Shown here: piece by piece, positions 1 to 64,000 of the stretch
Layout of the letters: each line of letters starts with the position of its first letter
How positions within the stretch are numbered: position 1 is the first letter of the stretch
Assembly: GCA_020633995.1 (NCBI GenBank)
Contig: JACKCO010000003.1
Location: 73,503-137,502, forward strand
DNA: 64,000 nucleotides
Direction of reading: 5' to 3'
Source: Campylobacterota bacterium
GTDB taxonomy: Bacteria; Babelota; Babeliae; Babelales; RVW-14
Made by a program: the position numbers and the translations under genes
The notes under the pieces: model-generated
The model's input: only the letters and a program-made list of their open reading frames with translations
The model's database searches: none
What the model was told of the DNA's origin: nothing

Positions 1-2261
1 GCTCATTTGGCTTGGCCGCAGGTGGCAACACAGTCGTCTGCATTGATGGCAATGGTATTTATCGACGTACAGGCATAACAGCACAAAATCCTGGGGGTAC
101 AGGGTGGAGCAAAACCGCAGCAAATACATTGCGATACATCTCTGTTGGATCAAATGGTGATATCTGGGCATCAAACGTTGGTGGCATGGTCTACTATATT
201 GCAGCTGACACCCTGGATAATCCAAAGTTTGAACAGATTTCTAACCTTAAAAAGGGCAAAGTGCAAAGAGGCGTTGGTGCTCAGGTAGCAATGTACAAAT
301 TATCTGTTAGCGGACCTCAACTTACACCAAAACCTGGGCAAAGACCTATCACAATGGCAGCAGCGCAATCAAGACAACAAACGCCCGCCACTGCAGTAAG
401 CTTACAGCTGCCACCGAATCAAACAGCGGCAATACAGCTTCAAGGCCAAGATCAAACACCTGCACAGCAGCCTGACCCTGCCTCGAAACCGGCACAAACT
501 CCAACTGATGCTGATCAAGAACCAGCTCAAAAGCAAAGCCAAGATCAAACACCTGCACAGCAGCCTGACCCTACCTCGCAACCAGCACAAACTCCAACTG
601 ATGCTGATCAAGAACCAGCTCAAAAGCAAAGCCAAGACCAAACGCTTGCACAGCAGCCTGACCCTACCTCGCAACCAGCACAAACTCCAACTGATGCTGA
701 TCAAGAACCAGCTCAAAAGCAAAGCCAAGACCAAACGCTTGCACAGCAGTCTGACCCTGCCTCGCAACCAGCACAAACTCCAACTGATGCTGATCAAGAA
801 CCAGCTCAAAAGCAAAGCCAAGATCAAACGCTTGCACAGCAGTCTGACCCTGCCTCGCAACCAGCACAAACTCCAACTGATGCTGATCAAGAACCAGCTC
901 AAAAGCAAAGCCAAGATCAAACACCTGCACAGCAACCTGATCTTGCCTTGCAACCAGCACAAACTCCGGCATTGCCAATAGCCATATCAGCTCTTGATAA
1001 GGAAATTGAAAACGTCAAACAAGAAAAAGCTGATGTTGAACAGGAACTTAAAAATTTAGCCACAAAACATACTACCCTTGAAAAAAAACTCGTAGGACTA
1101 AATGCGCTCATTGCTCAACGCCGTGGCGAACTTAAAAAACTCAAAGCCGACATCACAGCTGCCGAAAAAAGATTAACTGAATTGACCGCAAAATATGAAG
1201 GTGATATTGCAGCAAAAGAGGCCGCTATTACCGAGTTACAAAGTGATGCAACAGCAACACAAGCTAAACTTGATAGTATAGCTGCACAAGCTGCACAACT
1301 AAGCAGACAAGAAGATTTATTGGCACTTGAGAAAAACCGACAAATACTTACGCAAAGACTGAACGCTATCGACTTTGCTAATGCTCAAGAGCTGGAAGCG
1401 GCTCGAACCGAATTAATGGCAAAGCTAAAAGAATTACAAGATATGAAACAAACTCAAGAGAATGCAGACGAACAACAACTCATAGCCATTAATGGCCAAC
1501 TGCAGTCCTTTGGCACGATGCTTGCCAATGTTGAGCAAGCAATCCAAACACTAGAGCAAAAACAAGATGCCTTAAAAACAGAAATAACCCCTACACAAAC
1601 AGCACAAACTGAAGCTACTCCCCAAGCAACAGAGGAAGCAACCACGCTTGTAGAAACCACACAACCAACAACCCTAACTCCCGCTCAATCAACAGCGACA
1701 GAAACAATCCCGGCAATAACTCATGCTGAAGAAAGTACAAAACAAGCAGCTCCTAACACCATGCCACAAACACAACCACAAACTGTAACTACCCAGGCTG
1801 TCGCTGCTGTTCAAGAAACCGCTACACAAAATACGACAACGACACCTGAAGCGTTTTCATTTACTGATGGAACAGGTCTTGAACTCGGCCAGGAATATGA
1901 TCCAACCGCCATTCCAACCCTTGCGGTCATGCCTGAACAATCAGATTTTATTATTGTCGAAGAATATGAAACTGATCCTGTTACCGGTCAAACCGTCGTA
2001 CGTAAACGTCTTGCCCGCAGACCTGAACGAGGCAGACAAGCGACAACAACGCCGACAGAAGCAGAACAAGTAATACCTCAGACTACCACAGGACGAGCTC
2101 GTACATCGCGTAGGCAAGCCCAACCTACCCAGGCAACAAGGGCTACACGGGGAAGACAGACAACACAACAAGCAACACGTCGTGAACCAACCCGACAACC
2201 ATCACGACGACAAACGCAGCAACCAACCCAACGACAACAAAGAAGTAGAACTAGATCTTAA
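1..2261 (+). CDS. 5-prime-truncated exported tectonin-repeat / coiled-coil protein with Arg-rich C-terminal tail
   Basis: The frame is open from the window edge, so the TTG at 12 is only an ORF-caller start. The first ~60 aa carry tectonin-type blades (GIYRRTGITAQNPGGTGWSK, NGDIWASNVGGMVYY). These are followed by 5.6 copies of a 31-aa tandem repeat, an A/E/K/L/Q heptad-rich segment (~aa 325-530) and a T/Q/P-rich spacer. The last ~85 aa are R/T/Q/S-rich (..TRGRQTTQQATRREPTRQPSRRQTQQPTQRQQRSRTRS). Confidence 0.85.
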   Translation, partial: SFGLAAGGNTVVCIDGNGIYRRTGITAQNPGGTGWSKTAANTLRYISVGSNGDIWASNVGGMVYYIAADTLDNPKFEQISNLKKGKVQRGVGAQVAMYKLSVSGPQLTPKPGQRPITMAAAQSRQQTPATAVSLQLPPNQTAAIQLQGQDQTPAQQPDPASKPAQTPTDADQEPAQKQSQDQTPAQQPDPTSQPAQTPTDADQEPAQKQSQDQTLAQQPDPTSQPAQTPTDADQEPAQKQSQDQTLAQQSDPASQPAQTPTDADQEPAQKQSQDQTLAQQSDPASQPAQTPTDADQEPAQKQSQDQTPAQQPDLALQPAQTPALPIAISALDKEIENVKQEKADVEQELKNLATKHTTLEKKLVGLNALIAQRRGELKKLKADITAAEKRLTELTAKYEGDIAAKEAAITELQSDATATQAKLDSIAAQAAQLSRQEDLLALEKNRQILTQRLNAIDFANAQELEAARTELMAKLKELQDMKQTQENADEQQLIAINGQLQSFGTMLANVEQAIQTLEQKQDALKTEITPTQTAQTEATPQATEEATTLVETTQPTTLTPAQSTATETIPAITHAEESTKQAAPNTMPQTQPQTVTTQAVAAVQETATQNTTTTPEAFSFTDGTGLELGQEYDPTAIPTLAVMPEQSDFIIVEEYETDPVTGQTVVRKRLARRPERGRQATTTPTEAEQVIPQTTTGRARTSRRQAQPTQATRATRGRQTTQQATRREPTRQPSRRQTQQPTQRQQRSRTRS
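447..968 (+). repeat. In-frame 93-bp tandem repeat, 5 full copies plus a partial one (31-aa unit QDQTPAQQPDPxSxPAQTPTDADQEPAQKQS)
   Basis: Direct reading gives units starting at 447, 540, 633, 726, 819 and 912, nearly identical at nucleotide level with a few substitutions (P/L, P/S, T/A). Stop-free ORFs in several other frames (402-962 -, 508-981 +, 664-978 -) are a side effect of the repeat. Confidence 0.95.
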
Positions 2262-2299
2262 AAGCGTAAAAAATAAAAACAGATAAAAGGGAGAAAGCA

Positions 2300-5200
2300 A
2301 TGCAAGCATTATTTCGTACCAAAAAATTCCAGGCCGTGCTCCTTGGCGCACTAGGTCTGCTTCTTTTGGGCACTGCCTACGTCAAAGGCGAAGCGCAGGT
2401 ACAACTGACCGCTGCAAGTGGTTCTGCCATAGATTTTTTGTATGATCGTTATGGCGCACGACTTGTTGTTAACGGACCCGTCAAGTACGGTGATGTTGTT
2501 CGCCTGGTCTCAGAAAACAAGAAAAGTAATACGGATGATCCATCGGTACCATTCGGCTCCAAAAAAATACGATACAATGGTCGAGACATCGCGCTTCACC
2601 ACACCGGACTCAAGTACGGACCATTTCAACCAATACCGTTGGGTCAGGTTTCTGGTAACATTGCCCAGGATATGAAAGATTTTTGGATTGTTAAGCCGCC
2701 ACACGGCAAGACGCTTGATGATGTTTCTCCCGAATCAAATAAACCATACAAGCAAACTGACGTAACCTCAGGAAGCACTATTCGTCTGACACATCTAACG
2801 ACACAAACAAACTTGCACTCAAATGCAGGTGTACAAGCACCAGATAGAGAGAACCAACAAGTTGCGACTTCCGGAAAAGATGGCATTGGCGATACTGGAG
2901 ACAACTGGGTACTTGAAATTGATGGTGGTAGTGTATGGGATAGAGCAACAAGCACCGTAAAACTCAAACATAAGAGAAGTGGTAATTACCTTTTCTTCCC
3001 AGGAACCACGTGGAACGCTGGTTACTACTCAACCCAAGACACCGGCTATCATTACATTACAGCTGCAGCTCCAGAAAGTGACATTACAAACAATTCTCAC
3101 ATCCTAAAATTTAAGATCGAAGAAGAAGATCTTGCTGGCCTCCCTGCAGAATTTAACTTGGTTGATGACGCCTCAACACCAGCCATTATCTATGGCCAAC
3201 CAATTCAAATTGCAAACTCGTATAGAAAAGAAAATGGTAAAGATATTTACCTACATAGAACGGGCATGAAATTTTCAACGTTTGATCGACGAGGTTCTTC
3301 GCCAGATGATGAACAGGTTACCGCTTCGTTTAAAGACGATGATAAAGACTTTTGGGTAATTTTACCAGCAAATGGCATGAGCCTTGACAGTACACATCCA
3401 AAGTCTGGCAAACCATATTCTCAAAGCCCTATTTATAATGACGACGTCGTTCGCATTCAACACCAGGGCAGCGGCAAATATCTCACATCACTGATTGGCA
3501 TTGAAGCACCCTTTCCCGCTGATCTTTATCAGATTATTACCACGACTGATCAAGATGACGATAAAAATAACTTTGTCATTGGCCTAACAGGCAAAACAGC
3601 CGATGATGTTTGGCGCACAGGGTTTAATGGCGTAAGCTTTAGGCACGCTCAAACCAACAATACACTTTTCTTTCCTGGTGACAAATTCAATATTTTCTTC
3701 TGGCCATGGATCAAAAATACCATACCACGCCAAACAACACTTATGCCTCACGAAGAACACTTCATTGTTGCAGGAATACGCACACCTGACCTTTCAAGAA
3801 TGATGGGTAATCCAGACCTTAAATCGATTGCACTAACCCACCTTTTCCAAGCAAAAATAGGAGAAGGCGACTTGAAGCGACTTGCAGAACTTGAGCTCAA
3901 ACGCAAAGCAGCAGAAATTCCACCGCTACAAGAATCTGTTATTGGTGTAAACGGCCACACATGGGCACTTACTGTCGATGATGCACCAGACTCACCAGGG
4001 AACAAACGTGTGTATCATAAACCTACTGACGAATGGATTGAGGTCACTGGTAGAGCTCTCAAACAAATAGCTGTAGGACCGAACGGTCAACTTTGGGGTG
4101 TCAATACTGACGACGACATCTATGCGCGCGAAGGTATTACACCTACAAGAACAATCGGCCAAAGTTGGACTAAGGTACCTGGAGCGCTTATCAACGTTAC
4201 CATCAAGGATGATGGCTCTGTAGAAGGTCTTAACAGGGATGACCTTTTCTGGGTCTCTGATTCTGGAGATTCAAAAAATCCAGAATGGCGTAACGATCCA
4301 TTTGGCTATCAACCGGATAGCTTTGTTCAAACAGTAACCGGACCTAACGGCCATGAATGGGGGCTAACCGCCAGACGTGAGGGTCCTAACTACCACGTCT
4401 ATGTTAAAAAAGATGATCGATGGATGCGTGTTAAAGATGGAGCTCTAGAGCAACTCGCAGTTGACGCAAATGGTAACATCTGGGGTAGAAACAACGAAAA
4501 CACTATCTTCTACCACGCTTTTGACATTCCAGACAGCGGACAACCAAACTGGATCAACGTAGCCGGCGCACAACTAACTCGTGTGGATATTGATAGTACA
4601 ACAGGTCAAGTTTCTGGACCTGGCGTTGATGGCGAACAATATATTTCTCAAACGGGCGATCCTAGAGATCCACAATGGATCACCGAAACGGAATTGAAAC
4701 GTCGTAAAGAAGACGCCGAACTTAAGAAGACAGAAGAGGCTGAACCTAAGACAGAAACAGAAGAGACTAAACCCAAGAAAGTAGAAGCTATCGAGAAGAA
4801 GGTGGAAGAAGTCGCACGTAAAGCCAGAGAAGCAATACTCAGCGAGGCAAAAACAGAACTTGGTACTCTTACAGCCAGCCGAGATGCTCGACAAGCAAGC
4901 GTAACAACACTTGAAGGTGATGTTAAGGCAAAAAGCTCAGAACTGAAATCCCTCGAGGCCGAAATCAAACGTGAGCAAGCACGCCTTGATGGCTTACTCA
5001 AAACAATCGAAGCTGAAGAAGACAAACTTGGTGGCGAGCTGGACAAACTCAACGAAGCACTTGCAGCAGAAAGAAAACGTCTAGGTGAACTTGAGGGCGA
5101 ACTTAAAGGTGAACAAGCAAAACTCAGCCAAGCTCAAGAGCGTACACAAAAACGAATTTCAGTAGAAAATCGAGAGTTAATTATCAATCGCCTCACAGAA

Positions 5201-6160
5201 CAAAAACTCTTAACACAAGAACAGTTTGCAACTTCACAACAAGCAATTCAAAACAAAATTGCAGAGCTAGACAAGATACAGAGCGATCAGGCAACAAGAG
5301 ACCGAACAGCACTCACTAATATCTTAAATCAACTACAGGCACTTACTCCTGCAATGGAAGGCATCCAAGAAAAAACTGAAGCCATAACTGGCAAGCAAAC
5401 GACCATAACAGAACACATGCAAGAGCTTGACAAGAAAAAGGTTGCAGCCGAGGAAGAAGCGGTTACACAGCAAGCTGAACAACCTACACCTTCAACCACG
5501 GAGCCAGCAGCACAACCAACGCCTCAAGCACCAATACAAACAAATGTCATATCAGAGCCAACAGCAACAGAAGCAACAACCCCTGACACACCGGTTCAAG
5601 CAGCTGTAGAACAAGAAGCTACAACCGAGCCAACAACAGAAGAAATAGCAGCACCCGCTGCTACAGTTCCCGCAGTCGCTGCAGCACGCACAAGACGTGG
5701 TAGAGTAACTCGCACCCCGGCCACGACAGAGACTGGCGCTGATACCACAAGCGAGCAACCGGCACAACCGACAGCAACAACACGTAGAGGGCGAACCTCA
5801 CGCAGTCCTGTTGCAGGGGCAACCAGAACACGTGCTGCCACAGCGCGCCGAGGCAGGCAAGCAGTCTCAACAGATGACCCAGCGCAAGCAGCAGTCGCTC
5901 AAAGTGATTCAGCAACCCCGACCCGCGGTAGAGCAACCCGTAGCAGAGCCACCCAAACGACCGGTACTGCTACAACACGTAGAACCCGAGCAACGGGCAG
6001 ACAAGCGGTAGCTCAACCAGCTGGCGCAGCAACAACTCGTCAAGCAGCCCGTAGCCGAGGCGGCGCTCGTAGACAAACAGCTGACCAACAACCAACCAGA
6101 AGACAAGCACGCACTCGTCAAGCCACAGAACAAACAACACGAAGAAGCAGAACCAGATAA
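2300..6160 (+). CDS. Exported MIR-like / tectonin-repeat / coiled-coil protein with long Arg-rich tail (1286 aa)
   Basis: The ATG follows an AAAGGGAGA RBS. The signal peptide is KKFQAVLLGALGLLLLGTAYVKG. There are two beta-trefoil MIR-like triplets (YGDVVRLVS / STIRLTHLTTQTNLHSN / VKLKHKRSGNYLFFPG and YGQPIQIAN / VVRIQHQGSGKYLTS / VSFRHAQTNNTLFFPG). Tectonin blades span ~3940-4680 (GQLWGVNTDDDIYAREGITP..GQSWTKVPG). A heptad coiled coil spans ~4680-5460, followed by a T/P/A/E spacer and a ~155-aa R/T/A tail from ~5686 with recurrent TRRGR/TRGRATR. Confidence 0.9.
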   Translation: MQALFRTKKFQAVLLGALGLLLLGTAYVKGEAQVQLTAASGSAIDFLYDRYGARLVVNGPVKYGDVVRLVSENKKSNTDDPSVPFGSKKIRYNGRDIALHHTGLKYGPFQPIPLGQVSGNIAQDMKDFWIVKPPHGKTLDDVSPESNKPYKQTDVTSGSTIRLTHLTTQTNLHSNAGVQAPDRENQQVATSGKDGIGDTGDNWVLEIDGGSVWDRATSTVKLKHKRSGNYLFFPGTTWNAGYYSTQDTGYHYITAAAPESDITNNSHILKFKIEEEDLAGLPAEFNLVDDASTPAIIYGQPIQIANSYRKENGKDIYLHRTGMKFSTFDRRGSSPDDEQVTASFKDDDKDFWVILPANGMSLDSTHPKSGKPYSQSPIYNDDVVRIQHQGSGKYLTSLIGIEAPFPADLYQIITTTDQDDDKNNFVIGLTGKTADDVWRTGFNGVSFRHAQTNNTLFFPGDKFNIFFWPWIKNTIPRQTTLMPHEEHFIVAGIRTPDLSRMMGNPDLKSIALTHLFQAKIGEGDLKRLAELELKRKAAEIPPLQESVIGVNGHTWALTVDDAPDSPGNKRVYHKPTDEWIEVTGRALKQIAVGPNGQLWGVNTDDDIYAREGITPTRTIGQSWTKVPGALINVTIKDDGSVEGLNRDDLFWVSDSGDSKNPEWRNDPFGYQPDSFVQTVTGPNGHEWGLTARREGPNYHVYVKKDDRWMRVKDGALEQLAVDANGNIWGRNNENTIFYHAFDIPDSGQPNWINVAGAQLTRVDIDSTTGQVSGPGVDGEQYISQTGDPRDPQWITETELKRRKEDAELKKTEEAEPKTETEETKPKKVEAIEKKVEEVARKAREAILSEAKTELGTLTASRDARQASVTTLEGDVKAKSSELKSLEAEIKREQARLDGLLKTIEAEEDKLGGELDKLNEALAAERKRLGELEGELKGEQAKLSQAQERTQKRISVENRELIINRLTEQKLLTQEQFATSQQAIQNKIAELDKIQSDQATRDRTALTNILNQLQALTPAMEGIQEKTEAITGKQTTITEHMQELDKKKVAAEEEAVTQQAEQPTPSTTEPAAQPTPQAPIQTNVISEPTATEATTPDTPVQAAVEQEATTEPTTEEIAAPAATVPAVAAARTRRGRVTRTPATTETGADTTSEQPAQPTATTRRGRTSRSPVAGATRTRAATARRGRQAVSTDDPAQAAVAQSDSATPTRGRATRSRATQTTGTATTRRTRATGRQAVAQPAGAATTRQAARSRGGARRQTADQQPTRRQARTRQATEQTTRRSRTR

Positions 6161-6179
6161 CATAAAGAAGTAAAAAAAA

Positions 6180-6206
6180 GGTGGGTAGAATTTAATTCTA
6201 CCCACC
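6180..6206 (+). terminator. Strong intergenic hairpin (11-bp perfect stem ggtgggtagaa / ttctacccacc), possible terminator or attenuator
   Basis: Stem 6180-6190 pairs with 6196-6206 around a 5-nt loop, 20 nt after the stop at 6160. It is flanked by A-runs rather than a downstream T-tract, so it is not a textbook intrinsic terminator. Confidence 0.45.
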
Positions 6207-6225
6207 TAAATAAAAAAGGGGAACC

Positions 6226-6987
6226 ATGTTGCACTTTATAGCGCCCTCCAAACAAGCTCCACGCTCTCTAAAGATCGGGCCTCTTATTCTCGTAATCTTT
6301 TCTCTGCTTGTACTGCAAACTTCAAAAGCGGCCATCGCTGACGATATTAGTGCGCTACAAAAGCAACTTACGCAACTAAAACAAGACTACGAGAGTGCAA
6401 TGATGTCTCTACAAGGCCTAGTTGACAATCGGGTTGCACAACAAATTCCAAATTTCACTCAGCCATTTGAAGCACAACTTGTACAACTTAACGCAGAGCT
6501 TGACGCTCTCATTCCTACCTTAGCAGAGCAAGTAACACCCGCTATCAAACAAAAAGTACAAGATATTATTAGCGATGAAATTAACACCCATATCCAAAAC
6601 AGTGTCGATCAGTCGGTAAATAGTGCATTTTTAAACGAATTCCAAGGAACTATTGATACCGAAGTGCTAGGACAAGTTAGGCAAATTGTGCAAGAACGCA
6701 TAGAGCCAATATTGCAGGACGTCCAAGCTATACAGGCAACACTTACACCTGAGTCAGCATCCACAGTTGATATCACAACTCCTCAGCGTGCACAGCAGGC
6801 TCGTGGTCGCGGTCGTGCTCCTCGTGCAACGCGCACGTCTGGACGCGTAAGAACGGCTCCACAAGGTCGTGAGGACAGAACGACGTCCCGCGCTAGAGCA
6901 CAAGTCCAACCTACACGCTCGACAACTCGCAGCACTGAACGACAAACAACATCTACAGACCGTACTCGTCGCAGTCGGGGATCTTAA
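6226..6987 (+). CDS. Small exported coiled-coil protein with Arg-rich tail ('headless' stalk-tail protein, 253 aa)
   Basis: The RBS is AAGGGGA. There is an N-terminal hydrophobic signal/anchor (LKIGPLILVIFSLLVLQTSKA). The Q/L/E-rich helical region is homologous to the C-terminal stalk of the 3805-aa protein (QDIISDEINT vs EQIISDELNT). The last ~65 aa are R/T/S-rich (RGRGRAPRATRTSGRVRT...RTRRSRGS). Confidence 0.85.
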   Translation: MLHFIAPSKQAPRSLKIGPLILVIFSLLVLQTSKAAIADDISALQKQLTQLKQDYESAMMSLQGLVDNRVAQQIPNFTQPFEAQLVQLNAELDALIPTLAEQVTPAIKQKVQDIISDEINTHIQNSVDQSVNSAFLNEFQGTIDTEVLGQVRQIVQERIEPILQDVQAIQATLTPESASTVDITTPQRAQQARGRGRAPRATRTSGRVRTAPQGREDRTTSRARAQVQPTRSTTRSTERQTTSTDRTRRSRGS

Positions 6988-7127
6988 ATATAGTGGAGGT
7001 AGTACAATTAAATTATTTCTTATTTGAAAATATTGACTTATAGGGAACTGTCTGTGATAAAGTGATATTAGAGCCTTTATAATTGATACAATATACGTAA
7101 AAAAACCGTATACTTAGGGGGAACAGA

Positions 7128-8201
7128 ATGAACGCCTACAAACTCATTCAAGTAAAATTGGCAAAAAGTTTATTATTTTTTGCCCTGCTTATTGCAGGAT
7201 CATCACAACTTGCCTTCGCCGCAGAGGCAGAAGAAACAGTTGCAGTCACGCCTGAACAAGTAGTTACAGAACAGCTTGCAAAGCAGAATTTGGCAACAGG
7301 AGCAGACGTTGATGGACTTATGAATAATGTACTTGCCAATTTAAAAGAAGCTGGGCAAGCACCAGAGGTTCAGTCAGATCAATTGAAAGCTGTCTTTGAT
7401 CAACTTAACTCCTTCAATAGCGCAGTCGGAAACATCGCCCAAGCAATAAAACAAATAGATGAATCACAAAAAGCAATCGAACAACAGGTTAACACCATTC
7501 GGCAACAACAAGAAGAAAAAAAAGGTGGCCGTATGGAAAGGTTTGCACAGCGTATGACCGAGCAAGCAGAACCAGGTGTTACTGAGACGGCAACCGGGCA
7601 AACCCCGACCGAGCCAACAACCGCAACTCAAGTAGCGCAGGTAGCGCAAGCTCAACGAGGTCGCGCATCACGCCGTGCAGGCGGAGTCGCACGAGGCAGA
7701 CGAGGTGAACCTACACCTGCAATCGTCCAGGCAGATCAAGCAGCCGATCAAACGGCGGGTCAAGCAGCTGCAGCTCCAGTAGCGACAAGAGGCCGTGCTC
7801 GAGTTACACGCGGTGCCACAACAAGACAAGCAGCGGCCGGCACACCAACACGCCGCGGAGCTAGAGGCACTCCAGCCGCTAGTCCAGCACAACCTGCAAC
7901 AACCCAGGAAGCAGCAGCTCCAGCTACCCCGACACGAGGCAGAGCAACACGCGCAGCAGGCGCAGCTCCAACAGCCAGTCGTGCAACACGTGGGCGAGCT
8001 ACACGGGCCGCTGGTGCAGTCTCACCTACTCGAGGCCAAGCAGCAGGCAGACAAGCAGCAGCTGATGCAACACGAGCCACACGCGGACGTCAAGCTCAAG
8101 CAAGTGGCGTACCACGTACCCGTCAAGCCGGACAAACTCGTCGCCAGGCAGCAGCTGGCGGTGGTGGAGCTCGTCAAACAAGAGCAACAGCACGTGGATA
8201 A
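7128..8201 (+). CDS. Exported coiled-coil protein with ~180-aa Arg/Ala/Thr/Gly tail (357 aa)
   Basis: The RBS context is CTTAGGGGGA. The signal peptide is LLFFALLIAGSSQLAFA. A short helical Q/E-rich region is followed, from ~7654, by a low-complexity tail with repeated TRGRATRAAG / TRGRARVTRG / TRRGARG units running to the stop. Confidence 0.85.
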   Translation: MNAYKLIQVKLAKSLLFFALLIAGSSQLAFAAEAEETVAVTPEQVVTEQLAKQNLATGADVDGLMNNVLANLKEAGQAPEVQSDQLKAVFDQLNSFNSAVGNIAQAIKQIDESQKAIEQQVNTIRQQQEEKKGGRMERFAQRMTEQAEPGVTETATGQTPTEPTTATQVAQVAQAQRGRASRRAGGVARGRRGEPTPAIVQADQAADQTAGQAAAAPVATRGRARVTRGATTRQAAAGTPTRRGARGTPAASPAQPATTQEAAAPATPTRGRATRAAGAAPTASRATRGRATRAAGAVSPTRGQAAGRQAAADATRATRGRQAQASGVPRTRQAGQTRRQAAAGGGGARQTRATARG

Positions 8202-8285
8202 ATTTTTTTTAGATTAAAAAAGTTAAATAACTCATTTAAAAAAATAGATTTTAATTTAGTTACTACCTGAGGGGGGGAGTAAAAA

Positions 8286-11200
8286 ATGAAGCAGTCGATC
8301 GGAGGCACGATTGTAGTAAAAATACAATCGACAGTGTTCTGGTCGATTGCTTTTTTACTATTTACGCTGCATGGAACTACAAACGCAGCAAGTATAAAAT
8401 ATGGCGATCGAGTAAGAATACACTTCTCAAGTAAAACTAACACATCTGGCAGCGGAAAGGTATATCTCAGCGGTTCATCAGACTCAAAAGCATTTGCTAG
8501 CGAGGCAACATCTACTGCAAGCGACAACTGGATTATTGAAGGAGGAACTGTTGGCCAAGCCGTAACGACAGGAAACATTATACTTAAACATGAATCAACC
8601 GGAAAATATCTTGCAGAAAACCAAGCCAATCAACTCAACTTCGGTCTTCCTGGCTTCTTTTTTGAAGTAAGACTGCAAAGCTCAACATTCAACTGGTTTG
8701 TTTATAGCGACGGAGGCAGCAACGCTCTTGACAGCACAAAGCGTTTTTTACTTTCTCCTGGTGGAAACCAATCTGCCTATAGACTCGGAATATCAAACTC
8801 ACTTTATTCTTCAAGCGATCCCAAAAAATATATTATCACAAACTATCATCATGGCTACGGCGCTAATCCATTTGGAACATTTCCATGGCTTAGCACTGAA
8901 GCTGCTTTACCGCCGGCTGCACCTGCACCAGCGCCTGCTCCCCAGCCAGTGCCTGCTCCAACATCTGGCACCATTTATGGTAACGTATGGGGTATAGGAC
9001 CGACTAATAAAGTATATTTTCGTGAGGGTATTAGTAACGCTAATCCAACCGGCACGTCATGGTCTGAAGTCACTGGACTTTTAGCAAGCAATATCACAGT
9101 AGGACCTGATGGAAGAGTATGGGCACTAAATACGACTGCAGTTGAAGGAGGACATCAAGTTTATTACCGTGAAGGGATCACTGCATCTAACCCCAAAGGA
9201 ACTAGTTGGTCAAGAGTTGATGGTGGTTTAGCTCTGCTGGCAACAGGCCTTGGAGGACAATTATGGGGCGTTAACAACAGTGACAATTTATTTTTCCGTC
9301 AAGGCATAACATCAGGTAACCCTAAAGGAACATCATGGCAACATGTAAACCCATATTTTAAATATATTGATGCAGGCTCAGATACATACAACAGCGTTTG
9401 GGCAACCGGATCGTATCCCGGCGTTGTTTATCGACATTGGGGCAACACCACAACCCAGCCAGGCACAACTTGGTCTCCTGTAGAAAGTTATGAAATCAAG
9501 CAAATCGCAGTTGGCCCTAATGGTCAACCGTGGGGTATAAACGCGAGCAACGAAGTTGTCGCTAGAACAGGTATAACAGGCCAACAAAAAGATGTTAAAG
9601 GTACTGGCTGGCAAGCATGTGCTACTGGTGCAAAATTTGTTGGGGTAACTCGAAGCAACCAAGTATGGATGGTCAAAAATGATAACTCCATATGGGTATC
9701 TGAAACGGCCGATATGAATAATATGGCATGGCAACAAATAGACGGCTCACTGACAAAAGTTAGTGGTGGCGGCATGCCAGCGGGCTATGTACCCGGACCT
9801 TCATATCCTAGCGATGAAATACAATACGGTCAGGACATCCGTCTTGTTTGGTCAACATATCCCACAGCAGAAGTTGCTATCTCCGCATCTGCGGAAGGAA
9901 AACCATTTGGCAGCACTACAAAAACAAGCAACGATATCTGGACAATTCTTCCAACAAGCGGACAGACTGGAGTAGTAAAGCATGCTCATCAGTTTTATCT
10001 CAGACACAAAAATACTGGAAAATTCCTCTGTTACAATGGTAGCAACGCCACGCTTGATGATGGAAATCCTACTTTAAGTATTGTAATTGATAGCATGCAA
10101 AATGGACAACACATTGATACATCAGATCAACAAAACATACCATGGCTCAAAAATTATGACCGCATTGCTATCAGAACACCATCTCCCATTCGTGATTTTT
10201 TCTACTTTCCGGGAACAAAGTATACCAACCAACTCGGCCAGCAATACAACGCAGCTTGGACGTTTATAGAAAACGCACAAAAGGAACAATATTTTCCCTT
10301 TTTCAAAGCAACACCAACCACAGGACTTTCAACTCCACCTGAACCACAACCCGCACCACAGCCAGCACCTGAACCACAACCTGCACCTACCCCAGTAAAT
10401 CCTACCGACAATGTGTGGGCTGTATCTGAATCTGATGGTAAAGTCTGGTTTAGAGAAGGTGTAACTGCAACAAAACCTGAAGGTACAAGTTGGACTGAAA
10501 TCCCGGGCCTACAAGCCCGATGGATCAACGTCAGTCCCCGTGGAGAAGTATGGGCTACTACAAGAACTTCTAGCCCCGTCCCCTATTACCGTACTGGCAT
10601 TACACCTGAAAACCCAAAAGGTACCAGCTGGACTCTAGTTGACGGTGGCAATATCATGCAAATCGGTGCTGGCCTAGAAGGACAACTCTGGTGCAAAACC
10701 TACCTAGGAGAACTTTTTTACCGCACGGGAATTACCGAACAAAATCCTACGGGTAATGGATGGACAAAAATCACAGACGGCAATGTAAATGCCTATCGTT
10801 TTGCTGTAGGCGCGAATGGTGCCGTTTGGGCAACCGACTCTAACCAAGAGGCAGGTACAGGCTTTAGACCGGTATACAGAACAGGAGTCACCACAAGCAG
10901 CCCTGGTGGTACCGGTTGGCAAACTGTTACTGACGGCTTTAACGTCTCAGCCGATCTTGCCGTTGGCCCACAGGGACAACTCTGGACCATTAACACCGTA
11001 TTTCAAGCATCTGCACGCTTGGGCATTACTCCATCAAACCCTCTGGGCACATCATGGAGTAACTACTTTACCGGCATGAACTCATCACTTATGTCAGTAT
11101 CACCTAACAACAATCTCTGGCTGATTAATAGAAGTAATCAAATCTTTATTGCAAAAGACCCAACGCCTGGCTCTCCTTCATTTACTGGTGTGGGAGGTGC

Positions 11201-14200
11201 ACCATCACCACTTACCGTTATCAGTGCTGGCGGTTATCCAGGAACAATACAAACACAAACTTTGCCTCCGCCAGATCCTGACAAATACTTTCTCTATGAC
11301 CCTGCAAGCACGCCAAATAAATACGATAATAAAACATATCGCGATGCATGGAAATTGCCTGAAGCAAATCGTGGTATTATTCAATTCCGTGCTCGAGGAT
11401 TAAATGACTTGCACGTCAATCTTGGACCAGACAAAAACAACACCCATGGACAGATGTATGAAATTTTAGTTGGCGCAAACAACAATGCAGCCTCCTACCT
11501 TAAAAAGCAAAAAGTCGTCCCACCGTTTTTAAGTCCCGTAAATGCGTCACAATTTCCTCAAGCAGTTTTAGAAGGCGGTAAGCCAAGTGGACAAGGCGAC
11601 ATTTGGAATGACTTCTGGATTATCGTAGATCAGCAATTTATCCTCGTTGGGAAAGGAACCAGTCCAGGAATACCTGAAGAAATTATTTTGTGGCATCAAG
11701 ATCCATACCCACATACTGTCAACTATTTTGGTCTTGGTGGTTGGGATGCTCGTGTTGAATTTGATAACATTCGAGTCGCTCCGCTCACCAATCCCCCTAA
11801 AATCACTGACTTAACCAAATATACTCGTGCTCCAAATACTCAAACAATTTGGGAAAAAGCAGATCTTAAGTATCACCCTAACTGGAAACTACCAGTGCAA
11901 GGATCTGGCTCAATTACCTTCCGCGCAAAAGCTGCTAACAATATAATTGTCAGCATTGCACCAGGACTGTCTAGCTTTACTCAGGGTGATATCCCACCCG
12001 ACTATGATGGAGCAACCTACTTCTTCAACTTTGGAGCTAGTAATAATACACTAAGTGGTCTTTACAAAAATAACATCGACAGTGCACCAATTGAATTTAA
12101 CAACTCTGCAAACGCACGTATCAACAACGCAAATGCTTTTGAGGACTACTGGATTTCCGTAGAACCAGACGGTACATTACGCGCAGGTAAAGGATCTCCT
12201 GGCAATGCACCGCTCATCACACACAAAGATGCAAATTTTGCAAACAACATCCTGCAAGTTGGTTTTGGAGGTAAGGGCGCCACAACTGTGGAATTCACCA
12301 ATATAACCTTTGGCCAACCACTTGAAATTGTACCTGAAATTTCCCCGCAAGAACAAGCTCAATCAATTAAATATGGAGACAAGGTTGTACTTGGCATACA
12401 CAGTTCTGTGGCAAACCTGACAAAAGGTAAACCTAATTCACTTGTTGTTATTGCAACTGGTTCTGGCGAAGTAAACCCATGGTACAAAGATCAACAAGTT
12501 GCTTATGGCTGGGAAAGCGCAACAAATCTTTCAGAGTTTACGGTTCTTGCATCACACGAAGAAGGTGATAATGCACGCCTGGGTCAAGCAGTAAGAGCTG
12601 GTGATACTATCAGGCTAAAAAGTATTCCAACAAATTTATTCTTGCACTCGCACGCAGACAGAAACACCTGGAGTTCCGACACACCACCATCAATAAAACT
12701 ACAAGAGGTAACAGGCTATCCAAATAGAGATAGCAATGATAACTGGGAGCTAATTGTTAAAGACAACAGCTACTCATATTGGAACAAAGCAGCTGAAGTT
12801 ACACTGCGCCACAAAGCAACACAAAAATATCTACACGTTATTGACTACCGTTGGTGGTGGGGCCCAGGAGGAACCGACGCGTGGGCACTAGCATATAGCG
12901 TCGGGGCTAAAGATGCCCCAATACAACAATACTTTATTACCAATGAAGGCAGAGCTCTTTTTGAACAACAGCAAATTAGAGAAAAACTACAGCCAGAAGG
13001 CCAATGGATTATTGACCGCCACGGCAACACCTGGGGTACTACCGATACCGACCATCCGCAATCTGCTGGCAACAAAGAATTATACTTTAGGAAAGCCGGT
13101 CAAGAAAATTGGGAACCTATCGCAGGTGCGATTACCATGCTTGCAGCACATCCACAAAAAGACCAGGTTTGGGCTATAAATAAAGACGGTTCAATCTTTG
13201 CACGTCTTAATGTAACAAGCGGAAATCCACAAGGGAACTCATGGGCCGGTGTACCTGGTAATCTAACGCAAATTGCAATCAATCAAGACAATCACTTTGC
13301 TGGTACTGACTCTGCAAATAAAGTGTATTTTTCACCTACCGATGACCCTGGCAATCCTTCATGGATGTTACTATTACCACCACTGCAGCAATCTGATACA
13401 CGTCCATGGGAATTGAGCATTGATGATCATCCACTCTTTACCGGTAATAAACGAGTATTTTTCAATACACAAAACGGCTGGATAGAAATTGAAGGCGCTA
13501 TGAAGCAGCTAGCACGGAGAAGCAATGGCCATGTTTGGGCAATAAAAAATGACAACAGCATCTACTTTAGAGAGGGAGTAAACACTCAAAACCCGATGGG
13601 TTCAAGCTGGAAACCAGTTGCAGGCTCACTAACAAGTATTGGGGTTAATCAACAGGACACCATTATTGGAACAAACCAACTGGGCGATAATATATTCTCA
13701 TTAACTAACGATCCGAATAATCCACAATGGCGAAATGTTGTTCCACCACTTCAAGAACCATATGTTGTTGGTCCACAAGGACACACATGGGCTTTGAGTG
13801 TTAACGACCATACAGAGTTCCCTGGTAATAAACGAATTTTCCACAAACTACCTGATCAATGGATTGAAATTGATGGAGCATTAAAAAAACTGGCCGTCGG
13901 TACTAACGGACAAGTATGGGGTATCAATAGCACTAACACCCTTTTCTCTCGTGACGGCATAACTGCACAAAACACTGCAGGATCAGGCTGGATCGTTGTT
14001 CCCGGCAATCTCAAAGATATTTTATTTGATAGCCAAAATAATCAATTCATCGGTATTAACGAATTTGATGAGGATGTTATCTCTCAAACCAGTGATCCAA
14101 ATAATCCTGCGTGGATACCATTCCTACAAACACCCGATGGCCGCTGGACTCTGAGTGATGTTGATCATAAAAATTCTCTAAATAATAAATACACTTTCTT

Positions 14201-17200
14201 CAAAGAAAATAACGGCTTATGGAATCTGGTCGAGGGAGCTTTGTCCCAAATCAGCGTTAGCCCAAACAACGAGGTATGGGGCATACAGGCCAATGGCAAT
14301 GTCTTCACTCGTCAAGAAATTACTCCACAAAACCTTAAAGGGTCAAGTTGGTTACAAGTTCCTGGGCAGCTATCAGAAATCGCCGTTGGCAACGATGGCA
14401 TTGTATACGGCAAAACACTTGCAAATAAAGGCGTGTTTTTGGCAAACGAAGACCTCGCAAATCCACTGTGGCTTGAAGTACTACCAGCACTTCAACAATC
14501 AAATACCCGCCCATGGGAACTTAGCCAGGCTGATCACCCGCTTGTTCCTGGCGAAAAACGAATTTTTTATAACCTCGGCGATAAGTGGGTTGAAGTCGGC
14601 GGCACGCTCAAACAACTTGTGCTCAGACCTAATGGTGATGTTTGGGGAATTAATAGCGAACATGAAATCTATTTCCGCGACGGTATAACACAACAAAATC
14701 CATTAGGCACTGATTGGGTTGTTGTTCCAGGAAAACTCGCTGACATTCGTCTTGACGGTAACGGCACCATCAACGGGACAACCCCAGAAGGTCAAGATGT
14801 GTACTCAATCACCAACAACCCTATTGATCCAGCATGGAGAAATTTAACACCACCGCTGCAAAGTCCTGTTACTGGCCCTGACGGCCACACATGGGCTCTA
14901 AGCATTGCTGACCATCCACAATCACCGGGCGACAAACGAATTTTCTTCCAAGAACAAGATACTTCGTGGAGCGAGGTTGATGGAGCTCTCAAACAAATTT
15001 CTGTTGGACCTGGAGGCCAAGTCTGGGGAACAAATATAAACAACCAAATTTTCTATCGCAATGGTGTAACTGAACAAAATCCTAAAGGAACGGACTGGAT
15101 TCAAACACCTGGTATTTGCACCGTATGTACCATTAATCCGGACGGCTTTGTAACAGGAATAACGCCTGACGGTGACACAATCATCTTTAATGGTAATTTT
15201 ACAAATCCTAACTGGGTACCAGCCGATAGCTTGCATAATTATGATCCTGATAAACAAACTCCTGGCTCATTAACATTCAAACCCGAATGGGGCCTACCGC
15301 AGCCAAGCCGTGGTAACGTACTCTTCAAAGCAAAGGCACAAGCCAGCATTGCCATCGGCTTAAGTCCAATTGACCGAACACTTCCTGGCAACATGTACCA
15401 ACTAAGCATTGGTGGTGACAATAACACAAGCACCTTTATCACTGACGGTACCAGCAACAGACTTCAGAGTACTAACAACCAAGAAGCATTAATCGATAAT
15501 CAAAACGTCTTTATCCCATACTGGGTCACCGTCTATGATGATACAATTGTTGTAGGCCGAGGTGTCATTCCTGGCGAAAATGAATTCTTCAGATATCAAG
15601 ACCAGTCACCGGTACAAAATCTTACCAATGTTGGTCTTGGTGGTTTGCAAAATCCTGTTGAATTCAAAGACATCTCTATAATAGCTGCAACAAAACCAAC
15701 GCTCCTGCTCCCTCCATTGCAAACACCTATTACAGATCCTACAACTGGCTCTACATGGGTACTGAGTGAAGATGATGATCCTAGCAATCCTGGCAATAAA
15801 CAAATATTCTTTAAGCATCAAGACAGCGATGAATGGAATAAAATTGAAGGAAGCTTAACAGCTCTTGCAATTCACCCAACAAGCGGACAAATTTGGGGTA
15901 TTAATGCAAACAATGATATTCTCGCCCGTAATGGTATAACAGCACAAAACCCAGCAGGAACAAGCTGGTCCACAATCCAGGGCAAACTTAAAACTATTGA
16001 AATAATTACATTTGGTACCATGCCACATTTTGGGGGAACTAACCTTAACGACCAAAGCATATTCTCACAAACCGATGCTCCTAATAATCCAGCATGGATT
16101 GAACTCAAACAAGCACAACAACAAGCAGCACAAGAAGCTGAACAAAAACGCATCAATGATCTGTTGCCACCTGCCACCGAATGGATTCCCGACACACGTG
16201 GCAACAATTGGGCGCTCAGCACACAACAAGATTCAACTGGAAACAGAGAGGTATTCTTTCAACACGCCGGACAACTATGGCAAGCATTGCCTGACACTCC
16301 TCTCAAGAATCTGATTGTCGACAATAATGGAAACCTTTGGGCCATTACCGGTAATAGCACGGTCTACACCCGTGATGGTATAACCGACCAAACACCTCAA
16401 GGAACAACATGGACTCAAATACCTGGCGCACTTGAGCAAATTAATTTTGAGCAAGACAAAAACCTAGTCGCAGGTATAACGCCTGATCAACAAGGTGTTT
16501 ACTCTCAAACCGGCACACCACAAAATCCAGCCTGGATACCATACCTTAATCCAGTTAACAATCGTTGGGCACTGAGCCGAGATGACCACCCTGCTCAGCC
16601 AGGTAACAAACGTATCTTCTTTAAAGAAAACAATAATCTATGGACAGAAATAGATGGAACACTTTCTCAAATGAGCGTTGGCAACAATAATCAAGTTTGG
16701 GGCGTTGATAACAATAGCAACGTATTTACCCGAGAAGGTATAACGCCAGAAAACCTTAAAGGTACTAACTGGAAACAAGTTCCTGGCAAACTAACCACGA
16801 TCGATATTGATAACGATGGCATTATTTTTGGTACCACTCCAGAAGGTAAAGAGATCTACCTTGCAAACGATGATCTACAAAATCCGGTATGGCTTGAAAT
16901 ATTACCGCCACTACAACAATCAGATACTCGTCCGTGGGAGCTCAGTCAAGCAGACTACCCAGGCTACCCCGGTGACAAACGAGTATTTTATGAGCTACCA
17001 GATGGTTGGACTGAAGTAGGTAAAACACCGCTCAAAAAACTTGTAGTAACACCAAATGCTCAAGTGTGGGGTATTAATAATAACGGTGACACTTTCTACC
17101 GCGAAGGCATAACAACACAAAATCCAACAGGTACCGGATGGGGAACAATCCCTAGAAAATTTGTTGATATAGAACTAGATAAAAATAATAACATTGTTGG

Positions 17201-19703
17201 TACTACACCTGAGGGTAATAAAATTTACACGCCAACAAACAATCCACAAAATCCTGAGTGGCGTCCCGTCGTTCCACCTCTGCAACCTCCACAAACAGAT
17301 CCAAACGGCAACAAGTGGGCACTCAGCCAAGGTGACTCTCCTGACTCTCCAGGCAACAAAGAAATTTTCTTTCAATCGCAAGACAGTGATCAGTGGAATA
17401 AACTTAGTGGAAACTTAATTGATATTGCCATTCATCCAACAGGTGGACAAGTCTGGGGCGTTAACGCAAACAACGATATTTTTGCTCGAGAAGGCATAAG
17501 TTCTGCAGACCGCTCTGGTACAGGTTGGACAACAGTGTTTGGCAAACTTAAAGATATTTCAATCATCACATTCCAAAATGAACCACATTTTGGTGGTACT
17601 GATATCAACGATCGAATAATCTTCTCACAAACCGATAATGCACAAAATCCTGAATGGACACAACTTTCCCAAGCAGAACAAGAGGCACTCAACAATGCAG
17701 AACTAGAGAGAATCAGTAGCCTACTGCCACCGCCTGCTGAGTGGGTCATTGACGGACGCAATAATGCATGGGCACTCAGTATGCAAGCTGACGACAATGA
17801 TAACCGAGAAATCTTCTTCAAAGGCACTAATAACATGTGGACAGCCCTTGACGGACAAAAACTTGCAGCACTTGTTGCAGATACTACCAATGTTTGGGGG
17901 ATCGACAGCACAGCAAATATTTATACACGACAAGGTATAACTGATCAACTCCCACAAGGAACCAATTGGCTCGTTGTTCCTGGCCAACTAACCGAAATTC
18001 ATTTTGATCCAACCAACAACGAAATTTGGGGGATAACTCCTGATGGTGAAGAAGTTATTTCACAAACCAATAATCCACAAAATCCTGATTGGCGACCAAG
18101 TATCCCGCCGCTACAAAACGAGCAAACTGATCCAAACGGCAATACATGGGCTCTCAGCAAAAATGATGATCCTGACAATCCTGGCAACAAGGAAATCTTC
18201 TTTAAACCTCAAGGTGGCAACAAATGGATAAAGGTTAATGGAGGCTTAATAGGATTGGCAGTTCATCCAACAGATGGACAAGTATGGGGCGTTGACGCAA
18301 ACAATACTATTTTTGCACGTGCTGATATAGGACCTGCTCAAACGCAAGGAACCGAGTGGCTACCGGTTTCCGGTAAACTCAAGGACATTTCGATTATTAC
18401 ATTCCAAAACAACCCACACTTTGGCGGAAACAATCTCAATAATCAAATTATTTTCTCACAAACTGATGACGCAGACACCCCACAATGGACACTGCTTTCT
18501 CAAGCTGAGCAAAAGGCACACACACAAGCAGAACAAGAACGAATCAATAGCCTGCTACCATCACCAGCAGAATGGATCATTGACGGACGCAACAACACAT
18601 GGGCATTGAGTACGCAAGCTGACGACAATGGAAATCGTGAAGTATTTTTCAAAGGGCTGGACAATGTATGGCTCTCGATTCCAGAACAAAAACTTGCAGC
18701 ACTTATTGCAAATCCTGACAATGTCTGGGGTGTGGACGGTGCAGCAAATATTTATACACGACAAGGTATAACTGATCAGCTCCCTCAAGGCACCAACTGG
18801 CGTATCATTTCAGGACAGTTGACTGAAATTCACTTTGATCCAACCAATAATGAAATTTGGGGAATAACTCCTGAAGGAAGAAGAGTCGCCTCACAAACAA
18901 ATAATCCACAAGATCCTCAATGGAAAGTAGTGCCAACACCTGAAGAAGCCAGCGCACAAGAACTTAGTCAACTCACCAAAGAGCTCAACGAACTAAGAAA
19001 CAGAATTAACAATTTGGGCACAACGGTTAACACTGCCACAGACGGTGCTATAACCAATAAACTCCCAGCAGAACAAAATCAATTGCAAGATCAATTTAAT
19101 GCGCTCTACGACAAGCTAGACAGCCTCGCGCCAGCAGTTGAATCAAGCATCAAACCTATGCTGGAACAAATAATTAGTGATGAGCTTAATACTCAACTCT
19201 TGGACCCCGCACTACCACAAATAATAAACCAAACAACTATTGATACAATCAGAAAGAAAGCAATTGACAGTATCAGCCAACCACTCTCTGAGCAAATCAA
19301 TCAAGCAATAGACAGCGGAATAGATCAAGCACAGCAAGCCATCGCTCCATTTATCCCAGATGAATCAGTCATAGAAGAACCTGCAAGCACTCCCGAACCA
19401 GAATTAGAAACAGTAGAACGAGCGCGAGGTCGTCGTCCACGTCCTACACGTACTCGTAGACGCGCCGCTGCTGAACCAGAAACAGAGCGCGCCATTCGTC
19501 AAGTTGGAAGTGAAATGCTTCGAGAACGAGATAGACAACTACCTGAGATTGTAACGAGAGAACAAAAAGCGCTACAGCAAACAAGTTTCAGACAAGCACT
19601 CCCAGAAGCTGGGCCACGCCAAGATCAACAGGACACAAGCATCTTGCAACAAAAACAAGCAAAACCCACAACTCCAGTGCGCCGTACTCGTGGCCAACGA
19701 TAA
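8286..19703 (+). CDS. Giant exported multi-lectin-like protein (3805 aa): beta-trefoil/MIR-like, dozens of tectonin blades, FAMeT-N-like beta-sandwiches, C-terminal coiled coil, Arg-rich tail
   Basis: The RBS is GAGGGGGGGAG. The signal peptide is VFWSIAFLLFTLHGTTNA. Trefoil-like segments start at IKYGDRVRIHF, IQYGQDIRLVW and IKYGDKVVLGI (with IRLKSIPTNLFLHSHADRN). PAPAPAP / PEPQPAP linkers are present. Tectonin blades recur throughout, matching GxxWG(V/I)Nxxxx(I/V)(F/Y)xRxGITxxNPxG(T/S)xW. FAMeT-N-like modules lie at ~11340-12330 and ~15250-15690 (LHVNLGPDKNNTHGQMYEILVGANNN; IAIGLSPIDRTLPGNMYQLSIGGDNNTSTFI). The coiled coil spans ~18940-19400, and the basic tail starts at ~19420 (RARGRRPRPTRTRRR ... 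PVRRTRGQR). Confidence 0.9.
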   Translation: MKQSIGGTIVVKIQSTVFWSIAFLLFTLHGTTNAASIKYGDRVRIHFSSKTNTSGSGKVYLSGSSDSKAFASEATSTASDNWIIEGGTVGQAVTTGNIILKHESTGKYLAENQANQLNFGLPGFFFEVRLQSSTFNWFVYSDGGSNALDSTKRFLLSPGGNQSAYRLGISNSLYSSSDPKKYIITNYHHGYGANPFGTFPWLSTEAALPPAAPAPAPAPQPVPAPTSGTIYGNVWGIGPTNKVYFREGISNANPTGTSWSEVTGLLASNITVGPDGRVWALNTTAVEGGHQVYYREGITASNPKGTSWSRVDGGLALLATGLGGQLWGVNNSDNLFFRQGITSGNPKGTSWQHVNPYFKYIDAGSDTYNSVWATGSYPGVVYRHWGNTTTQPGTTWSPVESYEIKQIAVGPNGQPWGINASNEVVARTGITGQQKDVKGTGWQACATGAKFVGVTRSNQVWMVKNDNSIWVSETADMNNMAWQQIDGSLTKVSGGGMPAGYVPGPSYPSDEIQYGQDIRLVWSTYPTAEVAISASAEGKPFGSTTKTSNDIWTILPTSGQTGVVKHAHQFYLRHKNTGKFLCYNGSNATLDDGNPTLSIVIDSMQNGQHIDTSDQQNIPWLKNYDRIAIRTPSPIRDFFYFPGTKYTNQLGQQYNAAWTFIENAQKEQYFPFFKATPTTGLSTPPEPQPAPQPAPEPQPAPTPVNPTDNVWAVSESDGKVWFREGVTATKPEGTSWTEIPGLQARWINVSPRGEVWATTRTSSPVPYYRTGITPENPKGTSWTLVDGGNIMQIGAGLEGQLWCKTYLGELFYRTGITEQNPTGNGWTKITDGNVNAYRFAVGANGAVWATDSNQEAGTGFRPVYRTGVTTSSPGGTGWQTVTDGFNVSADLAVGPQGQLWTINTVFQASARLGITPSNPLGTSWSNYFTGMNSSLMSVSPNNNLWLINRSNQIFIAKDPTPGSPSFTGVGGAPSPLTVISAGGYPGTIQTQTLPPPDPDKYFLYDPASTPNKYDNKTYRDAWKLPEANRGIIQFRARGLNDLHVNLGPDKNNTHGQMYEILVGANNNAASYLKKQKVVPPFLSPVNASQFPQAVLEGGKPSGQGDIWNDFWIIVDQQFILVGKGTSPGIPEEIILWHQDPYPHTVNYFGLGGWDARVEFDNIRVAPLTNPPKITDLTKYTRAPNTQTIWEKADLKYHPNWKLPVQGSGSITFRAKAANNIIVSIAPGLSSFTQGDIPPDYDGATYFFNFGASNNTLSGLYKNNIDSAPIEFNNSANARINNANAFEDYWISVEPDGTLRAGKGSPGNAPLITHKDANFANNILQVGFGGKGATTVEFTNITFGQPLEIVPEISPQEQAQSIKYGDKVVLGIHSSVANLTKGKPNSLVVIATGSGEVNPWYKDQQVAYGWESATNLSEFTVLASHEEGDNARLGQAVRAGDTIRLKSIPTNLFLHSHADRNTWSSDTPPSIKLQEVTGYPNRDSNDNWELIVKDNSYSYWNKAAEVTLRHKATQKYLHVIDYRWWWGPGGTDAWALAYSVGAKDAPIQQYFITNEGRALFEQQQIREKLQPEGQWIIDRHGNTWGTTDTDHPQSAGNKELYFRKAGQENWEPIAGAITMLAAHPQKDQVWAINKDGSIFARLNVTSGNPQGNSWAGVPGNLTQIAINQDNHFAGTDSANKVYFSPTDDPGNPSWMLLLPPLQQSDTRPWELSIDDHPLFTGNKRVFFNTQNGWIEIEGAMKQLARRSNGHVWAIKNDNSIYFREGVNTQNPMGSSWKPVAGSLTSIGVNQQDTIIGTNQLGDNIFSLTNDPNNPQWRNVVPPLQEPYVVGPQGHTWALSVNDHTEFPGNKRIFHKLPDQWIEIDGALKKLAVGTNGQVWGINSTNTLFSRDGITAQNTAGSGWIVVPGNLKDILFDSQNNQFIGINEFDEDVISQTSDPNNPAWIPFLQTPDGRWTLSDVDHKNSLNNKYTFFKENNGLWNLVEGALSQISVSPNNEVWGIQANGNVFTRQEITPQNLKGSSWLQVPGQLSEIAVGNDGIVYGKTLANKGVFLANEDLANPLWLEVLPALQQSNTRPWELSQADHPLVPGEKRIFYNLGDKWVEVGGTLKQLVLRPNGDVWGINSEHEIYFRDGITQQNPLGTDWVVVPGKLADIRLDGNGTINGTTPEGQDVYSITNNPIDPAWRNLTPPLQSPVTGPDGHTWALSIADHPQSPGDKRIFFQEQDTSWSEVDGALKQISVGPGGQVWGTNINNQIFYRNGVTEQNPKGTDWIQTPGICTVCTINPDGFVTGITPDGDTIIFNGNFTNPNWVPADSLHNYDPDKQTPGSLTFKPEWGLPQPSRGNVLFKAKAQASIAIGLSPIDRTLPGNMYQLSIGGDNNTSTFITDGTSNRLQSTNNQEALIDNQNVFIPYWVTVYDDTIVVGRGVIPGENEFFRYQDQSPVQNLTNVGLGGLQNPVEFKDISIIAATKPTLLLPPLQTPITDPTTGSTWVLSEDDDPSNPGNKQIFFKHQDSDEWNKIEGSLTALAIHPTSGQIWGINANNDILARNGITAQNPAGTSWSTIQGKLKTIEIITFGTMPHFGGTNLNDQSIFSQTDAPNNPAWIELKQAQQQAAQEAEQKRINDLLPPATEWIPDTRGNNWALSTQQDSTGNREVFFQHAGQLWQALPDTPLKNLIVDNNGNLWAITGNSTVYTRDGITDQTPQGTTWTQIPGALEQINFEQDKNLVAGITPDQQGVYSQTGTPQNPAWIPYLNPVNNRWALSRDDHPAQPGNKRIFFKENNNLWTEIDGTLSQMSVGNNNQVWGVDNNSNVFTREGITPENLKGTNWKQVPGKLTTIDIDNDGIIFGTTPEGKEIYLANDDLQNPVWLEILPPLQQSDTRPWELSQADYPGYPGDKRVFYELPDGWTEVGKTPLKKLVVTPNAQVWGINNNGDTFYREGITTQNPTGTGWGTIPRKFVDIELDKNNNIVGTTPEGNKIYTPTNNPQNPEWRPVVPPLQPPQTDPNGNKWALSQGDSPDSPGNKEIFFQSQDSDQWNKLSGNLIDIAIHPTGGQVWGVNANNDIFAREGISSADRSGTGWTTVFGKLKDISIITFQNEPHFGGTDINDRIIFSQTDNAQNPEWTQLSQAEQEALNNAELERISSLLPPPAEWVIDGRNNAWALSMQADDNDNREIFFKGTNNMWTALDGQKLAALVADTTNVWGIDSTANIYTRQGITDQLPQGTNWLVVPGQLTEIHFDPTNNEIWGITPDGEEVISQTNNPQNPDWRPSIPPLQNEQTDPNGNTWALSKNDDPDNPGNKEIFFKPQGGNKWIKVNGGLIGLAVHPTDGQVWGVDANNTIFARADIGPAQTQGTEWLPVSGKLKDISIITFQNNPHFGGNNLNNQIIFSQTDDADTPQWTLLSQAEQKAHTQAEQERINSLLPSPAEWIIDGRNNTWALSTQADDNGNREVFFKGLDNVWLSIPEQKLAALIANPDNVWGVDGAANIYTRQGITDQLPQGTNWRIISGQLTEIHFDPTNNEIWGITPEGRRVASQTNNPQDPQWKVVPTPEEASAQELSQLTKELNELRNRINNLGTTVNTATDGAITNKLPAEQNQLQDQFNALYDKLDSLAPAVESSIKPMLEQIISDELNTQLLDPALPQIINQTTIDTIRKKAIDSISQPLSEQINQAIDSGIDQAQQAIAPFIPDESVIEEPASTPEPELETVERARGRRPRPTRTRRRAAAEPETERAIRQVGSEMLRERDRQLPEIVTREQKALQQTSFRQALPEAGPRQDQQDTSILQQKQAKPTTPVRRTRGQR
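17268..18930 (+). repeat. Two tandem ~831-bp (277-aa) intragenic modules; a third, more diverged copy lies at ~15700-16540
   Basis: Copy 1 (17268-18098) and copy 2 (18099-18930) both read PPLQxxQTDPNGNxWALSxxDxPDxPGNKEIFF ... HPTxGQVWGVxANNxIFAR ... ISIITFQNxPHFGG ... LSQAEQ ... LLPxPAEWxIDGRNNxWALS ... IYTRQGITDQLPQGTNW ... EIHFDPTNNEIWGITP. Long identical nucleotide runs are visible, for example acacgacaaggtataactgatca. Confidence 0.85.
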
Positions 19704-19796
19704 AAAAATTGTACTTTACAAGAACTGTTGATTTTTCTGTCTCCTTTATGTCTAAACTGCGACAAATGAAGCTTTGTTAAAAAAAGGAGACACAAG

Positions 19797-20948
19797 ATGA
19801 AACAATATCGACCAAGTATTATATTGCTTACAATATTACTATTTTGCCTAAGCAGTGCGAATGCAATGGTACCGGCTCCAGTGACAGCAACGCCACCAGT
19901 ACCACAACCAGTGATGCAACCTCCTATGCAAGCACCATCACCAATGAGCGCCCCCGCTAACACCCCTGCCCCTGCACCGGTTTTGCCAAAACCAGTAGCA
20001 CCATCACCGGTAATGGGGGTACCCGCCGCTAGCCCCATGGCACCCCAAGGCGCCGTACCTGCGGCTGTTTCCCAACCAGCTCCAATCAGGCCGGCCATGC
20101 CTGCCCCACTCGTTCAACCAGCCCCTTCAATAGCAGCACCGGTAGGTGCCACAGCTGGATCATTTACTTTTGACAAAAAGATTTTATATAGACCTGAATG
20201 GAAATTTGATTACGCACAAAACAAACGTTCGGTGACCTTTGAAGTCGATGCTTCAAAAGGTGGTGTACACGTCGCGCTCTCACCGCAAATGCAAAGCACA
20301 CAAGGTCAAATGTACCATCTCATCTTTGGTCTTCGCACTAAAAAAGGTCCGATATCTGTACTGGGCAAAGGACTTGGTAAAATTCCTGGGACTGAAGATC
20401 GCTACCCTATCCTTGCCAAGGCTCCCGGCATGGGCTCTGGCACCTATACCGTTACTTTTGATAACGGAAAAATCACTTTGGTACGAAATGGACAAACAAT
20501 CCCTTGGACGATAAAGCAAGGTGGACAAAATACACAGGTAACCGAATGGCGTGACCCAAGCCCCGTTCCAAACATTCAATACGTAGGATTTGGTAACTTT
20601 AGTAAATTTCCAGTTACCTACAAATCGGTCGAAATCGTGACAACACAGGCAGCTGCTCCGAGCGCTCTGGCAACACCCGCCGTAACACAACCACAACCAA
20701 TTACGCCAACCGTAACTCCGGTGGCCCCTGCTCCTGTTCGACCTGCAATACCAGCAGCACCATCTCCTATGGCACCTCGACCAGCAATACCAGCGCAACC
20801 TAGCCCAGTACCACTAACACCTTCTCGATCAGCGCTACCAACATTACCAGGGCGTCAGACTCGTCAGCGTATGCTCCCTCAACCACGCCCAACAACAACA
20901 CGCCCGGGAACAAGTGCCCGTCCAATGCTACCAAGGCTAACACGATAA
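19797..20948 (+). CDS. Exported proline-rich protein with one FAMeT-N-like beta-sandwich and short basic tail (383 aa)
   Basis: The RBS is AAAGGAGA. The signal peptide is IILLTILLFCLSSANA. Long PxPxP tracts flank a central module (YRPEWKFDYAQNKRSVTFEVDASKGGVHVALSPQMQSTQGQMYHLIFG ... IQYVGFGNF). The C-terminus is RQTRQRMLPQPRPTTTRPGTSARPMLPRLTR. Confidence 0.85.
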   Translation: MKQYRPSIILLTILLFCLSSANAMVPAPVTATPPVPQPVMQPPMQAPSPMSAPANTPAPAPVLPKPVAPSPVMGVPAASPMAPQGAVPAAVSQPAPIRPAMPAPLVQPAPSIAAPVGATAGSFTFDKKILYRPEWKFDYAQNKRSVTFEVDASKGGVHVALSPQMQSTQGQMYHLIFGLRTKKGPISVLGKGLGKIPGTEDRYPILAKAPGMGSGTYTVTFDNGKITLVRNGQTIPWTIKQGGQNTQVTEWRDPSPVPNIQYVGFGNFSKFPVTYKSVEIVTTQAAAPSALATPAVTQPQPITPTVTPVAPAPVRPAIPAAPSPMAPRPAIPAQPSPVPLTPSRSALPTLPGRQTRQRMLPQPRPTTTRPGTSARPMLPRLTR

Positions 20949-20953
20949 AATAT

Positions 20954-20986
20954 AAAAAAGCCCCTGGTTTTGCCAGGGGCTTTTTT
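20954..20986. terminator. Bidirectional rho-independent terminator between convergent genes
   Basis: The sequence is aaaaaa-gcccctgg-ttttg-ccaggggc-tttttt. An 8-bp GC-rich stem is flanked by an A-run upstream and a T-run downstream. It lies between the stop at 20948 (+) and the stop at 20985 (-). Confidence 0.8.
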
Positions 20987-21578
20987 ATCGCAATGCTTCT
21001 CGCATCTGCTTAAACTTTTTCTTTACAAACTTTCTAGCCGTTCGCCTCAGTAAACCAAATGGTTTTATCCTGTCTACAATTTGCTCGTGAAGCCTGTTCT
21101 CTTGCTCAGTAGACAAACGCAAATCGTCACGAGAATAAACACCACCTAAAAAAACAACTGACTGTTGCTTGCTCACTTCGCGTGGCTGAAAAAATGTTAC
21201 TTTAAGTCCAAAAGGATCTTTGATTGTAAAAGAAGACATTTCATCATCGTGCTCAAGCTCACGAATAACCTTGATGTCACGCTTACAGCAACGATCAAAA
21301 TATTTCCCAAGCCCAGTACGTATTTCAATGGTTATCGAAATACAACGCCCAGCACATCGTTTGATAAAACTAAACTCGGCAAGTTCTTCTACACTCGGGC
21401 TTTTGAATGTAACAAAGCACTTCCCTTTTTTTAGACGCGCTGACACAACATGTGCTTTTTCGTATTCCGATTGCTTAATGTCAATATCAACTACATCAAA
21501 TGCAAGTTTGTCTGTATAAAAACGTAGTGCCTGTTCAACACATTCAACAACGACAACCAGCTCGCCTGCTTTTTTCAT
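20985..21578 (-). CDS. Hypothetical protein, N-terminal glyoxalase/VOC-like fold (weak call)
   Basis: This 197-aa ORF starts with VVVVECVEQALRFYTDKLAFDVVD, which resembles the first beta-alpha-beta element of vicinal-oxygen-chelate family proteins. There are no other recognisable motifs. Confidence 0.4.
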   Translation of the reverse strand: MKKAGELVVVVECVEQALRFYTDKLAFDVVDIDIKQSEYEKAHVVSARLKKGKCFVTFKSPSVEELAEFSFIKRCAGRCISITIEIRTGLGKYFDRCCKRDIKVIRELEHDDEMSSFTIKDPFGLKVTFFQPREVSKQQSVVFLGGVYSRDDLRLSTEQENRLHEQIVDRIKPFGLLRRTARKFVKKKFKQMREALR

Positions 21579-21660
21579 GCAGAGCCCCTTTTATGTTTGT
21601 TCGCCCAATCACAAGATGCGCCCACACACATCTTACCCAAATTTCACGTATTAAAAAAAA

Positions 21661-21939
21661 TTATGCGCTCGCTTGACCTTCTAAGCGTGCAACCTTTTTT
21701 GCAAGTCTGCTAATTTTACGGCTTGCAGTATTGCCCTTCAAAAGACCCTTACCTTTTGCGCGCGCAATTTTTGACTCAGTTACTTTAAACAATTCACGCG
21801 CAAGTTCGGCATTGTTGTCCTCAACCGCTGCCAAAACTTTTTTGGTAAATGTTTTAAGATCAGATTTACGTGCAACATTAACTAAACGTTTCTTCTCAGT
21901 TTGACGCGCACGTTTTCTTGCTGACTTAATATTAGCCAT
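21661..21939 (-). CDS. rpsT: 30S ribosomal protein S20
   Basis: MANIKSARKRARQTEKKRLVNVARKSDLKT... has the characteristic S20 N-terminus, size (92 aa) and basic helical composition. Confidence 0.95.
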   Translation of the reverse strand: MANIKSARKRARQTEKKRLVNVARKSDLKTFTKKVLAAVEDNNAELARELFKVTESKIARAKGKGLLKGNTASRKISRLAKKVARLEGQASA

Positions 21940-21970
21940 GTATCAAATACCTCAGTAAACAAATCTATTG

Positions 21971-22168
21971 TTAAACAACTTTTTCGACTTTACCACCTTT
22001 TACACACTTGGTGCAAACGCCTCCACGTTGGACGCTTGATTGCCCTTTAAGCTTGAAACGCATTGTGTGAACATTTGGATATACCCAACGTTTCACTTTA
22101 TTATTTGCGTTACTGACCAAATTGGCAACGCGTGGTCTTTTGTCGCAAATTTTGCAAATATTTGCCAT
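21971..22168 (-). CDS. rpmB: 50S ribosomal protein L28
   Basis: MANICKICDKRPRVANLVSNANNKVKRWVYPNVHTMRF matches the L28 pattern (C-x-x-x-G/D-K-R-P ... N-x-x-K-R-x-x-x-P-N). The ORF caller extends 3 codons upstream to 22177, but the ATG at 22168 gives the canonical N-terminus. Confidence 0.9.
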   Translation of the reverse strand: MANICKICDKRPRVANLVSNANNKVKRWVYPNVHTMRFKLKGQSSVQRGGVCTKCVKGGKVEKVV

Positions 22169-22267
22169 TTGTAACATCCTTTAGCCATTAAGAGAATAAT
22201 TTTCAGCGTTTATCAAATTAGTCTAGCAGGAATTTATGTTTTTTAAAGATGCAATGCGTAAAAAGCT

Positions 22268-24208
22268 TTATACCGCACCACTTCCTTGACCTTGCACTTC
22301 ATCATCTGATGGCACATCAACATCATTACCCTGCTCCTCAGACGGCGACTGATCGTCATCATGAAACGAATGTGACTGACGCGGCTCAATGCCAAGCAGT
22401 TCATACACTTCAGCTGCATGTAGCGTTTCTTTTTCAAGCAACGCCTTAGCTAACGTCTCAAGCTTGTCTCGATTTTCTGTCAGTAATTTTTTACCACGCT
22501 CGTAACACATGGTAATAATCTTTTCTACTTCCTTATCGATACGTTGCATAGTGCTTTCAGAAAATTCACGCCCCGATTGGATGTCCCGACCAAGATATGG
22601 ATGCTCACTTGAAATATTATATTCAATTGGACCCAATGCAGACATACCATAACGAGATACCATGGTGCGTGCAATCTTTGTCGCCTTTTCAAGATCGTTT
22701 GAAACACCACTGGTTTGATCATTAAAAATCATTTGCTCGGCAAGCAACCCGCCAAGGCAAACAACAATGCGTGCCTCCATTTCACTCTGCGTTTGTGAAT
22801 ATTTATCACGCTCAGGCAATGACCATGAAACACCAAGCGCTCGTCCACGAGGAACAATCGTCACCTTATGCAGCGGATCAGTTTTTTGCTGCAACAGGGT
22901 CAACATTGTATGCCCTGCTTCATGGTATGCAGTCATCTCTTTGTCTTCTTGAGTAAACTTGATTGTTCTACGCTCTGCACCAAGCATGATTTTGTCACGC
23001 GCAACTTCAAAATGTCTCATCTGAACGGTCGTTTCATGTTCTTTTGATGCAAGCAATGCCGCTTCATTAATTAAGTTTTCAAGGTCAGCACCAGAAAACC
23101 CTGCAGTACCTCGTGCAATTTTTTCAAGATCAACCTGATCATGCAGCTTCACCTTACGTGCATGCACATTTAAAATTTGCGTACGACAAATCAAATCTGG
23201 AAATGGCACTTCAATGGTTCGGTCAAAACGTCCCGGACGAAGCAATGCTTTGTCCAACACATCTGGACGGTTGGTTGCTGCAAGGACAATGACTGAACCA
23301 GCCTCTGTGGTAAAGCCATCCATTTCTGCAAGCAGCTGGTTAAGTGTTTGCTCGCGCTCGTCGTTGCCGCCACCCATGCCAATACCACGCTGACGACCGA
23401 CAGCATCAATTTCGTCAATAAAAACAATGCAGGGTGAATTTTGTCGTGCTTGTTTAAACAAGTCGCGCACGCGTGATGCACCAACACCAACAAACACTTC
23501 CACAAAATCCGAGCCACTGATACTAAAAAACGGACAGTGTGCTTCACCCGCAACCGCTTTTGCTAGCAATGTTTTACCATTACCAGGCGCACCAGTTAGC
23601 AAAATACCACGCGGTATTTTTGCCCCAATTCGCGTAAATCGCTCTGGACTTTTAAGAAAGTCGATAATATCGAGCAAGTCTTCTTTAACCTCCTCAACAC
23701 CTGCAACATCTTTAAACGTTACATTAATTGAGTTGGGTGAAAAGAAGCGCGCTTTGCTGCGGCCAACATTAAAGATTTTGCCGCCGCCACCAGCGCCACC
23801 TTGTGAATGCCTGAAGTATAAGAAAAAGAGCAATACAAACAGCATAAAAATGGAAAACAAGAAATAGTGCCCGTATGACTGTTTTTCCAGTGGCACGACC
23901 TCAATATTAACACCACGGTCCTCAAGCAAGTTCCAAAACTTTTGTGTTGGGGCAACATAGGCCTCAAACATCTTGTCGTCTTTGAACTTACCCTGTACGT
24001 GCTGGTCTTGAATGACCACCATCTTAACATCGCCATCTTTAACGTGCTGCATTAGCGTTGTATAATTGATATGGCTAACTTCACGATTTATGCTGTTGTA
24101 CCAAAAAAGATACGCCAACCCCAAACATACCATCGCCAAAAGCAACCAGACTGCATTCGGCCCGCGGCCACCAAAGCCACCGCCTCTGCGCATATTGCGA
24201 TTCATCAT
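22268..24208 (-). CDS. ftsH: ATP-dependent zinc metalloprotease FtsH
   Basis: There are two N-terminal TM segments. The AAA module has Walker [19 protein letters not shown], Walker [10 protein letters not shown] and the SRH region [19 protein letters not shown]. The zinc motif HEAGH is present. Confidence 0.97.
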
Positions 24209-24491
24209 AATCTGTACCTATCTCATAATTTTTTAATAAACAATCTTGCTTAGCAAATAAACGATCCTATTATTCTAATAAAAATCAGCCTCTCTGACTA
24301 GTTTGGGCCCTGTATTTATTAAAACTCTAACCTTTTATGAGGTGACTTTTCAAAGGAATAGAAAAAGAGGCGCTTTTGCTTACAAATGTTAATATTTCCT
24401 GAGCTAGCAAGAACCTGCCCTCATAGACCACTAAAACGAACCTACAGGAAGATACTGGTATCTACTCTCGAATACTTAATAAATTGACCAT

Positions 24492-24520
24492 TTGACAATA
24501 CCTACTACGCGTGTTACCAT
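24492..24520 (+). promoter_or_regulatory. Sigma70-like promoter (TTGACA-17-TACCAT) upstream of the F-box/ankyrin gene
   Basis: TTGACA lies at 24492-24497, followed by a 17-nt spacer and TACCAT at 24515-24520. The same architecture and flanking sequence are conserved upstream of the 26415 gene. Confidence 0.45.
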
Positions 24521-24613
24521 ACCTAAAGTAATATAAAAAACGCGCCCTACAGACGCCAAAACACCTAAGAACTCCCGCTCAGGGCACGAGTCACAATAAC
24601 TATGGAGGTTATT

Positions 24614-33289: not shown

Positions 33290-36200
33290 ATGAATGCCTG
33301 GAAACAATATAAATTTGTCGTCCTGCTGACACTTTTGGCAGGTAGTATTCTTGGTGTTGAAAAGGCACATGCTCGTCGCTATGCTTCTTCACCAATGGTG
33401 TCTGTTACACAGGCTGGTGATTTTACCTACAACCCTTCACAGGGACATCACAAAGTAGAGTTTCGCGCAAACTGGAAGCTCCCAGCACTTGACCGAGGTG
33501 CAATTAAGTTTCGCGCTAAAGTAGCATCACATGACATTCATGTCATTTTTTCTCCTGAACTGCGCATTGTCCCTGGACAAGGCTACCAGTTTATCATTGG
33601 TGGCTGGGACAATACTAATACCGTTATTCGTCGATCATATGAAGATGATAACACAAGACTGTTAACCGTTACCCGAGATGAAAACCCAGAAGCAATGACA
33701 CAACGCGGCAAGTGGGAAACATACTGGATCAGCATTGATGAAGGAATCTTACTACTGGGCCGAGGAGACAACGTTGGAGACAACATTGTTGTCGCTTGTG
33801 CTGACCCCAACCCACACAAAGGGCTTATGTACTTTGGCCTAAGCGGCTGGGACAATCCGGTAGAATATGCCGACATACAAATTATGCCGTTGGGCGAAGA
33901 GTACGTTCAGGCATCACCTGTTTCTGGTAGTACCTCATTTACCTACCGCCCGGCAGAAGCGAGCAGATGGAATGAGGCAACCTTCCGTCCAGAATGGACC
34001 ATGCAAGAAACTGACAAAGGCTCAATTGTCTTTCGTGCAAAAACAAGTAATGACGTCATCGTTCAGATGTCCACACAACTTTCAGCTAATGAAAACAATG
34101 CATATACCGTTGTAATCGGTGGAGGTGGGAACACTAAAGCATTCTTACGACGCGGTACTAATGGGGGAACAAGGCGTACAATTACCAAAGAGGAAAATCC
34201 AGATGCTATGGTTGTTGCAAACACCTGGCAAGACTACTGGGTAAGCTATGAAGACGGCCTACTCGCTTTTGGTCGCGGTAGACTCGTTGGCGAAAACACA
34301 CAAGGGCTATGGCACGATCCAAAGCCTTTGACCGGCATAAAATATTTCGGTCTTTCAGGTTGGGACAAAGCTGTTGAGTATGAAAATATCGCAATCGCAG
34401 GCCCAATGCCATCGGGTGAACCTCAAATGACAAAACCAGTAACATCGGGCGACAGCGTTAATTATGGTGACACCGTCAGAATCACAACACACCAACAATT
34501 TGATGGCAACAACCTACAACTGCATACCTGGGGCGTTCCATTCACTCACGCTGGCACATCCGGCCAATTTCAAGTAAGTGCATGGCAACATGAAAATGAT
34601 AGCGACCTTTTCAAAATTATGGGCCCAGATGGCAGCAGTGATGATTATAAACTTGGCCAACCAGTAAAAGCTGACGACATTATCCGCCTCAATCAAATCG
34701 ATGCCGGCCACAACCTACACTCACATAACACGCATCAAAGCCCCGGCAATCATGGTTTTGAAGTTACCCTTTATCAACACGGTAAAGATTCAAATGACAA
34801 CTGGCAGCTCATGCTTGATGGTCAAGGAGCTGGCAGCGTTTGGAATAAAGACGCACGGTTCATGCTTAAGCACGTTAACTCACAAGCAACGCTCTACGTT
34901 CCAGGCCCAAAGTATGATGTGCGTAAGGGAACAGGATTTCCAGGTACAGACTACCAACACATTGTAGCTACAAAAATTGGAGCTCCAACACAACTATCTA
35001 AGTTTTTTGTTAAAGAAATTACCAAAAAAGCACCTGTTGCTCAGCAAACAGAAGACGTTGCAAAACCAGTCACCATCGTTAAAGGCCCTGATGGGCATGA
35101 ATGGGGACTTGGTGCCAAAAAAGTTCCTGGTGGTTCAATCACCATGTGCAAAAAAGATGACAAATGGATGGAAGTTGATGGCGGCCTGGTACAACTCTCA
35201 GTTGGGCCAAAGGGCATTCTATGGGGCGTCAATGAAAATGATGATATTTTCTACCGCGATGGCATTAACTCAGACAACCCAGAAGGTACTGGCTGGAGCC
35301 AGGTTCAAGGCAAGCTCAAAGAAGTGTATATCACACCATTTGGCTCAACAGTCTACGGTAAAAATAAAGCTAATGAATTTTTTGTCTCCGCAAGTGGTAA
35401 TCCAAAAAACCCTGCATGGGAAAAACAAGACCAAGACGATACTCAAGTTACCTATGCTCCAAACATTCAAGGCATGAACACAAAAGTGTACGACACCGAC
35501 TGGGCGTTACCTGAAAAAAATAAAGGCAGCATAACCTTTGCAGCTCAAACAGTAAAAGACGTTCATATCAACCTTGCACGCAGTGCGGTTGACGAACCAG
35601 GCAAAATGTATGAAATCATTATCGGCGGTTGGAACAATACCCAGTCAGTCATTAAAGATGGTCCAAACAATTACCTGTTTAAAACCAAAGCTATTGACGC
35701 CATGGTTGACAGCGGCATGGGTAAACGCGACAAACCAGAATGGCACGGCTACTGGATAACCATCGATGGTGGCAAGATTGCCGTTGGTAAAGGCGATAAA
35801 CTTGGTGAAAATGTCATTATGGAGACCGACGACAACAGCCCACACAAAAATATTCGCTACGTTGGATTTGGCGGCTGGGACGAAGTTGTCAAATTCCGCG
35901 AGATCAAAATCGTTGGTCCGCAAAAACCTGAAGAAAAAGAAGTTGTAGAAGTAAAAGCAGAAAAGAAAGATCTTGATAAAGAGTTCTTTGCTCTCACCCG
36001 CGACAACTTCTATAAACAACTCATCAAAAACACACAAGAAAAACATACCATTAACTACGGCGACATCATCGAACTCAACCATGTGTACGGTAACATACAA
36101 ATACATGCTAACAACGCATTTAAATACAACAACACGGGTGGGTCAGGTCAAGTTCAAGTACAAGGCTGGCCAGTTCCTGGTGACGAAAGCAACTACTTCA

Positions 36201-36937
36201 TTGTTAAAGGCCCAGACGGCCAAGATGATAAAACAGGTCCCGTCAAGAGTGGTGACACCATTCGCCTTGAACACAAAGTATCTAAGATGAATCTTCACTC
36301 ACATGCATCACATCAAAGCCCAAACAAACTTGGTTATGAAATTACGTTGTTTGGCGAAAACGGCAAAGGTGACAGCAATGACAATTGGGTTGTCATGCTT
36401 ATGGATGATGACCAGTTTGGTAACCCAGCACGAATCGGCTCAGAGTGGACAACTCGTGATAGCGTCAACTTATTTCACGCAAACAGCAGTGACAACAACC
36501 AGGCAAACACACCAACAGGCAAACGATTTCTTGCTTGGGGCGGACCAAACCAAATGTTTGACGTTTGGACAACCAACGACAAAAACAGCACAAAACGACA
36601 CGAGCAATATGAACTTGCTGGCATGCCACAAGAAAGTCACTGGTTTGTTAGTGGATTCCATAAAGACAGCCCTGAAAAGAAAGAAATGAGTACCGCCGAG
36701 CCTACAAAAGTAACACCTGATGAGAAAAAAGAAGCTGAAAAAGAAAAAGAAGGCGACAAGAAAAAAGAAGAAGAAAAAGTTGTTGAGAAACCACGCGAAC
36801 AAAGACGACGCAGAACAAGACGCCGCACGGAAGATAAACTGAGCCGTCGTAGCCGGCGTGATCGTGGTCAAAGGCGTGAACGCGGCAGCCGCAGTAGCCG
36901 TAGCGCTCGCACTCGAAGCAGTAGAAGAGCACGATAG
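33290..36937 (+). CDS. Exported FAMeT-N-like x3 / MIR x2 / tectonin protein with RS-like basic tail (1215 aa)
   Basis: The ATG at 33290 follows GGGAG (the caller's TTG at 33254 is unlikely). The signal peptide is FVVLLTLLAGSILGVEKAHA. Beta-sandwich modules carry IKFRAKVASHDIHVIFSP..GYQFIIGGWDNTNTVIRR, IVFRAKTSNDVIVQMS..AYTVVIGGGGNTKAFLRR and ITFAAQTVKDVHINLA..MYEIIIGGWNNTQSVIKD. MIR segments include IRLNQIDAGHNLHSHNTHQSPGNHGFEVT. Tectonin blades include GILWGVNENDDIFYRDGINSDNPEGTGWSQV. The C-terminal SDF2-like MIR module is followed by the tail RRRRTRRRTEDKLSRRSRRDRGQRRERGSRSSRSARTRSSRRAR. Confidence 0.9.
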   Translation: MNAWKQYKFVVLLTLLAGSILGVEKAHARRYASSPMVSVTQAGDFTYNPSQGHHKVEFRANWKLPALDRGAIKFRAKVASHDIHVIFSPELRIVPGQGYQFIIGGWDNTNTVIRRSYEDDNTRLLTVTRDENPEAMTQRGKWETYWISIDEGILLLGRGDNVGDNIVVACADPNPHKGLMYFGLSGWDNPVEYADIQIMPLGEEYVQASPVSGSTSFTYRPAEASRWNEATFRPEWTMQETDKGSIVFRAKTSNDVIVQMSTQLSANENNAYTVVIGGGGNTKAFLRRGTNGGTRRTITKEENPDAMVVANTWQDYWVSYEDGLLAFGRGRLVGENTQGLWHDPKPLTGIKYFGLSGWDKAVEYENIAIAGPMPSGEPQMTKPVTSGDSVNYGDTVRITTHQQFDGNNLQLHTWGVPFTHAGTSGQFQVSAWQHENDSDLFKIMGPDGSSDDYKLGQPVKADDIIRLNQIDAGHNLHSHNTHQSPGNHGFEVTLYQHGKDSNDNWQLMLDGQGAGSVWNKDARFMLKHVNSQATLYVPGPKYDVRKGTGFPGTDYQHIVATKIGAPTQLSKFFVKEITKKAPVAQQTEDVAKPVTIVKGPDGHEWGLGAKKVPGGSITMCKKDDKWMEVDGGLVQLSVGPKGILWGVNENDDIFYRDGINSDNPEGTGWSQVQGKLKEVYITPFGSTVYGKNKANEFFVSASGNPKNPAWEKQDQDDTQVTYAPNIQGMNTKVYDTDWALPEKNKGSITFAAQTVKDVHINLARSAVDEPGKMYEIIIGGWNNTQSVIKDGPNNYLFKTKAIDAMVDSGMGKRDKPEWHGYWITIDGGKIAVGKGDKLGENVIMETDDNSPHKNIRYVGFGGWDEVVKFREIKIVGPQKPEEKEVVEVKAEKKDLDKEFFALTRDNFYKQLIKNTQEKHTINYGDIIELNHVYGNIQIHANNAFKYNNTGGSGQVQVQGWPVPGDESNYFIVKGPDGQDDKTGPVKSGDTIRLEHKVSKMNLHSHASHQSPNKLGYEITLFGENGKGDSNDNWVVMLMDDDQFGNPARIGSEWTTRDSVNLFHANSSDNNQANTPTGKRFLAWGGPNQMFDVWTTNDKNSTKRHEQYELAGMPQESHWFVSGFHKDSPEKKEMSTAEPTKVTPDEKKEAEKEKEGDKKKEEEKVVEKPREQRRRRTRRRTEDKLSRRSRRDRGQRRERGSRSSRSARTRSSRRAR

Positions 36938-36993
36938 AAAGAAACAGTTAAAGGAAATAATTTAAATAACAATCCTTAGGGGGAGCAAAAGAC

Positions 36994-39900
36994 ATGAAAT
37001 ATTCACTCTATCATTCAATCAAACACTGGCTTGTGAACATACTTGCCTTAGGCCTTGTATGCTCGTCAGCACACGCAGGACATGGTTTTAAAGATGTTGC
37101 TGGCGCGTGGTACGGGCTTGATAAAGGTAACAAAATCAATGTTACCTCCAAAGCAAGCAACCAAGTAAAAAAAGAGGATTACCTGAAAGCCCCCGCAAAT
37201 ATGAACGAGTACTTTGGGCAAGACCCGATTCCAGGCACAGTTAAAACAGCAGCGTTCCATTTGATTTTTGACGATGGCTATGATCTGCATCTGCGCTGCC
37301 CTGAACATCATTACACAAACTTTTATGCTATTTATGCTCAACCATCACAAGACCCTAAACACCACGGCGGCAAACTGACCCCCGACAACAATCCTGATAT
37401 CAGACGTATCCCCCCAAATTTTCCAGCATTGCCAGCACCAGCTGAAATGGAACTTGGCAGAGTTTACACCAGTAGCGACAAGCAACACATCAACGACATT
37501 CACAATAATCATGTCATCCCAAAGCTCAAACAAATTCTTAAAGAATACGGCTTCATCTACATTCCTGATTGGAAAGCTTTCTTAGGTGAACAAAACTACC
37601 AAACATTTCAAGCCGAAGGTGAACACGCCGTCTACATCCATATCTTTATGAGAAACATCGAAAACAAATACGAAATTCTAGATTTCAAATTTGTTATGAG
37701 CATTGGAACCGACCAAGTTATTATCTACCCTACCACACCCGAAAACGCTGCAAAACACTTAGATGGCACAGAAAAGCAGCCAACCGAACCGGTTATGCCG
37801 GCAGTAGCAGCAACGCCGGTATCAGACTCGACCATTGCCTATGGTGACGTACTACGTATCAACTTTAGAGCTCTGGATCTTCGCCTACATGCGTGGAATC
37901 AACCATACAGACATCCAGGCACGTCAGGCCAGTTCCAAGTAAGCGCATGGGCTTATCAAGATGACAATGATCTGTTTAAAGTACTAGGCCCAGATGGTAC
38001 AGACGAAGACTACATGCTTGGCCAGCCAGTGAAAGCTGAGAGTACTATACGTCTTAAGCATATGGCAACCGGACACAACCTACACTCACACACACAACAC
38101 ATGAGCCCAGGCAACCATGGCTATGAAGTTACACTCTTTCAACACGGTAAAGATTCAAATGATAACTGGAATGTCTTAATCGATGGTAAAAGTGCAGGAC
38201 AAAACTGGGACAAAGCTGACAATTTCAGACTCTTTCACGTCAATACCAGCAGCTACCTCTACCTCCCAGGTCCTAAATTTGACGTACGCGAAGGTACTGG
38301 TCTTGGTGGCTCAGACTTGCAATACATCATTGCTGCAAAAGCTACAGCAGGAACACCCTCTATTGAAGTTGCACGAATTATCTCACAGTCTCCAATGTTT
38401 GTAAAAGATATTACTCAACGTGCATCAGCTCCGGAAAAACCTGAAACTACTGATACTAAGCAAGACACACCAACTACGGTGGTTAAGGGCCCAGAGGGAC
38501 ATGAGTGGGCACTTGGCTCTAAAAAAGTACCTGGTGGTTCAAATATCTTGTGTAAAAAAGATGACAAATGGATGGGGATTGATGGCGGACTAGTAAAACT
38601 AGCGGTCGGTAAAAAAGGCATCTTGTGGGGTGTTAATGAAAATGACGACATTTTCTACCGCGATGGCATCAGCGCAAGCAAACCAGAAGGCACCGCATGG
38701 ATACACGTACAAGGTAAATTAAAATCAATCTTTATCACACCATTTGGCACGGTCTACGGAAAAAATGCAGCAAATGAGTTTTTTGTTTCCTTCAGCGGTG
38801 ATCCTAAAAATCCAGCATGGGAAAAACAAGAGCAAGACGCAACCAAATTTACCTATGCCCCTGACATACAAGGTCTTGACGTCAAAACATATCATTCAAC
38901 ATGGAAGTTACCAGAAAAAGGTAAGGGCTCTGTAATATTCAAAGCACTTTGCTACAAAGACGTTCACGTCAACCTAGCACCAAACCAGGTTGATGAAAAA
39001 GGCAAAATGTATGAGCTTGTTATCGGTGGCTGGGAAAATACACAAACAGTTGTCTATGAACCAGAGGCTCGAGCACAAAACAAACAAGAGTTTATGTTTC
39101 AGAGCAAAGCCGTTGATGCACTCATTGAAAGCGGCCTAGGCAAAAGTGACAAGCCTGTCATGCATGAGTACTGGGTCAGCTATGACAATGGCAAGATTAC
39201 CGCAGGACGAGGCAGCACAATTGGCGAAAACACCTTCATAGATGTTAAAGATGACACACCGTTTGAAGACATTCAGTACATCGGACTGGGTGGCTGGAAC
39301 AACGTTGTTAAATTTCAAGACATCAAAATAGTTGGTGCTGCCCAAGAAAAAGAAGAAGCCAAAGAAGAAGTAAAAGAAGCTGTTAAAGCAGATCCTCTTG
39401 ATCAAACCTTCTTTAATTACACACGTAGCAACTTCTTTAAACAGCTGATTAAAAATACTCAGCAAAAACATACCATTAACTATGGCGACATCATCGAACT
39501 TAACCACGTGTATGGTAACGTTCAAATTCACGCTAACAACGCCTTCAAATACAACAATGAAGGTGGCTCAGGACAAGTTCAAGTTCAAGGCTGGTCGGTT
39601 CCTGGCGACGAAAGCAACTTCTTCATCGTCAAAGGCCCAGACGGCCAAGATGATAAAGAAGGTCCCGTCAAGAGCGGCGACACAATTCGCCTTGAACACA
39701 AAGTATCTAAGATGAACCTTCACTCACATGCTTCTCACCAAAGCCCTAACGATTTTGGAGCCGAAGTTACCTTGTTTGGCAGTGACAGTAAGGGTGATAG
39801 CAATGACAACTGGGTTGTTATGGTCATGGATGATGATCAATTTGGTAACCCATCAAAAATTGGCACAGAGTGGACGACGCGTGATAGCGTTAACTTCTTC

Positions 39901-40446
39901 CACCACAACACCAGCACAGACAAAAACGCAAGCAATGTCTCGAATAAGAGCTTCTTGACCTGGGGTGGACAAAAACAAATGTTTGACGTCTGGAAAACTA
40001 ACGATAAGGACAGCACAAAGTCACACTTACAGTACGAACTTGCTGGCACTGATCGTGAAAGTCATTGGTTTGTAAGCGCATTCCACAAAGACAGCCCAGA
40101 AAAGAAAACAATGACCACTGCAGCAGTTCCACCGAAAAAAGTAACCCAAGATGAAAAGAAAGAAGCTGACAAAGAGCGTAAGGGAGACGAAAAAGTCGAC
40201 CCACGTCGCGTTGTGCGTCGCAGCAGAACACGACGTCGTAGAGGCGAGGTGGCTGAGGTTGACGACCAAGCTCGTTCAGCTCGTAGCAGACAAGTACGTG
40301 ACCGCGGTACAAGATCTCGTGGTAGACGTCGTGAACGTGGTGCTCGCGGAACAAGCAGACGTGAAAGCCGCTCAGTTCGTGGTAGACGTGGACAACGCAG
40401 CAGAGAAACGTCAGCACGTGATCGTCGCGGCAGATTAAGAGATTAA
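36994..40446 (+). CDS. Exported DUF3395-like x2 / MIR / tectonin / FAMeT-N-like / SDF2-like MIR protein with basic tail (1150 aa)
   Basis: The RBS context is CTTAGGGGGAG. The signal peptide is LVNILALGLVCSSAHA. The N-terminal module is AGAWYGLDKGNKINVTSK...YFGQDPIPGTVKTAAFHL, followed by a second, degenerate copy. The remainder is colinear with the 33290 protein (MIR, 3 tectonin blades, one beta-sandwich, SDF2-like MIR). The tail is RRSRTRRRRGE...RSRGRRRERGARGTSRRESRSVRGRRGQRSRETSARDRRGRLRD. Confidence 0.9.
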   Translation: MKYSLYHSIKHWLVNILALGLVCSSAHAGHGFKDVAGAWYGLDKGNKINVTSKASNQVKKEDYLKAPANMNEYFGQDPIPGTVKTAAFHLIFDDGYDLHLRCPEHHYTNFYAIYAQPSQDPKHHGGKLTPDNNPDIRRIPPNFPALPAPAEMELGRVYTSSDKQHINDIHNNHVIPKLKQILKEYGFIYIPDWKAFLGEQNYQTFQAEGEHAVYIHIFMRNIENKYEILDFKFVMSIGTDQVIIYPTTPENAAKHLDGTEKQPTEPVMPAVAATPVSDSTIAYGDVLRINFRALDLRLHAWNQPYRHPGTSGQFQVSAWAYQDDNDLFKVLGPDGTDEDYMLGQPVKAESTIRLKHMATGHNLHSHTQHMSPGNHGYEVTLFQHGKDSNDNWNVLIDGKSAGQNWDKADNFRLFHVNTSSYLYLPGPKFDVREGTGLGGSDLQYIIAAKATAGTPSIEVARIISQSPMFVKDITQRASAPEKPETTDTKQDTPTTVVKGPEGHEWALGSKKVPGGSNILCKKDDKWMGIDGGLVKLAVGKKGILWGVNENDDIFYRDGISASKPEGTAWIHVQGKLKSIFITPFGTVYGKNAANEFFVSFSGDPKNPAWEKQEQDATKFTYAPDIQGLDVKTYHSTWKLPEKGKGSVIFKALCYKDVHVNLAPNQVDEKGKMYELVIGGWENTQTVVYEPEARAQNKQEFMFQSKAVDALIESGLGKSDKPVMHEYWVSYDNGKITAGRGSTIGENTFIDVKDDTPFEDIQYIGLGGWNNVVKFQDIKIVGAAQEKEEAKEEVKEAVKADPLDQTFFNYTRSNFFKQLIKNTQQKHTINYGDIIELNHVYGNVQIHANNAFKYNNEGGSGQVQVQGWSVPGDESNFFIVKGPDGQDDKEGPVKSGDTIRLEHKVSKMNLHSHASHQSPNDFGAEVTLFGSDSKGDSNDNWVVMVMDDDQFGNPSKIGTEWTTRDSVNFFHHNTSTDKNASNVSNKSFLTWGGQKQMFDVWKTNDKDSTKSHLQYELAGTDRESHWFVSAFHKDSPEKKTMTTAAVPPKKVTQDEKKEADKERKGDEKVDPRRVVRRSRTRRRRGEVAEVDDQARSARSRQVRDRGTRSRGRRRERGARGTSRRESRSVRGRRGQRSRETSARDRRGRLRD

Positions 40447-40491
40447 GTAAAAGGTTATTAAAAAAACAAAAGTAAACAGGAGAGAGCAATC

Positions 40492-42294
40492 ATGAAAAAT
40501 GCATTAACATTTTCGCATAGATCTGTACGGCTGCTGCTTGCATTACTTGCAATTATTGGTTTTGCACAAGCTAACGCGGCAACGGTCAAGTTTGGCGATA
40601 CCATTCGCCTGACAGCTGATGTGAATGGCCAGGATTTTCAGCTCCATTCATGGGGAAAAAATTTTTCTCATGAAAAGACTTCCGGGCAACAACAGGTGAG
40701 CGCATGGAAAGCGCAAGATGATAACGACTGGTTTATCGTGATGCCAGAACACGGCCGCTCAGACGATTATAAAAAAGGTGAAGCAGTCAAAGCTGGTGAT
40801 ACACTCAGACTCAGACACAAGGAAACAGGCAAAGAACTTCACTCTCATGACATAAACGTCTATGGGCACCCTGCTCCAAACAACGAAGGACAAGAAGTAA
40901 CCTGCTACGACCCAGACGATGCAAATGATAATTGGGTTCTTGTCATTCGTGGCAAATCTGACGGAGAATGGGAAACCGATGACAGTGTCAACTTCAAACA
41001 CAAGGCAACTAAAAAAAGCGTCTTTTTAAACATTCCAGGCTCAACATTTGACGTCCGCAAAGGAACCGATGCACCAGGACAAGATTTTCAAAATGTTGTC
41101 AGTGCAAAAGAAGAAGACACCCCTTCTCAATGGTTTTACGTCAAAGACATTCAAGAAGTAGCCTCAGCTGAGCAAAAAGAGAACAAGAAAGAAGAAGCAA
41201 AAGAAGAGTCCAAAAAAGAAGATAAAGAGGACGATGACCAACTCGACATGGAGTTTTTTGCTCTGACCAAAAATGTAATGGCAAAGCAACGTCTTAAAAA
41301 TACGCAACAAAAACACACCATCAACTATGGTGACATCATCGAACTTAACCACGTCTATGGTAACGTTCAAATCCACGCCAACAACGCATTTAAGTACAAC
41401 AACGAAGGCGGTTCTGGCCAGGTACAAGTCCAGGGCTGGACAGCTCCAGGCCAAGAAGAAAACTTCTTCATCGTCAAAGGCGCAGATGGTCAAGATGATA
41501 AAGAAGGTCCCGTCAAGAGCGGTGACATTATCCGCCTTGAACACAAAGTTTCTAAAATGAATCTCCACTCACATGCTTCACACCAAAGCCCTAATGGCTT
41601 CGGTTATGAAATTACGCTGTTTGGCAGCAACGGAAAAGGTGACAGTAATGACAACTGGGTTCTGATGGTAATGGACGATGACCAGTTTGGTAATCCTGCC
41701 AAATCAGACACCGAATGGACAACACGTGACAGTGTCAACCTTTATCACCACAACTCGAGTGACAATAAATCTGTGGGTAATGTTTCAGGCAAGCGATTCT
41801 TGACCTGGGGTGGACCAAAACAAATGTTTGATGTTTGGACTACCAACGACAAAAATAGCCCAAAACGCCATGACCAATTTGAGCTTGCTGGTACAGAGCA
41901 TGAAAGTCATTGGTTTGTAAGCGCATTCCACAAAGACACCCCCAAAGAAAAAGAAATGGCTATCGCAACCGAGCCACCTAAAACAGTAACTGCAGACAAA
42001 GAAGATGTGAAAAAACAAGAAGAAGGTGACAAAGACAAAGATAAAGAAGACGAAGAAGAGGAAGTAGTCGCTGACGCACGAAGCGTAAGAACTCGCAGAA
42101 CACGAACGGCTCGTACACGCGGTACAAGAGGTACAACTCGTCGGTCAAGAACATCACGTCCAGAACGCGGAGCACGAGGAACTCGAACCACAAGAACAAG
42201 AGCTACACGCAGCACACGAACAAGCCGTGGCCGTGAACGTGCAGGACGTAGAACAACTCGTACTTCACGCCGCAGTGCGCGTTACGAAGGATAA
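40492..42294 (+). CDS. Exported double-MIR (SDF2-like) protein with basic tail (600 aa)
   Basis: The RBS is AGGAGAGAG. The signal peptide is LLLALLAIIGFAQANA. MIR 1 contains VKFGDTIRLTADVNGQDFQLHSW, DTLRLRHKETGKELHSHD and VNFKHKATKKSVF. A K/E/D linker follows. MIR 2 contains INYGDIIELNHVYGNVQIHAN, IIRLEHKVSKMNLHSHASHQSPN and GKGDSNDNWVLMV. The tail is RTRRTRTARTRGTRGTTRRSRTSRPERGARGTRTTRTRATRSTRTSRGRERAGRRTTRTSRRSARYEG. Confidence 0.9.
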   Translation: MKNALTFSHRSVRLLLALLAIIGFAQANAATVKFGDTIRLTADVNGQDFQLHSWGKNFSHEKTSGQQQVSAWKAQDDNDWFIVMPEHGRSDDYKKGEAVKAGDTLRLRHKETGKELHSHDINVYGHPAPNNEGQEVTCYDPDDANDNWVLVIRGKSDGEWETDDSVNFKHKATKKSVFLNIPGSTFDVRKGTDAPGQDFQNVVSAKEEDTPSQWFYVKDIQEVASAEQKENKKEEAKEESKKEDKEDDDQLDMEFFALTKNVMAKQRLKNTQQKHTINYGDIIELNHVYGNVQIHANNAFKYNNEGGSGQVQVQGWTAPGQEENFFIVKGADGQDDKEGPVKSGDIIRLEHKVSKMNLHSHASHQSPNGFGYEITLFGSNGKGDSNDNWVLMVMDDDQFGNPAKSDTEWTTRDSVNLYHHNSSDNKSVGNVSGKRFLTWGGPKQMFDVWTTNDKNSPKRHDQFELAGTEHESHWFVSAFHKDTPKEKEMAIATEPPKTVTADKEDVKKQEEGDKDKDKEDEEEEVVADARSVRTRRTRTARTRGTRGTTRRSRTSRPERGARGTRTTRTRATRSTRTSRGRERAGRRTTRTSRRSARYEG

Positions 42295-42300
42295 ATAAAG

Positions 42301-42319
42301 AGGGGAGCAATGCTCCCCT
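42301..42319 (+). terminator. Short perfect hairpin (aggggagc-aat-gctcccct) between array genes; weak terminator/attenuator candidate
   Basis: An 8-bp stem lies 7 nt after the stop at 42294, with no T-tract. The next gene starts at 42350. Confidence 0.35.
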
Positions 42320-42349
42320 TCTATAACAAAAAACCAGGGGGATTTGATA

Positions 42350-44158
42350 ATGAACGGTTCACTTTTTAAACGCTATTTAGCGAGCACGCTTATCCTGATG
42401 GGACTTGCATGTTCATCAGTAAACGCAGCTAACTTTAAAGTAGTTCACGCGTGGTATGGCTTTGATGGCAATGAAACCATCGACGTCACAACAAAACTTG
42501 CTGAGCAGCTCAACAAAGATGGCTACTTAAGCTTTCCTGCGGATATGAACAAATATTATGGCAAGGACCCGATTCCAAACAAAGTAAAAGTAACCGCCTA
42601 TCATCTCCAGACTGAAGCTGGTCACAATTTTCACTTCAGAACCCCTGAATGGGCAGATTCTCACCTTGCAAACATTGTTTCAAATGTTTCTGGCAAATCG
42701 CTCAATCGAGAAAAAGATCCTAAAGATAGAAAACTTCCTTCAGGCTTTCCAGACATTATGCCTCCTGCAGAAATGGAAGCTGTACATGCATGGTACGGGA
42801 ATGAAACCAATGTCGTTATCGACAAAATAAAAGAAAATATAAAAGAATTTGGCTTCATTTACATGCCTGACATTAAAAAGGCATTCAATGACACCGACTC
42901 AAGTAGTAAAAAACTTGCCATCCACTTACGACTAAGAAATCACGACGATGTTGGGCAAATACTCGACGTACATCTACGAGCAGACAGTGATAAACCATTC
43001 ATTTTCTATCCGATCAATCCTGCTGAAACAACTATGGCCAAAGAAGAGAAAAAAGACGAACCTAAAAAAGACGTCGAAGAAAAAGTTGTAGAAAAAGCAA
43101 CAGAAGATACACAAGCGCTTGACATGGACTATTTCGCGCTAACACACAGCGTTGCATCAAAACAATTGCTAAAAAATACGCAACAAAAACACACCATCAA
43201 CTATGGTGACATCATCGAACTTAACCACGTCTATGGTAACGTTCAAATCCACGCCAACAATGCATTTAAGTACAACAACGAAGGCGGTTCTGGCCAGGTA
43301 CAGGTCCAGGGCTGGACAGCTCCAGGCCAAGAAGAAAACTTCTTCATCGTCAAGGGCGCAGATGGCCAAGATGATAAAGAAGGTCCCGTCAAGAGCGGTG
43401 ACATTATTCGCCTTGAACACAAAATTTCTAAAATGAATCTCCACTCACATGCCTCGCACCAAAGCCCTAACGACATTGGTTATGAAATAACTTTGTTTGG
43501 CAGCGATGGCAAAGGTGACAGCAATGACAACTGGGTTCTGATGGTAATGGATGATGACCAAATCGGTAATCCTGCAAAGTCAGATACCGAGTGGACAACT
43601 CGCGACAGTATCAATTTTTACCACCACAACACCAGTGACAACAAAGCGGTCAGCACTGTTTCTGGCAAACGCTTTTTAACCTGGGGCGGACCAAATCAAA
43701 TGTTTGATGTTTGGACCACCAACGAAAAAACTAGTCCAAAACGCCACGATCAATTTGAACTTGCGCTCACCGGACATGAAAGTCATTGGTTTGTAAGCGC
43801 ATTCCACAAAGACACCCCTAAAGAAAAGAAGATGGCAATTGCAACAACACCACCGAAAAAGGTCACCGCTGACAAAGAAGATGTTAAAAAACAGGAAGAA
43901 GGCGACAAAGATAAAGATAAAGAAGACGAAGAAGAAGACACAACCGATGTACAAAGCGTAAGAACTCGCAGAACACGAACGGCTCGTACACGACGTACAA
44001 GAGGCACAACACGCCAAGCAAGAGCACCACGCACAGAACGCAGCACAAGAGGCGCAAGAACAAGAACCACACGCAGCACACGAGCAAGCCGTGGTCGTGA
44101 ACGTGCGGGACGTAGAACAACTCGTACTTCACGCCGCAGCGCACGTTATGAAAAATAA
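42350..44158 (+). CDS. Exported DUF3395-like x2 / SDF2-like MIR protein with basic tail (602 aa)
   Basis: The ATG at 42350 follows GGGGGA (the caller's TTG is at 42344). The signal peptide is LASTLILMGLACSSVNA. The N-terminal modules are FKVVHAWYGFDGNETIDVTTKL..YYGKDPIPNKVKVTAYHL and AVHAWYGNETNVVIDKIKE. The C-terminal half is nearly identical at nucleotide level to that of the 40492 gene. Confidence 0.9.
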   Translation: MNGSLFKRYLASTLILMGLACSSVNAANFKVVHAWYGFDGNETIDVTTKLAEQLNKDGYLSFPADMNKYYGKDPIPNKVKVTAYHLQTEAGHNFHFRTPEWADSHLANIVSNVSGKSLNREKDPKDRKLPSGFPDIMPPAEMEAVHAWYGNETNVVIDKIKENIKEFGFIYMPDIKKAFNDTDSSSKKLAIHLRLRNHDDVGQILDVHLRADSDKPFIFYPINPAETTMAKEEKKDEPKKDVEEKVVEKATEDTQALDMDYFALTHSVASKQLLKNTQQKHTINYGDIIELNHVYGNVQIHANNAFKYNNEGGSGQVQVQGWTAPGQEENFFIVKGADGQDDKEGPVKSGDIIRLEHKISKMNLHSHASHQSPNDIGYEITLFGSDGKGDSNDNWVLMVMDDDQIGNPAKSDTEWTTRDSINFYHHNTSDNKAVSTVSGKRFLTWGGPNQMFDVWTTNEKTSPKRHDQFELALTGHESHWFVSAFHKDTPKEKKMAIATTPPKKVTADKEDVKKQEEGDKDKDKEDEEEDTTDVQSVRTRRTRTARTRRTRGTTRQARAPRTERSTRGARTRTTRSTRASRGRERAGRRTTRTSRRSARYEK

Positions 44159-44179
44159 TAAATAAAAAAGGGGAACGTT

Positions 44180-45250
44180 ATGAACTACTCTCGCTTAACA
44201 AAAAGCATTGTCCATCTGCTCAGCATGCTGCTGTGCCTGTCAACAGCTGCGCACGCTGCCCTGACGCAGCCGGCAATGCCAGTTATCGCAAGCTATAACA
44301 AGCAAACTCATCCACAGCAAACCATCAAATATGGCGATGTAATCAATATCCGTCATGCCTACTGCAAGGTGCAACTTGATGGAAGTAGCAAAAAAACATT
44401 TGATTCTGGCAACCGTGAAGTGTTTGGACTGGACGGCAGCGACAACATGCACTCATTTGTTGTGCATGGCCCACACGGCAGTGCCGCTGACTATCAAAAA
44501 GGTGAGCCAGTCAAGCATGGCCACATTATTCGCCTTGAGCCGTACGATTCTAACGCGTTCTTAACCGCCAATCTTAATGTAAGCAGCCCAGACGAGTTTG
44601 GTCCAGAAGTTTCATGCGCAGCAGGTAGCAGCAAGGCGTGTGACTGGATGGTGTTGATGAGCAAAGACGGTATGGCACACACACCAGCAGCTGCAGGCAG
44701 CGCACTGACAACACACGATAATTTTTCACTCTACCACGTAGCAAGCAGCAAAAATGAAGACTCTAAAACCACCTCTGGAAAAATGTTTTTGACTTGGGTT
44801 CCAAACACCGTCTACCAAACAGGTGATGGAAGCATGGGGCACGTCATCTCAATGGGTGATCAAGAAAGCCATTGGTTTGTAAAATCACTCTACGGCCAAG
44901 ATGAAACACCAGACGTTGATGAGCCAGAGGGCCAACAAGTAAGCGTTGCAAAACCAGTTATTTCAGGCGAAGGGCCAGCGATCAGAATAATTGCTGAAGA
45001 AAAAGATCGCGATGCTACACAACCACTTGTTCGTCGTGAACGTCGCCGTCCTGGCAGAACACGAACCATCGAACGTAAATATGGCCGCAAAGGAACTGGC
45101 AGAACACGAGGAGCGCGCTCTGGCGCAGGCATGAGCAGCCGCCGTGACCGTCGAGCAGAACGTGCTACACGTACAAGCACAGCACGCAAAGACAGACGAA
45201 CCGAGCAGCGAGCAAAATATCAAGATTATCTTGAAAGCAAAGGTCGTTAA
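44180..45250 (+). CDS. Exported single MIR-like protein with basic tail (356 aa)
   Basis: The RBS is AAGGGGA. The signal peptide is IVHLLSMLLCLSTAAHA. The diverged MIR module contains IKYGDVINIRHAYCKVQLDG, GHIIRLEPYDSNAFLTANLNVSSP, FSLYHVASSKNEDSKTTSGKMFLTW and ESHWFVKSLY. The tail is RRERRRPGRTRTIERKYGRKGTGRTRGARS...RRDRRAERATRTSTARKDRRTEQR. Confidence 0.88.
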   Translation: MNYSRLTKSIVHLLSMLLCLSTAAHAALTQPAMPVIASYNKQTHPQQTIKYGDVINIRHAYCKVQLDGSSKKTFDSGNREVFGLDGSDNMHSFVVHGPHGSAADYQKGEPVKHGHIIRLEPYDSNAFLTANLNVSSPDEFGPEVSCAAGSSKACDWMVLMSKDGMAHTPAAAGSALTTHDNFSLYHVASSKNEDSKTTSGKMFLTWVPNTVYQTGDGSMGHVISMGDQESHWFVKSLYGQDETPDVDEPEGQQVSVAKPVISGEGPAIRIIAEEKDRDATQPLVRRERRRPGRTRTIERKYGRKGTGRTRGARSGAGMSSRRDRRAERATRTSTARKDRRTEQRAKYQDYLESKGR

Positions 45251-45271
45251 AGACCGATGCTTTTAGGTTAT

Positions 45272-45303
45272 AAGGCGGGGACCGAAATCCCCGCCTTTTT
45301 TAT
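45272..45303 (+). terminator. Rho-independent terminator closing the six-gene MIR array
   Basis: The sequence is aaggcgggga-ccgaaa-tccccgcctt followed by tttttt. The 10-bp GC-rich stem plus T-tract lies 22 nt after the stop at 45250. Confidence 0.85.
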
Positions 45304-45344
45304 TTGCAGAAAAGCCCTCAATACTTGCACCTTTAGGCGTACTT

Positions 45345-45377
45345 GTGCTAATTTAATATTAAGTATTAAATTAGCAC
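45345..45377. promoter_or_regulatory. Perfect 14-bp inverted repeat (gtgctaatttaata-ttaag-tattaaattagcac) abutting the RBS of the ATPase gene; operator-like
   Basis: Direct reading shows the right arm ending 3 nt before AAAGG and 15 nt before the ATG at 45392. Confidence 0.4.
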
Positions 45378-45391
45378 AGAAAGGTGTAATC

Positions 45392-46597
45392 ATGTTTAAA
45401 CGAGACTTAGAAAAAATTCTGTTAGAGTATACAAAATTTCCAGTCGTCGCCATTTTGGGGCCGCGACAATCTGGCAAGACAACACTTGCTCAAGCAACAT
45501 TTAACAACTACACCTATGTTTCGCTTGAAGACCTCAAAACACGGGAACTCGCGCTTGAAGACCCACAAAATTTTTTGGCCATGCACGAAAACGAGCATGG
45601 CATCATTATTGATGAGTTTCAAAATGTACCAGACATTCTGTCCCAAATTCAGATTATTGTTGATCAAAAAAAACGCCCTGGCTACTTTGTTTTAACTGGG
45701 TCTCAAAATTTTTTAATGAATCAAGCAATCAGCCAATCTCTTGCTGGACGTGTTGGCATTTTAACATTGCTCCCCCTCTCGCTGCATGAGTTGAATTCAA
45801 ATAACCTACTCACACCCGACGTCAATCAAACAATCATTAACGGCTTCTATCCACGAATTTACGACGAATCATTTTCACCTTCACAACTCTACCCTTCATA
45901 CATTCAAACATATGTACAGCGCGATGTTCGCCAGCTTTCACATGTTGGTGATCTCAATGCTTTTATAAAATTTATAAAACTTTGTGCTGGTCGCATTGGT
46001 CAAATTCTCAATATGTCAGAAATAGCAGGCGTATGTGGCATCAGTACACCAACAGCACAACGTTGGCTCTCAATTTTGCAGGCAAGCTACATCATTTTTC
46101 TCTTACAACCCTACTTCAATAATTTTAACAAGCGCCAAACAAGCGCTCCTAAATTATACTTTTTTGATACAGGCATTGCATGCAGCCTCTTGGATATAAC
46201 ATCGGCAGATCGCCTTGGCGTTGACCGCCTCTATGGCAATATGTTTGAAAATTTTATTATCGCAGACCTATACAAGCAGTACTACACAGTTGGCAAACAA
46301 CCACCTGTATATTTTTGGCGAGACAAAAACGGCAGGCTTGAGGTTGACTGCATCATCGAAGAAGAAAGAACAATCTTTCCCGTAGAAATAAAATCAGGCA
46401 AAACAATAGCAAGTGACTTTTTTACAAACCTCAAAGAATGGAGCCAACTTGCACAAAAAAATAATCTTGACCTTGGCACAAATTTTATTGTCTATGGAGG
46501 CCAGCAGTCACGCACCTGGGACAACTGGGCAACCATTGGCTACCAAGATGCAGGGGTATTACTTGAAAAATATCTTAAACCAACGTCAAATGAATGA
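45392..46597 (+). CDS. AAA-family ATPase with C-terminal DUF4143-like region
   Basis: The ATG at 45392 has an AAAGG RBS; the caller's upstream extension to 45257 runs through the terminator. Walker A is ILGPRQSGKTTLA and Walker B-like is HGIIIDEFQ. The overall pattern (..YPRIYDES.. YIQTYVQRDVRQL ... EVDCII) matches the widespread AAA_14/DUF4143 ATPases as I remember them. Confidence 0.75.
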   Translation: MFKRDLEKILLEYTKFPVVAILGPRQSGKTTLAQATFNNYTYVSLEDLKTRELALEDPQNFLAMHENEHGIIIDEFQNVPDILSQIQIIVDQKKRPGYFVLTGSQNFLMNQAISQSLAGRVGILTLLPLSLHELNSNNLLTPDVNQTIINGFYPRIYDESFSPSQLYPSYIQTYVQRDVRQLSHVGDLNAFIKFIKLCAGRIGQILNMSEIAGVCGISTPTAQRWLSILQASYIIFLLQPYFNNFNKRQTSAPKLYFFDTGIACSLLDITSADRLGVDRLYGNMFENFIIADLYKQYYTVGKQPPVYFWRDKNGRLEVDCIIEEERTIFPVEIKSGKTIASDFFTNLKEWSQLAQKNNLDLGTNFIVYGGQQSRTWDNWATIGYQDAGVLLEKYLKPTSNE

Positions 46598-46620
46598 AAA
46601 CTGTGTTTTCTTCTCGGGCA

Positions 46621-46680
46621 AGAAATTTAGATCCTCTGGTCAATCCCCTTGTCAAGCAAGAGGGCAGGCTTGGTACCGGT
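46621..46680. repeat. Solo copy of hairpin-repeat module H3 (tagatcctctggtcaatccccttgtcaagcaagagggcaggcttgg)
   Basis: The same module occurs at 48674-48716, 49518-49560 and 49934-49980, with variants at 48578-48606 and 53762-53792. Confidence 0.8.
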
Positions 46681-46755
46681 ATGATGTGTTACATAGCGTA
46701 TTTCAAAAAAAATTAGCCAATCATAGCCCTGGTACAAAGTTTATTCGTTTACTCT

Positions 46756-48411
46756 TTAGGATTTGATTTTAGGTAAAGGAGTTGAAAAATTATAACCAAC
46801 CGTTTGTGCCAGCTCTTTATACTCAAGACTTAAGCTAGCGTAATCATTTATCGTAATATACCAGGCACCAAACTCACCGCGTAAAAAGTCTTTTGTTTGC
46901 TGGTCTGCATTTTTTGCAATCGCTGCAAGGTATTTTTCCATATGCCTATTAAGCATGTATCGCGCACATGTTACTGTTTGCTGGCCACTTTTCTCACATA
47001 ACATCTCTTGTGTAACAAGATTATGACGCACAAGCATCTCAATGCCATCTTTGTGTTTGTCATAATTCGCACATAAAAAATAGAGTAAGCTCTTATCAGC
47101 ATCCTGACTGCCATCACGCAAGGTCAAACAGCACATTCTGAAATGATCTTTTTGACCTTGCACACCAAGAAGATATGGAATGTGCTGCCAGCCCATTTCC
47201 GAGGTTTCATATTTGAGCAATGCGGCACCGGTAGCAACATCGTCATTTTTTTTGGCAATACCCAATAGCTGCGCAACACGGTCTTTGTAGTTTTCTCGCT
47301 TCTCAGCAGGAATTGTTTTATACGCAAGATCAACAATTTTTTCAACAACTGACGCTTGTCTATTATCCACCGCAATATGACATGCATGAGCTAAATGATT
47401 TTCCCCATACCGAGTCTCATCATTTTGCACATCCCATAGATTTATGAGGTAGTCAACCAATGGAGCATTACCGTTCTTTGCAGCATACAAAAGTATGTTT
47501 TTTTCCCTCTTAAATTCAGTAAAAAGTAAATCATCATTCACATCAATACATTTTTTAACAACCGCATCTTGGCCAAGGTCAAAAGCATGCTCGAGCAATT
47601 TTTTGCTCTGCCCTTTTGCTGATAGATCTTTATCTAGGCTGATTTTAAAACGCTCAGCCTGTGCAAGCAAATAATCTAGTTTTTTAGCATCAACGTTTTG
47701 TTGATCGAGCATTTTGTTTAACTCATCCACAACACTATAATCATAATCGCCCGTCACGGTTTGATACCAAGATGCAACGTTTGCCACCAGCAACACGCCA
47801 ACACCCAGCAAGTAACGCATGTCAGTGCGATAATCACTCGCCTCACGCAATGCACGTGCGAGCACGTATGCATTTTGCAGCGCAGCACGTGTTTGTGCGT
47901 CAGTTTCTGGGTGAATTGCAAGTGCCTCACACATTGCCACAGCACCTGCCACGCATGAAAGCACGTAGTCTTGCAACTGTGAAGGGCTGGCACATTGTTG
48001 ATCTACTAGCTTTTTTTCAAACGTGTGATCCTCTGTTGAGAGTGCATGCAGCCCGTTGGTAAACAGTTGCATCGCATCATAGCCAAACAACAGTCCTTCT
48101 TGAATTTTGTTTGCGTCACGGTCTTGCTCGTACCAGCTGTTGTATGCTTTAACAGCATGGCCTGTCACACGTGCAGCATCACGCACTGCGCAACGTGCGT
48201 ACTGTGCTTTGGTTGAACCACTCCCTTTTTGCGCAGTTACAAACAAATCTGCAAATGTTTCCACTCCTGCAAACACACACTGTGCTTTTTCTGCCTTGGT
48301 TGACACTTTCCAGTTGTCACTAACACTTGGCAAGCTCACTTTAGCGTTACTTTGTGTACTCAGCCCAACACTCAGCACAAGAAGTAACGATTTAAAAAAC
48401 ATTTTACTCAT
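46756..48411 (-). CDS. Exported helical-domain / ankyrin-like repeat protein (551 aa), paralog of 50069-53482
   Basis: The ATG at 48411 (MSKMFFKSLLLVLSVGLSTQSNA, a signal peptide) follows AAAGG. The first ~235 aa are almost identical to the paralog. The C-terminal part has ankyrin-like units (ILLYAAKNGNAPLVDYLI..). Confidence 0.85.
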   Translation of the reverse strand: MSKMFFKSLLLVLSVGLSTQSNAKVSLPSVSDNWKVSTKAEKAQCVFAGVETFADLFVTAQKGSGSTKAQYARCAVRDAARVTGHAVKAYNSWYEQDRDANKIQEGLLFGYDAMQLFTNGLHALSTEDHTFEKKLVDQQCASPSQLQDYVLSCVAGAVAMCEALAIHPETDAQTRAALQNAYVLARALREASDYRTDMRYLLGVGVLLVANVASWYQTVTGDYDYSVVDELNKMLDQQNVDAKKLDYLLAQAERFKISLDKDLSAKGQSKKLLEHAFDLGQDAVVKKCIDVNDDLLFTEFKREKNILLYAAKNGNAPLVDYLINLWDVQNDETRYGENHLAHACHIAVDNRQASVVEKIVDLAYKTIPAEKRENYKDRVAQLLGIAKKNDDVATGAALLKYETSEMGWQHIPYLLGVQGQKDHFRMCCLTLRDGSQDADKSLLYFLCANYDKHKDGIEMLVRHNLVTQEMLCEKSGQQTVTCARYMLNRHMEKYLAAIAKNADQQTKDFLRGEFGAWYITINDYASLSLEYKELAQTVGYNFSTPLPKIKS

Positions 48412-48527
48412 CAAAAACCTTTCGCTTATAAAAATGGAAAAAATGCCTGCTAACAATATCAAAAAAAAATGTTCTTATAAAATAAATGATTTTCGCTTAG
48501 ATTTTTTTGAAAAAATGAAGAACAAGT

Positions 48528-48716
48528 TCTGGATCCCGGCTCGGAGGCCGGGATGACGAGTTGGCGGGGCCGGGATGACCCCCTGGTCAAGCAAGGGGGC
48601 AGGCTCGAAGGTTGCTACGATTAGCAAGTTTGCTTACAAAAAAAAATTTGTCATTCCCGACTCTGATCGGGAATCTAGATCCTCTGGTCAATCCCCTTGT
48701 CAAGCCAGAGGACAAC
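48528..48716. repeat. Mosaic of hairpin repeat modules H1 (ggatcccggctcggaggccgggatgac), H2 (gtcattcccgactctgatcgggaatc) and H3
   Basis: Direct reading shows that each module is an imperfect palindrome and recurs in regions 49516-49990 and 53599-53795. Confidence 0.85.
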
Positions 48717-48752
48717 CAGTAGAACAGGTCGCACAGAAAGGTGTAACCATGT

Positions 48753-49139
48753 TTAGATAGAATTTTTCATCTTCATCTGAATAAAATCAAAGACTCTTTT
48801 TGCTGTTTCGATTGCATCCTCTGCTTCTCCTCTGTCGATATCAAAATAATCATCTGGGTAACGAGAATGTATCGCAAATGGATTAAGCTTTTTTACATCA
48901 TCTTTTAGTGCCAGAAAGTCAGCATCTGATTCACAACAAATCTTTAGTAGATATTCTAAATCATGAGTACGCTCTAGTGGGTTTCCTTTAAAAATTAAAA
49001 ATCCCTTCAGAACTTTTTCTGCGCATTGATGAGTGTGATAGGCAACGCAATCAAGTGTATCATCATCGTCTCTTAGGCCCTTGTGTGCCATTTTTAAGTC
49101 ACTTTGTGCCTTAGCAAACCAATCTTTATGCCCTGGCAT
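48753..49139 (-). CDS. HEPN-domain protein (toxin component of a HEPN/MNT pair)
   Basis: The 128-aa sequence WFAKAQSDLKMAHKGL ... YHTHQCAEKVLKGFL ... THDLEYLL ... HSRYPD is typical HEPN helices with an R-x4-H-like region near the C-terminus. It overlaps the upstream nucleotidyltransferase gene by 14 nt. Confidence 0.8.
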   Translation of the reverse strand: MPGHKDWFAKAQSDLKMAHKGLRDDDDTLDCVAYHTHQCAEKVLKGFLIFKGNPLERTHDLEYLLKICCESDADFLALKDDVKKLNPFAIHSRYPDDYFDIDRGEAEDAIETAKRVFDFIQMKMKNSI

Positions 49140-49446
49140 AGAGAACCTTTCCCTCTTTTTTTATCTTGTAACACAACGTTGAAGAATCTGCAGTTGTTTT
49201 TGCAAACTCATCTTTGGTATAAATTAAAAGATCTTTTGGGACTTTTAATTCCCATAAGGCTTCTGCACCCGCATCACCTCTTCTGTGTATTTTTTGGTCT
49301 GACTGATCAATCACAATAAGTAAGTCTAGGTCACTTCCTGCGTCGGGCTGACCCCACGCGTGTGAGCCAAAAAGGTATATCGTGATGGGATTATATGCCG
49401 AAACAAGTTTTTTTGTTACTGCTTCAATCATTTCATTCGATACCAT
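49126..49446 (-). CDS. Minimal nucleotidyltransferase (MNT antitoxin-type)
   Basis: The ATG at 49446 follows AAGGAG. The motif is IYLFGSHAWGQPDAGSDLDLLIV (the GS...D-x-D polymerase-beta-fold NTase motif). Confidence 0.85.
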   Translation of the reverse strand: MVSNEMIEAVTKKLVSAYNPITIYLFGSHAWGQPDAGSDLDLLIVIDQSDQKIHRRGDAGAEALWELKVPKDLLIYTKDEFAKTTADSSTLCYKIKKEGKVLYARA

Positions 49447-49515
49447 GAATAACGCTCCTTTGCCTAAAAGCAGAATCAATTTCGCAATATGCACAAGAAT
49501 TATTTTATTTTAAAG

Positions 49516-49990
49516 GAATTTAGATCCTCTGGTCAATCCCCTTGTCAAGCAAGAGGACAGGTCAGAGGATGCCCCCCTGTAGGCTCGTCGCTCCGGGCTT
49601 GATCCGGAGTCCATTCCTAAAGATAAAACCTATGTTTTTTACTCAAGTATTACCATGGATCCCGGCTCGGAGGCCGGGATGACAAGTTGGAAAGGCCTGG
49701 ATGCCCCCCTGTAGGCTCGTCACTCCGGGCTTGATCCGGAGTCCATTCCTAAAAAATAAAACTTATGTTTTTTACCCAAGTATTACCATGGATCCCGGCT
49801 CGGAGGCCGGGATGACGAGTTGGCAAGGCCGGGATAAGAGTTGGCAGGTTCAGTACTATCAAAAGTGTTTTTGAGGTGCTCGTTGTTAACTCAAATCCAA
49901 CAAAAAATTTGTCATTCCCGACTCTGATCGGGAATCTAGATCCTCTGGTCAATCCCCTTGTCAAGCCAGAGGACAGGTCAGAGCATGACA
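49516..49990. repeat. Largest hairpin-repeat mosaic, including a 132-bp tandem duplication (49567-49698 / 49699-49830)
   Basis: The module order is H3, then [gatgcccccctgtaggctcgtcRctccgggcttgatccggagtccattcctaaa...tattaccat-H1] x2, then a spacer shared with 53649-53730, then H2, then H3. The 80-aa ORF called here (49749-49991 -) is composed entirely of these repeats. Confidence 0.9.
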
Positions 49991-50007
49991 AGTTTGACTA
50001 AAAAGCA

Positions 50008-50043
50008 AAAAGAGAGGCGGCAACATTTCGTCACCGCCTCTCT
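50008..50043 (-). terminator. Rho-independent terminator of the 1137-aa ankyrin gene
   Basis: On the minus strand the sequence reads agagaggcgg-tgacgaaatgttg-ccgcctctct followed by ttttgctttt. The 10-bp stem starts 26 nt after the stop at 50069. Confidence 0.65.
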
Positions 50044-50068
50044 TTCTTTTATTTGCTCCTGATGTGGA

Positions 50069-53000
50069 CTAGTCAAATAAACCAAGGCCCATATCGCCTT
50101 CTTCTTCTTTTTCTTCTGCTACAGGAACCTTCGCATCAACACAGGCCTTTTCAAAAGAGCCTTCTGCTTGATTGATAGGCTCTTTTGTAACATAAAATGC
50201 ATGTTCTCTTGGTTTTTGTGATGTAACCTTGATATACCACGGCTTATCATCACCTACTTCTTTTTGATCCAAGCACGCTTTACCCATGAGCGCAAGCTGA
50301 TTTTTCACATCAGGGTCAAGATCAGGCTTTGACCATTCTGCTCGTATAAATTCAAAGATATTTTTATCTTGCTTATTATCATCATTGTCTATCAATGTCT
50401 TGGCAAGGTACCCATTATTTATCATCCTATGGACAATTTTATGCGCAAAGCCATATTTTTTCTGAGCAAATGCAAGCTGGAGGATATTCAAGCCGTTATT
50501 GAAATTCCATCCTGTAAAATCGTTAGGCTGAGCATAGCGCAAAACGAGATCAATAAGCTGGCCATTATTTTCGTCTGCTTCTCGAATCACATCTCCAAGC
50601 GCATGACATATAACCAACGCATTACCTTGTTTTTGATTATTCAGCACGACCGGCACACCTTGAGTAAACAACGTGCTAAGCTCTGCAGCATTACCACTTG
50701 TCACCGCTTGCTGTACAAAACCTTTAAGCTTTTGGTGCAAAGCATTGGTGTGATCTTGTTGTAGCAGTTGCTGTACGCTCTTTCCAGATGCTCTCAAGGC
50801 CCCAGCAAACGCGTTAACCGTCGTTGCGCTAAGTACTGCTTGGTTTTTTACTTGCTCTTGAGCTTGCTTACGCGCCGCAACTACGTGACGCATTTCAGAA
50901 AACTTACCACCTTGTGCTTCTCCCGCTTCTTCGTCAGGAACTTGAATTATTTCCTCAGTCTCCTTCAGCTTCCAGCCATTCTCAACCTTTTCAAGCAGGC
51001 TGCGAGCCAGATCGTCGTAGGCTTGCTTTGCAGCCTCGGAGTTGTGACTATTTAAATTATATTGATCACACAACGCATCAAATAAATGCGTTTTCTGGTC
51101 ATCGCGACCAACCGTCGCGTACACACCACGCTCGACAAAAGCTTGATGCACAGCGCGTGCAGTAGCTTGGCCACCATCATCTTGACCTATTAATGTCAAA
51201 GCATGCTCAAAATACCGTCCGTTCTGCAGCTGCTCGTCAGGGATTATGTACTGATCGCCATTTTTAGCAGTCAACATTTTTTTTGCTTGGTCAAAGTGTT
51301 TTGCAGTAATGAATCTATGTACAGTATTTGCGTAATCACACTGAACTTCATTTTTAGCAAATGTCAGCACAACATCAATAAGGCCACTTTCTGCGGCAGC
51401 AGTAATCATATCTCCACAATCAATCGTCCTAACATCAAGTTGCTCTCCACCACCTTCATGTGCTGACAACGATTTTTTAAGCAACACGTCAAGTCTATCA
51501 GTTTGGTTGGAATTAACCGCAACCAAAAGTGCTTCTTCAATCTGACCCCGAGTTGGCACACCTTTAACTTTATCGCCATATTCATTTTGATTGTACTGTG
51601 TTGCATTTTCAACCTTGTCAATCATATCATTTGCTTTGTCGAGAACACTGTCAGCTCCCACTGCTTTTGCAAGCTCAAAATGATCAGCAGTCAAGCCTGC
51701 AACGTCACCATGATGAGCTTGACCAAACCACTGCTCAAACTCACTTTGCAAAAAGTATTTTGTTGCTTGATCTGCATTTTTTGCAATGACAGCAAGTTGT
51801 TTTTCTTGACCTCGTTCAGCCAACATTGCACATGCTTGCGTAAGCGTCGTATCTTTCTCGTCAGCTTTGTGCTGCAACATTTGTAAATCGACAAGACCAT
51901 GGCGTGCAAGCATGTCAACAGCATCAGGGCTGTCATACAATGTCTCTAGAAGGCCCTCATGTTCATCGGCTGCTCCTACGTCTTTGCCTCGCTTAAGCAG
52001 ACAGCACATCTTGAAGTAGTTGCGATCACGTTGTGCTTGGAGCAGAGGAGTCAAATCATTATACTGCCCCTTTGTTTCCAATTCATCTTTGGTCATGAAA
52101 CCAAGCAGTGCAGCACCGGTAGCAACATCATCATTTTGCTCAGCAAGCGCAAGCAGTGCATCTTCGCTTGCCTTAAGCGCTTGTAAGTGCTCGTTGTCTA
52201 CGGTCTCGATTTCTGAGTATTCATCTTCTGGTGTCGTTGTAACCTGACCACGACCAACGGCAAACTTGACAATCGCTTCAACCACTGCGGTTTTTTTATT
52301 TTTGATGGCATGCTGAAGTGTTGAATGGTATTCATCGTCATCTTCATCATCGTCGTCATCACCCTCATTGTAAATCACCCAATCAGCATCATGGATCAAC
52401 TTACCTTGCGCATCATTTTGCTCTAGCAAATACGCTACACAGTGGGAATACCCAGCTTGTGCTGCTCGATCGATCATGCACATTCCATCTTTGTCTTCTT
52501 TCTCCAACGTATCCTTACTCACGTCCATGCCAAGCTCGGTGATCATTTCATCACGCTTGCCTGCATCAAGTTTGCACACATCATTGAGTGTTGCTAGTTC
52601 ATCGGAAAGCGTCATGCCTGCAGCTCTGCATTTTTTAACGACAGCTGGTTGGCCAACTACAGCGGCTCGGTCAAGTAAATTTTTTCCTTGTTCATCTACT
52701 GCTTTCAGATCAATGTTAAATCGCTCGGCCTGGGCAACCAAACGATCAAGTTTTTTACCGTCAACATCTTGTTGGTTAAGCATCTTGTCTAACTCACCCA
52801 TCACGCTGTGGTCATGATCACCCGTCACTGCTTGATACCAAGATGCAACGTTTGCCACCAACAACACGCCAACACCCAGCAAGTAACGCATGTCCGTGCG
52901 ATAATCACTCGCCTCACGCAATGCACGCGCAAGCACGTATGCATTTTGCAGCGCAGCACGTGTTTGTGCGTCAGTTTCTGGATGAATTGCAAGTGCCTCA

Positions 53001-53482
53001 CACATTGCCACAGCACCTGCCACGCATGAAAGCACATAGTCATGCATCTGTGCACCGCTGGCAAATTGTGGATCCATTAATTTTTTTTCAAACGCATGAT
53101 CACTCGTTGAAAGCGCATGCAGCCCGTTGGTAAACAGTTGCATTGCATCATAGCCAAACAACAGTCCTTCTTGAATTTTGTTTGCGTTGCGATCTTGCGC
53201 GTACCAGCTGTTGTATGCTTTAACAGCATGGCCTGTCACACGTGCAGCATCACGCACTGCGCAACGTGCATACTGTGCCTTGGTTGAACCACTCCCTTTT
53301 TGCACAGTTACAAACAAATCTGCAAGTGTTTCTACTCCTGCAAACACACACTGTGCTTTTTCTGCCTTGGTTGACACTTTCCAGTTGTCACTAACACTTG
53401 GCATCGTAATCTTGGCGTCACCCTGCACAGTCAGCCCAACACTCAGCACAAGAAGTAACGATTTAAAAAACATTTTACTCAT
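50069..53482 (-). CDS. Exported helical-domain / ankyrin-like repeat protein ending in a eukaryotic ribosomal P-stalk-like tail (1137 aa)
   Basis: The ATG at 53482 has the same ttgATGagtaaa context as the paralog. The signal peptide is MSKMFFKSLLLVLSVGLTVQGDA. The N-terminal domain is conserved. Multiple ankyrin-like units and an acidic run (DDDDEDDDE) are present. The C-terminus is ...VAEEKEEEGDMGLGLFD-stop, read directly from 50069-50119. Confidence 0.88.
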   Translation of the reverse strand: MSKMFFKSLLLVLSVGLTVQGDAKITMPSVSDNWKVSTKAEKAQCVFAGVETLADLFVTVQKGSGSTKAQYARCAVRDAARVTGHAVKAYNSWYAQDRNANKIQEGLLFGYDAMQLFTNGLHALSTSDHAFEKKLMDPQFASGAQMHDYVLSCVAGAVAMCEALAIHPETDAQTRAALQNAYVLARALREASDYRTDMRYLLGVGVLLVANVASWYQAVTGDHDHSVMGELDKMLNQQDVDGKKLDRLVAQAERFNIDLKAVDEQGKNLLDRAAVVGQPAVVKKCRAAGMTLSDELATLNDVCKLDAGKRDEMITELGMDVSKDTLEKEDKDGMCMIDRAAQAGYSHCVAYLLEQNDAQGKLIHDADWVIYNEGDDDDDEDDDEYHSTLQHAIKNKKTAVVEAIVKFAVGRGQVTTTPEDEYSEIETVDNEHLQALKASEDALLALAEQNDDVATGAALLGFMTKDELETKGQYNDLTPLLQAQRDRNYFKMCCLLKRGKDVGAADEHEGLLETLYDSPDAVDMLARHGLVDLQMLQHKADEKDTTLTQACAMLAERGQEKQLAVIAKNADQATKYFLQSEFEQWFGQAHHGDVAGLTADHFELAKAVGADSVLDKANDMIDKVENATQYNQNEYGDKVKGVPTRGQIEEALLVAVNSNQTDRLDVLLKKSLSAHEGGGEQLDVRTIDCGDMITAAAESGLIDVVLTFAKNEVQCDYANTVHRFITAKHFDQAKKMLTAKNGDQYIIPDEQLQNGRYFEHALTLIGQDDGGQATARAVHQAFVERGVYATVGRDDQKTHLFDALCDQYNLNSHNSEAAKQAYDDLARSLLEKVENGWKLKETEEIIQVPDEEAGEAQGGKFSEMRHVVAARKQAQEQVKNQAVLSATTVNAFAGALRASGKSVQQLLQQDHTNALHQKLKGFVQQAVTSGNAAELSTLFTQGVPVVLNNQKQGNALVICHALGDVIREADENNGQLIDLVLRYAQPNDFTGWNFNNGLNILQLAFAQKKYGFAHKIVHRMINNGYLAKTLIDNDDNKQDKNIFEFIRAEWSKPDLDPDVKNQLALMGKACLDQKEVGDDKPWYIKVTSQKPREHAFYVTKEPINQAEGSFEKACVDAKVPVAEEKEEEGDMGLGLFD

Positions 53483-53598
53483 CAAAAACCTTTCGTTTAT
53501 AAAAATGGAAAAAAATGCTTGCTCAACAATATCAAAAAAAATGTTCTTTTAAAATAAATGCTTTTTTAGTTGGGTTTTTTGAAAAAATGAAGAACAAA

Positions 53599-53795
53599 TT
53601 CTGGATCCCGGCTCACAGGCCGGGATGACGCGTGTTGAGGCCGGGATAAGAGTTGGCGAATTCACTACTGTCCAAAGTGTTTTTTGAGGTGCTCGTTGTT
53701 AACTCAAATCCAACAACAAAATTGTCATCCCCGAGTCCCATCGGGGATCTCTGCTTTGAGAATGCCCCTTGCTTGACAAGAGGGCAGGCTTGGGG
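53599..53795. repeat. Hairpin-repeat mosaic (H1 variant, shared spacer, H2 variant, H3 variant with inverted loop)
   Basis: The modules read ttctggatcccggctcacaggccgggatgac, gtcatccccgagtcccatcggggatc and gccccttgcttgacaagagggcaggcttgg. The H2 stem shows compensatory changes relative to 48649-48676. Confidence 0.85.
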
Positions 53796-53823
53796 ATAAC
53801 AAGGGAGTTGTGGCTAGAAAAAA

Positions 53824-54219
53824 TTAATCAAAAAAGAGTGTCGATAAACGCTTAAAACATTGATAGTGCTGATCAAGTCTTTGCGCAAGAGACTGAGCAC
53901 AATCTTCGTCGTACAAATAAGTTGCAAGATTTCTGTCTTCATGAATACTGGAAAGCTCATCTAAATCTTTTTGCGAAATGACTTCTTGCTCCAAACTTTC
54001 TTTAAAAACACCCTTAGGGCTTGCAATAGTGATACCATGCTTGTCATAAAGCAAATCTTTCATACACTTCCAAAAAACATCATAGCACAGCTCGAAGCGT
54101 TTAATTGCACTATCGCGAACCATCTCATAATCAGCAGCACTCTCCATTTTTTCAAGCGATTCTTGCAAGCGAAGCAAAATCTTTTTTAGTCCTTGTTTGC
54201 GCTTTTCTATTTTTTCCAT
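53824..54219 (-). CDS. Nucleotidyltransferase substrate-binding protein, HI0074-like (HEPN superfamily)
   Basis: The 131-aa sequence LKKILLRLQESL...RDSAIKRFELCYDVFWKCMKDLL...SPKGVFKESL... matches the HI0074-type four-helix pattern. It overlaps the upstream NTase gene by 13 nt. Confidence 0.75.
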   Translation of the reverse strand: MEKIEKRKQGLKKILLRLQESLEKMESAADYEMVRDSAIKRFELCYDVFWKCMKDLLYDKHGITIASPKGVFKESLEQEVISQKDLDELSSIHEDRNLATYLYDEDCAQSLAQRLDQHYQCFKRLSTLFFD

Positions 54220-54515
54220 ACAACCTTCGTTTCACCTATTTCTTGTTTAAAATCCTGAGAAACTCCATTAAAATCAACCACACTAATTTTGTACGGAATA
54301 TTAGATTCTTGAAACATATCGCGTGCTTCCCCAACATCAACTCGTTCAAGTTTTTTGCCGGCGTCTAAAGCCAAATCTATATCAGACCATTCACGGTGGG
54401 TTCCCTTTGCCCGTGAACCATACAAATAAATTTTAGCATCAGGAAAAAGTGCTGATAAAACACGAATAATTTTATCTTTATATTTTTGTTGTACACCATC
54501 ATCGTGCATAGACAA
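54207..54515 (-). CDS. Minimal nucleotidyltransferase, HI0073-like
   Basis: The motif is IYLYGSRAKGTHREWSDIDLALD (GS...D-x-D). The protein is 102 aa and pairs with the downstream HI0074-like gene. Confidence 0.85.
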   Translation of the reverse strand: MSMHDDGVQQKYKDKIIRVLSALFPDAKIYLYGSRAKGTHREWSDIDLALDAGKKLERVDVGEARDMFQESNIPYKISVVDFNGVSQDFKQEIGETKVVWKK

Positions 54516-54854
54516 ACCCTCATCAGCAATAATTTGAATTCACCAATTTTTTGAAAGTATAACAAATACATACAAACAAAAAAAAGACGCTCCCATATTC
54601 AATCAAAGCAAGCCCTAGTAGATTACCATCATAAAATGTGCCCCTAACTTAATCAAGCCTTTGTACCAAGCTGTAACTTGGCAAGCCGGGTATTGTTTCA
54701 ACATCTATCCTGCCCAACTATTGACTCGACCACCTTGCTTTTCTTTATAGTAAGAAGTCAGAAATGTAACCTGCGCGTACACGCGCGCGCAAGCACATAC
54801 GCCGCACACGTAAAAAAAACGAGATAACCTGTACCTGGAAAAAAGGATCAGCAC

Positions 54855-57800
54855 ATGAAACGTGCACAACACTATCGCCTTTTCTATCTCCTGCTTATCA
54901 TGCTTTGCATGCCAACTAAAACGTGTGCTCAAACGGCACTATTTGCACAGCCAGCACCTACACCAACACTTACCACGCTTACATCACTGGCTACAACAAC
55001 CGAGGACCCTCTTGCACAACTTGCCTATGGACTGCGTTATGGTGATGTCATACAACTTTCACAATTTGAACAGTTTCTAGCATCACACGAATATTATTTT
55101 AACTATCAAAATGGTTCTGGGCTGCAACAAACTTTTTTATCTAAAAACAATAATGATAAAAACTGGTGGACCAATTTATGGGAAATTCATCCACCTGGCG
55201 GTGTTGGCCTTGACTCCCTACACCCTGTAACCCAAACTCCATATCGCGAAAATTTTGTAAAATCTGGACAAGCAGTTGCACTACGCCACTGGCGAACACA
55301 AAAAAATTTACAAAGCACACAACACGTACTCGTTCAAAATGACAAGACATTATTTTTTGAAACAAACTGTAGTTATCCACAAAACATTGTTGGCAACGCT
55401 GACCGCCTGCTTGTATTTGCCTACAAAAAAAGTGGCAACAATCTCATACCCACATTGCCTGACACAATTTTAACCAATCAGCACACACTCAATTTTCAAT
55501 TCTTTTCAGACCAAGATGAACTACAAACCCAGGCACAAGCGCAACAAAAAAAATATCTAGCCGCAACAAATACAACCATTGATGCTGCACGCCTTGACAA
55601 TCCACAAGCAACTGTAGGCCTGTCTGTGCAAGGTATTGGCGCCGGCACAACACCAAACTACTGGAGCACTGATTTGGTCAGGCTACCTGGTCTTTTTTCG
55701 TCTCTTGTTTTTTCTGAAAATTTTATACAGGAACCAGGCAGTGCGCATAAAGTTGCTGTCAGTCTTTTTAATGGCGTCGCTGAAGTATGGATGCTGGAAA
55801 AAGGAGATGGCATAACCAGCAAAAAACTCTACAAGCTTGATTTGAATGCACAAAACAAATTCCCTTGGGTTGAATTTGTTACAAAAAATAGTCTTGGCCA
55901 ACAGCTTACCTCACTCAAAGATGTAGCCGCCGCATCTGACGGAACGCTATGCATTGTTGATAACAATGGAAAGCTGTATCAATACGACTGGGACAAGCAA
56001 GTGTTTAGCGAACTACCACTTGCGGGTGGAGTGCAAGCACCACCCTTTGACGAAGTTGCCCTTGGCAGCGCACAAAGCATTTGGGCGCGCTCGGCACAAA
56101 CAAATACTGTGTACATGTACAGCAACAACACATGGACACCAAGTCAGAAAAATGCGCTCAATGTTGCTGCAAGCTTTGATGGTTCTGTTTTTGTCATTGA
56201 CACAAATCACAATGTACAACAACTTGCACAAGGTCAGTGGACGCCTATGCCAGGTATTAAACTTGATTTCATTGCAGCAGCAAGCCAAGAGTTTGTTTTT
56301 GGTACATATAAAAATCGAACAACCGGTGTTATTGACCTCTATCAACTCTATCAAGGTCATTGGGAAAGCGTACAAACTAGTTATGGCAGCCCCGCTTCAG
56401 GATTTGAAAAACTTGCCGTCAATACCGAGGGCAACATTTTTGCCACTGACATTTTTGGCAACATTTATAGCAACATTGGCGGTCATGCAGCACCACTACT
56501 GCCGGGAGCTGACATGGCAGGTCCTACTGCAACACTAGGCGGCGTCGACCAAGCAGGCATTGCACTGGCTGGCCAACCAGCGCTCACACAACCGGGAGTT
56601 GGACCCGCTGTCGGACAAATTCCTGGCGCCCCTATGGGCGATCCATTTATGGGTGACCCATTTGGTCCAGACCCATTTGCAGGACAAGTACCGGGAGCTA
56701 TTGCCCCAGCACCTTCAGCACCCGCTCCAGCAGGTGCGTTTAATGATTCATTTGGCCTTGACCCTGGCTTTGAGGGCGCTTCGCTTGATATCATGCCAGG
56801 CTTTGACGTCGCACCAGCTATAACACCTGCTGCCCCTGCTCAAACGTACCAGTCAGAGACATTTTATGATCCCGCACCATATCAACCGCCTGCACCAGCC
56901 TATCAACCCGAACCATTTTACCAGCCCGAGCCATTTTATGAGCCTGCACCATACCAACCACCTGCTCCCGCCTACGATCCGGCACCAATTTACGAGCCCA
57001 CACCAAGTTATGGACCTGACCCTTTTTACCAGCCACCTCAAACGTATGAACCTGCTCCATTTTTTGAAGAACCTTACTATCCACCAGAACCTGCACCATA
57101 CCAACCACCTCCGTACGACCCATTTGCATACGAAGAAGCACTACCGTACGAAGAACCTTTCTATGAACCTGAACCAACACCTGCACCACCACTGCAACCA
57201 ACTCCTGCGCCACTTGAACCAACTCCTGGTCCAATTTTTGGGCTTGATCCTGATGCTTTTCTCGCGCCGCTTGACCCTGTTCCTGGCGAAGGCCAGGGAG
57301 CATTGCCCTCAGAGCCTCCAGCACAAGGGCCAGCGCGTAATCCTAACATTCATTTTTTCAAGTTTAACAATGGCACACCATCAGTCTTTGATGACAAAGA
57401 AGTTGGGGTAGGAAGCCCAGGTGTTTCATTTTTCGATGATAGCTTGGTACTACCAGAAACAGGGAAAGGGACCATCATCTTTCAAGCACGTGCACAAGAA
57501 GGAATACAAATTACCCTTGCAGCAGGAAAACAAGAAAGTGCAAACACCGCATATCAAATTATTATCGGTGCGGAAGGAAACACCGCAAGTGTTATCAAAA
57601 AAGATCCTGCTGGTACACCTGTCTTTACGGTGTACAAACAAGCTCCAGCCAATAACCCTCAAGCACTCGCCAACATTGATGCCATCGTAACCGGAGGGCT
57701 TGGCAATGAAGATAGCCCTATTGGTCAATGGGACGATTATGAAATATCCATCAATAACGGACGGATTGTTTTTGCCAAGGGGTACGGCCAAACTCGCTTT

Positions 57801-60800
57801 GAAGTTTTTGAGTTCATAGATCCCAACCCTATACAAAACATAACGCATGTTGGACTGGGCGGATTAGGTAACACCGTCGAATACGAAAACCTGGAAATTA
57901 TCGCAACACAACTAACAGCACCAGATCTAACGCCACCAGAGGTTCCAATCGCTCCGCCAGCTCAACTACCACCACTACCTCCAGGTGAAGTAGTAACTCC
58001 AGAGCTTTCGTTCAGCCCAGGTGATGCATCATCACCTCATGGAGGCAACGCAGGCAAGGGCGTGTATAACCAAGAAGCGTGGAGCTTGAAAACTGCAAAC
58101 TATGGTACCATTTCATTTAAAGCTCGTGGTGACTTTGGTATACATATAGCCCTCTCGCCACAACCTCAAGATGTTGCTGGTAACATGTATCAGGTAATCA
58201 TTGGCTGGGGGCTGAACATGCGCTCCGTTATCAGCAAGTCTGTTGGCGGCAATATTGAACCATTTGTTTACCGAGTCAGCAAAGAAGAAAACCCGAATGC
58301 TCTTGTTACTGGCGGTAGTGGCACAGGCCAAACCGCGACATGGGATGATTACCGTGTAATCATTGAAGATGACACAATCATTGTTGAAAAGGGTGACGCA
58401 CAAGACCCTATTAGAATTATGGAGTTTACTGACCCCACGCCACTAAGCAACATTACATATGTTGGATTTAGTGCATGGGGTAACATTGAGTATGCCGACA
58501 TCCAAATCACATCACCTGAAGTTGCTCCAACGCCTGCACCTACACCGGTTGAACCTACCACTCCTGGTCCAGAAACTCCCGCTCCACCTCCTACTCCAGC
58601 ACCACCAGCAAGTCCTGTTGCGCAGCTGTTTGCAGCAATCAAAGTGAAAGATGAAAAAAGGGTTGCTGAGCTTATCGCTGAAAAAGTTGATGTTAATGCT
58701 GTCGATGCAACATCAGGCTCAACCGTATTAATGACAGCAGTTACCCAGGGACTTTCACAAACAACACTGGAGCTCATATTGAACGCCGGTGCAAATATCA
58801 ATGCCCAGAATACAAAAGATGGGCAAACGGCACTACACAAAATTATTCGCTTTGGATTTTTAAAATATCAGACAAGCAAGCCCGACATCGTCAAACTCCT
58901 GCTCAGTCAAAAGCCTAACCTTGATATTTTGGATAACAAACAGCAGAGTGCCTTACATATCGCTTTTACAAATGGACTTGTACAAGATGTTGAATTACTT
59001 CTCAACAACAAAGCCGATCTTGATGTCAAAGGAGAAACAGGCAGCTCTGTCCGTGAACTTTATCTCGCATTAAAAGCTCAAGACCCTGCAACACTTAAAT
59101 TAGCTGAACAGCAGCTCATCAAAAAGATTGATGATTATCTGGCAGCTATGGCAAAAGAACAAGCAGAAGCAGAAGCCAAGAAAAAGAAACAGGATGAAGA
59201 AGACGCTAAACGCAAAGAAGAAGAACGCATTAAAAAACTGAATGATTCTCTTTTGGCTGCAATACAAGCACAAGACCAAACAGCAGTTGAAGCCGCCTTG
59301 AAAGCAGGTGCTGATATCGACACTATTAAATTTAATGAAAGCAATGTCGCCGTTGGTACGCCAGTCATTTTAGCCAGCCAGCTAGGCAATGAGACACTGG
59401 TCAGATATTTACTTGCTCAAGGTGCAAATGTTAACGCAATAACAGGCTTACCGCTTCTGATACAAGCGATTTATGATGGACTCAGCCCACAAACCCTGGA
59501 GCTCATCATTAACAATGGAGGCGAAGTCAACAGAACTGGACCAAATAACATGACAGCATTGCACCAGTTTTTGACAGTATTGCCTGAAAAATATACAGCC
59601 GAGCGAAACCTTGTTTTGGGATTCCTGCTTAATTTAAATCCAGACTTGCAGGCATTTGACGCACTCGGACAAACCCCGCTCCACATAGCACTGAAACGAA
59701 GACTGGCTGATGAGTTTGTACAACTTCTAGGACATGGCGCAAACCTTGAGGCAAAAGCAACAACAACTGGCAGTCAATCGGTACGAGAACTATATGCGGC
59801 ACTGAAAACCCAAGATCCACCTCCAACAGACGAACCTACACTCAACTTCATTAAAGTGGTCGATGCATACTTTGCACAACAAACAGAAGAACCAAAGAAA
59901 ATAGACGGACAAACAACAGAGGAAACAACACGGGAAGAAAAACGAACAGGGCAAACAACAGAACCTGAAACAGAACCTGCCCCCCCTGTTGATAAGGCAG
60001 CTTTGAACAAGCAACTTTTTGACGCACTTAATATCATTAATGTAAACGATCCTCCAGAAATAGTTGCAAAACAACAAGCACAAGCGCTTGAACTCATTAA
60101 AAAAGCACTCGACGCAGGCGCCGATGTAGATGCAGCAGACCAATACGGCACCGTCGCAGTATCTGCCACACGAGCCGGTAGCCATGATATTTTGGTTGAG
60201 CTTGTCAGGCGTGGTGCTAATGTTAATGCGCAACACCCTTCAAGCAAAACCCCCATCCTTATCTATGCCCTGGTAAAGGGTTTTCCATTCGATACAATTA
60301 AACTCTTACTTGATAAAGGTGCTAACGTAAATGCTCAAACCGAAAAGATGGTGGACGGTCAGCCGGTCAAGGACGCGACACCTTTACACAGCTTAATAAA
60401 CAGTTTCGGTATAGAATTTTTCGGTTTTAAAGATGAAGCCACACACAACACACTGCTCAATCTCCTGCTTGCACCAGCATATAACGCAAACCCAAATATT
60501 TTTAACGCTAACAACAAAACCCCTCTACACATTGCGTTTGAAAAACGATACGCACAGGGCGTTATTAGCTTAATTAGTGCAGGAGCCAACATTGATGCAG
60601 GCAAACAAGAACAAAAACAAACTGTTCATGATTTGTACAATGACCTTATTGCAAAACAAACCAAGGATCCAACATCTATAGATCAGGCAACACAGGATTT
60701 TCTTGCTGCTATATCGCCACAATTCACCCAAGAACAAAAAAAAGAAGACGAGGAAAAAAAGCAGAAGGAAGCCGAAACATCACCACCAACAGAACCTGAA

Positions 60801-64000: not shown

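Follow-up and report, generated by a model that had tools for sequence, protein, structure and literature searches.

A predicted family of exported proteins with lectin-type heads, spacers and polycationic tails, encoded in two gene arrays of a Babeliales bacterium

The Listeria InlB/GW proteins have an N-terminal host-binding head and a basic C-terminal module, which holds the protein on an anionic envelope polymer non-covalently and can be displaced by heparin; the proteins described here resemble them in this order of a putative host-binding head and a basic C-terminal module for non-covalent attachment. Retention of InlB depends on teichoic acid (PMC6779246). However, the GW modules fold as SH3-like repeats and are not disordered, the envelope is that of a Gram-positive bacterium, and the head is an LRR domain rather than a lectin-type one. 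In the mycobacterial adhesin HBHA, displayed on the surface of an intracellular pathogen, a coiled coil is followed by C-terminal Lys/Ala/Pro-rich polycationic repeats that bind heparan sulfate (PMC3293801, PMC6176652). HBHA provides an adhesin precedent for a cationic C-terminal module (PMC3293801), and in composition it looks akin to the K/A/P/T/V tails of some relatives of the present proteins (P0226, P0156 and the L008 proteins). In contrast, HBHA has neither a Sec signal peptide nor a lectin head, is a single small protein of a monoderm-like mycobacterial envelope, and shares no sequence homology with the present proteins, whose tails are based on Arg. A second precedent, the modular exported protein PE_PGRS3 of M. 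tuberculosis, has a protruding, unique Arg-rich C-terminus that binds phosphoinositides and cardiolipin and promotes host-cell entry (PMC8007152). However, it is exported by the PE/ESX route rather than by Sec, its Arg-rich domain was modelled as helical, and it is encoded by a single gene, not by arrays, and lacks lectin domains. Trimeric autotransporters and other fibrous adhesins resemble the present proteins in their overall plan of head, stalk and anchor, and about half of the proteins studied here have a coiled-coil stalk, although none has a YadA-type beta-barrel or other known anchor. The combination of head, spacer and polycationic tail seems to be undescribed in the literature.

In the present study, we analyzed a 64-kb stretch of DNA (the window). 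By open reading frame analysis, twelve genes (g01 to g12) were judged to be real and all are on the + strand, in agreement with the first-pass annotation. They form two co-directional arrays, g01-g06 and g07-g12, on either side of ftsH-tolBARQ, with g07 divergent from tolQ. The 5' end of g01 is cut by the window edge (ORF 3/12-2261), and the N-termini of the other 11 are complete. Every start is preceded, at a distance of 5-12 nt, by a GGAG/GGGGG motif, so that the G-rich ribosome binding sites reported earlier are confirmed. Strong hairpins with T-runs were also found where terminators had been placed (20954 and 45272). The first, at 20952-20988, has a 16-bp stem with 7 GC pairs and A/T runs on both sides, and would act bidirectionally at the end of array 1 and of a convergent glyoxalase-like gene; the second, at 45272-45297 on the + strand, is an intrinsic terminator at the end of array 2, with a 10-bp stem including 7 GC pairs, followed by TTTTATTT. 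The two strong terminators support the proposal of two long transcription units. However, further intergenic palindromes, which lack a + strand T-run, occur at 6179-6207 (between g02 and g03) and 42301-42319 (between g10 and g11), and a promoter-like site (10/12 match) lies ahead of g04 at 7054-7083; the two units are therefore plausible from the sequence, short of proof.

All 11 complete N-termini passed a heuristic check for Sec-type signal peptides, as had been claimed: each has 2-3 basic residues, a 12-residue hydrophobic core (mean Kyte-Doolittle value 2.15-3.16) and a small-x-small site, and a lipobox is absent from all 11. Pfam and NCBIfam searches, like the earlier reading, revealed no beta-barrel, LPXTG, PEP-CTERM, T9SS-CTD, RTX or autotransporter module. 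The products of g01-g12 would presumably cross the outer membrane; no route for this, including T2SS/secretin genes, was seen within the window, and T2SS/secretin genes have been reported for Dependentiae (PMC4776705).

In the first array, g01 (1-2261) encodes one or more Tectonin blades (Pfam Hyd_WA, E=5.8e-6), a 31-aa PQ-rich unit repeated 5.7 times (nt 441-967), heptads at aa 326-400 and 483-529, and an Arg/Gln/Thr tail (nt 2094-2258; 29% R, net charge +15). The g02 protein (2300-6160, 1286 aa) consists of a signal peptide, two MIR trefoils (just under the cut-off, 24.9 vs 25.6 bits), a Tectonin propeller (E=4.4e-25), a heptad region of about 220 aa, a T/P/A/E-rich linker and an Arg-rich tail (nt 5687-6157, net +27). 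Two short headless proteins follow, both with signal peptides. In g03 (6226-6987, 253 aa), which matched no Pfam family, a helical module precedes an Arg/Thr tail (nt 6787-6984); BLASTP aligns this module over 80 aa, with 30% identity, to the C-terminal module of g05, and a low-confidence AF2 single-sequence model predicts helices at 18-128 and 135-173 and an unstructured tail. In g04 (7128-8201, 357 aa), a helical, heptad-containing part of about 100 aa (heptads at aa 80-133; the Pfam match is limited to a sub-threshold BLOC1_2 coiled coil) is followed by a 190-aa R/A/T/G-rich tail with TRGRATR-like repeats (nt 7620-8198, net +29). The largest protein, g05 (8286-19703, 3805 aa), begins with a signal peptide; its Tectonin units number about 27 and fall into four blocks, and it also has three FAMeT-N-like sandwiches, one MIR domain and the C-terminal helical module (Pfam Tectonin E=1e-226, Hyd_WA 1.3e-157, Methyltransf_FA 7e-34), and its basic tail (nt 19473-19700, net +4) is the weakest among the twelve. 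The array ends with g06 (19797-20948, 383 aa), in which a FAMeT-N-like sandwich (Methyltransf_FA, E=2.8e-7) lies between two Pro-rich linkers, with a signal peptide ahead and an Arg/Pro tail (nt 20853-20945) behind.

All proteins of the second array begin with a signal peptide. In g07 (30925-33246, 773 aa), a K/E-rich heptad region of about 240 aa separates two MIR trefoils (E=3.8e-12), and an acidic patch and an Arg/Lys tail (nt 33052-33243, net +23) follow. The order in g08 (33290-36937, 1215 aa) is two FAMeT-N, MIR, Tectonin, FAMeT-N and MIR (Methyltransf_FA E=3.6e-61, Tectonin 2.2e-17, MIR 4.9e-8), a K/E linker and an Arg/Ser tail with 49% R (nt 36794-36934). In g09 (36994-40446, 1150 aa), two copies of an N-terminal domain of about 100 aa, for which no family was assigned, precede MIR, Tectonin, FAMeT-N, MIR, a K/E linker and an 89-aa mixed-charge tail with 39% R (nt 40177-40443). 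The g10 protein (40492-42294, 600 aa) contains two MIR domains (Pfam MIR / Ins145_P3_rec) joined by a K/E linker, the acidic patch DKDKDKEDEEEE and an Arg/Thr tail (nt 42079-42291, net +25). In g11 (42350-44158, 602 aa), two copies of the same unassigned domain as in g09 are followed by a K/E linker, a MIR domain, an acidic patch and an Arg/Thr tail (nt 43961-44155, net +24); its C-terminal half arose by recent duplication of g10, to which it is 93% identical in sequence. The last gene, g12 (44180-45250, 356 aa), encodes one MIR-type trefoil, an acidic patch and an Arg-rich, mixed-charge tail (nt 45032-45247).

The first-pass annotation assigned lectin-type heads to this set, and profile, PDB-sequence and fold searches support this for 10 of the 12 genes; no head domain was found in g03 and g04 by profile searches. 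In most of the set g01, g02 and g05-g10, Tectonin/Hyd_WA, MIR and Methyltransf_FA matches score at or over the curated cut-offs of Pfam. The MIR match of g11 (17.5 bits) is below the cut-off and g12 has a weak Ins145_P3_rec match alone, and HMMs trained on the window's own sequences located MIR units in these two as well. Folds of these three kinds (Tectonin, MIR, galectin-like) occur mostly in eukaryotes. The closest PDB sequence match of the Tectonin units is Laccaria Tectonin 2 (5FSB, 1.4e-19), and the entry 4RUQ was also matched (1.9e-13), both by g05; together with fish-egg lectin and tachylectins, it is a clear sequence relative (PF19193/PF06462). However, the family members known so far are defence lectins of eukaryotes, small and with a single propeller, whereas here up to about 27 units are present in a bacterial Sec-exported protein, fused to MIR, FAMeT-N, stalks and tails. 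The MIR trefoils, which also match Pfam MIR, had been likened to SDF2, and their best solved relative is indeed the Arabidopsis SDF2-like protein 3MAL (1.5e-16, g10), with the MIR domains of PMT next. Those domains function in the eukaryotic ER lumen; here, in contrast, they occur in tandem in an exported protein of a bacterium, and the C-terminal copies carry a lineage-specific 'HWFV' third lobe. Galectin CRDs were the first fold match of a model of the FAMeT-N domain of g08 (pLDDT 89), and thus the domain is predicted to be a galectin-like beta-sandwich. The heads may bind sugars, fold likeness not being proof of this. DUF3395, another proposed family, was not supported, Pfam having given no match even at E<=1.

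Heptad-like windows exceed the shuffle level solely in g01, g02, g03, g04, the C-terminus of g05, and g07, where they sit between the two trefoils. Thus, the coiled-coil stalk proposed for the family holds for about six genes, but not for g06 and g08-g12, which have Pro-rich (g06) or short K/E-rich (g08-g12) linkers instead.

The Arg-rich tail, in contrast, is present in all twelve proteins, as had been noted. Each protein ends in 28-190 nearly Lys-free residues with a net charge of +4 to +29; in total, the tails comprise 986 residues with 28% R and 2% K, compared with 1.5-9% Arg over the rest of the proteins. No comparable tail was found in the other 15 open reading frames of the window, five of which have signal peptides (Fisher p=6e-8). 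Arg codon usage is alike in the tails and the remainder of the genes, which marks the tails as genuine coding sequence. Along the tails, RR neighbors are rarer (z -5.6) and RxxR spacings commoner (z +6.1) than expected; such even spacing of charge fits a uniform polyelectrolyte. The tails of g08, g09 and g12 are of a mixed-charge R/S/E/D type, and an acidic patch often lies just before the tail.

FtsH shares 70-74% identity with proteins of Babeliales/Dependentiae/TM6, and the resulting placement in Babeliales rules out the NCBI label Epsilonproteobacteria. Cultured members of Dependentiae, a little-known phylum, are intracellular parasites of protists (PMC6561590); the source bacterium is probably such a parasite, which fits the protist host guessed previously. 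The set of twelve was found to be tailed throughout but not closed: two more tailed proteins, H6679_05170 and H6679_06015, are encoded elsewhere in this MAG, on other contigs, and the same head families occur without a tail in the paralogues H6679_05125 and H6679_02270 and in g13 (54855-63890, + strand, 3011 aa), which has a signal peptide, Tectonin (E=1.1e-10), several FAMeT-N units (Methyltransf_FA, 8.6e-24), ankyrin repeats (Ank_2, 2.8e-46) and a C-terminus that is not basic. Among the best 147 representatives of an exhaustive search, 12-17 end in a polycationic tail, and almost all of these have a signal peptide. Of the related, Babeliales-like contigs, L006 has a syntenic array divergent from tolQ, encoding signal-peptide proteins with FAMeT-N or Tectonin and Lys-rich tails, and L007 and L008 have adjacent Tectonin/FAMeT-N proteins with signal peptides and poly-Lys runs at the end. 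In L010, seven signal-peptide proteins, headed or headless (the latter 259 and 414 aa), are alike in their C-terminal helical module and in their basic end. The tails of the relatives are Lys-rich; therefore, charge rather than sequence is the conserved property. Furthermore, two USP-type deubiquitinases of L006 have a signal-peptide-like N-terminus, a coiled coil and a K/R tail. On these sequence comparisons, the tail is a generic module of exported host-interaction proteins, and not part of a lectin-specific device.

The tail-bearing proteins probably serve the parasite in adhering to its host or in acting on it. We tentatively favor, as possible rather than probable, the reading of g01-g12 as multi-lectin proteins of the surface or of host contact that are retained electrostatically. 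Each would be a modular Sec-exported protein with a glycan-binding-type head, a spacer (coiled coil, Pro/Thr-rich or K/E-rich) and a disordered polycationic tail that acts through charge, independently of its exact sequence, and retains the protein at a polyanionic surface. Anchoring to LPS, as suggested by the first-pass annotation, is unlikely because most LPS synthesis genes are reportedly missing in Babeliales (PMC4776705, PMC6561590), and this loss takes away the most obvious anionic anchor. The likeliest retaining surface would be the LPS-less envelope of the parasite itself, with its anionic phospholipid or peptidoglycan. The multivalent heads would then face outward and bind host glycoconjugates at uptake or inside the vacuole; alternatively, in the reverse orientation, the tail may sit on anionic lipids or glycans of the host. 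The headless g03 and g04 may co-assemble via the shared helical modules and contribute extra tails. The surface location and the partners of tails and heads are what we infer from this layout.

Against surface retention, heads of the same families exist without tails. The L006 deubiquitinases have tails and a substrate in the host cytosol; a role inside the host cell is therefore a serious alternative to a surface 'brush'. In this main rival, which we consider unlikely, the proteins would be effectors released by Sec/T2SS or vesicles into the host cytosol or vacuole. The tail would target a polyanion of the host, for example RNA, tubulin tails, phosphoinositide-rich membranes, or the nucleolus or nuclear speckles, and the TECPR-like, SDF2/IP3R-like MIR and galectin-like heads would mimic or intercept host factors such as sensors of membrane damage or xenophagy. 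Such mimicry by eukaryotic-type folds would also count against glycan binding, and eukaryotic TECPR and PMT proteins are among the top non-self matches. The shared stalk and tail layout of the deubiquitinases and the fusion of the same heads to ankyrin repeats in g13 point the same way; in Chromulinavorax, signal peptides are present on 44% of CDS and 78% of ankyrin proteins, which are regarded as effectors (PMC6561590). The mixed-charge type of tail found in g08, g09 and g12 is reminiscent of the nuclear or nucleolar IDRs of eukaryotes, and Lys-rich IDRs are described in a preprint as nucleolar and phosphoinositide-binding signals (bioRxiv 10.1101/2025.01.29.635480). However, three glycan-binding folds with up to about 27 propeller units per protein better fit extracellular avidity binding, the evenly spaced Arg is unlike the clusters of classical NLS motifs, and a length of 100-190 aa for tails, or of 60-100 aa for the poly-K runs seen in relatives, far exceeds that of targeting signals. 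Furthermore, to our knowledge, the phylum Dependentiae has no known system for translocation into the host.

It is improbable that the tail is instead a lineage-specific, composition-coded signal for sorting across or onto the outer membrane by a secretin/T2SS-like route or vesicle loading, comparable to the T9SS CTD or LPXTG and possibly removed later. Its invariable position at the extreme C-terminus, its presence on unrelated proteins (lectin-type, headless helical and deubiquitinase), its conservation across several Babeliales-like contigs, the lack of a known sorting domain and the preceding acidic patch, which could mask it in transit, would suit such a signal; however, its length (28-190 aa) and composition (R here, K elsewhere, in places with poly-E behind it) vary beyond any known sorting signal, many exported proteins at the same loci (g13, ankyrin proteins, TolB) are tailless, and no candidate recognition machinery was identified. 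It is very improbable that the proteins are coat or matrix components of an infectious particle, in which charge blocks and coiled coils self-assemble or coacervate with a polyanion (eDNA, polyphosphate) into a fibrous layer with glycans cross-linked by the lectin domains, since homology to any known coat or S-layer family is absent and the strong divergence of head composition among paralogues suggests diversifying host recognition in place of a conserved lattice, although the headless g03, g04 and L010 proteins share helical modules with headed neighbors, acidic blocks adjoin basic ones and the arrays suggest co-expression.

ORF listing and translation placed twelve plus-strand genes (g01 to g12) where the first-pass annotation had put them, g01 being truncated at its 5' end by the start of the window. 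A G-rich Shine-Dalgarno motif precedes every complete gene, and all 11 complete N-termini carry, by a heuristic check, a Sec (SPase I) signal peptide of n-h-c organization, with a basic n-region, an h-region KD of 2.15 to 3.16 and an AxA-type site; both features had been described before. No lipobox was found in the signal peptides by a regular-expression search, and lipoprotein anchoring was therefore rejected. Intergenic spacers are 21 to 140 nt long, and the two strongest hairpins with a T-run, at 20952-20988 and 45272-45297, agree with the terminators proposed earlier. Because palindromes without a plus-strand T-run also lie between g02 and g03 and between g10 and g11, and a promoter-like site lies upstream of g04, organization into two operon-like arrays (g01 to g06 and g07 to g12) is plausible but not proven. 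The second terminator falls within the longest ORF that can be read for the AAA_14/DUF4143 ATPase gene downstream (window 45257-45400), whose true start is probably a Met near 45392 (MFKRDLEK...). The arrays are separated by a glyoxalase-like gene, ftsH, a gene for a signal-peptide ankyrin protein and tolB-tolA-tolR-tolQ, which indicates that the organism is a diderm. Rfam and tRNA scans of the window were both empty.

All of the twelve proteins end in the Arg-rich segment that had been noticed in the translations; it is hydrophilic and almost Lys-free. The pooled tails (986 residues) consist of 28% R, 15% T, 14% A, 8% G, 8% Q and 2% K. Outside the tails, Arg makes up just 1.5 to 9% of g01 to g12 and Lys exceeds Arg, so that the enrichment is local and reflects no genome-wide bias; for the same reason, GC content alone was rejected as the cause of the choice of Arg over Lys. 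An assembly or frame artefact was also rejected, since the tails do not differ from the bodies of the genes in Arg codon usage and are themselves conserved between the paralogues g10 and g11. A comparable tail was found in none of the 15 other window ORFs, five of which have signal peptides (Fisher p=6e-8). The basic residues lie at even intervals, with fewer adjacent RR pairs (z -5.6), more RxxR (z +6.1) and more RxR than in shuffled sequences. An acidic patch often lies immediately upstream of the tail, and no hydrophobic helix or segment precedes it. Such charge blocks are exemplified by the tail encoded at window 42079-42291 and, in a relative contig (L007), by poly-K runs followed by poly-E.

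As the first-pass annotation had supposed, Pfam and NCBIfam revealed no known anchor or sorting module in g01 to g12. Trimeric autotransporter adhesins are recognized by a C-terminal YadA-like beta-barrel anchor, for which the 12 proteins gave no Pfam or NCBIfam match, their C-termini being hydrophilic and Arg-rich; this class was rejected. LPXTG, PEP-CTERM, GlyGly-CTERM and T9SS CTD signals, which are marked by a motif with a hydrophobic helix and a short basic end or by a CTD beta-sandwich, gave no NCBIfam match in the C-terminal 200 to 380 residues of the ten members searched (g01 to g10, the last of which is nearly identical to g11).

The Tectonin/Hyd_WA, MIR and Methyltransf_FA assignments are backed by Pfam, often very strongly. 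The Tectonin/TECPR beta-propeller (PF19193, PF06462; gathering cut-offs, 30 bits for Tectonin and 21 for Hyd_WA) scored 88.8 bits in g02, 747.9 in g05, 63.7 in g08, 54.7 in g09 and 41.8 in g13, a related gene outside the arrays, and g01 exceeded the cut-off on Hyd_WA only (26.4). The MIR beta-trefoil (PF02815; cut-off 25.6) scored 46.9 in g07, 33.5 in g08, 43.8 in g09, 31.2 in g10 and 25.9 in g05; g02 (24.9) and g11 (17.5) fell below the cut-off, and g12 had a weak Ins145_P3_rec match only. The full domain map was drawn with HMMs trained on the window sequences, which found MIR units in g02, g05 and all of g07 to g12. Methyltransf_FA (FAMeT-N; PF12248, cut-off 24.2) scored 117 in g05, 30.8 in g06, 205.4 in g08, 58.8 in g09 and 84.3 in g13. 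The N-terminal domain that g09 and g11 each carry in two copies, for which DUF3395 had been suggested, matched neither that family nor any other in Pfam at E<=1. The g13 protein (window 54855-63890; 3011 aa) comprises a signal peptide, Tectonin, several FAMeT-N-like domains and an ankyrin block, and has no polycationic tail.

In a PDB sequence search, the nearest solved relatives of the trefoil were the SDF2-like protein 3MAL (1.5e-16) and the MIR domains of PMT, and those of the propeller were Laccaria Tectonin 2 (5FSB; 1.4e-19) and fish-egg lectin. The FAMeT-N-like domain was modelled with AF2 on an alignment of ten sequences (pLDDT 89.1, pTM 0.85), and the model had only galectin CRDs among its best 50 Foldseek matches in the PDB (E about 4e-4 to 2e-3, TM 0.5-0.6), at a sequence identity of just 6-17%; as modelled, the domain is a galectin-like beta-sandwich. 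Together these comparisons point to lectin-type folds in all three head types, and the heads are predicted glycan-binding-type modules. Characteristic of the Tectonin family is carbohydrate binding, for example of O-methylated glycans or LPS sugars, and of galectins a conserved set of sugar-binding residues (H-N-R ... W-E-R). The heads show that three lectin folds known mostly from eukaryotes have been put to use on a large scale in bacteria.

The lectin-like head attributed to every protein was found in most, the exceptions being g03 and g04, which consist of a signal peptide, a helical module and the tail. Heptad stalks rose above the shuffle level in g01, g02, g03, g04, the C-terminus of g05 and g07, and not elsewhere. 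Coiled coils join the tail to Tectonin and a PQ-repeat in g01 and, behind the signal peptide, to two MIR domains and Tectonin in g02, whereas in g07 the coiled coil lies between two MIR domains, with the signal peptide before and the tail after them. The g05 protein carries, after the signal peptide, about 27 Tectonin units, three FAMeT-N and one MIR, then a helical module and the tail. FAMeT-N is flanked by Pro-rich segments between the signal peptide and the tail of g06; g08 and g09 have mixed FAMeT-N, MIR and Tectonin domains and a K/E linker before the tail; and g10 to g12 pass from signal peptide through MIR trefoils and an acidic patch to the tail. A low-confidence, single-sequence AF2 model of g03 showed long helices and, behind them, an unstructured tail. 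In g01, a 93-bp tandem repeat (window 441-967; 5.7 copies, 96% identical) codes for a 31-aa spacer rich in Pro, Gln, Asp and Thr, which separates the Tectonin head from the coiled coil; the number of copies is probably variable, and such variation would alter the length of the stalk.

The window proteins are identical to entries H6679_00375-00385 of a metagenome-assembled genome (MAG) labelled 'Epsilonproteobacteria/Campylobacterota bacterium' at NCBI, on a contig of 728,521 bp. FtsH (window 22268-24208) is 66-74% identical to full-length proteins of Candidatus Babeliales, Candidatus Dependentiae and candidate division TM6, and no other named lineage occurred among its best 120 matches. Furthermore, the order tolQRAB-ftsH-(L28)-S20-glyoxalase is common to Babeliales contigs, with tolQRAB-ftsH synteny in L002, L004 and L006. 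These matches and the gene order place the organism in Dependentiae (TM6), order Babeliales, and from these sequence comparisons the NCBI label looks wrong. In L004 (1-6489 and 16985-21869) and L002 (111-3764), the flanks of tolQ...ftsH carry arrays of WD40 beta-propeller or unassigned proteins and no lectin-type genes; this site is apparently a variable island that houses genes for repeat-domain proteins.

The phylum Dependentiae is widespread, parasitizes protists and has hardly been brought into culture; to our knowledge, its means of host attachment, entry and manipulation have not been described. The cultured members are intracellular parasites of amoebae or flagellates and devote a very large share of the proteome to Sec export (44% of CDS in Chromulinavorax); most LPS synthesis genes are reported missing from Babeliales, and the compared TM6 genomes have T2SS components with two gspD copies (PMC6561590, PMC4776705).

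These heads also occur together with basic tails in relatives. An exhaustive HMMER search with g09 minus its signal peptide and tail yielded 1847 representatives at E<=1e-3; among the best 147 of these, 12 to 17 have polycationic C-termini, and nearly all of the tailed proteins combine this end with a signal peptide and with Tectonin, FAMeT-N or MIR heads. Two of the matches, H6679_05170 (R/T/Q tail) and H6679_06015 (K/R tail), lie on other contigs of the same MAG, and two more paralogues are tail-less. In L006 (GC 38%), a syntenic array divergent from tolQ encodes signal-peptide proteins with FAMeT-N, Tectonin plus FAMeT-N, and a headless T/A-rich protein, every member ending in a Lys-rich tail. 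L007 and L008 (GC 37-39%) have two to three adjoining signal-peptide proteins with terminal poly-Lys runs of 20-100 residues, some of them followed by poly-Glu. Seven signal-peptide proteins of L010, with or without heads, have a common C-terminal helical module and a basic end; L011, another contig with such proteins, belongs to Babeliales according to its enolase cluster; and one relative protein (P0002) consists of a signal peptide, two MIR domains, a coiled coil and a Lys-rich segment. Conservation extends to the layout and to positive charge, but neither to the sequence nor to a preference for Arg. L007 also encodes (10136-10549) a 137-aa protein of nearly all K/A/V/R repeats, with no signal peptide or Pfam match, which looks like a histone-H1-like nucleoid protein reminiscent of chlamydial Hc proteins. 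Word-indexed searches with g10 and g08 returned almost solely the MAG's own proteins, low-complexity words crowding the candidates; profile scans of the genome contig set with MIR trefoil and Tectonin alignments confirmed no relative, a metagenome scan gave only a eukaryotic PMT, and a viral-contig scan gave nothing.

The layout is not confined to lectins. In L006, two adjoining minus-strand genes (17510-18937 and 18981-20183) encode USP-type deubiquitinases (Pfam UCH, above cut-off), each of which starts with a signal-peptide-like segment, continues into a charged coiled coil and ends in a long tail rich in K and R. The substrate of such a head is eukaryotic ubiquitin. The tail thus appears to be a generic module on exported host-interaction proteins.

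As the most economical reading, we tentatively propose that g01 to g12 are exported, multivalent lectin-type host-contact proteins, which the disordered polycation would retain on a polyanionic surface. LPS, one of the partners suggested in the first-pass annotation, was rejected as the default because Babeliales are reported to lack LPS synthesis (PMC4776705), which makes anionic phospholipid or peptidoglycan of the parasite envelope the more likely partner. Alternatively, the tail might bind anionic lipids or glycans of the host. Host polyanions are bound by polycationic C-terminal modules in two earlier cases, HBHA (PMC3293801) and PE_PGRS3, whose C-terminus is Arg-rich (PMC8007152). Another explanation is that the proteins are secreted intracellular effectors. 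This is somewhat unlikely in our judgement, but the tailed deubiquitinases, the eukaryote-like heads of the family and the fusion of the same heads to ankyrin repeats in g13 keep it alive.

A broader proposal, which we regard as unlikely, is that the tail, Arg-rich here and Lys-rich in lower-GC relatives, is a tag for surface retention or sorting that is encoded in composition and has so far gone unrecognised. With it, LPS-less Babeliales would display many unrelated exported host-interaction modules, namely multi-lectins, deubiquitinases and coiled-coil scaffolds, at the surface of the parasite or on membranes of the host. If so, it would correspond in function to LPXTG or CTD signals while acting by charge alone, would account for the placement of effectors at the host interface by a diderm that has neither LPS nor type III/IV/V/IX secretion signals, and would help to predict which effectors Dependentiae genomes encode. 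That the tails of g01 to g12 serve as a charge-coded sorting tag is improbable, and a coat or matrix role of the proteins slightly more so.

The head families are already known and electrostatic C-terminal attachment modules have precedents, but no description of such tails in Dependentiae was found in the literature searched. The combination of a Sec leader, multi-lectin heads, a stalk and a long polycationic disordered region appears undescribed in the searchable literature. The same holds for the expansion of this combination into arrays, for its reappearance in Babeliales-like contigs with Lys in place of Arg and for its presence on non-lectin heads. The locus and its counterparts in related contigs form a concrete, testable set of candidate host-contact proteins, and suggest a simple physical rule that could be searched phylum-wide: Sec leader, interaction head, spacer and polycationic tail.

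Between ftsH and tolB, the window encodes (24602-26191) a protein that has a signal peptide, ankyrin repeats and a hydrophobic C-terminus and that matches the F-box weakly (E=0.012); a downstream 103-aa ORF (26415-26726) repeats its N-terminal leader MNKKILLLIAILSTHSVFG and also has a hydrophobic end. Two paralogous minus-strand signal-peptide proteins of 568 and 1138 aa (46756-48462 and 50069-53485) have near-identical N-termini, weak ankyrin matches only and no basic tail. Two overlapping gene pairs on the minus strand (48753-49494 and 53824-54515), each with a minimal nucleotidyltransferase (Polbeta/NTP_transf_2) and a HEPN or NTase-substrate-binding protein, resemble toxin-antitoxin modules of the HEPN-MNT type. 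In an intergenic stretch (49567-49835), a tandem repeat of 133 bp has two copies with a 94% match and GC-rich inverted segments.

Follow-up and report, generated by a model that had tools for sequence, protein, structure and literature searches.

Two head-less stalk-tail proteins as candidate exported partners of modular lectin-like proteins in a bacterial gene array

In the 64-kb stretch of DNA analysed here (the window), the best explanation for two genes, C and D, is that they are functional and that their putative Sec-exported products are paralogues, lacking a head, of the modular lectin-like proteins encoded next to them. As a whole, this reading is held tentatively, at a little less than an even chance. 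Each head-less protein has one specific head-bearing relative of its stalk in the same-strand gene array, namely E for C and A for D. The first-pass annotation had described both proteins as lacking a head, and the Pfam and NCBIfam searches bore this out, with nothing above threshold and only a Sec-type signal peptide, a stalk and an Arg-rich tail recognizable in either protein. The neighbours A, B and E contain MIR, Tectonin/Hyd_WA and Methyltransf_FA domains, and no Tectonin, MIR or Methyltransf_FA domain was found in C or D by Pfam, even at E <= 0.1.

Integrity of genes C and D and their upstream sequences

The two open reading frames listed in the first-pass annotation were recovered at the same positions (Table 1), and the ORF check and independent assemblies showed that they are intact, separate genes. 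Window positions 5692-8750 are 100 % identical in two independent Logan assemblies, SRR12358675 and SRR12358676, and genes of 253 and 357 aa were also called on both. An AGGGG(G) Shine-Dalgarno sequence lies 4-5 nt 5' of the ATG in C and D, and a G-run motif likewise precedes E. The divergence between C and E is old (28 % identity), yet both ORFs are intact. Thus, based on the identical assemblies and gene calls, the Shine-Dalgarno sequence of each gene, the codon bias of the tails (see below) and the old divergence with intact ORFs, we conclude that C and D are real genes.

The hairpin in the spacer between B and C has an A-run on its 5' side and no U-tract on its 3' side on the + strand. Its RNA fold has an energy of -21.3 kcal/mol (z -5.4, 0/200 shuffles), and it occurs only once in the 64-kb window. 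The promoter-like site upstream of D is one of a number of such sites in the region that is not above the shuffled expectation.

Table 1. Positions of genes C and D, their parts and related segments of A and E in the window.
Feature	Position	Strand	Properties and basis
Gene C, ORF	6226-6987	+	253 aa
Gene D, ORF	7128-8201	+	357 aa
Perfect 13-bp hairpin, B-C intergenic spacer	6179..6207	+	sequence scan
C Shine-Dalgarno-like AAGGGGAA	6216..6223	+	4 nt upstream of ATG; read from sequence
C residues 1-35, Sec-type signal peptide	6226..6330	+	probable cleavage between SKA and AI, by eye
C residues 36-187, acidic helical stalk	6331..6786	+	net -14, pI 4.1; homologous to E 3548-3712
C residues 188-253 + stop, disordered polyarginine tail	6787..6987	+	29 % R, 0 % K, 20 % T
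D promoter-like GTGATA-18-TATAAT	7054..7083	+	10/12 consensus positions; consensus match only
D Shine-Dalgarno-like AGGGGGA	7116..7122	+	5 nt upstream of ATG; read from sequence
D residues 1-31, Sec-type signal peptide	7128..7220	+	probable cleavage between AFA and AE, by eye
D residues 32-136, acidic stalk	7221..7535	+	net -7, pI 4.5; similar to A ~421-535
D residues 137-176, acidic T/P/A/Q/E-rich linker	7536..7655	+	composition; comparable linkers in A, B
D residues 177-357 + stop, Arg/Ala/Thr/Gly-rich tail	7656..8201	+	net +29, pI 12
A residues ~421-535, end of long coiled coil matching D stalk	1272..1616	+	ORF cut by window start
E residues 3548-3711, stalk homologous to C stalk	18927..19418	+	sequence comparison
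E residues 3712-3805 + stop, tail	19419..19703	+	composition

Stalks and their head-bearing relatives

The pairwise alignment of C with the end of the 3805-aa protein E was significant, both by BLASTP (41 bits, E 8e-9, 33/118 identical) and by Smith-Waterman, with a score of 122-130 as compared to a mean of 41-47 (sd ~8) for shuffled sequences, 0/1000 of which reached the real score. Shuffles that preserved a period of 4, 7 or 11 gave the same 0/1000 outcome. A reversed-sequence control scored 79, since the periodicity of coiled coils inflates such scores. The alignment is collinear, joins residues 29-186 of C to residues 3548-3720 of E at 28 % identity, and covers the stretch LDALIPTLAEQ.../LDSLAPAVESS... 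quoted in the first-pass annotation. Of the correspondence claimed there, between C and the C-terminal ~250 aa of E, the significant part is the ~160 aa of the stalk, and the tails match in composition only.

The putative pairing of the D stalk with A, read from the sequences, is a new result of this analysis. The Smith-Waterman score was 103-112 (z 7.8-9.3, 0/1000 shuffles) and the BLASTP match was modest (27 bits, E 1e-5), scores of this kind again being raised by coiled-coil periodicity, with both stalk pairs in the range of ~26-28 % identity. The heptad cores share their register in both pairs. For D and A, the core residues are L L V I Q V and L L L I Q I at position a, and V F I I I I and I F V L L at position d, respectively, such that a buried Gln and a core Phe fall in matching heptads. 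No similarity between C and D themselves was detectable. A single stalk family for A-E was rejected, as the cross-profile matches were marginal (in a database of 22 proteins, the C/E profile matched D at 6e-4 and the D/A profile matched B at 0.008). Homology outside the tail to the family of signal peptide-head-tail proteins (A, B, E, F and M-R) is hence provided by the C-E match, and more weakly by the D-A match.

Both stalks had been labelled as coiled coils, which fits D and, in C, would fit ~35 residues only, the remainder of the C/E stalk having a period of four. Taking a period of ~3.5 over at least four heptads without proline as canonical, residues 84-134 of D form a canonical heptad coiled coil with 79 % hydrophobic residues at positions a and d. 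The hydrophobic period is 3.45 in residues 83-135 (0/300 shuffles) and 3.45-3.5 for the D helix overall. AF2 was run on single sequences and returned helix and disorder, with low confidence for C and moderate confidence for D. In the model of D, residues 82-146 are predicted as a helix with confidence, the block-mean pLDDT being 82-93 for residues 101-140. In C, the heptad-like part is limited to residues ~35-68, where the period of 3.65 is not significant (28/300 shuffles). Residues 84-173 and the corresponding stretch of E show a period of 3.9-4.05 interrupted by prolines, including 15 consecutive x-hydrophobic-x-x tetrads in residues 106-165 of C. The C model contains helices at residues 18-128 and 135-173 (pLDDT ~51-73), at a mean pLDDT of 56 that represents low confidence. 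We conclude that most of the C/E stalk, with its period of four and its prolines, is not a canonical oligomerising coiled coil. Sequence searches of the PDB with C and D gave only weak matches to amphipathic helices (TIP47 0.0024, dynamin 0.14).

An exhaustive HMMER search with the C/E stalk profile against 1.84 billion representatives returned C, E and unrelated tetrapeptide-repeat proteins only, the non-self matches being P0006 at 3.9e-10 and P0011-13 at ~1e-4. These proteins (xAVx/DSVx; DUF6745, Mrr_cat) share with C and E the four-residue hydrophobic period and a 'QP(V/L)' punctuation, but have unrelated architectures, no signal peptide and no Arg tail. The likeness is one of repeat pattern and does not speak for a shared origin, and the xAVx/DSVx repeats are covered by no Pfam family or known structure. 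In word-seeded searches of 5.8 billion proteins, C retrieved itself only, as did B, for which the search was swamped by low-complexity words. Pattern scans gave no match for C in GTDB genomes, for the C/E stalk and the M-R head domain in JGI metagenomes, or for the head domain and the D stalk in IMG/VR. Overall, no homologues of C or D outside this metagenome-assembled genome were found in the databases searched, and a literature search on Dependentiae, tectonin or MIR with Arg tails found nothing specific.

Signal peptides, anchors and arginine-rich tails

The signal peptides and cleavage sites of C and D were read by eye. For C, the reading is MLHFIAPSKQAPRSLKIGPLILVIFSLLVLQTSKA followed by AIADD after cleavage, with a basic n-region (K9, R13, K16) and the hydrophobic core IGPLILVIFSLLVL; the top 10-residue Kyte-Doolittle window averages 3.46 and starts at residue 21. 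For D, it is MNAYKLIQVKLAKSLLFFALLIAGSSQLAFA followed by AEAEE. The combination of a hydrophobic segment and an AxA-like site at the N-terminus, by manual reading, is as in the family A, B, E, F and M-R. The host cell is diderm, with TolB, TolA-like and TolQ encoded in the window, and no secretion system is visible within the window.

Motif, hydropathy and Pfam scans led us to reject LPXTG, lipobox, transmembrane and barrel anchors for C and D. Neither protein has an LPXTG motif, a lipobox or any Cys; no 19-mer exceeds a Kyte-Doolittle mean of 1.1, and no transmembrane segment was found. There was no Pfam match to a YadA-type beta-barrel in C or D, whose C-termini are disordered and polybasic, and none to anchor domains in C, D or the head-bearing neighbours examined. 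Attachment of the family to a surface, if any, would be non-covalent and electrostatic.

The tails of C and D follow the family pattern of an Arg-rich, Lys-poor and non-hydrophobic C-terminus, with only 3-6 % hydrophobic residues. The C tail has a net charge of +15 and a pI of 12 and ends in RTRRSRGS, and the D tail contains repeated TRGRATR-like motifs. D had been described as more than half tail, which agrees with the Arg-rich residues 177-357 making up 51 % of the protein, or 62 % with the linker from residue 137 included. A span of D from residue 125, longer than the Arg-rich part, contains 16 % R and 1 % Lys. Across the family, the tails are very variable in length (47-181 aa) and contain 16-34 % R. 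That of E has basic clusters at both ends (RARGRRPRPTRTRRR ... PVRRTRGQR) with a mixed middle between them. The tails of C and D are disordered in the AF2 models (pLDDT <50 in C). Every family member is a charge dipole, with a body of pI 4.1-5.4, and the tails of both C and D have a pI of 12.

When the window was read in six frames for ORFs of 60 aa or more, exactly 11 had an Arg content of 20 % or higher over the final 40 residues. All 11 are family genes on the + strand, and a hydrophobic, signal-like start was present in 10/10 complete ones. In total, 12 proteins of the window have Arg-rich tails, and every complete one has a signal peptide. The tail codons display a third-position bias like that of the heads (G3 0.06-0.15) and a similar avoidance of CGG/AGG; the tails are truly coding. 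Arginines are found 2 or 3 positions apart more often than expected (z 3.1 and 6.7, respectively), whereas directly adjacent RR is depleted (z -4.9). RGR and TRGR are enriched as well (z 5.6 and 6.1), and RRSR is not significantly so (z 1.3). No DNA-level repeats are shared between tails and no tandem DNA repeat lies beneath the D tail, and recent DNA copies or tandem repeats were rejected as their origin. The enrichment of spacings and motifs without shared DNA repeats suggests that the tail is under selection for its pattern and is not a recent copy. An AT-hook was rejected, as its RGRP core is missing from all 11 tails examined although RGR is enriched. Comparison of the D tail with the PDB gave nothing significant, the weak matches being basic extensions of a mitoribosomal protein (E 0.12).

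Proposed function and alternative explanations

After removal of the signal peptide, C and D would be charge dipoles composed of an acidic helical stalk and a long disordered Arg-rich tail. The stalk most likely drives oligomerisation, and each appears to retain the sequence and heptad register of one head-bearing neighbour (C/E, D/A). The tail, with its charge of +15 in C and +29 in D and its spaced R-x-R, R-x-x-R and RGR, most likely attaches to polyanions by electrostatic forces. These may belong to the anionic envelope of the cell itself (LPS or capsule), to the anionic lipids or glycans of a host, or to both. C and D would be located at the cell surface and probably act with the head-bearing members, E or A, either in mixed oligomers or at the same tail-binding sites. 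That they are exported, oligomerising, polyanion-binding stalk-tail proteins that partner head-bearing members is thus put forward with slightly less than even confidence. Co-assembly of C with E and of D with A would fit the sequence data, and common descent by itself would predict matched stalk cores equally well. The first-pass annotation had also suggested a minimal ancestral cassette onto which heads were grafted; this idea is without support, and it is no less likely that a full-length paralogue lost its head.

By analogy, C and D may work as minimal 'stalk + polycationic tail' subunits in the manner of the mycobacterial heparin-binding haemagglutinin (HBHA), a small protein in which a hydrophobic N-terminus is followed in turn by a coiled coil, a linker and a cationic, heparin-binding C-terminal domain of low complexity (PMC3293801). 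The HBHA coiled coil oligomerises and the cationic domain binds host sulphated glycans. The likeness lies in the order of the parts and is an analogy only; D comes nearest, with a heptad coil of ~55 residues, a 40-aa linker and an Ala-rich basic tail. There is no sequence homology to C or D (no Pfam or PDB match), and the 39-aa cationic domain of HBHA is built of KKAAPA/KKAAAKK repeats, whereas the tails of C and D are Arg-based, almost Lys-free and 66-181 aa long. C and D also differ in having a cleavable Sec signal peptide, a diderm organism and relatives with large lectin-like heads. Another polyarginine C-terminal module on a modular surface protein is that of PE_PGRS3 of M. tuberculosis, a surface-exposed domain with 30 R in 77 aa and with cardiolipin and phosphoinositides as ligands (PMC8007152). 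In Arg density it is comparable with the window tails, but it belongs to another family with another export route (PE/ESX-5), has a hydrophobic C-terminal arm, is described as helical, and lacks both a coiled-coil stalk and head-less paralogues. Alternatively, the functional end may be the tail itself, as it is in HBHA or PE_PGRS3, and 'headless' would then be a misnomer.

Streptococcal M proteins and trimeric autotransporter adhesins follow a head-stalk-linker-anchor logic, with a T/P-rich linker and beta-branched or polar residues in the stalk core. A, B and E resemble such fibrillar adhesins in this logic and in the T/P-rich linker between coiled coil and C-terminus; the difference is that the family of C and D has neither LPXTG with a transmembrane segment nor a YadA-type beta-barrel. 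A bolder proposal, which we regard as quite unlikely, is that the polyarginine tail is a new means, common to the whole family, by which a diderm displays proteins on its surface without covalent attachment. Lectin fibrils would be held on the anionic outer surface by the Arg tail alone, head-less subunits would co-oligomerise (C with E, D with A) and thereby set the stoichiometry or spacing of heads, and the period-4 'tetrad' helix would be a new stalk module.

Several observations weigh against the stalk-tail reading as a whole, including the period of four and the prolines in most of the C/E stalk, the low confidence of the C model and the modest D-A match. In addition, the Sec pathway would not readily handle a tail charged at +15 to +29, and the signal-peptide neighbours that join the same lectin-like domains to ankyrin repeats point to host-directed effectors rather than surface fibrils. 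The entire tail-bearing family could be secreted effectors acting inside a eukaryotic host cell, with C and D as small effectors defined by their tail, which would serve as a nuclear or nucleolar localisation signal or as an RG/RS-like RNA-binding, phosphoinositide-binding or cell-penetrating module and not as a surface anchor. We consider this unlikely, with a chance that is nevertheless appreciable. The window is rich in eukaryote-like signal-peptide proteins, among them several with ankyrin repeats and one of 3011 aa that combines a signal peptide with Tectonin, Methyltransf_FA and ankyrin repeats. The C-terminus of one window protein mimics the tail of eukaryotic ribosomal P-proteins, and a social amoeba, Polysphondylium, has the nearest outside relative of the tail-proximal MIR/beta-trefoil domain. 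A parallel is found in the protist parasite Chromulinavorax, where 44 % of all proteins and 78 % of ankyrin proteins have signal peptides and are read as secreted effectors (PMC6561590). The regular Arg spacing and the RGR and RG enrichment resemble nucleic-acid-binding tails, in line with the mitoribosomal matches of the D tail, which are not significant. However, the heads consist of lectin-type propellers and trefoils and reach 3800 aa, and in combination with T/P-rich linkers and long coiled coils they have the look of extracellular fibrils or adhesins. The canonical AT-hook is also absent (RGRP, 0 times).

The tail has further been considered as a C-terminal signal for sorting or secretion, into outer-membrane vesicles or through a dedicated exporter, with C and D as small cargo, which we judge very unlikely. 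In its logic, such a signal would be comparable to those of VirB/D4 type IV substrates, which are C-terminal and positively charged. Signal peptide and tail occur together in all complete ORFs (10/10), and the extreme C-termini are alike (...QRSRTRS, ...RRSRTR, ...RRSRGS, ...SRRSARYEG/K). Yet the tails, at 47-181 aa, are very variable and far longer than known sorting signals, the RRSR enrichment is not significant, Sec signal peptides are normally absent from type IV substrates and the window has no secretion genes. The lowest probability is given to C and D being functionless leftovers, still open, of a partial duplication or head deletion. The gene cluster does consist of rapidly diversifying paralogues, no homologue was found elsewhere, and the coding strand is T-poor, so that ORFs easily stay open, as seen from the overlapping spurious ORFs of 100-140 aa over the D tail. 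Against this stand the ribosome-binding site of each gene, a well-formed signal peptide joined straight to the stalk, the maintained codon bias, heptad cores and a buried polar residue kept at only ~26-28 % identity to the partner, and a tail pattern kept without DNA-level copying.

If the stalk-tail reading is true, the proteins that this lineage secretes or displays at its surface are assembled from three interchangeable parts, namely lectin heads of a eukaryote-like type, helical stalks and a polyarginine tail. Since C and D isolate the stalk-tail unit, they would be the easiest members to express for analysis of tail ligands and stalk pairing, and an answer on these two points would explain all 12 tail-bearing proteins of the 64-kb window, including the 3805-aa giant. 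The wider value is modest, as these are orphan genes of one metagenome-assembled genome and polybasic adhesin tails have functional precedents. The uncultured host bacterium is probably protist-associated. For FtsH, the best matches among GTDB species were MAGs at 63 % identity.

Gene structure of the head-less proteins

The genes for C (253 aa) and D (357 aa), the two head-less proteins, belong to a single same-strand array, A to F, on a 728,521-bp contig of a metagenome-assembled genome, where B and C carry the locus tags H6679_00295 and H6679_00300. Both open reading frames are intact at the positions proposed in the first-pass annotation, and two independent Logan assemblies showed zero differences across window positions 5692–8750, with the same genes called there. 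A Shine-Dalgarno sequence, AGGGG(G), is located 4–5 nt upstream of the ATG in C and D, and likewise in E, the head-bearing giant of 3805 aa. Read by eye, the two N-termini are typical Sec signal peptides, with probable cleavage between SKA and AI in C and between AFA and AE in D. Pfam and NCBIfam searches found zero domains in C or D; the heads of A, B and E contain MIR, Tectonin/Hyd_WA and Methyltransf_FA domains (Pfam). The earlier description of the pair as headless, with only signal peptide, stalk and tail, is thus borne out.

Coordinates of the gene arrays and of the four-residue repeat in the window
Feature	Position (nt)	Orientation or location	Remark
Gene A	12–2261	same strand as B–F	5' part cut by window start
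Gene B	2300–6160	same strand as A, C–F	
Gene C	6226–6987	same strand as A–B, D–F	
Gene D	7128–8201	same strand as A–C, E–F	
Gene E	8286–19703	same strand as A–D, F	
Gene F	19797–20948	same strand as A–E	
Second array, M to R	30925–45250	downstream of A–F array	
Four-residue hydrophobic repeat	6541–6720; about 19140–19385	C (residues 106–165); E	

The spacer between B and C contains a perfect 13-bp hairpin (6179–6207; -21.3 kcal/mol, z -5.4), which is unique in the window. It is preceded by A8 and has no U-tract after it on the coding strand. The hairpin is not a canonical terminator of B; it may instead act in processing or stability, or terminate transcription of the opposite strand. Other-frame ORFs of 106–140 aa on both strands over the D tail (7760–8217) are spurious: they arise because the coding strand is poor in T and of low complexity, and do not point to overlapping genes. 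Within gene A, a 93-nt tandem unit is repeated 5.7 times with 96% identity (441–967), encoding a 31-aa Q/P/T/D-rich repeat between head and coiled coil that looks like a recent spacer expansion.

Relatives and anatomy of the stalks

As judged by sequence, the stalks of C and D are each paralogous to that of one head-bearing neighbour. The similarity of C to the giant E, claimed previously, is real (BLASTP 41 bits, E 8e-9): residues 29–186 of C and 3548–3720 of E are collinear with 28% identity, which in C covers the stretch between the end of the signal peptide and the beginning of the tail. The Smith-Waterman score was 122–130, as compared to a shuffle mean of 41–47 (sd ~8), and none of 1000 shuffles reached the real score, which also exceeded shuffles keeping period 4, 7 or 11; the reversed-sequence control scored 79. 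In an exhaustive search of 1.84 billion representatives, the C/E stalk profile recovered E and C at ~1e-80 and no other credible match. D appears to have a head-bearing counterpart as well, gene A, which the first-pass annotation had not reported. Its stalk can be aligned to the final portion of the long coiled coil of A (Smith-Waterman 103–112, z 7.8–9.3; 0/1000 shuffles reach the real score; BLASTP 27 bits, E 1e-5), and the a/d cores are in identical register, with Phe (d) and buried Gln (a) in matching heptads. The similarity of D to B is weak (z ~2), that of D to C is not significant, and profile cross-links between the two groups are only marginal; the stalks are therefore treated as two putative types, C/E and A/B/D.

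The periodicity of the hydrophobic residues differs between these types. A canonical heptad coiled coil (period 3.45–3.5) is present in D 84–134 and in the stalks of A and B, whereas C and E are heptad-like only in about the first 35 stalk residues, with a hydrophobic period of 3.9–4.05 in the following 90–100 residues (0–1/300 shuffles). The term coiled coil, previously applied to both proteins, is therefore correct for D and only partly so for C, where it may apply to the ~35 heptad-like residues; their period of 3.65 is not significant (28/300 shuffles). C 106–165 consists of 15 consecutive tetrads with a hydrophobic residue at position 2 (AIKQ/KVQD/IISD/EINT/HIQN/SVDQ/SVNS/AFLN/EFQG/TIDT/EVLG/QVRQ/IVQE/RIEP/ILQD). 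The non-self matches of the C/E profile were only unrelated proteins built from tetrapeptide repeats, xAVx or DSVx; neither a Pfam family nor a known fold covers these. The AF2 model of C, of low confidence, displays a helix at 18–173 followed by a disordered tail; that of D has a confident helix at 82–146, with block-mean pLDDT of 82–93 across residues 101–140.

Arginine-rich tails and their possible roles

Twelve proteins in the window have an Arg-rich C-terminal tail (16–34% R, net charge +8 to +28). Lys is almost absent from the tails of A–E, and hydrophobic residues account for 3–6% in A–D. When all six-frame ORFs with a length of 60 aa or more were screened for at least 20% Arg within the last 40 residues, exactly 11 passed, all of them family genes on the + strand, and the 10 complete ORFs all start with a signal-peptide-like segment; E, with basic clusters at both tail ends, is the twelfth. 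Third-position composition and Arg codon choice are the same as in the heads, showing that the tails are genuinely translated. An origin as recent copies was rejected, since there are neither DNA repeats common to several tails nor tandem repeats beneath them. The arginines are patterned: Arg–Arg spacings of 2 (z 3.1) and 3 (z 6.7) are over-represented, and directly neighbouring RR pairs are under-represented (z -4.9). RGR, TR and TRGR also occur in excess; the tails contain no RGRP, the AT-hook core. All members are dipolar in charge: the body is acidic (pI 4.1–5.4), and the tails of C and D have pI 12.

C and D are thus putatively exported proteins of two parts only, the acidic helical stalk and the polyarginine tail. 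The stalk would oligomerise and the tail would bind polyanions electrostatically, and these are plausibly the sole activities of the mature proteins. The tail may fasten the family members to the anionic envelope of the bacterium itself, with the heads outward, may itself be the host-binding end, or may do both and bridge envelope and host. Co-assembly with head-bearing members, proposed earlier, would fit the matched cores of C with E and D with A; such cores are also predicted by plain common descent.

A sorting signal could explain why tail and signal peptide co-occur perfectly, but the tail is far too long and too variable, which makes this quite improbable. We consider it very unlikely that C and D are functionless leftovers of duplication: each has its own ribosome-binding site and signal peptide, codon bias is kept, and cores and tail pattern are maintained at 26–28% identity. 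That the proteins are host-directed effectors, with the tail as a nuclear, nucleic-acid or phosphoinositide address, agrees with the effector-like neighbourhood, yet we regard this as unlikely compared with stalk oligomerisation and polyanion binding.

HBHA consists of a hydrophobic N-terminus, coiled coil, linker and cationic heparin-binding C-terminus (PMC3293801). Adhesins of this type, with a coiled coil plus polybasic tail, may be the closest functional likeness of C and D, although the two proteins did not test as HBHA members. A further functional precedent is the Arg-rich C-terminal domain of PE_PGRS3, a module exposed on the surface that binds phosphoinositides as well as cardiolipin (PMC8007152). 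As for classical anchors, there is neither an LPXTG motif with a transmembrane segment behind it nor a lipobox, transmembrane segment or barrel domain, and C and D lack Cys. Assignments to LPXTG proteins, trimeric autotransporters, lipoproteins or AT-hook proteins were rejected, and by sequence C and D fall into no described family. Within an orphan paralogue family, the head-less pair is a neat and verifiable trait of moderate interest; more unusual are the polyarginine tails carried across the family and the period-4 segment of the stalk.

Probable host association and effector-like proteins

The source cell is diderm, as the window encodes TolB, a TolA-like protein and TolQ. Its NCBI name, 'Epsilonproteobacteria bacterium', is doubtful, because the closest FtsH sequences among GTDB species representatives are from unclassified 'bacterium' MAGs (63% identity). 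Several ankyrin proteins with signal peptide, the amoeba-like MIR/beta-trefoil domain and the P-protein tail mimic described below make it probable that the bacterium lives in association with a eukaryotic host.

The six proteins of the M–R array, likewise equipped with signal peptide and tail, have a tail-proximal MIR/Ins145_P3_rec-like beta-trefoil of ~235 aa (30–90% identity among them), and an acidic K/E/D-rich spacer where others have the coiled coil. The best outside match of the domain (1e-25) is a MIR protein from the social amoeba Polysphondylium violaceum, suggesting a eukaryotic origin of the domain.

Eukaryotic ribosomal stalk P proteins end in a conserved peptide, …DDDMGFGLFD. A 1138-aa protein with a signal-peptide-like N-terminus (50069–53485, - strand) ends in ...EEKEEEGDMGLGLFD, which is nearly this peptide, so the protein may be an effector that imitates a motif of its host. 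Pfam detects no domain in it, and it shares an N-terminal region of ~610 residues with the adjoining ORF 46756–48462 (55% identity). In another protein, at 24602–26191, a signal peptide and ankyrin repeats are accompanied by a hydrophobic C-terminus; near its N-terminus is a stretch, LSELTKEMMGEVMSHLDTKSLGSLAQV, that is F-box-like by eye only and was not called by Pfam at E <= 0.001. In a 3011-aa signal-peptide protein (54855–63890), Tectonin and Methyltransf_FA occur together with many ankyrin repeats, and an Arg tail is absent; thus, lectin-like modules also serve effector-like architectures.

Follow-up and report, generated by a model that had tools for sequence, protein, structure and literature searches.

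Arginine-rich C-terminal tails on a family of exported lectin-type proteins from an uncultured member of the Dependentiae: a possible electrostatic tether

Twelve neighbouring, co-directional open reading frames (ORFs) in a 64,000-nucleotide stretch of DNA, which we call the window, end in arginine-rich tails of 44-196 aa. All lie on the + strand, and they raise the question of what such tails do and whether they represent a new type of signal. The source is a metagenome-assembled genome of an uncultured member of the Babeliales (Dependentiae, or TM6); its NCBI label, "Epsilonproteobacteria", is wrong. The assembly contains the NCBI proteins MCB9492696-MCB9492715 (locus tags H6679_...). The source samples were activated sludge, and the same sequences are present in the sequencing runs SRR12358675 and SRR12358676. 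The Dependentiae are widespread protist parasites and almost uncultured, and the Babeliales have little or no lipopolysaccharide (LPS): most LPS genes are missing from them according to Yeoh et al. (PMC4776705), and Chromulinavorax has none (PMC6561590). Cultured Dependentiae live as intracellular parasites of protists and have Sec and a GspD-type secretin with no known injection system; a very large part of their proteome leaves by Sec, and signal peptides are found on many of their candidate effectors (PMC6561590; PMC4776705). A literature search that combined Dependentiae with arginine-rich, MIR or tectonin found no papers.

The proteins described here share a simple compositional tag consisting of a signal peptide, a lectin-type head, an acidic linker and a polycationic tail. 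A dozen co-located proteins bear this tag, which is seen again in other uncultured relatives. The tag provides a testable handle on attachment or delivery that is workable without culturing the organism, and it could be used to mine Dependentiae genomes for candidate adhesins and effectors.

Twelve basic tails on exported proteins

All 12 of the tails listed in the original prediction were found, with coordinates essentially as given there (Table 1). Segments with at least six Arg per 30 aa occur in the window only at the C-termini of these 12 ORFs and at the end of one glyoxalase, and are absent from FtsH, the Tol proteins, the ankyrin proteins, the AAA ATPase and a 3011-aa giant protein. The glyoxalase (20985-21578), a cytoplasmic protein, was set aside; relatives share its basic C-terminus, which is a conserved helical end and not a low-complexity tail.

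Table 1. Coordinates of the tails and associated features within the window
Feature	Position	Strand	Remarks
Tail, ORF 12-2261 (tectonin/Hyd_WA head)	1947..2258	+	22 Arg/104 aa, pI 12.0
Tail, 1286-aa MIR + tectonin protein (2300-6160)	5744..6157	+	30 Arg/138 aa, net +24
Tail, 253-aa coiled-coil protein (6226-6987)	6745..6984	+	19 Arg/80 aa
Focal gene, 357-aa exported protein	7128..8201	+	Signal peptide, helical coiled-coil-like head and 196-aa tail (ORF, translation)
Sec-type signal peptide, focal protein	7128..7223	+	MNAYKLIQVKLAKSLLFFALLIAGSSQLAFA, with AE after the predicted cleavage site; by eye from translation
Focal tail, Arg/Ala/Thr/Gly	7611..8198	+	196 aa, 34 Arg, 0 Lys, net +28, pI 12.0
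Tail, 3805-aa tectonin/DM9-like/MIR giant (8286-19703)	19362..19700	+	21 Arg/113 aa; weaker, interrupted
Short Pro/Arg-rich tail, 383-aa DM9-like protein (19797-20948)	20814..20945	+	9 Arg/44 aa, 0 acidic residues
Arg/Lys-mixed tail, 773-aa MIR protein (30925-33246)	32998..33243	+	20 Arg + 11 Lys/82 aa
Tail, 1227-aa DM9-like/tectonin/MIR protein (33254-36937)	36731..36934	+	23 Arg/68 aa
Tail, 1150-aa DM9-like/tectonin/MIR protein (36994-40446)	40138..40443	+	35 Arg/102 aa, net +23
MIR beta-trefoil head domain, directly before linker and tail in 6 paralogues	41314..41934	+	Alignments
Tail, 600-aa MIR protein (40492-42294; MCB9492713.1, H6679_00385)	42025..42291	+	28 Arg/89 aa
Tail, 604-aa MIR protein (42344-44158)	43904..44155	+	26 Arg/84 aa
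Tail, 356-aa MIR-like protein (44180-45250)	44957..45247	+	25 Arg/97 aa
Comparator, exported 3011-aa tectonin/DM9-like/ankyrin giant, tail-less	54855..63890	+	Domain and Arg-density scans

Arg makes up 24.4% of the 1197 pooled tail residues compared with 3.0% of the heads, where Lys (6.3%) is the commoner basic residue; the tails favour Arg over Lys by 7:1 (Lys 3.5%). Asn, Trp and Cys are missing altogether, and Phe, Met and His each account for 0.3% or less. The tails have pI values of 11.1-12.0 versus 4.5-6.1 for the heads, with the exception of the 19797-20948 head (pI 10.1). At the Arg frequency of the heads, the Arg counts in the last 60 aa have a chance probability of 1e-5 to 1e-22 per protein, and the net charge over the same residues is +6 to +21, reaching at least +10 in 11 of the 12 proteins. 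The spacing of Arg residues is enriched at i+2 (z = 3.9) and i+3 (z = 6.5) and depleted at i+1, and RRRR and RTRRR runs are found beside the RxR and RxxR patterns.

Several finer points of the original prediction need qualification. The near absence of hydrophobic residues holds for most tails, in which they form 0-5% of the last 60 aa, but fails for 19797-20948 (18%); the longest run of A, V, L, I, F, M, W or C in any tail is 4 aa. Lys, which had been assigned to the 30925 tail only, is indeed present there but is also found, in the MIR paralogues, in a Glu/Lys block ahead of the Arg block. The tails do end close to an Arg, but this is a trivial consequence of an Arg-rich composition. Two tails are weaker members of the set: the 19797-20948 tail is Pro-rich, and that of 8286-19703 has a net charge of +6 to +13 and is interrupted by a neutral stretch.

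The heads consist of MIR beta-trefoil, tectonin or Methyltransf_FA (DM9-like) domains, or of a shared coiled coil. They belong to carbohydrate-binding fold families and are carried on long disordered linkers, which are acidic or rich in Thr, Pro, Gln and Glu. The MIR family (PF02815) is above cut-off in the 30925, 33254, 36994 and 40492 proteins and borderline in the 8286 protein (25.9 vs a cut-off of 25.6), and Foldseek matches an AF2 model of the MIR domain to PDB structures of SDF2-like and Pmt2/Pmt4 MIR domains (E = 5e-6 to 5e-4). Scores for the tectonin family (PF19193) exceed the cut-off in 2300-6160, 8286-19703 (748 bits in 16 stretches), 33254 and 36994, while PF06462 (Hyd_WA) alone clears the cut-off in the 12-2261 head (26.4 vs 21). 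Two small coiled-coil-plus-tail proteins are encoded immediately upstream of the 3805-aa giant, and one of these, the 253-aa protein, is homologous in both head and tail to the C-terminal cassette of the giant. Head and tail together give total net charges of -11, -3, 0, +1, -4 and +3 in six proteins and -104 in the giants.

In the other small protein, the focal 357-aa protein, AF2 predicts a confident helix in the head at residues 83-146 (pLDDT 82-93); its tail appears in the single-sequence model as low-confidence helices, which say little about disorder. The tail is built of units such as TRGRATR and TRRGAR, has its first Arg cluster at 7654, where the original prediction placed its start, and leaves the whole protein with a net charge of +22. 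Pfam, NCBIfam and PDB searches gave no match to this protein, and none of the 8000 word-sharing candidates in a homology search had E <= 10.

The tail had been proposed to be a portable module. This is partly borne out, by at least four types of head-tail junction and by the recurrence of the design in three other organisms. However, the heads are related and one and the same MIR domain stands before six of the tails, which makes inheritance in a paralogous expansion the source of much of the pattern. The tail-less giant at 54855-63890 bears ankyrin blocks, as had been noted, and its closest foreign homologues, P0251 and P0199, both have basic tails.

Judged by eye from the translations, Sec signal peptides with n-h-c organisation and AXA-type sites are present in 11 of 11 tailed proteins whose 5' end is complete; the window begins inside ORF 12-2261, so that any export signal of this protein lies out of view. 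With the same by-eye calls, tails are enriched in the window on proteins with signal peptides (11 tailed and 5 tail-less with a signal peptide, 0 and 6 without; Fisher p = 0.012). A home-made signal-peptide predictor was too permissive, calling FtsH and the AAA ATPase exported, and its p-value was discarded. No cytoplasmic or inner-membrane protein in the window bears such a tail; tails are also missing from the periplasmic TolB and from other exported proteins in the window.

Related proteins and known signals

The same design of signal peptide, MIR or tectonin head, acidic linker and basic tail is found in three other uncultured organisms, whose heads are only 25-37% identical. The tails of these relatives are Lys- or Arg-rich and variable in length, and their terminal motif is not conserved. 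Lys predominates in P0002 and, for the most part, in P0251, and Arg in P0199 and its two tandem neighbours in L008. The MIR paralogues, P0251 and two of the three L008 genes have an acidic block ahead of the basic one, and in P0002 some 40 acidic residues come after the basic block. In the closest relatives as judged by FtsH (73-74% identity), Arg tails are absent from the syntenic region, indicating a lineage-restricted feature rather than a basic requirement of the envelope. A profile search of genome contigs with the MIR-plus-tail alignment returned only an unrelated MIR match in Spartobacteria; scans of metagenome contigs with the MIR head and the tectonin region, and one scan of viral contigs, gave no confirmed relatives. 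Rfam, tRNA, promoter and terminator scans yielded nothing relevant.

The claim that no described sorting signal fits the tails was upheld. The tails have no Pfam or NCBIfam match and no hydrophobic helix, and those NCBIfam matches with E < 1 all fall in the heads, far below cut-off. LPXTG, PEP-CTERM and GlyGly-CTERM signals require a signature motif and a hydrophobic helix of about 20 aa. Like the tails, these tripartite signals of sortase, exosortase and rhombosortase systems lie at the very C-terminal end of exported proteins and finish with a basic cluster; however, the tails have no such helix and match none of the models. The type IX secretion domain is a folded beta-sandwich of about 80-100 aa (Por_Secre_tail), and no such model matches the tails, whose 24% Arg and near absence of hydrophobic residues are incompatible with a folded domain. 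Type I (RTX) substrates have acidic, Gly/Asp-rich nonapeptides and no signal peptide, in contrast to the strongly basic tails of proteins with signal peptides, in which no RTX/HemolysinCabind match was found.

Positively charged, Arg-rich C-termini reportedly form the signal of VirB/D4 type IV substrates, a proposal attributed to Vergunst et al. in 2005. This signal resembles the tails in being Arg-rich, net-positive, unstructured and little conserved in sequence. However, its substrates are cytoplasmic proteins that are brought in by a coupling protein and have no Sec signal peptide and a signal of only about 20-50 aa, whereas all 11 complete proteins here are Sec-signalled, and genes for type IV secretion or a coupling protein are absent from the 64-kb window. 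The tails also resemble eukaryotic RS domains, RGG boxes, Tat-like cell-penetrating or nuclear-localisation sequences and AT-hooks in their Arg-rich composition with Ser, Thr and Gly and in their RxR/RxxR spacing, but they are attached to secreted bacterial lectin-type proteins. The 1197 residues contain no GRP core of the AT-hook type and one RGG; RS/SR dipeptides number 0-12 per tail, fall below RT/TR in 8 of 12 tails and are also outnumbered by RG/GR.

The closest parallels are found among bacterial adhesins with basic low-complexity regions, a functional class and not a homologous family, with which the tails share a low-complexity basic stretch on an exported protein. HBHA is a surface adhesin in which a coiled coil is followed by a polybasic low-complexity tail that binds sulfated glycans by electrostatic attraction (PMC3293801, PMC8467707), Hlp/LBP has a Lys/Ala/Pro tail as its basic low-complexity adhesin region (PMC2409343), and the Arg-rich region of NHBA binds heparin, heparan and chondroitin sulfate, and DNA (PMC5916922, PMC5868813, bioRxiv 10.1101/395988). 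The helix-plus-basic-tail layout of HBHA is seen again in the focal 357-aa and the 253-aa proteins. However, the HBHA tail is about 40 aa long, Lys/Ala/Pro-rich and methylated, while the tails here are 44-196 aa and rich in Arg, Thr, Ala, Gly and Ser; moreover, HBHA is a single mycobacterial adhesin, whereas here a diderm carries the tail on a whole family of lectin-domain proteins with Sec signal peptides. NHBA and the alpha-peptides of neisserial autotransporters, which are surface-exposed in a Gram-negative bacterium, resemble the proteins here in combining Sec export with an Arg-rich or basic stretch. However, NHBA is a lipoprotein whose Arg-rich motif is short and internal and whose C-terminus folds into a barrel, in contrast to the long terminal tails, and it is not homologous to the proteins here. 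Searches of PDB sequences, Pfam, NCBIfam and a sequence database with the focal protein found no homology to HBHA, NHBA or Hlp.

Possible functions of the tails

By analogy with HBHA and NHBA, the reading we favour, with a probability of roughly 0.45, is that the tails may act as a sequence-independent polyanion-binding tether or adhesion module. Once the protein has been exported by Sec, its tail would adhere, without a covalent bond, to an anionic surface, which could be the LPS-poor, phospholipid-rich outer membrane of the bacterium itself, anionic glycans or lipids of the host, or both. The long linker would keep the carbohydrate-binding head off this surface, making the tailed proteins surface-retained or bridging adhesins, and the two small coiled-coil-plus-tail proteins may co-assemble with the 3805-aa giant, multiplying the number of tails per fibre. 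We infer this localisation, the binding partner and the co-assembly from sequence. No lipobox (one ambiguous case apart), transmembrane helix, beta-barrel or known anchor was found in the tailed proteins, which leaves the tail as the only candidate retention device. The comparative data tend to favour electrostatic binding of a generic kind over a C-terminal signal that is specifically recognised, because tail lengths range widely, their sequence is not conserved, Lys takes the place of Arg in two relatives, and acidic residues follow the basic block in P0002. Anchoring to LPS specifically is weakened, since Babeliales generally lack LPS genes (PMC4776705) and the classic LPS-phosphate target is therefore doubtful. 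Were the tails only an electrostatic tether, the principle of HBHA and NHBA would now cover another phylum and an entire family of proteins.

Some observations weigh against a simple tether. Moving a net charge of +13 to +29 through SecYEG is costly, so that a more specific, strongly selected role would fit as well. The strict use of Arg over Lys, here and in L008, could mean membrane translocation, RNA binding or modification, and the near-cancellation of head and tail charge, together with the conserved acidic-then-basic order, could mean self-assembly or charge masking.

An alternative that we consider unlikely but serious is that the tails target host structures. Following Sec export and release into the phagosome by type II secretion (T2SS) or vesicles, the tail would serve as a cell-penetrating, lipid-binding or nuclear/nucleolar-localisation sequence and bring the protein to host membranes or through them, making up for the injection systems that the Dependentiae are missing. 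The choice of Arg against the genome's own Lys bias and the spacing and runs of Arg are as this would predict, as are the signal peptides on candidate effectors of bacteria that have only Sec and GspD-type secretins (PMC6561590, PMC4776705). Moreover, T2SS substrates of Legionella can reach the host cytosol (PMC5478897), and Arg-rich regions of secreted Neisseria proteins bind host glycans (PMC5916922). However, lectin-type heads are typical of extracellular or luminal glycan binding, the Lys-rich tails of relatives would be much poorer cell-penetrating sequences, and 44-196 aa far exceeds the length needed. It seems rather improbable that the tails are a Sec-dependent device for host delivery, across the phagosomal membrane or to the nucleus or nucleolus, in a phylum that has no type III, IV or VI injection machines, or else a new outer-membrane sorting signal. 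Either would constitute a new mechanism, and delivery tails would be what cell-penetrating peptides, or the host-targeting motifs of oomycetes and apicomplexans, are elsewhere, in bacterial form.

Less probable again is a role in self-assembly or charge compensation. Anionic propieces are known to mask cationic peptides, and an acidic linker or head joined to a basic tail forms a diblock polyampholyte that might zip molecules into an extracellular coat or matrix by complex coacervation, or whose acidic block might mask the tail during export. The acidic Glu/Asp/Lys block often stands directly before the Arg block, the charge of the tail roughly cancels that of the head in the six proteins listed above, and the small coiled-coil-plus-tail proteins could serve as glue. 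However, the cancellation fails in the giants and in the focal protein, and such a role is compatible with a polyanion-binding tether rather than exclusive of it.

That the tail is a new C-terminal secretion or sorting signal, read by a putative outer-membrane or assembly machine, is a long shot. On all 12 exported proteins of the window that bear it, the tail is found at the C-terminus only, and it is missing from periplasmic TolB; Arg-rich positive C-termini are said to direct VirB/D4 type IV substrates, and the fact that no known signal model fits leaves room for a new one. However, neither the motif, the length nor the extreme C-terminus is conserved; the basic block of relatives is Lys-rich and can precede other sequence; and there is no secretion-system gene beside the arrays in the window. 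In addition, the substrates have Sec signal peptides, unlike those of type I and typical type IV systems, and some exported proteins in the window have no tail.

Evolution and integrity of the tail sequences

Selection acts on the amino acids of the tails and not on their nucleotides. The tails have a G+C content of 0.50-0.62 versus 0.42-0.50 in the heads, but the increase is confined to codon positions 1 and 2; GC3 is equal or lower (0.25 in the focal tail, against an overall G+C of 0.62), and tails and heads do not differ in Arg codon usage. Because GC3 and Arg codons match, foreign or G+C-rich DNA was rejected as the source of the tails. An origin by slippage was also rejected, as TRF detects only minor arrays of 12-19 bp (scores 42-59) in four tails, including a single 12-bp array in the focal tail (7734-7768, score 42), which are too small to account for them. 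Between 40492-42294 and its closest paralogue, dN/dS is 0.39 in the tail, with indels, and 0.07 in the head, the pattern of a disordered region constrained in composition.

It is very unlikely that the tails are functionless low-complexity extensions, a drifting or hitch-hiking linker spread by duplication within one paralogous family. Many tails were passed on together with a shared MIR domain or coiled-coil cassette, their evolution is rapid and includes indels, and the closest relatives have none. However, their composition opposes both the Lys preference and the low G+C of the genome, dN/dS is below 1, the spacing of Arg is non-random, Asn, Trp and Cys are wholly excluded, and the architecture is kept in three other organisms despite the divergence of the heads.

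An artefact, in which a frameshift or missed stop causes a different sequence to be read as Arg-rich, is effectively refuted: although the source is a metagenome-assembled genome and, by our own reasoning, Asp/Glu-rich DNA can yield an Arg/Thr-rich peptide in another frame, the 12 independent ORFs, annotated as proteins by NCBI, run in frame through the tail to a stop codon (in a single frame from the signal peptide), their Arg codon usage is normal, and contigs from independent assemblies of two other sequencing runs encode identical proteins. Three proteins were recovered residue for residue on these contigs: the focal 357-aa protein on L001, the 1286-aa protein of 2300-6160 on L003, and the 253-aa protein of 6226-6987 on L004.

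Arginine-rich tails on exported proteins

The window, which has a G+C content of approximately 44%, contains two tight co-directional arrays of plus-strand ORFs (12-20948 and 30925-45250), and translation of 12 of these ORFs confirms the Arg-rich, low-complexity C-terminal ends that were described originally. The boundaries match those of the original prediction to approximately 50 nt, with the first Arg cluster of the tail of the focal 357-aa protein at 7654. In a density scan (at least six Arg per 30 aa), Arg-dense segments were confined to these 12 C-termini and the conserved helical basic end of the cytoplasmic glyoxalase. The scan found none in FtsH, TolQ/A/B, two ankyrin proteins, the AAA ATPase, a 1138-aa protein or the 3011-aa giant (54855-63890), the large protein that had been described as tailless and that does contain ankyrin. 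Signal peptides with n-h-c organization and AXA-type sites were recognized by eye on 11 of the 12 tail proteins, and the twelfth is truncated at the window edge; the claim that tails are limited to exported proteins holds within the window.

Pooled over 1197 residues, the tails contain 24.4% Arg, versus 3.0% in the heads (the rest of the same proteins), together with 14.3% Thr, 12.4% Ala, 3.5% Lys and no Asn, Trp or Cys. Tail pI is 11.1-12.0, versus 4.5-6.1 for the heads of 11 of the 12 proteins. For each protein, the probability of the Arg count seen in the last 60 residues is between 1e-5 and 1e-22; two members, 8286-19703 and 19797-20948, are weak. Arg-Arg spacings of i+2 (z = 3.9) and i+3 (z = 6.5) are enriched and i+1 is depleted, so that the pattern is one of RxR and RxxR rather than long Arg runs.

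The heads combine three domain types: MIR (beta-trefoil), tectonin/Hyd_WA (beta-propeller) and Methyltransf_FA (DM9-like). The 3805-aa giant (8286-19703) has 16 tectonin stretches by itself. The domain directly N-terminal to six tails was modelled as a MIR trefoil and matches SDF2-like and Pmt2/Pmt4 MIR structures. The focal protein and a 253-aa protein (6226-6987) consist solely of a signal peptide, a helical segment and a tail, and in the head of the focal protein AF2 predicts one long helix with confidence (residues 83-146). The adjacent 3805-aa giant has a C-terminal cassette of coiled coil plus tail to which the 253-aa protein is homologous, as far as ARGRGRAPR/ARGRRPRP and the ends TRRSRGS-stop and RRTRGQR-stop. 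Since one set of domains and a homologous cassette are used, the heads are not unrelated, although at least four types of head-tail junction do exist. The tail genes are a paralogous, lineage-specific expansion. Within ORF 12-2261, a 93-bp tandem repeat (441-967; 5.7 copies, 96% matches) encodes a 31-aa Gln/Pro/Ala/Asp-rich linker unit.

Source organism and recurrence of the design

The window proteins (MCB9492696-MCB9492715; H6679_00300-00395) lie on a 728,521-bp MAG contig labelled "Epsilonproteobacteria/Campylobacterota bacterium" at NCBI. FtsH (22268-24208) shares 72-74% identity with proteins whose labels read "Candidatus Babeliales", Dependentiae or TM6, and the gene order TolQ-TolR-TolA-TolB-FtsH-S20-glyoxalase is common to the window and Babeliales contigs. 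This identity and synteny place the organism in the Babeliales (Dependentiae), and its label at NCBI is probably a taxonomic error. The Dependentiae in culture live inside protists as parasites.

In an exhaustive search with a profile of the tail-proximal MIR domain, full-length matches came only from paralogues within the MAG itself. Among generic MIR matches, three exported proteins of other uncultured organisms carry a signal peptide, MIR with or without tectonin, an acidic linker and a basic tail, which is Lys-rich and followed by approximately 40 acidic residues in P0002, Arg/Ser-rich in P0199, and mainly Lys-rich (Lys/Arg) in P0251. P0199 is flanked on its contig (L008, 40% G+C) by two more genes with Arg-rich C-terminal regions, one ending in QSRTRTR-stop, and P0251 is the sole tailed protein among the 21 genes of a 223-kb contig. 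In a close relative (contig L005), FtsH adjoins an exported protein of 491 aa whose tail is Lys/Arg. Otherwise the four closest relatives have no such tails in their syntenic regions, where exported proteins have neutral Thr/Pro/Gln tails or, on contig L006, another conserved C-terminal domain. Identity among heads across organisms is 25-37%. Recurrence in other organisms and absence from most syntenic regions indicate that the tail module is kept as a physicochemical design over distant heads with a patchy distribution; its cation (Lys or Arg), length and following sequence are free to vary.

The window protein nearest to P0251 (L009 10001-12715) is the 3011-aa giant (28% identity over 269 aa, E = 5e-35); this paralogue may have lost the tail or acquired a different C-terminal region in its place. 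On L006, from a Babeliales relative (GCA_019749895.1, JAIEPG010000001.1; 1-6489 and 16985-21869), six paralogous exported WD40 propeller proteins flank the Tol-FtsH block, and the four read to the stop have in common a C-terminal domain of approximately 60 aa (...YRFDTSTQALTNGL..FG....GS..DLD...), which may be another C-terminal module that occupies the corresponding place in that genome.

Possible functions and origin of the tails

Our leading, still tentative, reading (probability roughly 0.45) is that the tail would be a sequence-independent module that binds polyanions, serving as a tether or in adhesion. Variable tail length, the lack of a conserved motif and the use of either Lys or Arg suit bulk charge; the proteins are built like surface adhesins, with carbohydrate-binding heads at the distal end, a linker that is long and disordered, and a device for attachment at the terminus; and the tail proteins have no other anchor. 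Candidate partners would be host glycans or lipids, acidic blocks of neighbouring molecules, and anionic phospholipids in the outer membrane of the bacterium. LPS is an unlikely partner in Babeliales, which are missing most LPS genes; TM6 genomes have components of the T2SS and of type IV pili in common, with gspD present twice (PMC4776705). Chromulinavorax has signal peptides on 44% of its CDS, Sec with a PulD-type channel only, and no LPS genes (PMC6561590). The homologous cassette of the 3805-aa giant may co-assemble with the small coiled-coil-plus-tail proteins encoded upstream.

The tails belong with the polycationic low-complexity regions of exported adhesin-like proteins, a kind already known. 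In function, they come closest to the polybasic adhesin regions of mycobacterial HBHA and Hlp (PMC3293801, PMC8467707, PMC2409343), Neisseria NHBA (PMC5916922, PMC5868813) and chlamydial OmcB (PMC2229832). What sets the present tails apart is their length, an Arg bias opposed to the genome's preference, and their occurrence in a dozen clustered genes of a parasitic phylum that has hardly been studied.

A role in host targeting or in penetrating cells, for which the strict choice of Arg in this genome and the absence of injection systems speak, is rather unlikely. In six proteins (2300-6160, 30925-33246, 33254-36937, 36994-40446, 40492-42294 and 42344-44158), the tail's positive charge nearly balances the negative charge of the remaining protein (total net charge -11, -3, 0, +1, -4 and +3, respectively), and a Glu/Asp/Lys block immediately precedes the Arg block, an order also present on L008 and in P0251. 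The conserved acidic-then-basic order and near-neutral total charge would fit acid-base diblock self-assembly or charge masking, which we consider less probable again.

As originally predicted, the tails match no known signal. NCBIfam and Pfam have no match in any tail, and the longest hydrophobic run is four aa, which rules out tripartite sortase-/exosortase-type signals and the T9SS C-terminal domain. As they have signal peptides, the proteins are unlikely to be T1SS or typical T4SS substrates. The tails contain no GRP core and a single RGG, and their content of RS/SR is only modest. The focal protein had no match among solved structures and no homologue was found, nor did the literature yield anything on such tails in Dependentiae. 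That they are a new sorting signal seems marginally less probable than self-assembly.

Neutral drift is an improbable origin. Tail DNA has a G+C content of 0.50-0.62 versus 0.42-0.50 for heads, while GC3 is equal or lower in tails (0.23-0.35 versus 0.28-0.48). Arg codon usage is the same in both, and Lys is preferred over Arg 2:1 in heads and Arg over Lys 7:1 in tails. Tandem Repeats Finder detected nothing beyond minor arrays of short period in four tails (12-19 bp, scores 42-59), which are too small to be the source of the tails. For the closest pair of paralogues (40492 and 42344), dN/dS is 0.07 in the head and 0.39, with indels, in the tail. Together these features indicate that selection acts on the amino-acid composition and constrains individual positions little, the pattern expected of a functional disordered region; tails of more distant paralogues keep their composition at an identity of only approximately 41-45%. 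An artefact is exceedingly improbable: the 357-aa, 1286-aa and 253-aa proteins are encoded identically on independently assembled contigs from two sequencing runs (SRR12358676 and SRR12358675) and the ORFs are annotated as proteins at NCBI too, which excludes a frameshift or assembly error.

Other features of the window

Features accompanying the tail genes, with one tailed protein from another organism
Feature	Location	Strand	Remarks
Perfect palindrome, 13-bp stem (AGGTGGGTAGAATTAAATTCTACCCACCT)	6179-6207		A/T run beside; between the 1286-aa and 253-aa tail genes
Ankyrin-repeat protein	24602-26191		N-terminal signal peptide, C-terminal hydrophobic segment (...LLWTTFSGIAGYVAFKVFKPFG)
DUF4143/AAA_14 ATPase gene	45257-46597		6 bp past last tail gene, same strand
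Short palindromic intergenic elements, REP/MITE-like	46589-46673, 48580-48721, 49482-49982, 53681-53793
Two paralogous exported proteins	46756-48462 and 50069-53485	-	Common signal peptide (MSKMFFKSLLLVLSVGLS)
Repeat, 133 bp x 2	49567-49835
P0199	L008 3083-6853

The perfect palindrome may be a terminator or attenuator within the array. The ankyrin-repeat gene lies between TolB and FtsH, the place taken in L005 by the gene for the 491-aa tailed protein. The REP/MITE-like elements, which have no Rfam match, have a unit of approximately 78 nt that contains TTTGTCATTCCCGACTCTGATCGGGAATCT and CCCCTTGTCAAGCAAGAGGACA and is present in 4-6 copies. The two paralogous minus-strand proteins, neither of which has a basic tail, contain direct repeats of 300 nt (89% identity) and 132 nt (81% identity), and one of them has weak ankyrin matches.

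Follow-up and report, generated by a model that had tools for sequence, protein, structure and literature searches.

A single open reading frame of 3805 codons in a stretch of bacterial DNA (hereafter the window, 64,000 nucleotides in full) raises the question of what so long and repetitive a protein does for the cell that encodes it, and of where its repeats came from. The frame, which a sequence-only reading of the DNA had described as uninterrupted, runs intact from an ATG start to its stop with zero internal stop codons, and its product is identical in sequence to the database protein MCB9492698.1 (P0001; locus tag H6679_00310), annotated by NCBI as "hypothetical protein". This giant ORF, carried by a 728,521-bp contig of a metagenome-assembled genome (MAG), is a real gene. 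The database label of that genome points to an origin in the Epsilonproteobacteria. This was rejected because FtsH places the genome in the Dependentiae: named FtsH matches at 66–74% identity were all from Babeliales, Dependentiae or TM6. By this marker, the source genome belongs to the Dependentiae/Babeliales (TM6-related), which are obligate protist associates. The contig of a close relative (P0044) encodes ATP/ADP translocases. Dependentiae are widespread and almost uncultured, and live as parasites or symbionts of protists.

The module map of the giant and the features that flank it are collected in Table 1. Searches of Pfam with the whole protein returned Tectonin (PF19193; 747.9 bits against a cut-off of 30, in 16 stretches), Hyd_WA (PF06462; 511 bits against a cut-off of 21, in 19 stretches), Methyltransf_FA (PF12248) three times, and MIR (PF02815). 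In all, the protein holds about 54 tectonin blades, arranged as two six-bladed propellers and 14 three-blade super-units (SUs), the largest tectonin array known to us. At the N-terminus, the signal peptide consists of a basic n-region and the hydrophobic core STVFWSIAFLLFTL, followed by TNA|A. Three trefoil-like regions and three modules of the FAMeT N-terminal type had been proposed, and both sets were confirmed. Analysed in isolation, FA1, FA2 and FA3 scored 56, 33.2 and 48.6 bits, respectively, against PF12248 (cut-off 24.2), and MIR3 scored 27.1 bits against PF02815 (cut-off 25.6). T1 and T2 gave zero Pfam matches as isolated modules, and T1 found only chance-level matches among PDB sequences. 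The two are 27–33% identical to one another, and a profile of the T-type modules matched a MIR-type profile from the same genome (hhalign 98.7%, E 2.3e-16). As MIR3 passes Pfam directly and the T profile matches the MIR profile, all three trefoil regions are supported, T1 and T2 as divergent MIR-like trefoils by remote homology. In other proteins, the tectonin, MIR-like trefoil and FAMeT-N folds serve in glycan recognition or as extracellular modules.

Table 1 Features of the giant tectonin gene and its surroundings, in window coordinates.
Feature	Position	Strand	Details
Hairpin, palindromic, terminator-like	6179..6207	.	Upstream bound of putative operon
Two upstream co-oriented ORFs (6226-6987, 7128-8201)	6226..8201	+	Signal peptide, helical region, Arg-rich tail
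Whole giant ORF	8286..19703	+	3805 aa plus stop
Sec-type signal peptide	8286..8387	+	aa 1-34; read directly from sequence
T1, divergent MIR-like beta-trefoil (by remote homology)	8388..8900	+	aa 35-205
Tectonin propeller 1, six canonical blades	8958..9785	+	aa 225-500; Pfam Tectonin 118.9 bits, blade HMM
T2, divergent MIR-like beta-trefoil (by remote homology)	9798..10355	+	aa 505-690
Tectonin propeller 2, six canonical blades	10383..11255	+	aa 700-990; Pfam Hyd_WA 136.5 bits, Tectonin 88.1 bits; blade HMM agrees
FA1 + FA2, Methyltransf_FA (FAMeT N-terminal type) beta-sandwiches	11283..12320	+	aa 1000-1345
MIR3, MIR-domain trefoil	12321..12980	+	aa 1346-1565; Pfam PF02815
Super-unit block A, six three-blade units	13020..15221	+	aa 1579-2312; unit starts 13020, 13395, 13776, 14136, 14502, 14880
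FA3, third Methyltransf_FA, between blocks A and B	15222..15695	+	aa 2313-2470; Pfam 48.6 bits
Super-unit block B, eight three-blade units	15744..18971	+	aa 2487-3562; unit starts 15744, 16191, 16554, 16923, 17304, 17751, 18135, 18582
Alpha-helix between SU11 (d) and SU12 (c)	17670..17723	+	aa 3129-3146; AF2
C-terminal tail	18972..19700	+	aa 3563-3805
Downstream co-oriented ORF	19797..20948	+	Signal peptide, Pro-rich region, FA module, Pro/Arg-rich tail
Hairpin, palindromic, terminator-like	20952..20988	.	Downstream bound of putative operon; 16 pairs, A/T-run flanks

The sequence-only reading had also proposed a recurring super-unit of about 130–140 aa holding roughly three blades. The recurrence is real and three blades per unit proved correct, with some revision of size and motifs: the 14 units span 114–149 aa (median 126.5), and a GNKRxFF-like motif is present in all 14 and W-x-L-S in 13, while PPLQ occurs in just 8. 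Four Trp, one Arg, two Gly and one Pro are invariant across the units. Unit types follow the order a-b-c-a-b-c in block A and d-c-a-b-d-c-d-c in block B. Each of the three d-type units has a helical insert of ~27 aa; the helix at aa 3129–3146 corresponds to residues 136–153 of an AF2 model (block pLDDT 83–95), and inserts homologous to it come after SU7 and SU13, as seen by alignment and junction comparison. Two AF2 models (pLDDT 81 and 89) show ~12 beta-strands per unit, organised as four-stranded antiparallel blades, in agreement with the alignment to Tectonin 2. A blade HMM recognised six canonical blades in each of the two N-terminal propellers and a further 14 canonical blades of type 'b', with 'c' blades scoring weakly and 'a' blades very divergent. 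Blade a carries W-A-L-S and a DHPxxPGNK insertion, and blade c is without the VWGxN motif. The three blade positions of a super-unit are specialised, each with conserved residues of its own. The blocks comprise 18 and 24 blades, both divisible by 6, and the ORF at 2300–6160 holds exactly two units.

Pairwise, the super-unit copies are 60–81% identical at the DNA level. The youngest pair (71% DNA identity) has a dS of 1.15; across copies, dN/dS is ~0.2 and dS is at least 1.15, and synonymous sites are saturated. These values bear out the massive internal amplification that had been suggested, in that a three-blade unit was multiplied within one gene, and they indicate that the amplification is ancient and that its copies have been kept under purifying selection.

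Searches of the PDB with a super-unit profile identified Tectonin 2 of Laccaria bicolor (5FSB, E 1.8e-33) and the carp fish-egg lectin 4RUQ (E 2e-20), and the same two entries were the top Foldseek matches of the AF2 model of an SU pair. The modelled d+c pair (pTM 0.59) did not close into a six-bladed ring like that of Tectonin 2; ~half its length could be superposed on 5FSB (TM 0.41, rmsd 13.5 Å). A model of a six-unit block reached pTM 0.38 and matched mostly tandem WD-type propellers in the PDB, a result from which the grouping of blades is not derivable. Searching the viral folds of BFVD yielded only generic RCC1, Kelch and WD40 propellers, and no viral tectonins. In Tectonin 2, the inter-blade sugar site is formed by Ser200, Asn216 and Tyr222 together with a Trp of the next blade. 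These positions map to residues of the giant that are conserved in a blade-type-specific manner: the Trp occurs without exception, Phe/Tyr is conserved and the Ser position varies; at the polar position equivalent to Asn216, b blades have N/D, a blades S and c blades T/N/D. Since the Trp and Phe/Tyr also belong to the structural core of tectonin blades, their conservation is no proof of intact sugar sites, and canonical inter-blade sites at unit junctions are uncertain because the modelled d+c pair is not closed.

The giant is not the only protein of its kind in the window. At least 12 ORFs, the giant and a minimum of 11 neighbouring paralogs, cover 54% of it and share a design in which a signal peptide precedes a lectin-like head, a helical stalk and a polycationic tail; their middle regions are helical or coiled-coil and their tails rich in Arg and Thr. 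Relatives in other Dependentiae show this layout too. The N-termini of the giant and of all paralogs read as signal-peptide-like. Two further proteins of the same MAG, P0002 and P0013, share this design and have coiled coils of more than 1000 aa. In other tectonin proteins, from metagenomes and from Babeliales, the tails are rich in Lys. The three co-oriented ORFs that flank the giant are probably its operon partners, and the putative operon, bounded by hairpins on either side, includes paralogs that consist of stalk and tail only. A promoter scan gave matches at chance level. Ankyrin proteins are also encoded in the window, one of them fused to tectonin and FA modules.

The first ~180 aa of the giant's own tail are helical, coiled-coil-like and rich in Q, E and L, and its distal part is disordered, with the cationic patch RARGRRPRPTRTRRR and a terminal RRTRGQR. 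The tail is 27% identical to the ORF at 6226–6987. With 16 R+K against 11 D+E in the last 80 aa, it is just mildly cationic, so anchoring by the tail would be weaker for the giant than for its paralogs. No Pfam or NCBIfam match to RTX, autotransporter, T9SS-CTD, LPXTG or PEP-CTERM domains was found in the giant, and no C-terminal beta-barrel or YadA-type anchor in the whole protein (Pfam, E up to 0.01) or the isolated tail (E up to 1). No family member has a hydrophobic run of 12 or more residues within its C-terminal 150 aa. Anchoring via RTX/T1SS, autotransporter, T9SS or sortase was rejected, given the lack of both a domain match and a hydrophobic C-terminal segment. To our knowledge, a disordered polycationic tail has not been described as an anchoring device.

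We infer export, surface retention, glycan binding and a role in host attachment for the giant, and propose, with slightly better than even confidence, that it is a Sec-exported, surface-associated, multivalent lectin or adhesin for protist hosts. The proposal draws on the lectin-fold domains and their site positions, the selection acting on the copies, the signal peptides, the family design, the lineage and the operon-like setting. The protein would leave the cytoplasm by Sec export via its N-terminal signal peptide; in C. destructans, a cultured member of the Dependentiae, signal peptides are found on 44% of CDS and only Sec has been described. The C-terminal stalk and tail would then bind it to the negatively charged outside of the cell (to the outer membrane or to LPS), where it would probably form a coiled-coil oligomer. 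The N-terminal lectin string would point outward and bind glycans of host cells or particles with high avidity, helping the bacterium to attach to its protist host and to be taken up. The array itself arose long ago, when a three-blade unit was serially duplicated, and purifying selection has maintained every copy since.

How the units pair within such a string could take an unusual form. We consider it quite improbable, but worth stating, that super-units are half-propellers completed across chains, or between distant parts of one chain, to give a lectin lattice assembled via coiled coils. In both P0002 and P0013 a single unit directly precedes the very long coiled coil, the last super-unit of the giant likewise adjoins its helical stalk, the helices that follow d units resemble that junction, and the AF2 pair is unclosed. 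If this were true, the giant and its paralogs would interlock by way of their coiled coils and of propellers built jointly, with polycationic tails holding the lattice on the cell, and would constitute an undescribed, phylum-wide system of surface display and anchoring through which Dependentiae govern the recognition of protist hosts. The tails concerned are Arg-rich in the source MAG and Lys-rich in AT-rich relatives.

An obligately protist-dependent lineage might instead deploy the giant as a soluble secreted effector that works within the host cell, either in the lumen of the phagosome or in the cytosol, where it would bind host glycoconjugates or membranes, or mimic eukaryotic TECPR proteins, and so block digestion or autophagy. 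Arg-rich stretches are well known as signals for cell penetration and for nuclear or nucleolar targeting, and the tails would then be membrane-crossing or organelle- or nucleic-acid-targeting signals, not anchors. The ankyrin proteins of the window, including the fusion to tectonin and FA modules, would fit this picture, as would the many signal-peptide proteins of Dependentiae that have been proposed as effectors and the outer-membrane vesicles observed in the food vacuole. We nevertheless regard the effector function, and with it this role of the tails, as rather unlikely: a 3805-aa beads-on-a-string protein is improbable cargo for translocation, the phylum has no known dedicated effector secretion system, the head, stalk and tail layout and the coiled coils of the paralogs are typical of surface fibrils, and the DysF and PH modules of TECPR1 were not detected by Pfam.

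The origin of the array can be considered separately from its function. Tectonins had been described as rare in bacteria, and the giant as a possible horizontal acquisition from a eukaryotic host. The first statement finds no support as worded: an exhaustive profile search for tectonin returned 4204 cluster representatives, and the genes of the closest relatives are surrounded by chromosomal DNA of bacteria, either Babeliales or other obligate intracellular ones. Among the 48 best non-self matches the partner domains are of bacterial type (SBBP, DUF1573, DUF7948, pro-kumamolisin and beta-helix), and their 25 commonest partner families include neither FA nor MIR; with a local FA profile, four of the 150 best tectonin matches were positive outside the MAG (P0012, P0015, P0116 and P0140). 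A word-indexed homology search with a two-unit query gave zero matches at E <= 1e-5, a scan of GTDB species representatives with the giant found no relative, a metagenome scan with three a+b pairs gave zero confirmed relatives, and a literature search found nothing on tectonins in Dependentiae.

That the tectonin modules came from a eukaryotic host of amoebozoan type and were amplified afterwards is unlikely in our estimation, even though all characterised tectonins are eukaryotic (including the surface tectonins of the slime mould Physarum), the phylum depends on protists, MIR and FAMeT-N modules are likewise best known from eukaryotes, and an amphioxus TECPR1-like protein stood at rank 16 of the profile search, in which the other matches were unlabelled. 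The GC content, GC3 and codon usage of the gene are unremarkable, its duplicates are saturated at synonymous sites, other contigs of Babeliales and intracellular bacteria carry tectonin genes, the family design recurs at a syntenic, tolQ-adjacent locus in a different genus, the best non-self matches have bacterial-type architectures, and the nearest non-self protein, of the same bacterial design, is just 35–37% identical. Taken together, these findings exclude a recent transfer; the native composition and codon usage, dS saturation and synteny contradict it.

A further reading directs the lectin modules at the bacterium's own LPS or polysaccharide, so that the giant would be a structural or protective coat protein, not a host adhesin, and with its paralogs would form a cross-linked matrix or capsule-like layer that shields the cell while it is outside the host or inside a food vacuole. 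Bacterial LPS and O-methylated glycans are ligands of tectonins, among them those of animals and slime moulds, anionic LPS could be expected to bind polycationic tails, and a very large co-located family, some of whose members in the putative operon consist of stalk and tail only, would suit such a coat. There is, however, no evidence for self-glycan ligands, and the heads of the paralogs are strongly diversified, which resembles a response to varied external targets more than a uniform coat; we find such a coat very doubtful. That assembly or annotation produced the ORF from collapsed or chimeric repeats or from fused genes, as the length and internal repetitiveness of a MAG-derived gene might suggest, is extremely improbable, since copies only 60–81% identical allow unique read placement, each of the 14 units keeps the frame and has diverged on its own under purifying selection, the contig extends over 728 kb, and the module grammar is common to paralogs on a different contig. 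The warning in the sequence-only reading that the gene is prone to assembly collapse was thus not supported, the amplification being too old and its copies too diverged (at most 81% identity).

As a putative surface adhesin, the giant makes this locus a concrete and testable candidate for host recognition or entry by Dependentiae, in which a family of head, stalk and cationic-tail proteins fills more than half of a 64-kb region in a small genome. It extends the tectonin fold, previously investigated solely in the innate immunity of eukaryotes, to the bacterial partner of a host–microbe interaction. The three-blade evolutionary unit with specialised blades is new, and the tails may represent a new mode of protein retention on the Gram-negative surface.

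Among known systems, the giant shares the blade motif W-x-x-[IV]-x-G-x-L ... V-W-G-[IV]-N ... [IV]-[YF] with Laccaria bicolor Tectonin 2 (5FSB/5FSC), 4RUQ, tachylectin-1/Limulus L6 and the Physarum tectonins. Tectonin 2 and 4RUQ, its best PDB matches by both sequence and structure, have four-stranded blades in common with it, and the aromatic and polar positions of the Tectonin 2 inter-blade site appear to persist in modified form. Known tectonin lectins are, however, single six-blade propellers of ~220–240 aa from eukaryotes, whereas the giant has ~54 blades, is bacterial and is predicted to be exported; it differs from the Tectonin 2 group also in its three-blade repeat, its three specialised blade types and its interleaved MIR-like and FA modules. 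Human TECPR1 and TECPR2 resemble it in having several tectonin propellers per chain, but TECPR1 is cytosolic, with ~11 blades and DysF and PH domains, whereas the giant has a signal peptide and other partner modules. The MIR proteins (PMT, SDF2, IP3R/RyR) and FAMeT-N proteins are represented by MIR3 and the three FA modules, which pass the respective Pfam thresholds. Extracellular proteins of animals contain modules of both types as well. In the giant they are accessory modules of a bacterial tectonin array, with T1 and T2 beyond the reach of Pfam.

Bacterial propeller lectins such as the oligomeric, partial-propeller Ralstonia RSL and Burkholderia BambL and the Photorhabdus PLL/PHL lectins bind sugars between blades. 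RSL-type lectins assemble a six-blade ring from sub-ring units, so that half-propellers made of three-blade super-units would have a precedent. PLL and PHL were among the Foldseek matches of the giant's SU pair at 10–13% identity, with no sequence relationship; these lectins belong to a different blade family and are small soluble proteins. In overall layout the giant resembles long, modular, exported surface adhesins that carry ligand-binding, often lectin-like modules on an extender or stalk, such as the RTX/T1SS adhesins LapA, SiiE and MpIBP, trimeric autotransporters and M-protein-type coiled-coil fibrils. It differs from such adhesins in that Pfam and NCBIfam show no RTX repeats, T1SS signal, autotransporter barrel, LPXTG motif or Ig-like extenders. 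Like giant adhesins, which are anchored at one terminus, it would be held at one end, its putative anchor being a disordered polycationic tail.

The giant ORF (8286-19703, + strand) is, as the sequence-only reading had described, a single unbroken frame of 3805 codons; it starts with ATG, and its product is letter-for-letter identical to NCBI MCB9492698.1 (locus tag H6679_00310), annotated as a "hypothetical protein" on a 728,521-bp contig of the source metagenome-assembled genome (MAG). A Pfam search with the whole giant returned Tectonin (PF19193; E 1e-226, 16 stretches), Hyd_WA (PF06462; 19 stretches), Methyltransf_FA (PF12248; three times) and MIR (PF02815). When modules were scanned singly, the three Methyltransf_FA modules FA1, FA2 and FA3 scored 56, 33 and 49 bits (cut-off 24.2) and the MIR-domain trefoil, MIR3, scored 27.1 bits (cut-off 25.6). 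The divergent modules T1 and T2, 27-33% identical to one another, had no match in Pfam or PDB sequences; a T-module profile matched a MIR-module profile, both from the source genome, with an hhalign probability of 98.7% (E 2.3e-16). Taken together, these Pfam and profile-profile matches confirm the three trefoil-like regions, one directly and two through remote homology, and the three FAMeT-N modules first noticed from the sequence alone. By sequence criteria the giant belongs to the tectonin/TECPR family, and its MIR and Methyltransf_FA modules are, judged by these scores, bona fide. Self-comparison, motif mapping and alignment were used to build the module map.

Family ORFs and hairpins of the window (nucleotide positions) and modules of the giant (amino-acid positions)
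Feature	Position	Strand	Remarks
Family ORF	12-2261		
Family ORF	2300-6160		
Hairpin	6179-6207		palindromic, terminator-like; long, perfect, A and T runs alongside
Family ORF	6226-6987	as giant	signal peptide, helical region, tail only
Family ORF	7128-8201	as giant	signal peptide, helical region, tail only
Family ORF, giant	8286-19703	+	
Family ORF	19797-20948		
Hairpin	20952-20988		palindromic, terminator-like; long, perfect, A and T runs alongside
Family ORF	30925-33246		
Family ORF	33254-36937		
Family ORF	36994-40446		
Family ORF	40492-42294	+	
Family ORF	42344-44158	+	
Family ORF	44180-45250		
Signal peptide	aa 1-34		
T1	aa 35-205		then Pro/Ala linker
Propeller 1	aa 225-500		
T2	aa 505-690		then PEPQ linker
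Propeller 2	aa 700-990		
FA1	aa 1000-1165		
FA2	aa 1170-1345		
MIR3	aa 1346-1565		
First block	aa 1579-2312		six super-units
FA3	aa 2313-2470		
Second block	aa 2487-3562		eight super-units
Tail	aa 3563-3805		helical, then disordered

The two blocks comprise 14 copies (SU1-SU14) of a super-unit of 114-149 aa (median 126.5), in which four Trp, one Arg, two Gly and one Pro never vary. The repeat had been recognised beforehand at about 130-140 aa, a size that does not hold; of the motifs proposed for it, the GNKRxFF-like motif (14/14) and W-x-L-S (13/14) stand, whereas PPLQ occurs in 8/14 only. Four super-unit types, a-d (named separately from the blade positions a, b and c within each super-unit), follow the order a-b-c-a-b-c in the first block and d-c-a-b-d-c-d-c in the second; the three d-type super-units carry a helical insert of ~27 aa, and the youngest duplication unit is a d+c pair of 277 aa. 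Blade b is canonical (VWG[IV]N ... [IV][FY]xR), blade c degenerate (hxG[TI][TN]) and blade a heavily altered, with W-A-L-S, a DHPxxPGNK insertion and IFF, in that order. With a blade HMM, the two propellers at the N-terminus gave 6 + 6 blades; in the super-units the b blades (14/14) were strong, the c blades weak and the a blades barely detectable. Two AlphaFold2 models, of six units (pLDDT 81) and of a d+c pair (pLDDT 89), contain ~12 strands per super-unit and thus three four-stranded blades each, as had been proposed; the blade total in the giant is 12 + 42 = 54.

Copies of the super-unit are 60-81% identical in DNA. The most alike pair (SU11-12 versus SU13-14) shares 66% amino-acid and 71% nucleotide identity, with dN 0.23 and dS 1.15, and synonymous sites are saturated in every older pair, so the internal amplification suspected earlier, and borne out by self-comparison, is ancient. 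Each copy is maintained under purifying selection (dN/dS ~0.2). Because the copies are so diverged and the frame is intact throughout, the short-read collapse that had been feared is improbable, and it is scarcely conceivable that the giant is an artefact.

Against the PDB, the super-unit profile matched the two tectonin-fold lectins of solved structure, Laccaria Tectonin 2 (5FSB, E 1.8e-33) and carp fishelectin (4RUQ, E 2e-20), which were also the best Foldseek matches of the pair model (5FSB, E 5.5e-13, 24% identity; 4RUQ, E 2.9e-11, 19% identity). Tectonin 2 binds sugar between blades, where Ser200, Asn216 and Tyr222 hold it and the Trp of the next blade stacks; these residues map to G-S-L, WGV-N, I-Y and W-xx-I-x-G, respectively. 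The mapped Trp is invariant at 3/3 blade junctions of the super-units, and the Tyr position is taken by F/Y. At the Asn position, blade b has N/D, blade a has S and blade c has T/N/D; the Ser position is variable. This pattern fits three retained but differentiated putative site types per super-unit. Since aromatics are also structural, their conservation is no proof of sugar sites.

A putative grouping into six-bladed rings would be the only one that divides both blocks, of 18 and 24 blades, uniformly. In ORF 2300-6160, non-propeller regions enclose exactly two super-units, and the 755-aa six-unit model (pTM 0.38) fits ~3 independent domains. The d+c pair model speaks against such rings: despite its pLDDT of 89 it has a pTM of 0.59, its superposition on Tectonin 2 covers only ~half its length (TM 0.41, rmsd 13.5 A), and it superposes poorly on every closed propeller in PDB and BFVD. 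Either AlphaFold2 may have failed to close the ring round the helical insert, or the helices may be inter-propeller linkers with an offset register, in which case SU1 and SU14 would be left over as orphan half-propellers. In the giant, in ORF 2300-6160 and in two relatives (P0002 and P0013), the helical/coiled-coil stalk is immediately preceded by a super-unit, and the d-type helices resemble this junction.

Twelve ORFs of the window, the giant included, form a family summing to 34.7 kb (54% of the window). All twelve begin like signal-peptide proteins and end in a disordered, strongly basic stretch, rich in Arg, Thr, Ser and Gln, in which no hydrophobic segment was found; most are built from MIR-like, tectonin and FA modules in varying order. 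In the giant itself the tail is no more than mildly cationic, with one RARGRRPRPTRTRRR patch and a terminal RRTRGQR; the helical region of this tail is 27% identical to ORF 6226-6987. The family grammar is a putative signal peptide, then a lectin-like head, a helical stalk and a polycationic tail. Co-oriented members lie on both flanks of the giant, and the two strong hairpins, which look like bidirectional terminators, bracket ORFs 6226-20948, suggesting one putative operon or transcription unit.

Among the paralogs, KRFLTWGGPxQMFDVWTTNDK...ESHWFVSAFHKDSPEKK is conserved in 33254-36937, 36994-40446, 40492-42294 and 42344-44158, where this stretch immediately precedes an acidic, then basic, tail, and more weakly in 44180-45250. 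The near-identical tails of 40492-42294 and 42344-44158 suggest recent duplication or gene conversion. ORF 54855-63890 (+, 3011 aa) has a signal-peptide-like start and joins one tectonin region to two FA modules and a long array of ankyrin repeats, without a basic tail. ORFs 46756-48462 (-) and 50069-53485 (-) have a nearly identical N-terminus (MSKMFFKSLLLVLSVGL...); in Pfam and NCBIfam the former gave only a weak ankyrin match and the latter (1138 aa) none.

Elsewhere in the MAG, on its 541,903-bp contig, P0002 (H6679_05170, 3158 aa) and P0013 (H6679_05125, 1660 aa) reuse the same T and propeller modules and one FA module, with propellers highly similar to the giant's, followed by one super-unit each and a coiled coil of >1000 aa; P0002 ends in a basic tail, and the P0013 sequence in hand stops inside the coiled coil, without one. 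In P0111 (H6679_03945), on the same contig, four partial units of two blades each follow one another in tandem, nearly identical in sequence; its basic tail has the motif R.TAKG[IV]RA[AT]TG[IM]GLS in common with P0002. When 1.84 billion cluster representatives were searched exhaustively by HMMER with the profile of 14 units, 4204 proteins reached E <= 1e-3, of which 251 reached E <= 1e-30. Among the best 150 of the 4204, the whole super-unit was matched only in same-MAG proteins (P0001, which is the giant, P0002, P0013 and P0079), the others matching the generic blade region alone and P0111 its partial units; proteins with a single super-unit may rank lower. Nothing was found by a word-indexed search with a super-unit pair, a scan of GTDB species representatives with the giant, or a metagenome scan for the signature peptides QQS[DN]TRPW and DH[PK]..NK. 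Partners in the 48 best non-self matches (Kelch, ASH/HYDIN-type Ig, SBBP, DUF1573, DUF7948, pro-kumamolisin, beta-helix) are typically those of bacterial surface proteins; one profile match is an amphioxus TECPR1-like protein.

The NCBI record is labelled Epsilonproteobacteria/Campylobacterota, which is probably wrong: the named proteins that share 66-74% identity with the window FtsH (22268-24208, -) come without exception from Candidatus Babeliales, Candidatus Dependentiae or candidate division TM6, with no named Campylobacterota among them. The best FtsH matches in GTDB species representatives are unclassified MAGs (63% identity) with the same tolQ-tolA-tolB-ftsH synteny as the window. Many best-scoring FtsH relatives (among P0155-P0222, Babeliales included) are long forms of ~880-890 aa, and the window FtsH and a second group have ~615-646 aa, so that there seem to be two length classes in the Babeliales/Dependentiae lineage. 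Dependentiae depend on protists as obligate associates; in Chromulinavorax destructans, a cultured member, signal peptides occur in 44% of CDS and the secretion system described is Sec. Ankyrin-repeat proteins are also encoded in the window.

In a relative with 63% identical FtsH, the syntenic locus adjoining tolQ (L001, 656-6208, -) holds three family genes, for a 1093-aa protein with signal peptide, MIR-like and FA modules, helical region and Thr/Arg tail, and two smaller proteins with signal peptide, helical region and basic tail only; the family locus is thus older than the split of these genera. Metagenomic tectonin proteins, among them one encoded in a Babeliales MAG, combine a signal peptide and tectonin modules, at times also FA, with a tail rich in Lys. 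P0015, 35-37% identical to the giant's propellers, has the same tectonin, FA and cationic-tail design. Closest to these propellers, besides P0015, are P0044, whose contig also encodes two ATP/ADP translocases and bacterial housekeeping proteins, and P0153, from a Babeliales MAG in which a tandem pair of tectonin genes lies between gyrA and murB. The polycationic tail, Arg-rich here and Lys-rich in relatives, may be an undescribed Dependentiae anchoring or sorting feature.

In GC (0.439), GC3 (0.333) and codon usage, the giant falls inside the range of neighbouring genes. This native composition, the saturated copies, the tectonins in other Dependentiae-like genomes and the syntenic locus in another genus contradict recent capture from a eukaryotic host, and the transfer postulated in the sequence-only reading is, in a recent form, considered refuted. 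Characterised tectonins are indeed all eukaryotic (slime mould, sponge, horseshoe crab, fish, fungus, human), as that reading implied, but its claim of bacterial rarity is not supported as worded, many uncharacterised bacterial proteins carrying the domain. Any ancient transfer between domains of life could have run in either direction; an ancient eukaryotic origin of the tectonin modules, a claim on history and not function, appears rather unlikely.

The giant is an exported-looking protein of lectin-type modules, under selection in a protist-dependent bacterium and belonging to an expanded head/stalk/cationic-tail family. We lean towards a reading in which it would be exported via Sec and then retained at the anionic cell envelope by its stalk and tail end, probably in the form of a coiled-coil oligomer, with the N-terminal lectin string pointing outward; this string would bind host-surface glycans with high avidity and mixed specificity, favouring attachment and uptake. 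That the giant is a soluble effector acting on the host seems unlikely, and that it forms a protective coat binding self-glycans quite improbable. The defining C-terminal features of RTX adhesins, autotransporter adhesins, sortase-/exosortase-sorted proteins and T9SS cargo were looked for in the giant and are absent; it belongs to none of these classes. The sequence was already public, uncharacterised, and among the papers searched none ties tectonins to Dependentiae. Relative to known systems, what is new is the scale, at ~54 tectonin blades, the three-blade super-unit with specialised blades, private to the source MAG as far as the searches reach, the combination of tectonin, MIR and FA modules, and the polycationic tail across the whole family.

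What the first reader, a model, noticed from the sequence alone, without database searches (positions are those of the whole stretch)
49516..49990. Modular family of short hairpin repeats forming mosaics in the accessory region (REP/MITE-like), with compensatory stem changes between copies
Seen in sequence: at least four modules recur in shuffled order at 46621-46680, 48528-48716, 49516-49990 and 53599-53795, with related copies at 29157-29223 and 30668-30705.
- H1: ggATCCcggc-tcggag-gccgGGATgac
- H2: gtcattcccga-ctctga-tcgggaatc
- H3: cctctgg-tcaatccccttgtcaagc-cagagg
- H4: gctcgtcRctccgg-gcttga-tccggagt

Stems differ between copies in a base-pair-preserving way: cccggc/gccggg vs cctgaa/ttcagg, and ttcccga/tcgggaa vs tccccga/tcgggga. 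A 132-bp unit (H4 + AT-rich spacer + H1) is tandemly duplicated at 49567-49830. No transposase is nearby.

Inference: this is a non-autonomous repeat family selected for secondary structure, with possible roles in RNA stability or termination, as recombination substrates, or as protein-binding sites. It frames the TA modules and the paralogous effector genes. I cannot match it to a named family from memory.
Basis: seen in the sequence. Interest (0 to 1): 0.55.

Follow-up and report, generated by a model that had tools for sequence, protein, structure and literature searches.

The report
Ssn-type (NTS/SRM) DNA hairpin repeats
The repeated hairpins are real, but they belong to a hairpin-repeat family described in 2025 (NTS/SRM, cut as single-stranded DNA by small GIY-YIG "Ssn" nucleases), found here in an intracellular Dependentiae bacterium, so this is a new host for a known element rather than a new kind of element.

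Summary
**Observation:** confirmed. Four intergenic junctions (46.6, 48.5, 49.5 and 53.6 kb) and two sites near the tol operon (29.2 and 30.7 kb) carry short hairpin repeats. A 133-bp unit is tandemly duplicated at 49567-49835.

**What the modules are:**
- H1 (read on the opposite strand), H2 and H4 are one kind of element: (C/T)GTC, 7-8 bp stem, 5-7 nt loop, stem, then C-YRG.
- This is the layout of Neisseria NTS/dRS3 and the "Ssn-related motifs" (SRM) of Chenal et al. 2025.
- H3 is specific to this lineage. It has SRM-like flanks and a 17-nt loop.

**Evidence for family membership:**
- A covariance model trained only on hairpins from other phyla finds 11 strand-specific window copies (E from 1e-10 to 1.5e-3).
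- The exact H1 hairpin occurs in more than 120 loci across many phyla.
- In four distant genomes H1-type hairpins flank a ~95-aa GIY-YIG gene. That was the only protein family recurring next to H1 in unrelated taxa.
- Stem covariation is supported by an anchor-only test.
- Relatives lack the 29-kb doublet, so it is an insertion.

**Caveats:**
- No nuclease or transposase gene lies in the 64 kb, and the rest of the genome could not be read.
- The published SRM search pattern misses every window copy; eight of them fail by a single substitution.

**Verdict:** new member of a known kind; modest interest.

The parts
48528..48559 (-). H1 copy: SRM-type hairpin cGTC-ATCCCGGC-ctccga-GCCGGGAT-C-CAG, about 70 nt upstream of the 568-aa effector gene
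   Evidence: Covariance model R1: 45.2 bits, E 1.4e-10. Perfect 8-bp stem. One substitution from the published SRM pattern.
48568..48579 (+). Solitary half-site GGCCGGGATGAC (3' arm plus GAC), 22 nt after the same arm of H1. It runs into a degenerate H3-like hairpin at 48579-48605.
   Evidence: Pattern search. The same spacing follows all four H1 copies. Similar half-sites follow 10 of 130 H1 copies in other phyla, against 2 upstream.
48648..48679 (+). H2 copy: tGTC-ATTCCCGA-ctctga-TCGGGAAT-C-TAG. It shares GTCATTCCCG...CGGGAATCTAG with Neisseria NTS.
   Evidence: R1: 40.4 bits, E 3.5e-9. DNA fold -6.9 kcal/mol. One substitution from the SRM pattern.
48678..48714 (-). H3 copy, fused tail-to-tail to H2 through the palindromic CTAG: tG-TCCTCTGG-(17-nt loop CTTGACAAGGGGATTGA)-CCAGAGGA-TC-TAG on the minus strand
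   Evidence: 100% identical over 74 nt to 49902-49975. Fold. Pattern search.
46624..46673 (-). Solo H3 copy between the DUF4143 ATPase gene and the 3' end of the 568-aa effector gene
   Evidence: 97.8% identical to 49517-49561. A Logan contig of the same organism ends inside it.
49515..49567 (-). H3 copy just upstream of the MNT-HEPN operon. It keeps a remnant of the H2 arm (GGAATtTAG). Its loop TTGACC is the -35 of a promoter-like site.
   Evidence: 96% identical to 49931-49983. Promoter-like TTGACC-18-TAAAAT at 49536-49507, minus strand.
49567..49835 (.). Tandem duplication (2 x 133 bp) of a tail-to-tail hairpin doublet: H4 (sense), 47-nt AT-rich spacer, H1 (antisense)
   Evidence: TRF score 480, 94% matches. 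BLAST 94% over 137 nt.
49585..49615 (+). H4 copy 1: cGTC-GCTCCGG-gcttgat-CCGGAGT-C-CAT (CTTGA-type loop)
   Evidence: R1: 31.5 bits, E 1.2e-6.
49654..49685 (-). H1 copy (first tandem unit)
   Evidence: R1: 45.7 bits, E 9.8e-11. DNA fold -8.8 kcal/mol, z -3.2.
49717..49747 (+). H4 copy 2: cGTC-ACTCCGG-gcttgat-CCGGAGT-C-CAT
   Evidence: R1: 38.9 bits, E 9.4e-9.
49787..49818 (-). H1 copy (second tandem unit), followed by half-site 49827-49838 and a ~70-nt middle segment shared with 53650-53722
   Evidence: R1: 45.1 bits. 87% identity over 134 nt to 53602-53734. Alignment A4.
49909..49940 (+). H2 copy
   Evidence: R1: 40.4 bits, E 3.5e-9.
49931..49983 (-). H3 copy fused to H2, downstream of the terminator of the 1138-aa effector gene
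53600..53631 (-). H1 copy (loop ctgtga), upstream of the 1138-aa effector gene, with half-site at 53639-53650
   Evidence: R1: 43.9 bits, E 3.4e-10..
53722..53753 (+). H2 variant with compensatory stem change: tGTC-ATCCCCGA-gtccca-TCGGGGAT-C-TCT
   Evidence: R1: 24.5 bits, E 1.3e-4. DNA fold -7.7 kcal/mol, z -3.2.
53763..53793 (+). Degenerate H3-like hairpin GCCCCTTG-cttga-CAAGAGGGC. It has the same arms as 46645-46670, but the loop is inverted (CTTGA vs TCAAG).
29151..29229 (.). Tail-to-tail doublet of two SRM-type hairpins (29151-29181 plus strand, 29199-29229 minus strand) inside the tolR-tolA spacer
   Evidence: R1: E 1.5e-3 and 7.3e-6. The spacer is 196 nt here against 9-14 nt in two related Babeliales genomes with the same gene order.
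30666..30705 (.). Near-perfect palindrome GCTCGTCAtaCCGGC-ccccga-GCCGGagTGACGAGC upstream of tolQ. It is an H1-like hairpin with the GTCA flank on both strands.
   Evidence: DNA fold -17.8 kcal/mol, z -8.8. R1: E 0.1. 96% match to H1 copies of other phyla over 25 nt.

Best explanation
**What it is.** The repeats are members of the NTS/SRM class of DNA hairpin repeats. Each is an oriented ~30-nt element: (C/T)GTC, a 7-8 bp GC-rich stem, a 5-7 nt loop, then C-YRG.

**Published mechanism (Chenal et al. 2025).** When the DNA is single-stranded, the element folds into a hairpin. A small single-domain GIY-YIG nuclease (Ssn) binds it and cuts just upstream of the stem.

**Proposed history here.**
- The hairpins spread as non-autonomous elements. 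The usual unit is a tail-to-tail doublet, comparable to a REPIN.
- They have accumulated in the intergenic junctions of an accessory array of effector and toxin-antitoxin genes in a Dependentiae (Babeliales) genome.
- Recombination and slippage between copies then produced the local composites: the 133-bp tandem duplication, the collinear H1...H2-H3 junctions, and H3 copies flanking a toxin-antitoxin module.

**Shown here:** family membership by sequence and structure, hairpin potential, covariation, insertion relative to related genomes, and association of the same hairpin with GIY-YIG genes in other genomes.

**Inferred only:** that an Ssn nuclease exists in this genome and acts on these copies, and any effect on recombination, DNA uptake or expression.
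For: **1. The layout matches NTS.** All copies have GTC directly 5' of the stem and C directly 3' of it. Those are the positions the paper found critical for cleavage and binding. H2 shares GTCATTCCCG...CGGGAATCTAG with NTS.

**2. An independent model finds the window copies.** Covariance model R1, built only from hairpins of other phyla, finds 11 window copies at 21-46 bits. The opposite strand scores only about 11 bits. All hits are intergenic.

**3. The exact H1 hairpin is widespread.** Taxa include Alpha-, Beta- and Gammaproteobacteria, Bacteroidota, Patescibacteria, Dehalococcoidia, Cloacimonadota and Nitrospirae. The loop is conserved as TCGGRG.

**4. The hairpin is linked to GIY-YIG genes elsewhere.**
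- In L036, L048, L061 and L091 a ~95-aa PF01541-only GIY-YIG gene is flanked on both sides by clusters of these hairpins.
- It was the only protein family recurring next to H1 in unrelated taxa.

**5. Covariation is supported without circularity.** Anchors GTC-N8-CTTGA-N8-C gave 63 hits, against 8 in the reversed-sequence control. 56 of the 63 had at least 7 of 8 pairs. On the 29 distinct sequences, 7 of 8 pairs show double changes and 0 of 500 shuffles reach the observed score.

**6. The doublet arrangement is shared across phyla.** 59 of 130 foreign H1 copies have a sense-oriented partner upstream, against 9, 5 and 3 for the other three arrangements. This is the H4/H1 arrangement of the window.

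**7. There is evidence of mobility.**
- The tolR-tolA spacer is 196 nt with the doublet here, against 9-14 nt in relatives.
- A related genome has the same hairpin type at a different site, after tolB.
Against: - No GIY-YIG or Ssn gene lies in the 64 kb. An HMM search of the six-frame translation gave only E >= 1.
- The remaining roughly 660 kb of the contig could not be fetched.
- The published SRM search pattern gives 0 exact hits in the window. H1, H2, the 53.7-kb H2 variant and the second H4 copy each need one substitution; the first H4 copy needs 2, H3 needs 3 and the 29-kb doublet needs 4.
- In the paper, changing the NTS stem sequence while keeping the hairpin abolished cleavage by the Neisseria enzyme. 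A cognate enzyme therefore cannot be assumed.
- H3 is not detected by the model and was found in no other genome searched.
- The GIY-YIG association rests on 4 adjacent cases among 120 loci.
Confidence: 0.72

Rival explanations
1. They are REP/BIME-type elements serviced by a RAYT (a Y1 HUH transposase of the IS200/IS605 kind), not by a GIY-YIG nuclease.
For: - Mosaic clusters and inverted doublets resemble BIMEs and REPINs.
- A GTAG tetranucleotide lies 6 nt upstream of the GTC of both H4 copies.
Against: - No Y1 transposase lies in the window.
- No RAYT-like family recurred next to H1 in 120 loci; only GIY-YIG did.
- The conserved 5' flank is GTC(A), not GTAG placed directly at the stem.
- REP sequences are species-specific, whereas H1 is identical across phyla.
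Confidence: 0.06
2. The pattern is only a local segmental duplication with gene conversion, in a region of paralogous effector genes, with no family-level biology.
For: - The two effectors are paralogues, about 90% identical over their N-terminal ~300 residues.
- 48415-48558 vs 53486-53630 continues that duplication.
- The three junctions are collinear, and a tandem duplication is present.
Against: - The same hairpins lie 17-20 kb away in the tol operon, in a related genome, and in more than 120 loci of other phyla.
- The toxin-antitoxin modules between the junctions are not homologous to each other.
- Local duplication explains the composites. It does not explain the hairpins.
Confidence: 0.1
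3. They act at the RNA level, as terminators, mRNA 3'-end stabilisers or portable promoter parts. That function, not a DNA enzyme, maintains them.
For: - All copies are intergenic.
- REP elements in E. coli stabilise upstream mRNA (my own knowledge, not checked here).
- The TTGACC in the H3 loop forms a promoter-like site 13 nt upstream of the MNT start codon.
- The common CTTGA(C) loop resembles a -35 box.
Against: - No T-tract follows the hairpins.
- The only canonical terminator in the region is a separate hairpin at 50047-50007.
- Copies occur in both orientations relative to the genes, as doublets.
- Rfam gave no match.
- The strand-specific flanks match the DNA-level recognition determinants reported for Ssn.
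Confidence: 0.08
4. The junctions are attC-like sites of an integron-type cassette array. The genes share one orientation and the array includes toxin-antitoxin cassettes.
For: - Four gene units on the same strand are separated by structured repeats.
- H3 copies directly flank the HEPN-MNT module: 48670-48714 and 49515-49559 are 95.6% identical.
Against: - No integrase lies in the 64 kb.
- I saw no R''/R' (RYYYAAC/GTTRRRY) boundaries by eye.
- 'Cassettes' of 1.7 and 3.4 kb that carry their own upstream regions and a terminator are atypical.
- The hairpins match a different, defined family.
Confidence: 0.03

Closest known systems
NTS / Ssn-related motifs (SRM) with SsnA GIY-YIG single-strand nucleases (Chenal et al., Nat Commun 2025, PMC11893778)
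   Same: - An oriented hairpin of about 28-32 nt.
- GTC(A/T) directly 5' of the stem and C-YRG directly 3' of it.
- Intergenic, clustered around particular genes, and enriched in host-associated bacteria.
- The same H1 hairpin flanks small GIY-YIG genes on both sides in other genomes.
   Different: - No window copy matches the published degenerate pattern exactly; the shortfall is 1-4 substitutions.
- No ssn gene lies within 64 kb.
- The host phylum, Dependentiae, is not among those named in the parts of the paper I read.
- I did not see tail-to-tail doublets, 22-nt half-site echoes or the H3 module described there.
Neisseria dRS3 repeats and NIMEs (neisserial intergenic mosaic elements)
   Same: H2 carries ATTCCC...GGGAAT with the same outer flanks. 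The repeats form intergenic mosaics.
   Different: The spacer is N10 rather than N8. The repeat units between hairpins are unrelated. dRS3 is also a phage integration target, which was not examined here.
REP / BIME / REPIN elements with RAYT transposases
   Same: Short extragenic palindromes with compensatory stem variation. Inverted doublets and mosaic clusters. The putative mobilising gene is flanked by its own repeats.
   Different: The conserved flank is different (GTC rather than GTAG at the stem). The partner enzyme belongs to a different superfamily (GIY-YIG rather than HUH Y1). The sequences are nearly identical across phyla rather than specific to a species.
Rickettsia palindromic elements (RPE) and Correia-type MITEs
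   Same: Small palindromic repeats proliferating in the genomes of host-associated bacteria.
   Different: RPEs and Correia elements are 100-150 bp units with terminal inverted repeats, and often insert into genes. Here the unit is a 30-nt hairpin or a doublet of them. No terminal inverted repeats or target-site duplication were seen.

Membership tests
NTS/SRM (Ssn-related hairpin motifs) | Oriented hairpin: GTC(W)(Y) directly 5' of a GC-rich 7-8 bp stem with a short loop | tested here: met
   12 copies with this layout. The covariance model from other phyla scores them at 21-46 bits on one strand and about 11 bits on the other.
NTS/SRM (Ssn-related hairpin motifs) | C immediately 3' of the palindrome, followed by YRG (the paper's key binding determinant) | tested here: met
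   H1: C-CAG or C-CAT. H2: C-TAG. H4: C-CAT. The 53.7-kb variant has C-TCT.
NTS/SRM (Ssn-related hairpin motifs) | Match to the published search pattern HGTCWYN(0-2)YYVSBRHN(0-5)WNVSBRGN(0-2)RNCYNB | tested here: not met
   - 0 exact hits in the window, against 0.16 in shuffles.
- With one substitution there are 13 hits, 8 of them the hairpins.
- NTS itself and the commonest foreign partner hairpin match at 0 substitutions. H1, H2, the 53.7-kb H2 variant and the second H4 copy match at 1, the first H4 copy at 2, H3 at 3 and the 29-kb doublet at 4.
- The pattern was built by hand from 29 genomes.
NTS/SRM (Ssn-related hairpin motifs) | Over-representation relative to shuffled sequence, and intergenic location | tested here: met
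   10 copies against 1.26 +/- 1.37 in shuffles. All model hits with E <= 0.0015 lie between ORFs. This covers the 64-kb window only.
NTS/SRM (Ssn-related hairpin motifs) | A cognate ssn gene (single-domain GIY-YIG, cd10448) in the same genome, typically flanked by the motif | tested here: inconclusive
   - None in the window.
- The rest of the 728-kb contig is not retrievable.
- In other genomes the identical H1 hairpin flanks ~95-aa PF01541 genes.
- Assignment of those genes to cd10448 could not be checked.
NTS/SRM (Ssn-related hairpin motifs) | Cleavage of the single-stranded motif by the Ssn nuclease | not testable with these tools
   This needs biochemistry.
REP/RAYT | Conserved GTAG head at the palindrome, and a RAYT (Y1 transposase) gene flanked by REPs | tested here: not met
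   The head is GTC(A). A GTAG occurs only 6 nt upstream of H4. No Y1 transposase lies in the window, and none recurs near H1 in 120 loci.
Integron attC array | An intI integrase nearby and attC sites with R''/R' core sites | tested here: not met
   No integrase was found among the window ORFs scanned. I saw no core sites by eye in the junction sequences.
Rfam structured RNA families | Match at or above the gathering score | tested here: not met
   0 matches in the 64 kb on both strands.

The most novel reading that the evidence does not exclude
The real mobile unit may be the tail-to-tail doublet: a partner with a CTTGA loop plus a partner with a CYCCGA loop. The same arrangement is preferred from Patescibacteria to Proteobacteria and Dependentiae. 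Under this reading Ssn GIY-YIG nucleases mobilise doublets in trans. Ssn/SRM would then be a distinct, horizontally spreading class of DNA transposon. In this genome the doublets would bracket toxin-antitoxin and effector genes and drive their shuffling as cassettes.
Probability: 0.2. Interest if true: 0.7.

Novelty: new member of a known kind. Interest (0 to 1): 0.3.

Why it matters
- It places the Ssn-type hairpin repeats in Dependentiae (TM6), a phylum of obligate intracellular bacteria of protists.
- The published SRM search pattern misses the H1 hairpin by one position, although H1 proved very widespread across phyla here. Published counts of these motifs are therefore probably underestimates.
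- The orientation bias of doublets (59 against 9, 5 and 3) and the 22-nt half-site echoes constrain any model of how the elements spread.
- For annotation: these hairpins break short-read assemblies, and they mark the boundaries of the accessory effector and toxin-antitoxin array.

Tried and rejected
- **Rfam at gathering threshold:** no match.
- **Exact published SRM pattern:** no hit in the window.
- **Metagenome scan with the H3 core:** 3 hits, all chance matches inside unrelated coding DNA.
- **Viral contig scan with H1:** only 2 contigs. Phage carriage is therefore not supported, and I did not follow it further.
- **Fetching the rest of the source genome failed.**
  - The HEPN protein, the 3011-aa protein and the NCBI FtsH are not on record.
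  - Only short Logan contigs of the same organism were returned.
- **Homologue search with the 568-aa effector:** returned only itself, so I could not reach paralogues elsewhere in the genome.
- **PDB search with a hairpin-flanked GIY-YIG protein:** nothing. NCBIfam gave only a weak hit to the GIY-YIG N-terminus.
- **Literature search for the exact H1 strings:** only cloning-site noise.
- **Rejected as full explanations:** terminators, integron attC sites, REP/RAYT, and pure local duplication. See the rival explanations.
- **Possible general link to toxin-antitoxin modules:** only 1 of 120 loci (L003) has similar modules near H1.
Full report

Yes.
- The region 49495-50068 and three other intergenic junctions share repeated segments of 26-146 nt at 87-100% identity.
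- Tandem Repeats Finder reports a 133-bp unit repeated twice at 49567-49835, with 94% matches.
- A simple finder for GTC-stem(>=7)-loop-stem-C gives 10 copies in the window. Fifty dinucleotide-preserving shuffles give 1.26 +/- 1.37, with a maximum of 6.
- The main region folds as single-stranded DNA with z = -7.3.

**2. Anatomy**

H1 read on the opposite strand, H2 and H4 have the same layout:

| Module | Sequence |
|---|---|
| H1 (opposite strand) | cGTC-ATCCCGGC-ctccga-GCCGGGAT-C-CAG |
| H2 | tGTC-ATTCCCGA-ctctga-TCGGGAAT-C-TAG |
| H2 variant at 53.7 kb | tGTC-ATCCCCGA-gtccca-TCGGGGAT-C-TCT |
| H4 | cGTC-(A/G)CTCCGG-gcttgat-CCGGAGT-C-CAT |
| 29-kb pair | TGCTGAA/TTCAGCA and TCCTGAA/TTCAGGA |

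These are one oriented hairpin type with co-varying stems.

H3, read on the minus strand, has similar flanks: tG-TCCTCTGG...CCAGAGGA-TC-TAG. Its loop is 17 nt and begins with CTTGA.

The hairpins pair up tail to tail:
- H4 with H1, separated by a 47-nt AT-rich spacer. This pair is the 133-bp tandem unit.
- H2 with H3, fused through a palindromic CTAG.
- The two hairpins at 29151-29229.

Each of the four H1 copies is followed, 21-22 nt later, by a solitary copy of its 3' arm (GGCCGGGAT...).

The junctions at 48.5, 49.8 and 53.6 kb are collinear rather than shuffled. The order is H1, half-site, middle segment, H2, H3. The ~70-nt middle is shared by 49.8 and 53.6 kb only; 48.5 kb has an unrelated filler there.

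Some similarity comes from the duplication of the two paralogous effector genes, which extends through their upstream regions. The toxin-antitoxin modules between junctions are not homologous to each other. One is HEPN plus MNT; the other is NTase_sub_bind plus MNT. The two MNT proteins share only 30% identity over 43 residues.

**3. Context**

All four gene units lie on the minus strand: the 568-aa effector, HEPN-MNT, the 1138-aa effector, and NTase_sub_bind-MNT.

The rest of the window holds:
- ftsH and tolQ-tolR-tolA-tolB;
- ankyrin proteins;
- several giant proteins with Tectonin and MIR domains.

There is no transposase, integrase or GIY-YIG gene among the ORFs scanned, and the gaps between ORFs are too small to hide one. 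The 3,805-aa and 3,011-aa ORFs were not run through Pfam.

The FtsH protein is 100% identical to one from an NCBI MAG labelled 'Epsilonproteobacteria bacterium', on a 728,521-bp contig. The next-best hits, at 74% identity and below, are from Candidatus Babeliales / Dependentiae. The organism is therefore a Dependentiae bacterium.

**4. Relatives elsewhere**

- Taxa include Alpha-, Beta- and Gammaproteobacteria, Bacteroidota, Patescibacteria, Dehalococcoidia, Cloacimonadota, Nitrospirae and others.
- The loop is mostly TCGGGG or TCGGAG, and the flanks are conserved.
- Only the hairpins recur in these loci. H3, the AT-rich spacer and the middle segment do not.
- H3 was also absent from metagenome contigs apart from chance hits.
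- Of the 130 foreign H1 copies, 59 have a sense-oriented partner hairpin upstream, which is the tail-to-tail arrangement. The other three arrangements have 9, 5 and 3. The partner usually has a CTTGA loop, like H4.

**5. What it is**

A literature search on the hairpin sequence led to Chenal et al. 2025 (PMC11893778). The paper reports the following:
- Neisseria dRS3 repeats are part of a 28-nt oriented hairpin, NTS (CGTCATTCCCGCGMAVGCGGGAATCYRG).
- Similar 'Ssn-related motifs' occur in many phyla.
- They flank a small GIY-YIG gene (ssnA, cd10448).
- The protein binds the hairpin only as single-stranded DNA and cuts just upstream of it.
- The three bases 5' of the stem matter for cutting, and the C after the stem matters for binding.

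The window hairpins have exactly those features.

Three tests were run here.
- **Independent model.** A covariance model built only from 49 hairpins of other phyla found 11 window copies at 21-46 bits (E from 1e-10 to 1.5e-3). All are intergenic and strand-specific.
- **Gene association.** Among the fetched loci, four from distant taxa have a ~95-aa PF01541-only GIY-YIG gene with dense hairpin clusters on both sides: Cloacimonadota, Patescibacteria, Jiella and Pseudovibrio. In an all-against-all comparison of ORFs within 400 nt of H1, this was the only family recurring across unrelated taxa.
- **Covariation without circularity.** Anchors GTC-N8-CTTGA-N8-C gave 63 hits, against 8 in reversed sequence. 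56 of the 63 had at least 7 of 8 complementary positions. On the 29 distinct sequences, 7 of 8 pairs show changes on both sides. There are 41 such cells, against 10.4 in shuffles, and 0 of 500 shuffles reach the observed score. Sliding the partner by one column halves the pairing.

**6. Mobility**

Two related Babeliales genomes keep the tolQ-tolR-tolA-tolB-ftsH gene order.
- Their tolR-tolA spacer is 9-14 nt. Here it is 196 nt and holds the doublet.
- One relative carries a hairpin of the same type (ATCCTGAA-cttgt-TTCAGGAT) at a different place, after tolB.

**7. Limits**

- The published degenerate SRM pattern gives no exact hit in the window. H1, H2, the 53.7-kb H2 variant and the second H4 copy each miss by one substitution. 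The first H4 copy misses by 2, H3 by 3 and the 29-kb doublet by 4. I treat this as a limit of a hand-made pattern, but strictly it is a test not met.
- No ssn gene lies in the 64 kb, and the rest of the genome could not be retrieved.
- The paper shows that specificity depends on sequence as well as structure. Cleavage of these copies is therefore an inference.

**8. Rivals**

- **Terminators or RNA elements.** The hairpins lack T-tracts. A separate canonical terminator sits at 50047-50007. Rfam is silent. One promoter-like site does use the TTGACC of the H3 loop as its -35, just upstream of the MNT gene.
- **REP/RAYT.** The head motif is wrong, and no Y1 transposase was found here or near H1 elsewhere.
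- **Integron attC array.** No integrase, and the 'cassettes' are atypical.
- **Pure local duplication.** It explains several copies and the composites. It does not explain the hairpin family.

**9. Verdict**

The interpretation as a structure-selected, non-autonomous repeat family is right in outline. The element does, however, match an already described class, so it is a new member of a known kind.

The points that go beyond the paper, as far as I read it, are:
- the Dependentiae host;
- the strong tail-to-tail doublet bias across phyla;
- the half-site echoes;
- the lineage-specific H3 module;
- the fact that the published search pattern misses the widespread H1 variant.

Noticed in passing
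window 22268-24208 (ftsH) and the whole window: The source is an NCBI MAG named 'Epsilonproteobacteria bacterium' (locus tags H6679_). Its FtsH and its tol-ftsH gene order match Candidatus Babeliales / Dependentiae, so the taxonomic label looks wrong.
   Followed up: partly
window 1-45250: A run of very large paralogous proteins, up to 3805 aa, carries eukaryote-like Tectonin, Hyd_WA, MIR, Ins145_P3_rec and Methyltransf_FA domains. One also has a 93-bp coding tandem repeat at 441-967.
   Followed up: no
window 49507-49536 (minus strand): A promoter-like site, TTGACC-18 nt-TAAAAT, takes its -35 from the loop of an H3 copy and ends 13 nt before the MNT start codon. The repeat may supply a promoter to the toxin-antitoxin operon.
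   Followed up: no
window 46645-46670, 48579-48605 and 53765-53790: Degenerate H3-like hairpins share the same arms and 3' flank (CAAGAGGGCAGGCT), but the loop is TCAAG in two copies and CTTGA in the third. This is a loop inversion ('flip-flop').
   Followed up: no
window 48568-48579, 49694-49705, 49827-49838, 53639-53650: Every H1 copy is followed 21-22 nt later by a lone copy of its 3' arm. Similar echoes follow 10 of 130 H1 copies in other phyla, against 2 upstream. This may be a footprint of how the element is copied or repaired.
   Followed up: partly
L036 2200-2330 (Cloacimonadota MAG): One hairpin upstream of the GIY-YIG gene has a 49-nt insertion in its loop (GTCATCCCGGC...GCCGGGATCCAG). 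This parallels the enlarged loop of H3.
   Followed up: no
L121 (3' end) and L127 (5' end): Logan short-read contigs of this organism and of a relative end exactly inside the hairpin repeats. The repeats fragment assemblies.
   Followed up: no
L003 1487-5863 (uncultured Pseudomonadota): A hairpin doublet lies about 600 nt from two MNT plus NTase_sub_bind toxin-antitoxin modules of the same type as window 53824-54515. It is the only such case among 120 loci.
   Followed up: partly
window 49577-49589 and 49709-49721: CTGTAGGCTCGTC: a GTAG, the head motif of RAYT-type REPs, lies 6 nt upstream of the GTC of both H4 copies.
   Followed up: no
window 50069-53485: The 1138-aa effector paralogue was not returned by the protein homologue search that found the 568-aa one. 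It may be unannotated or marked as a pseudogene in the public record.
   Followed up: no
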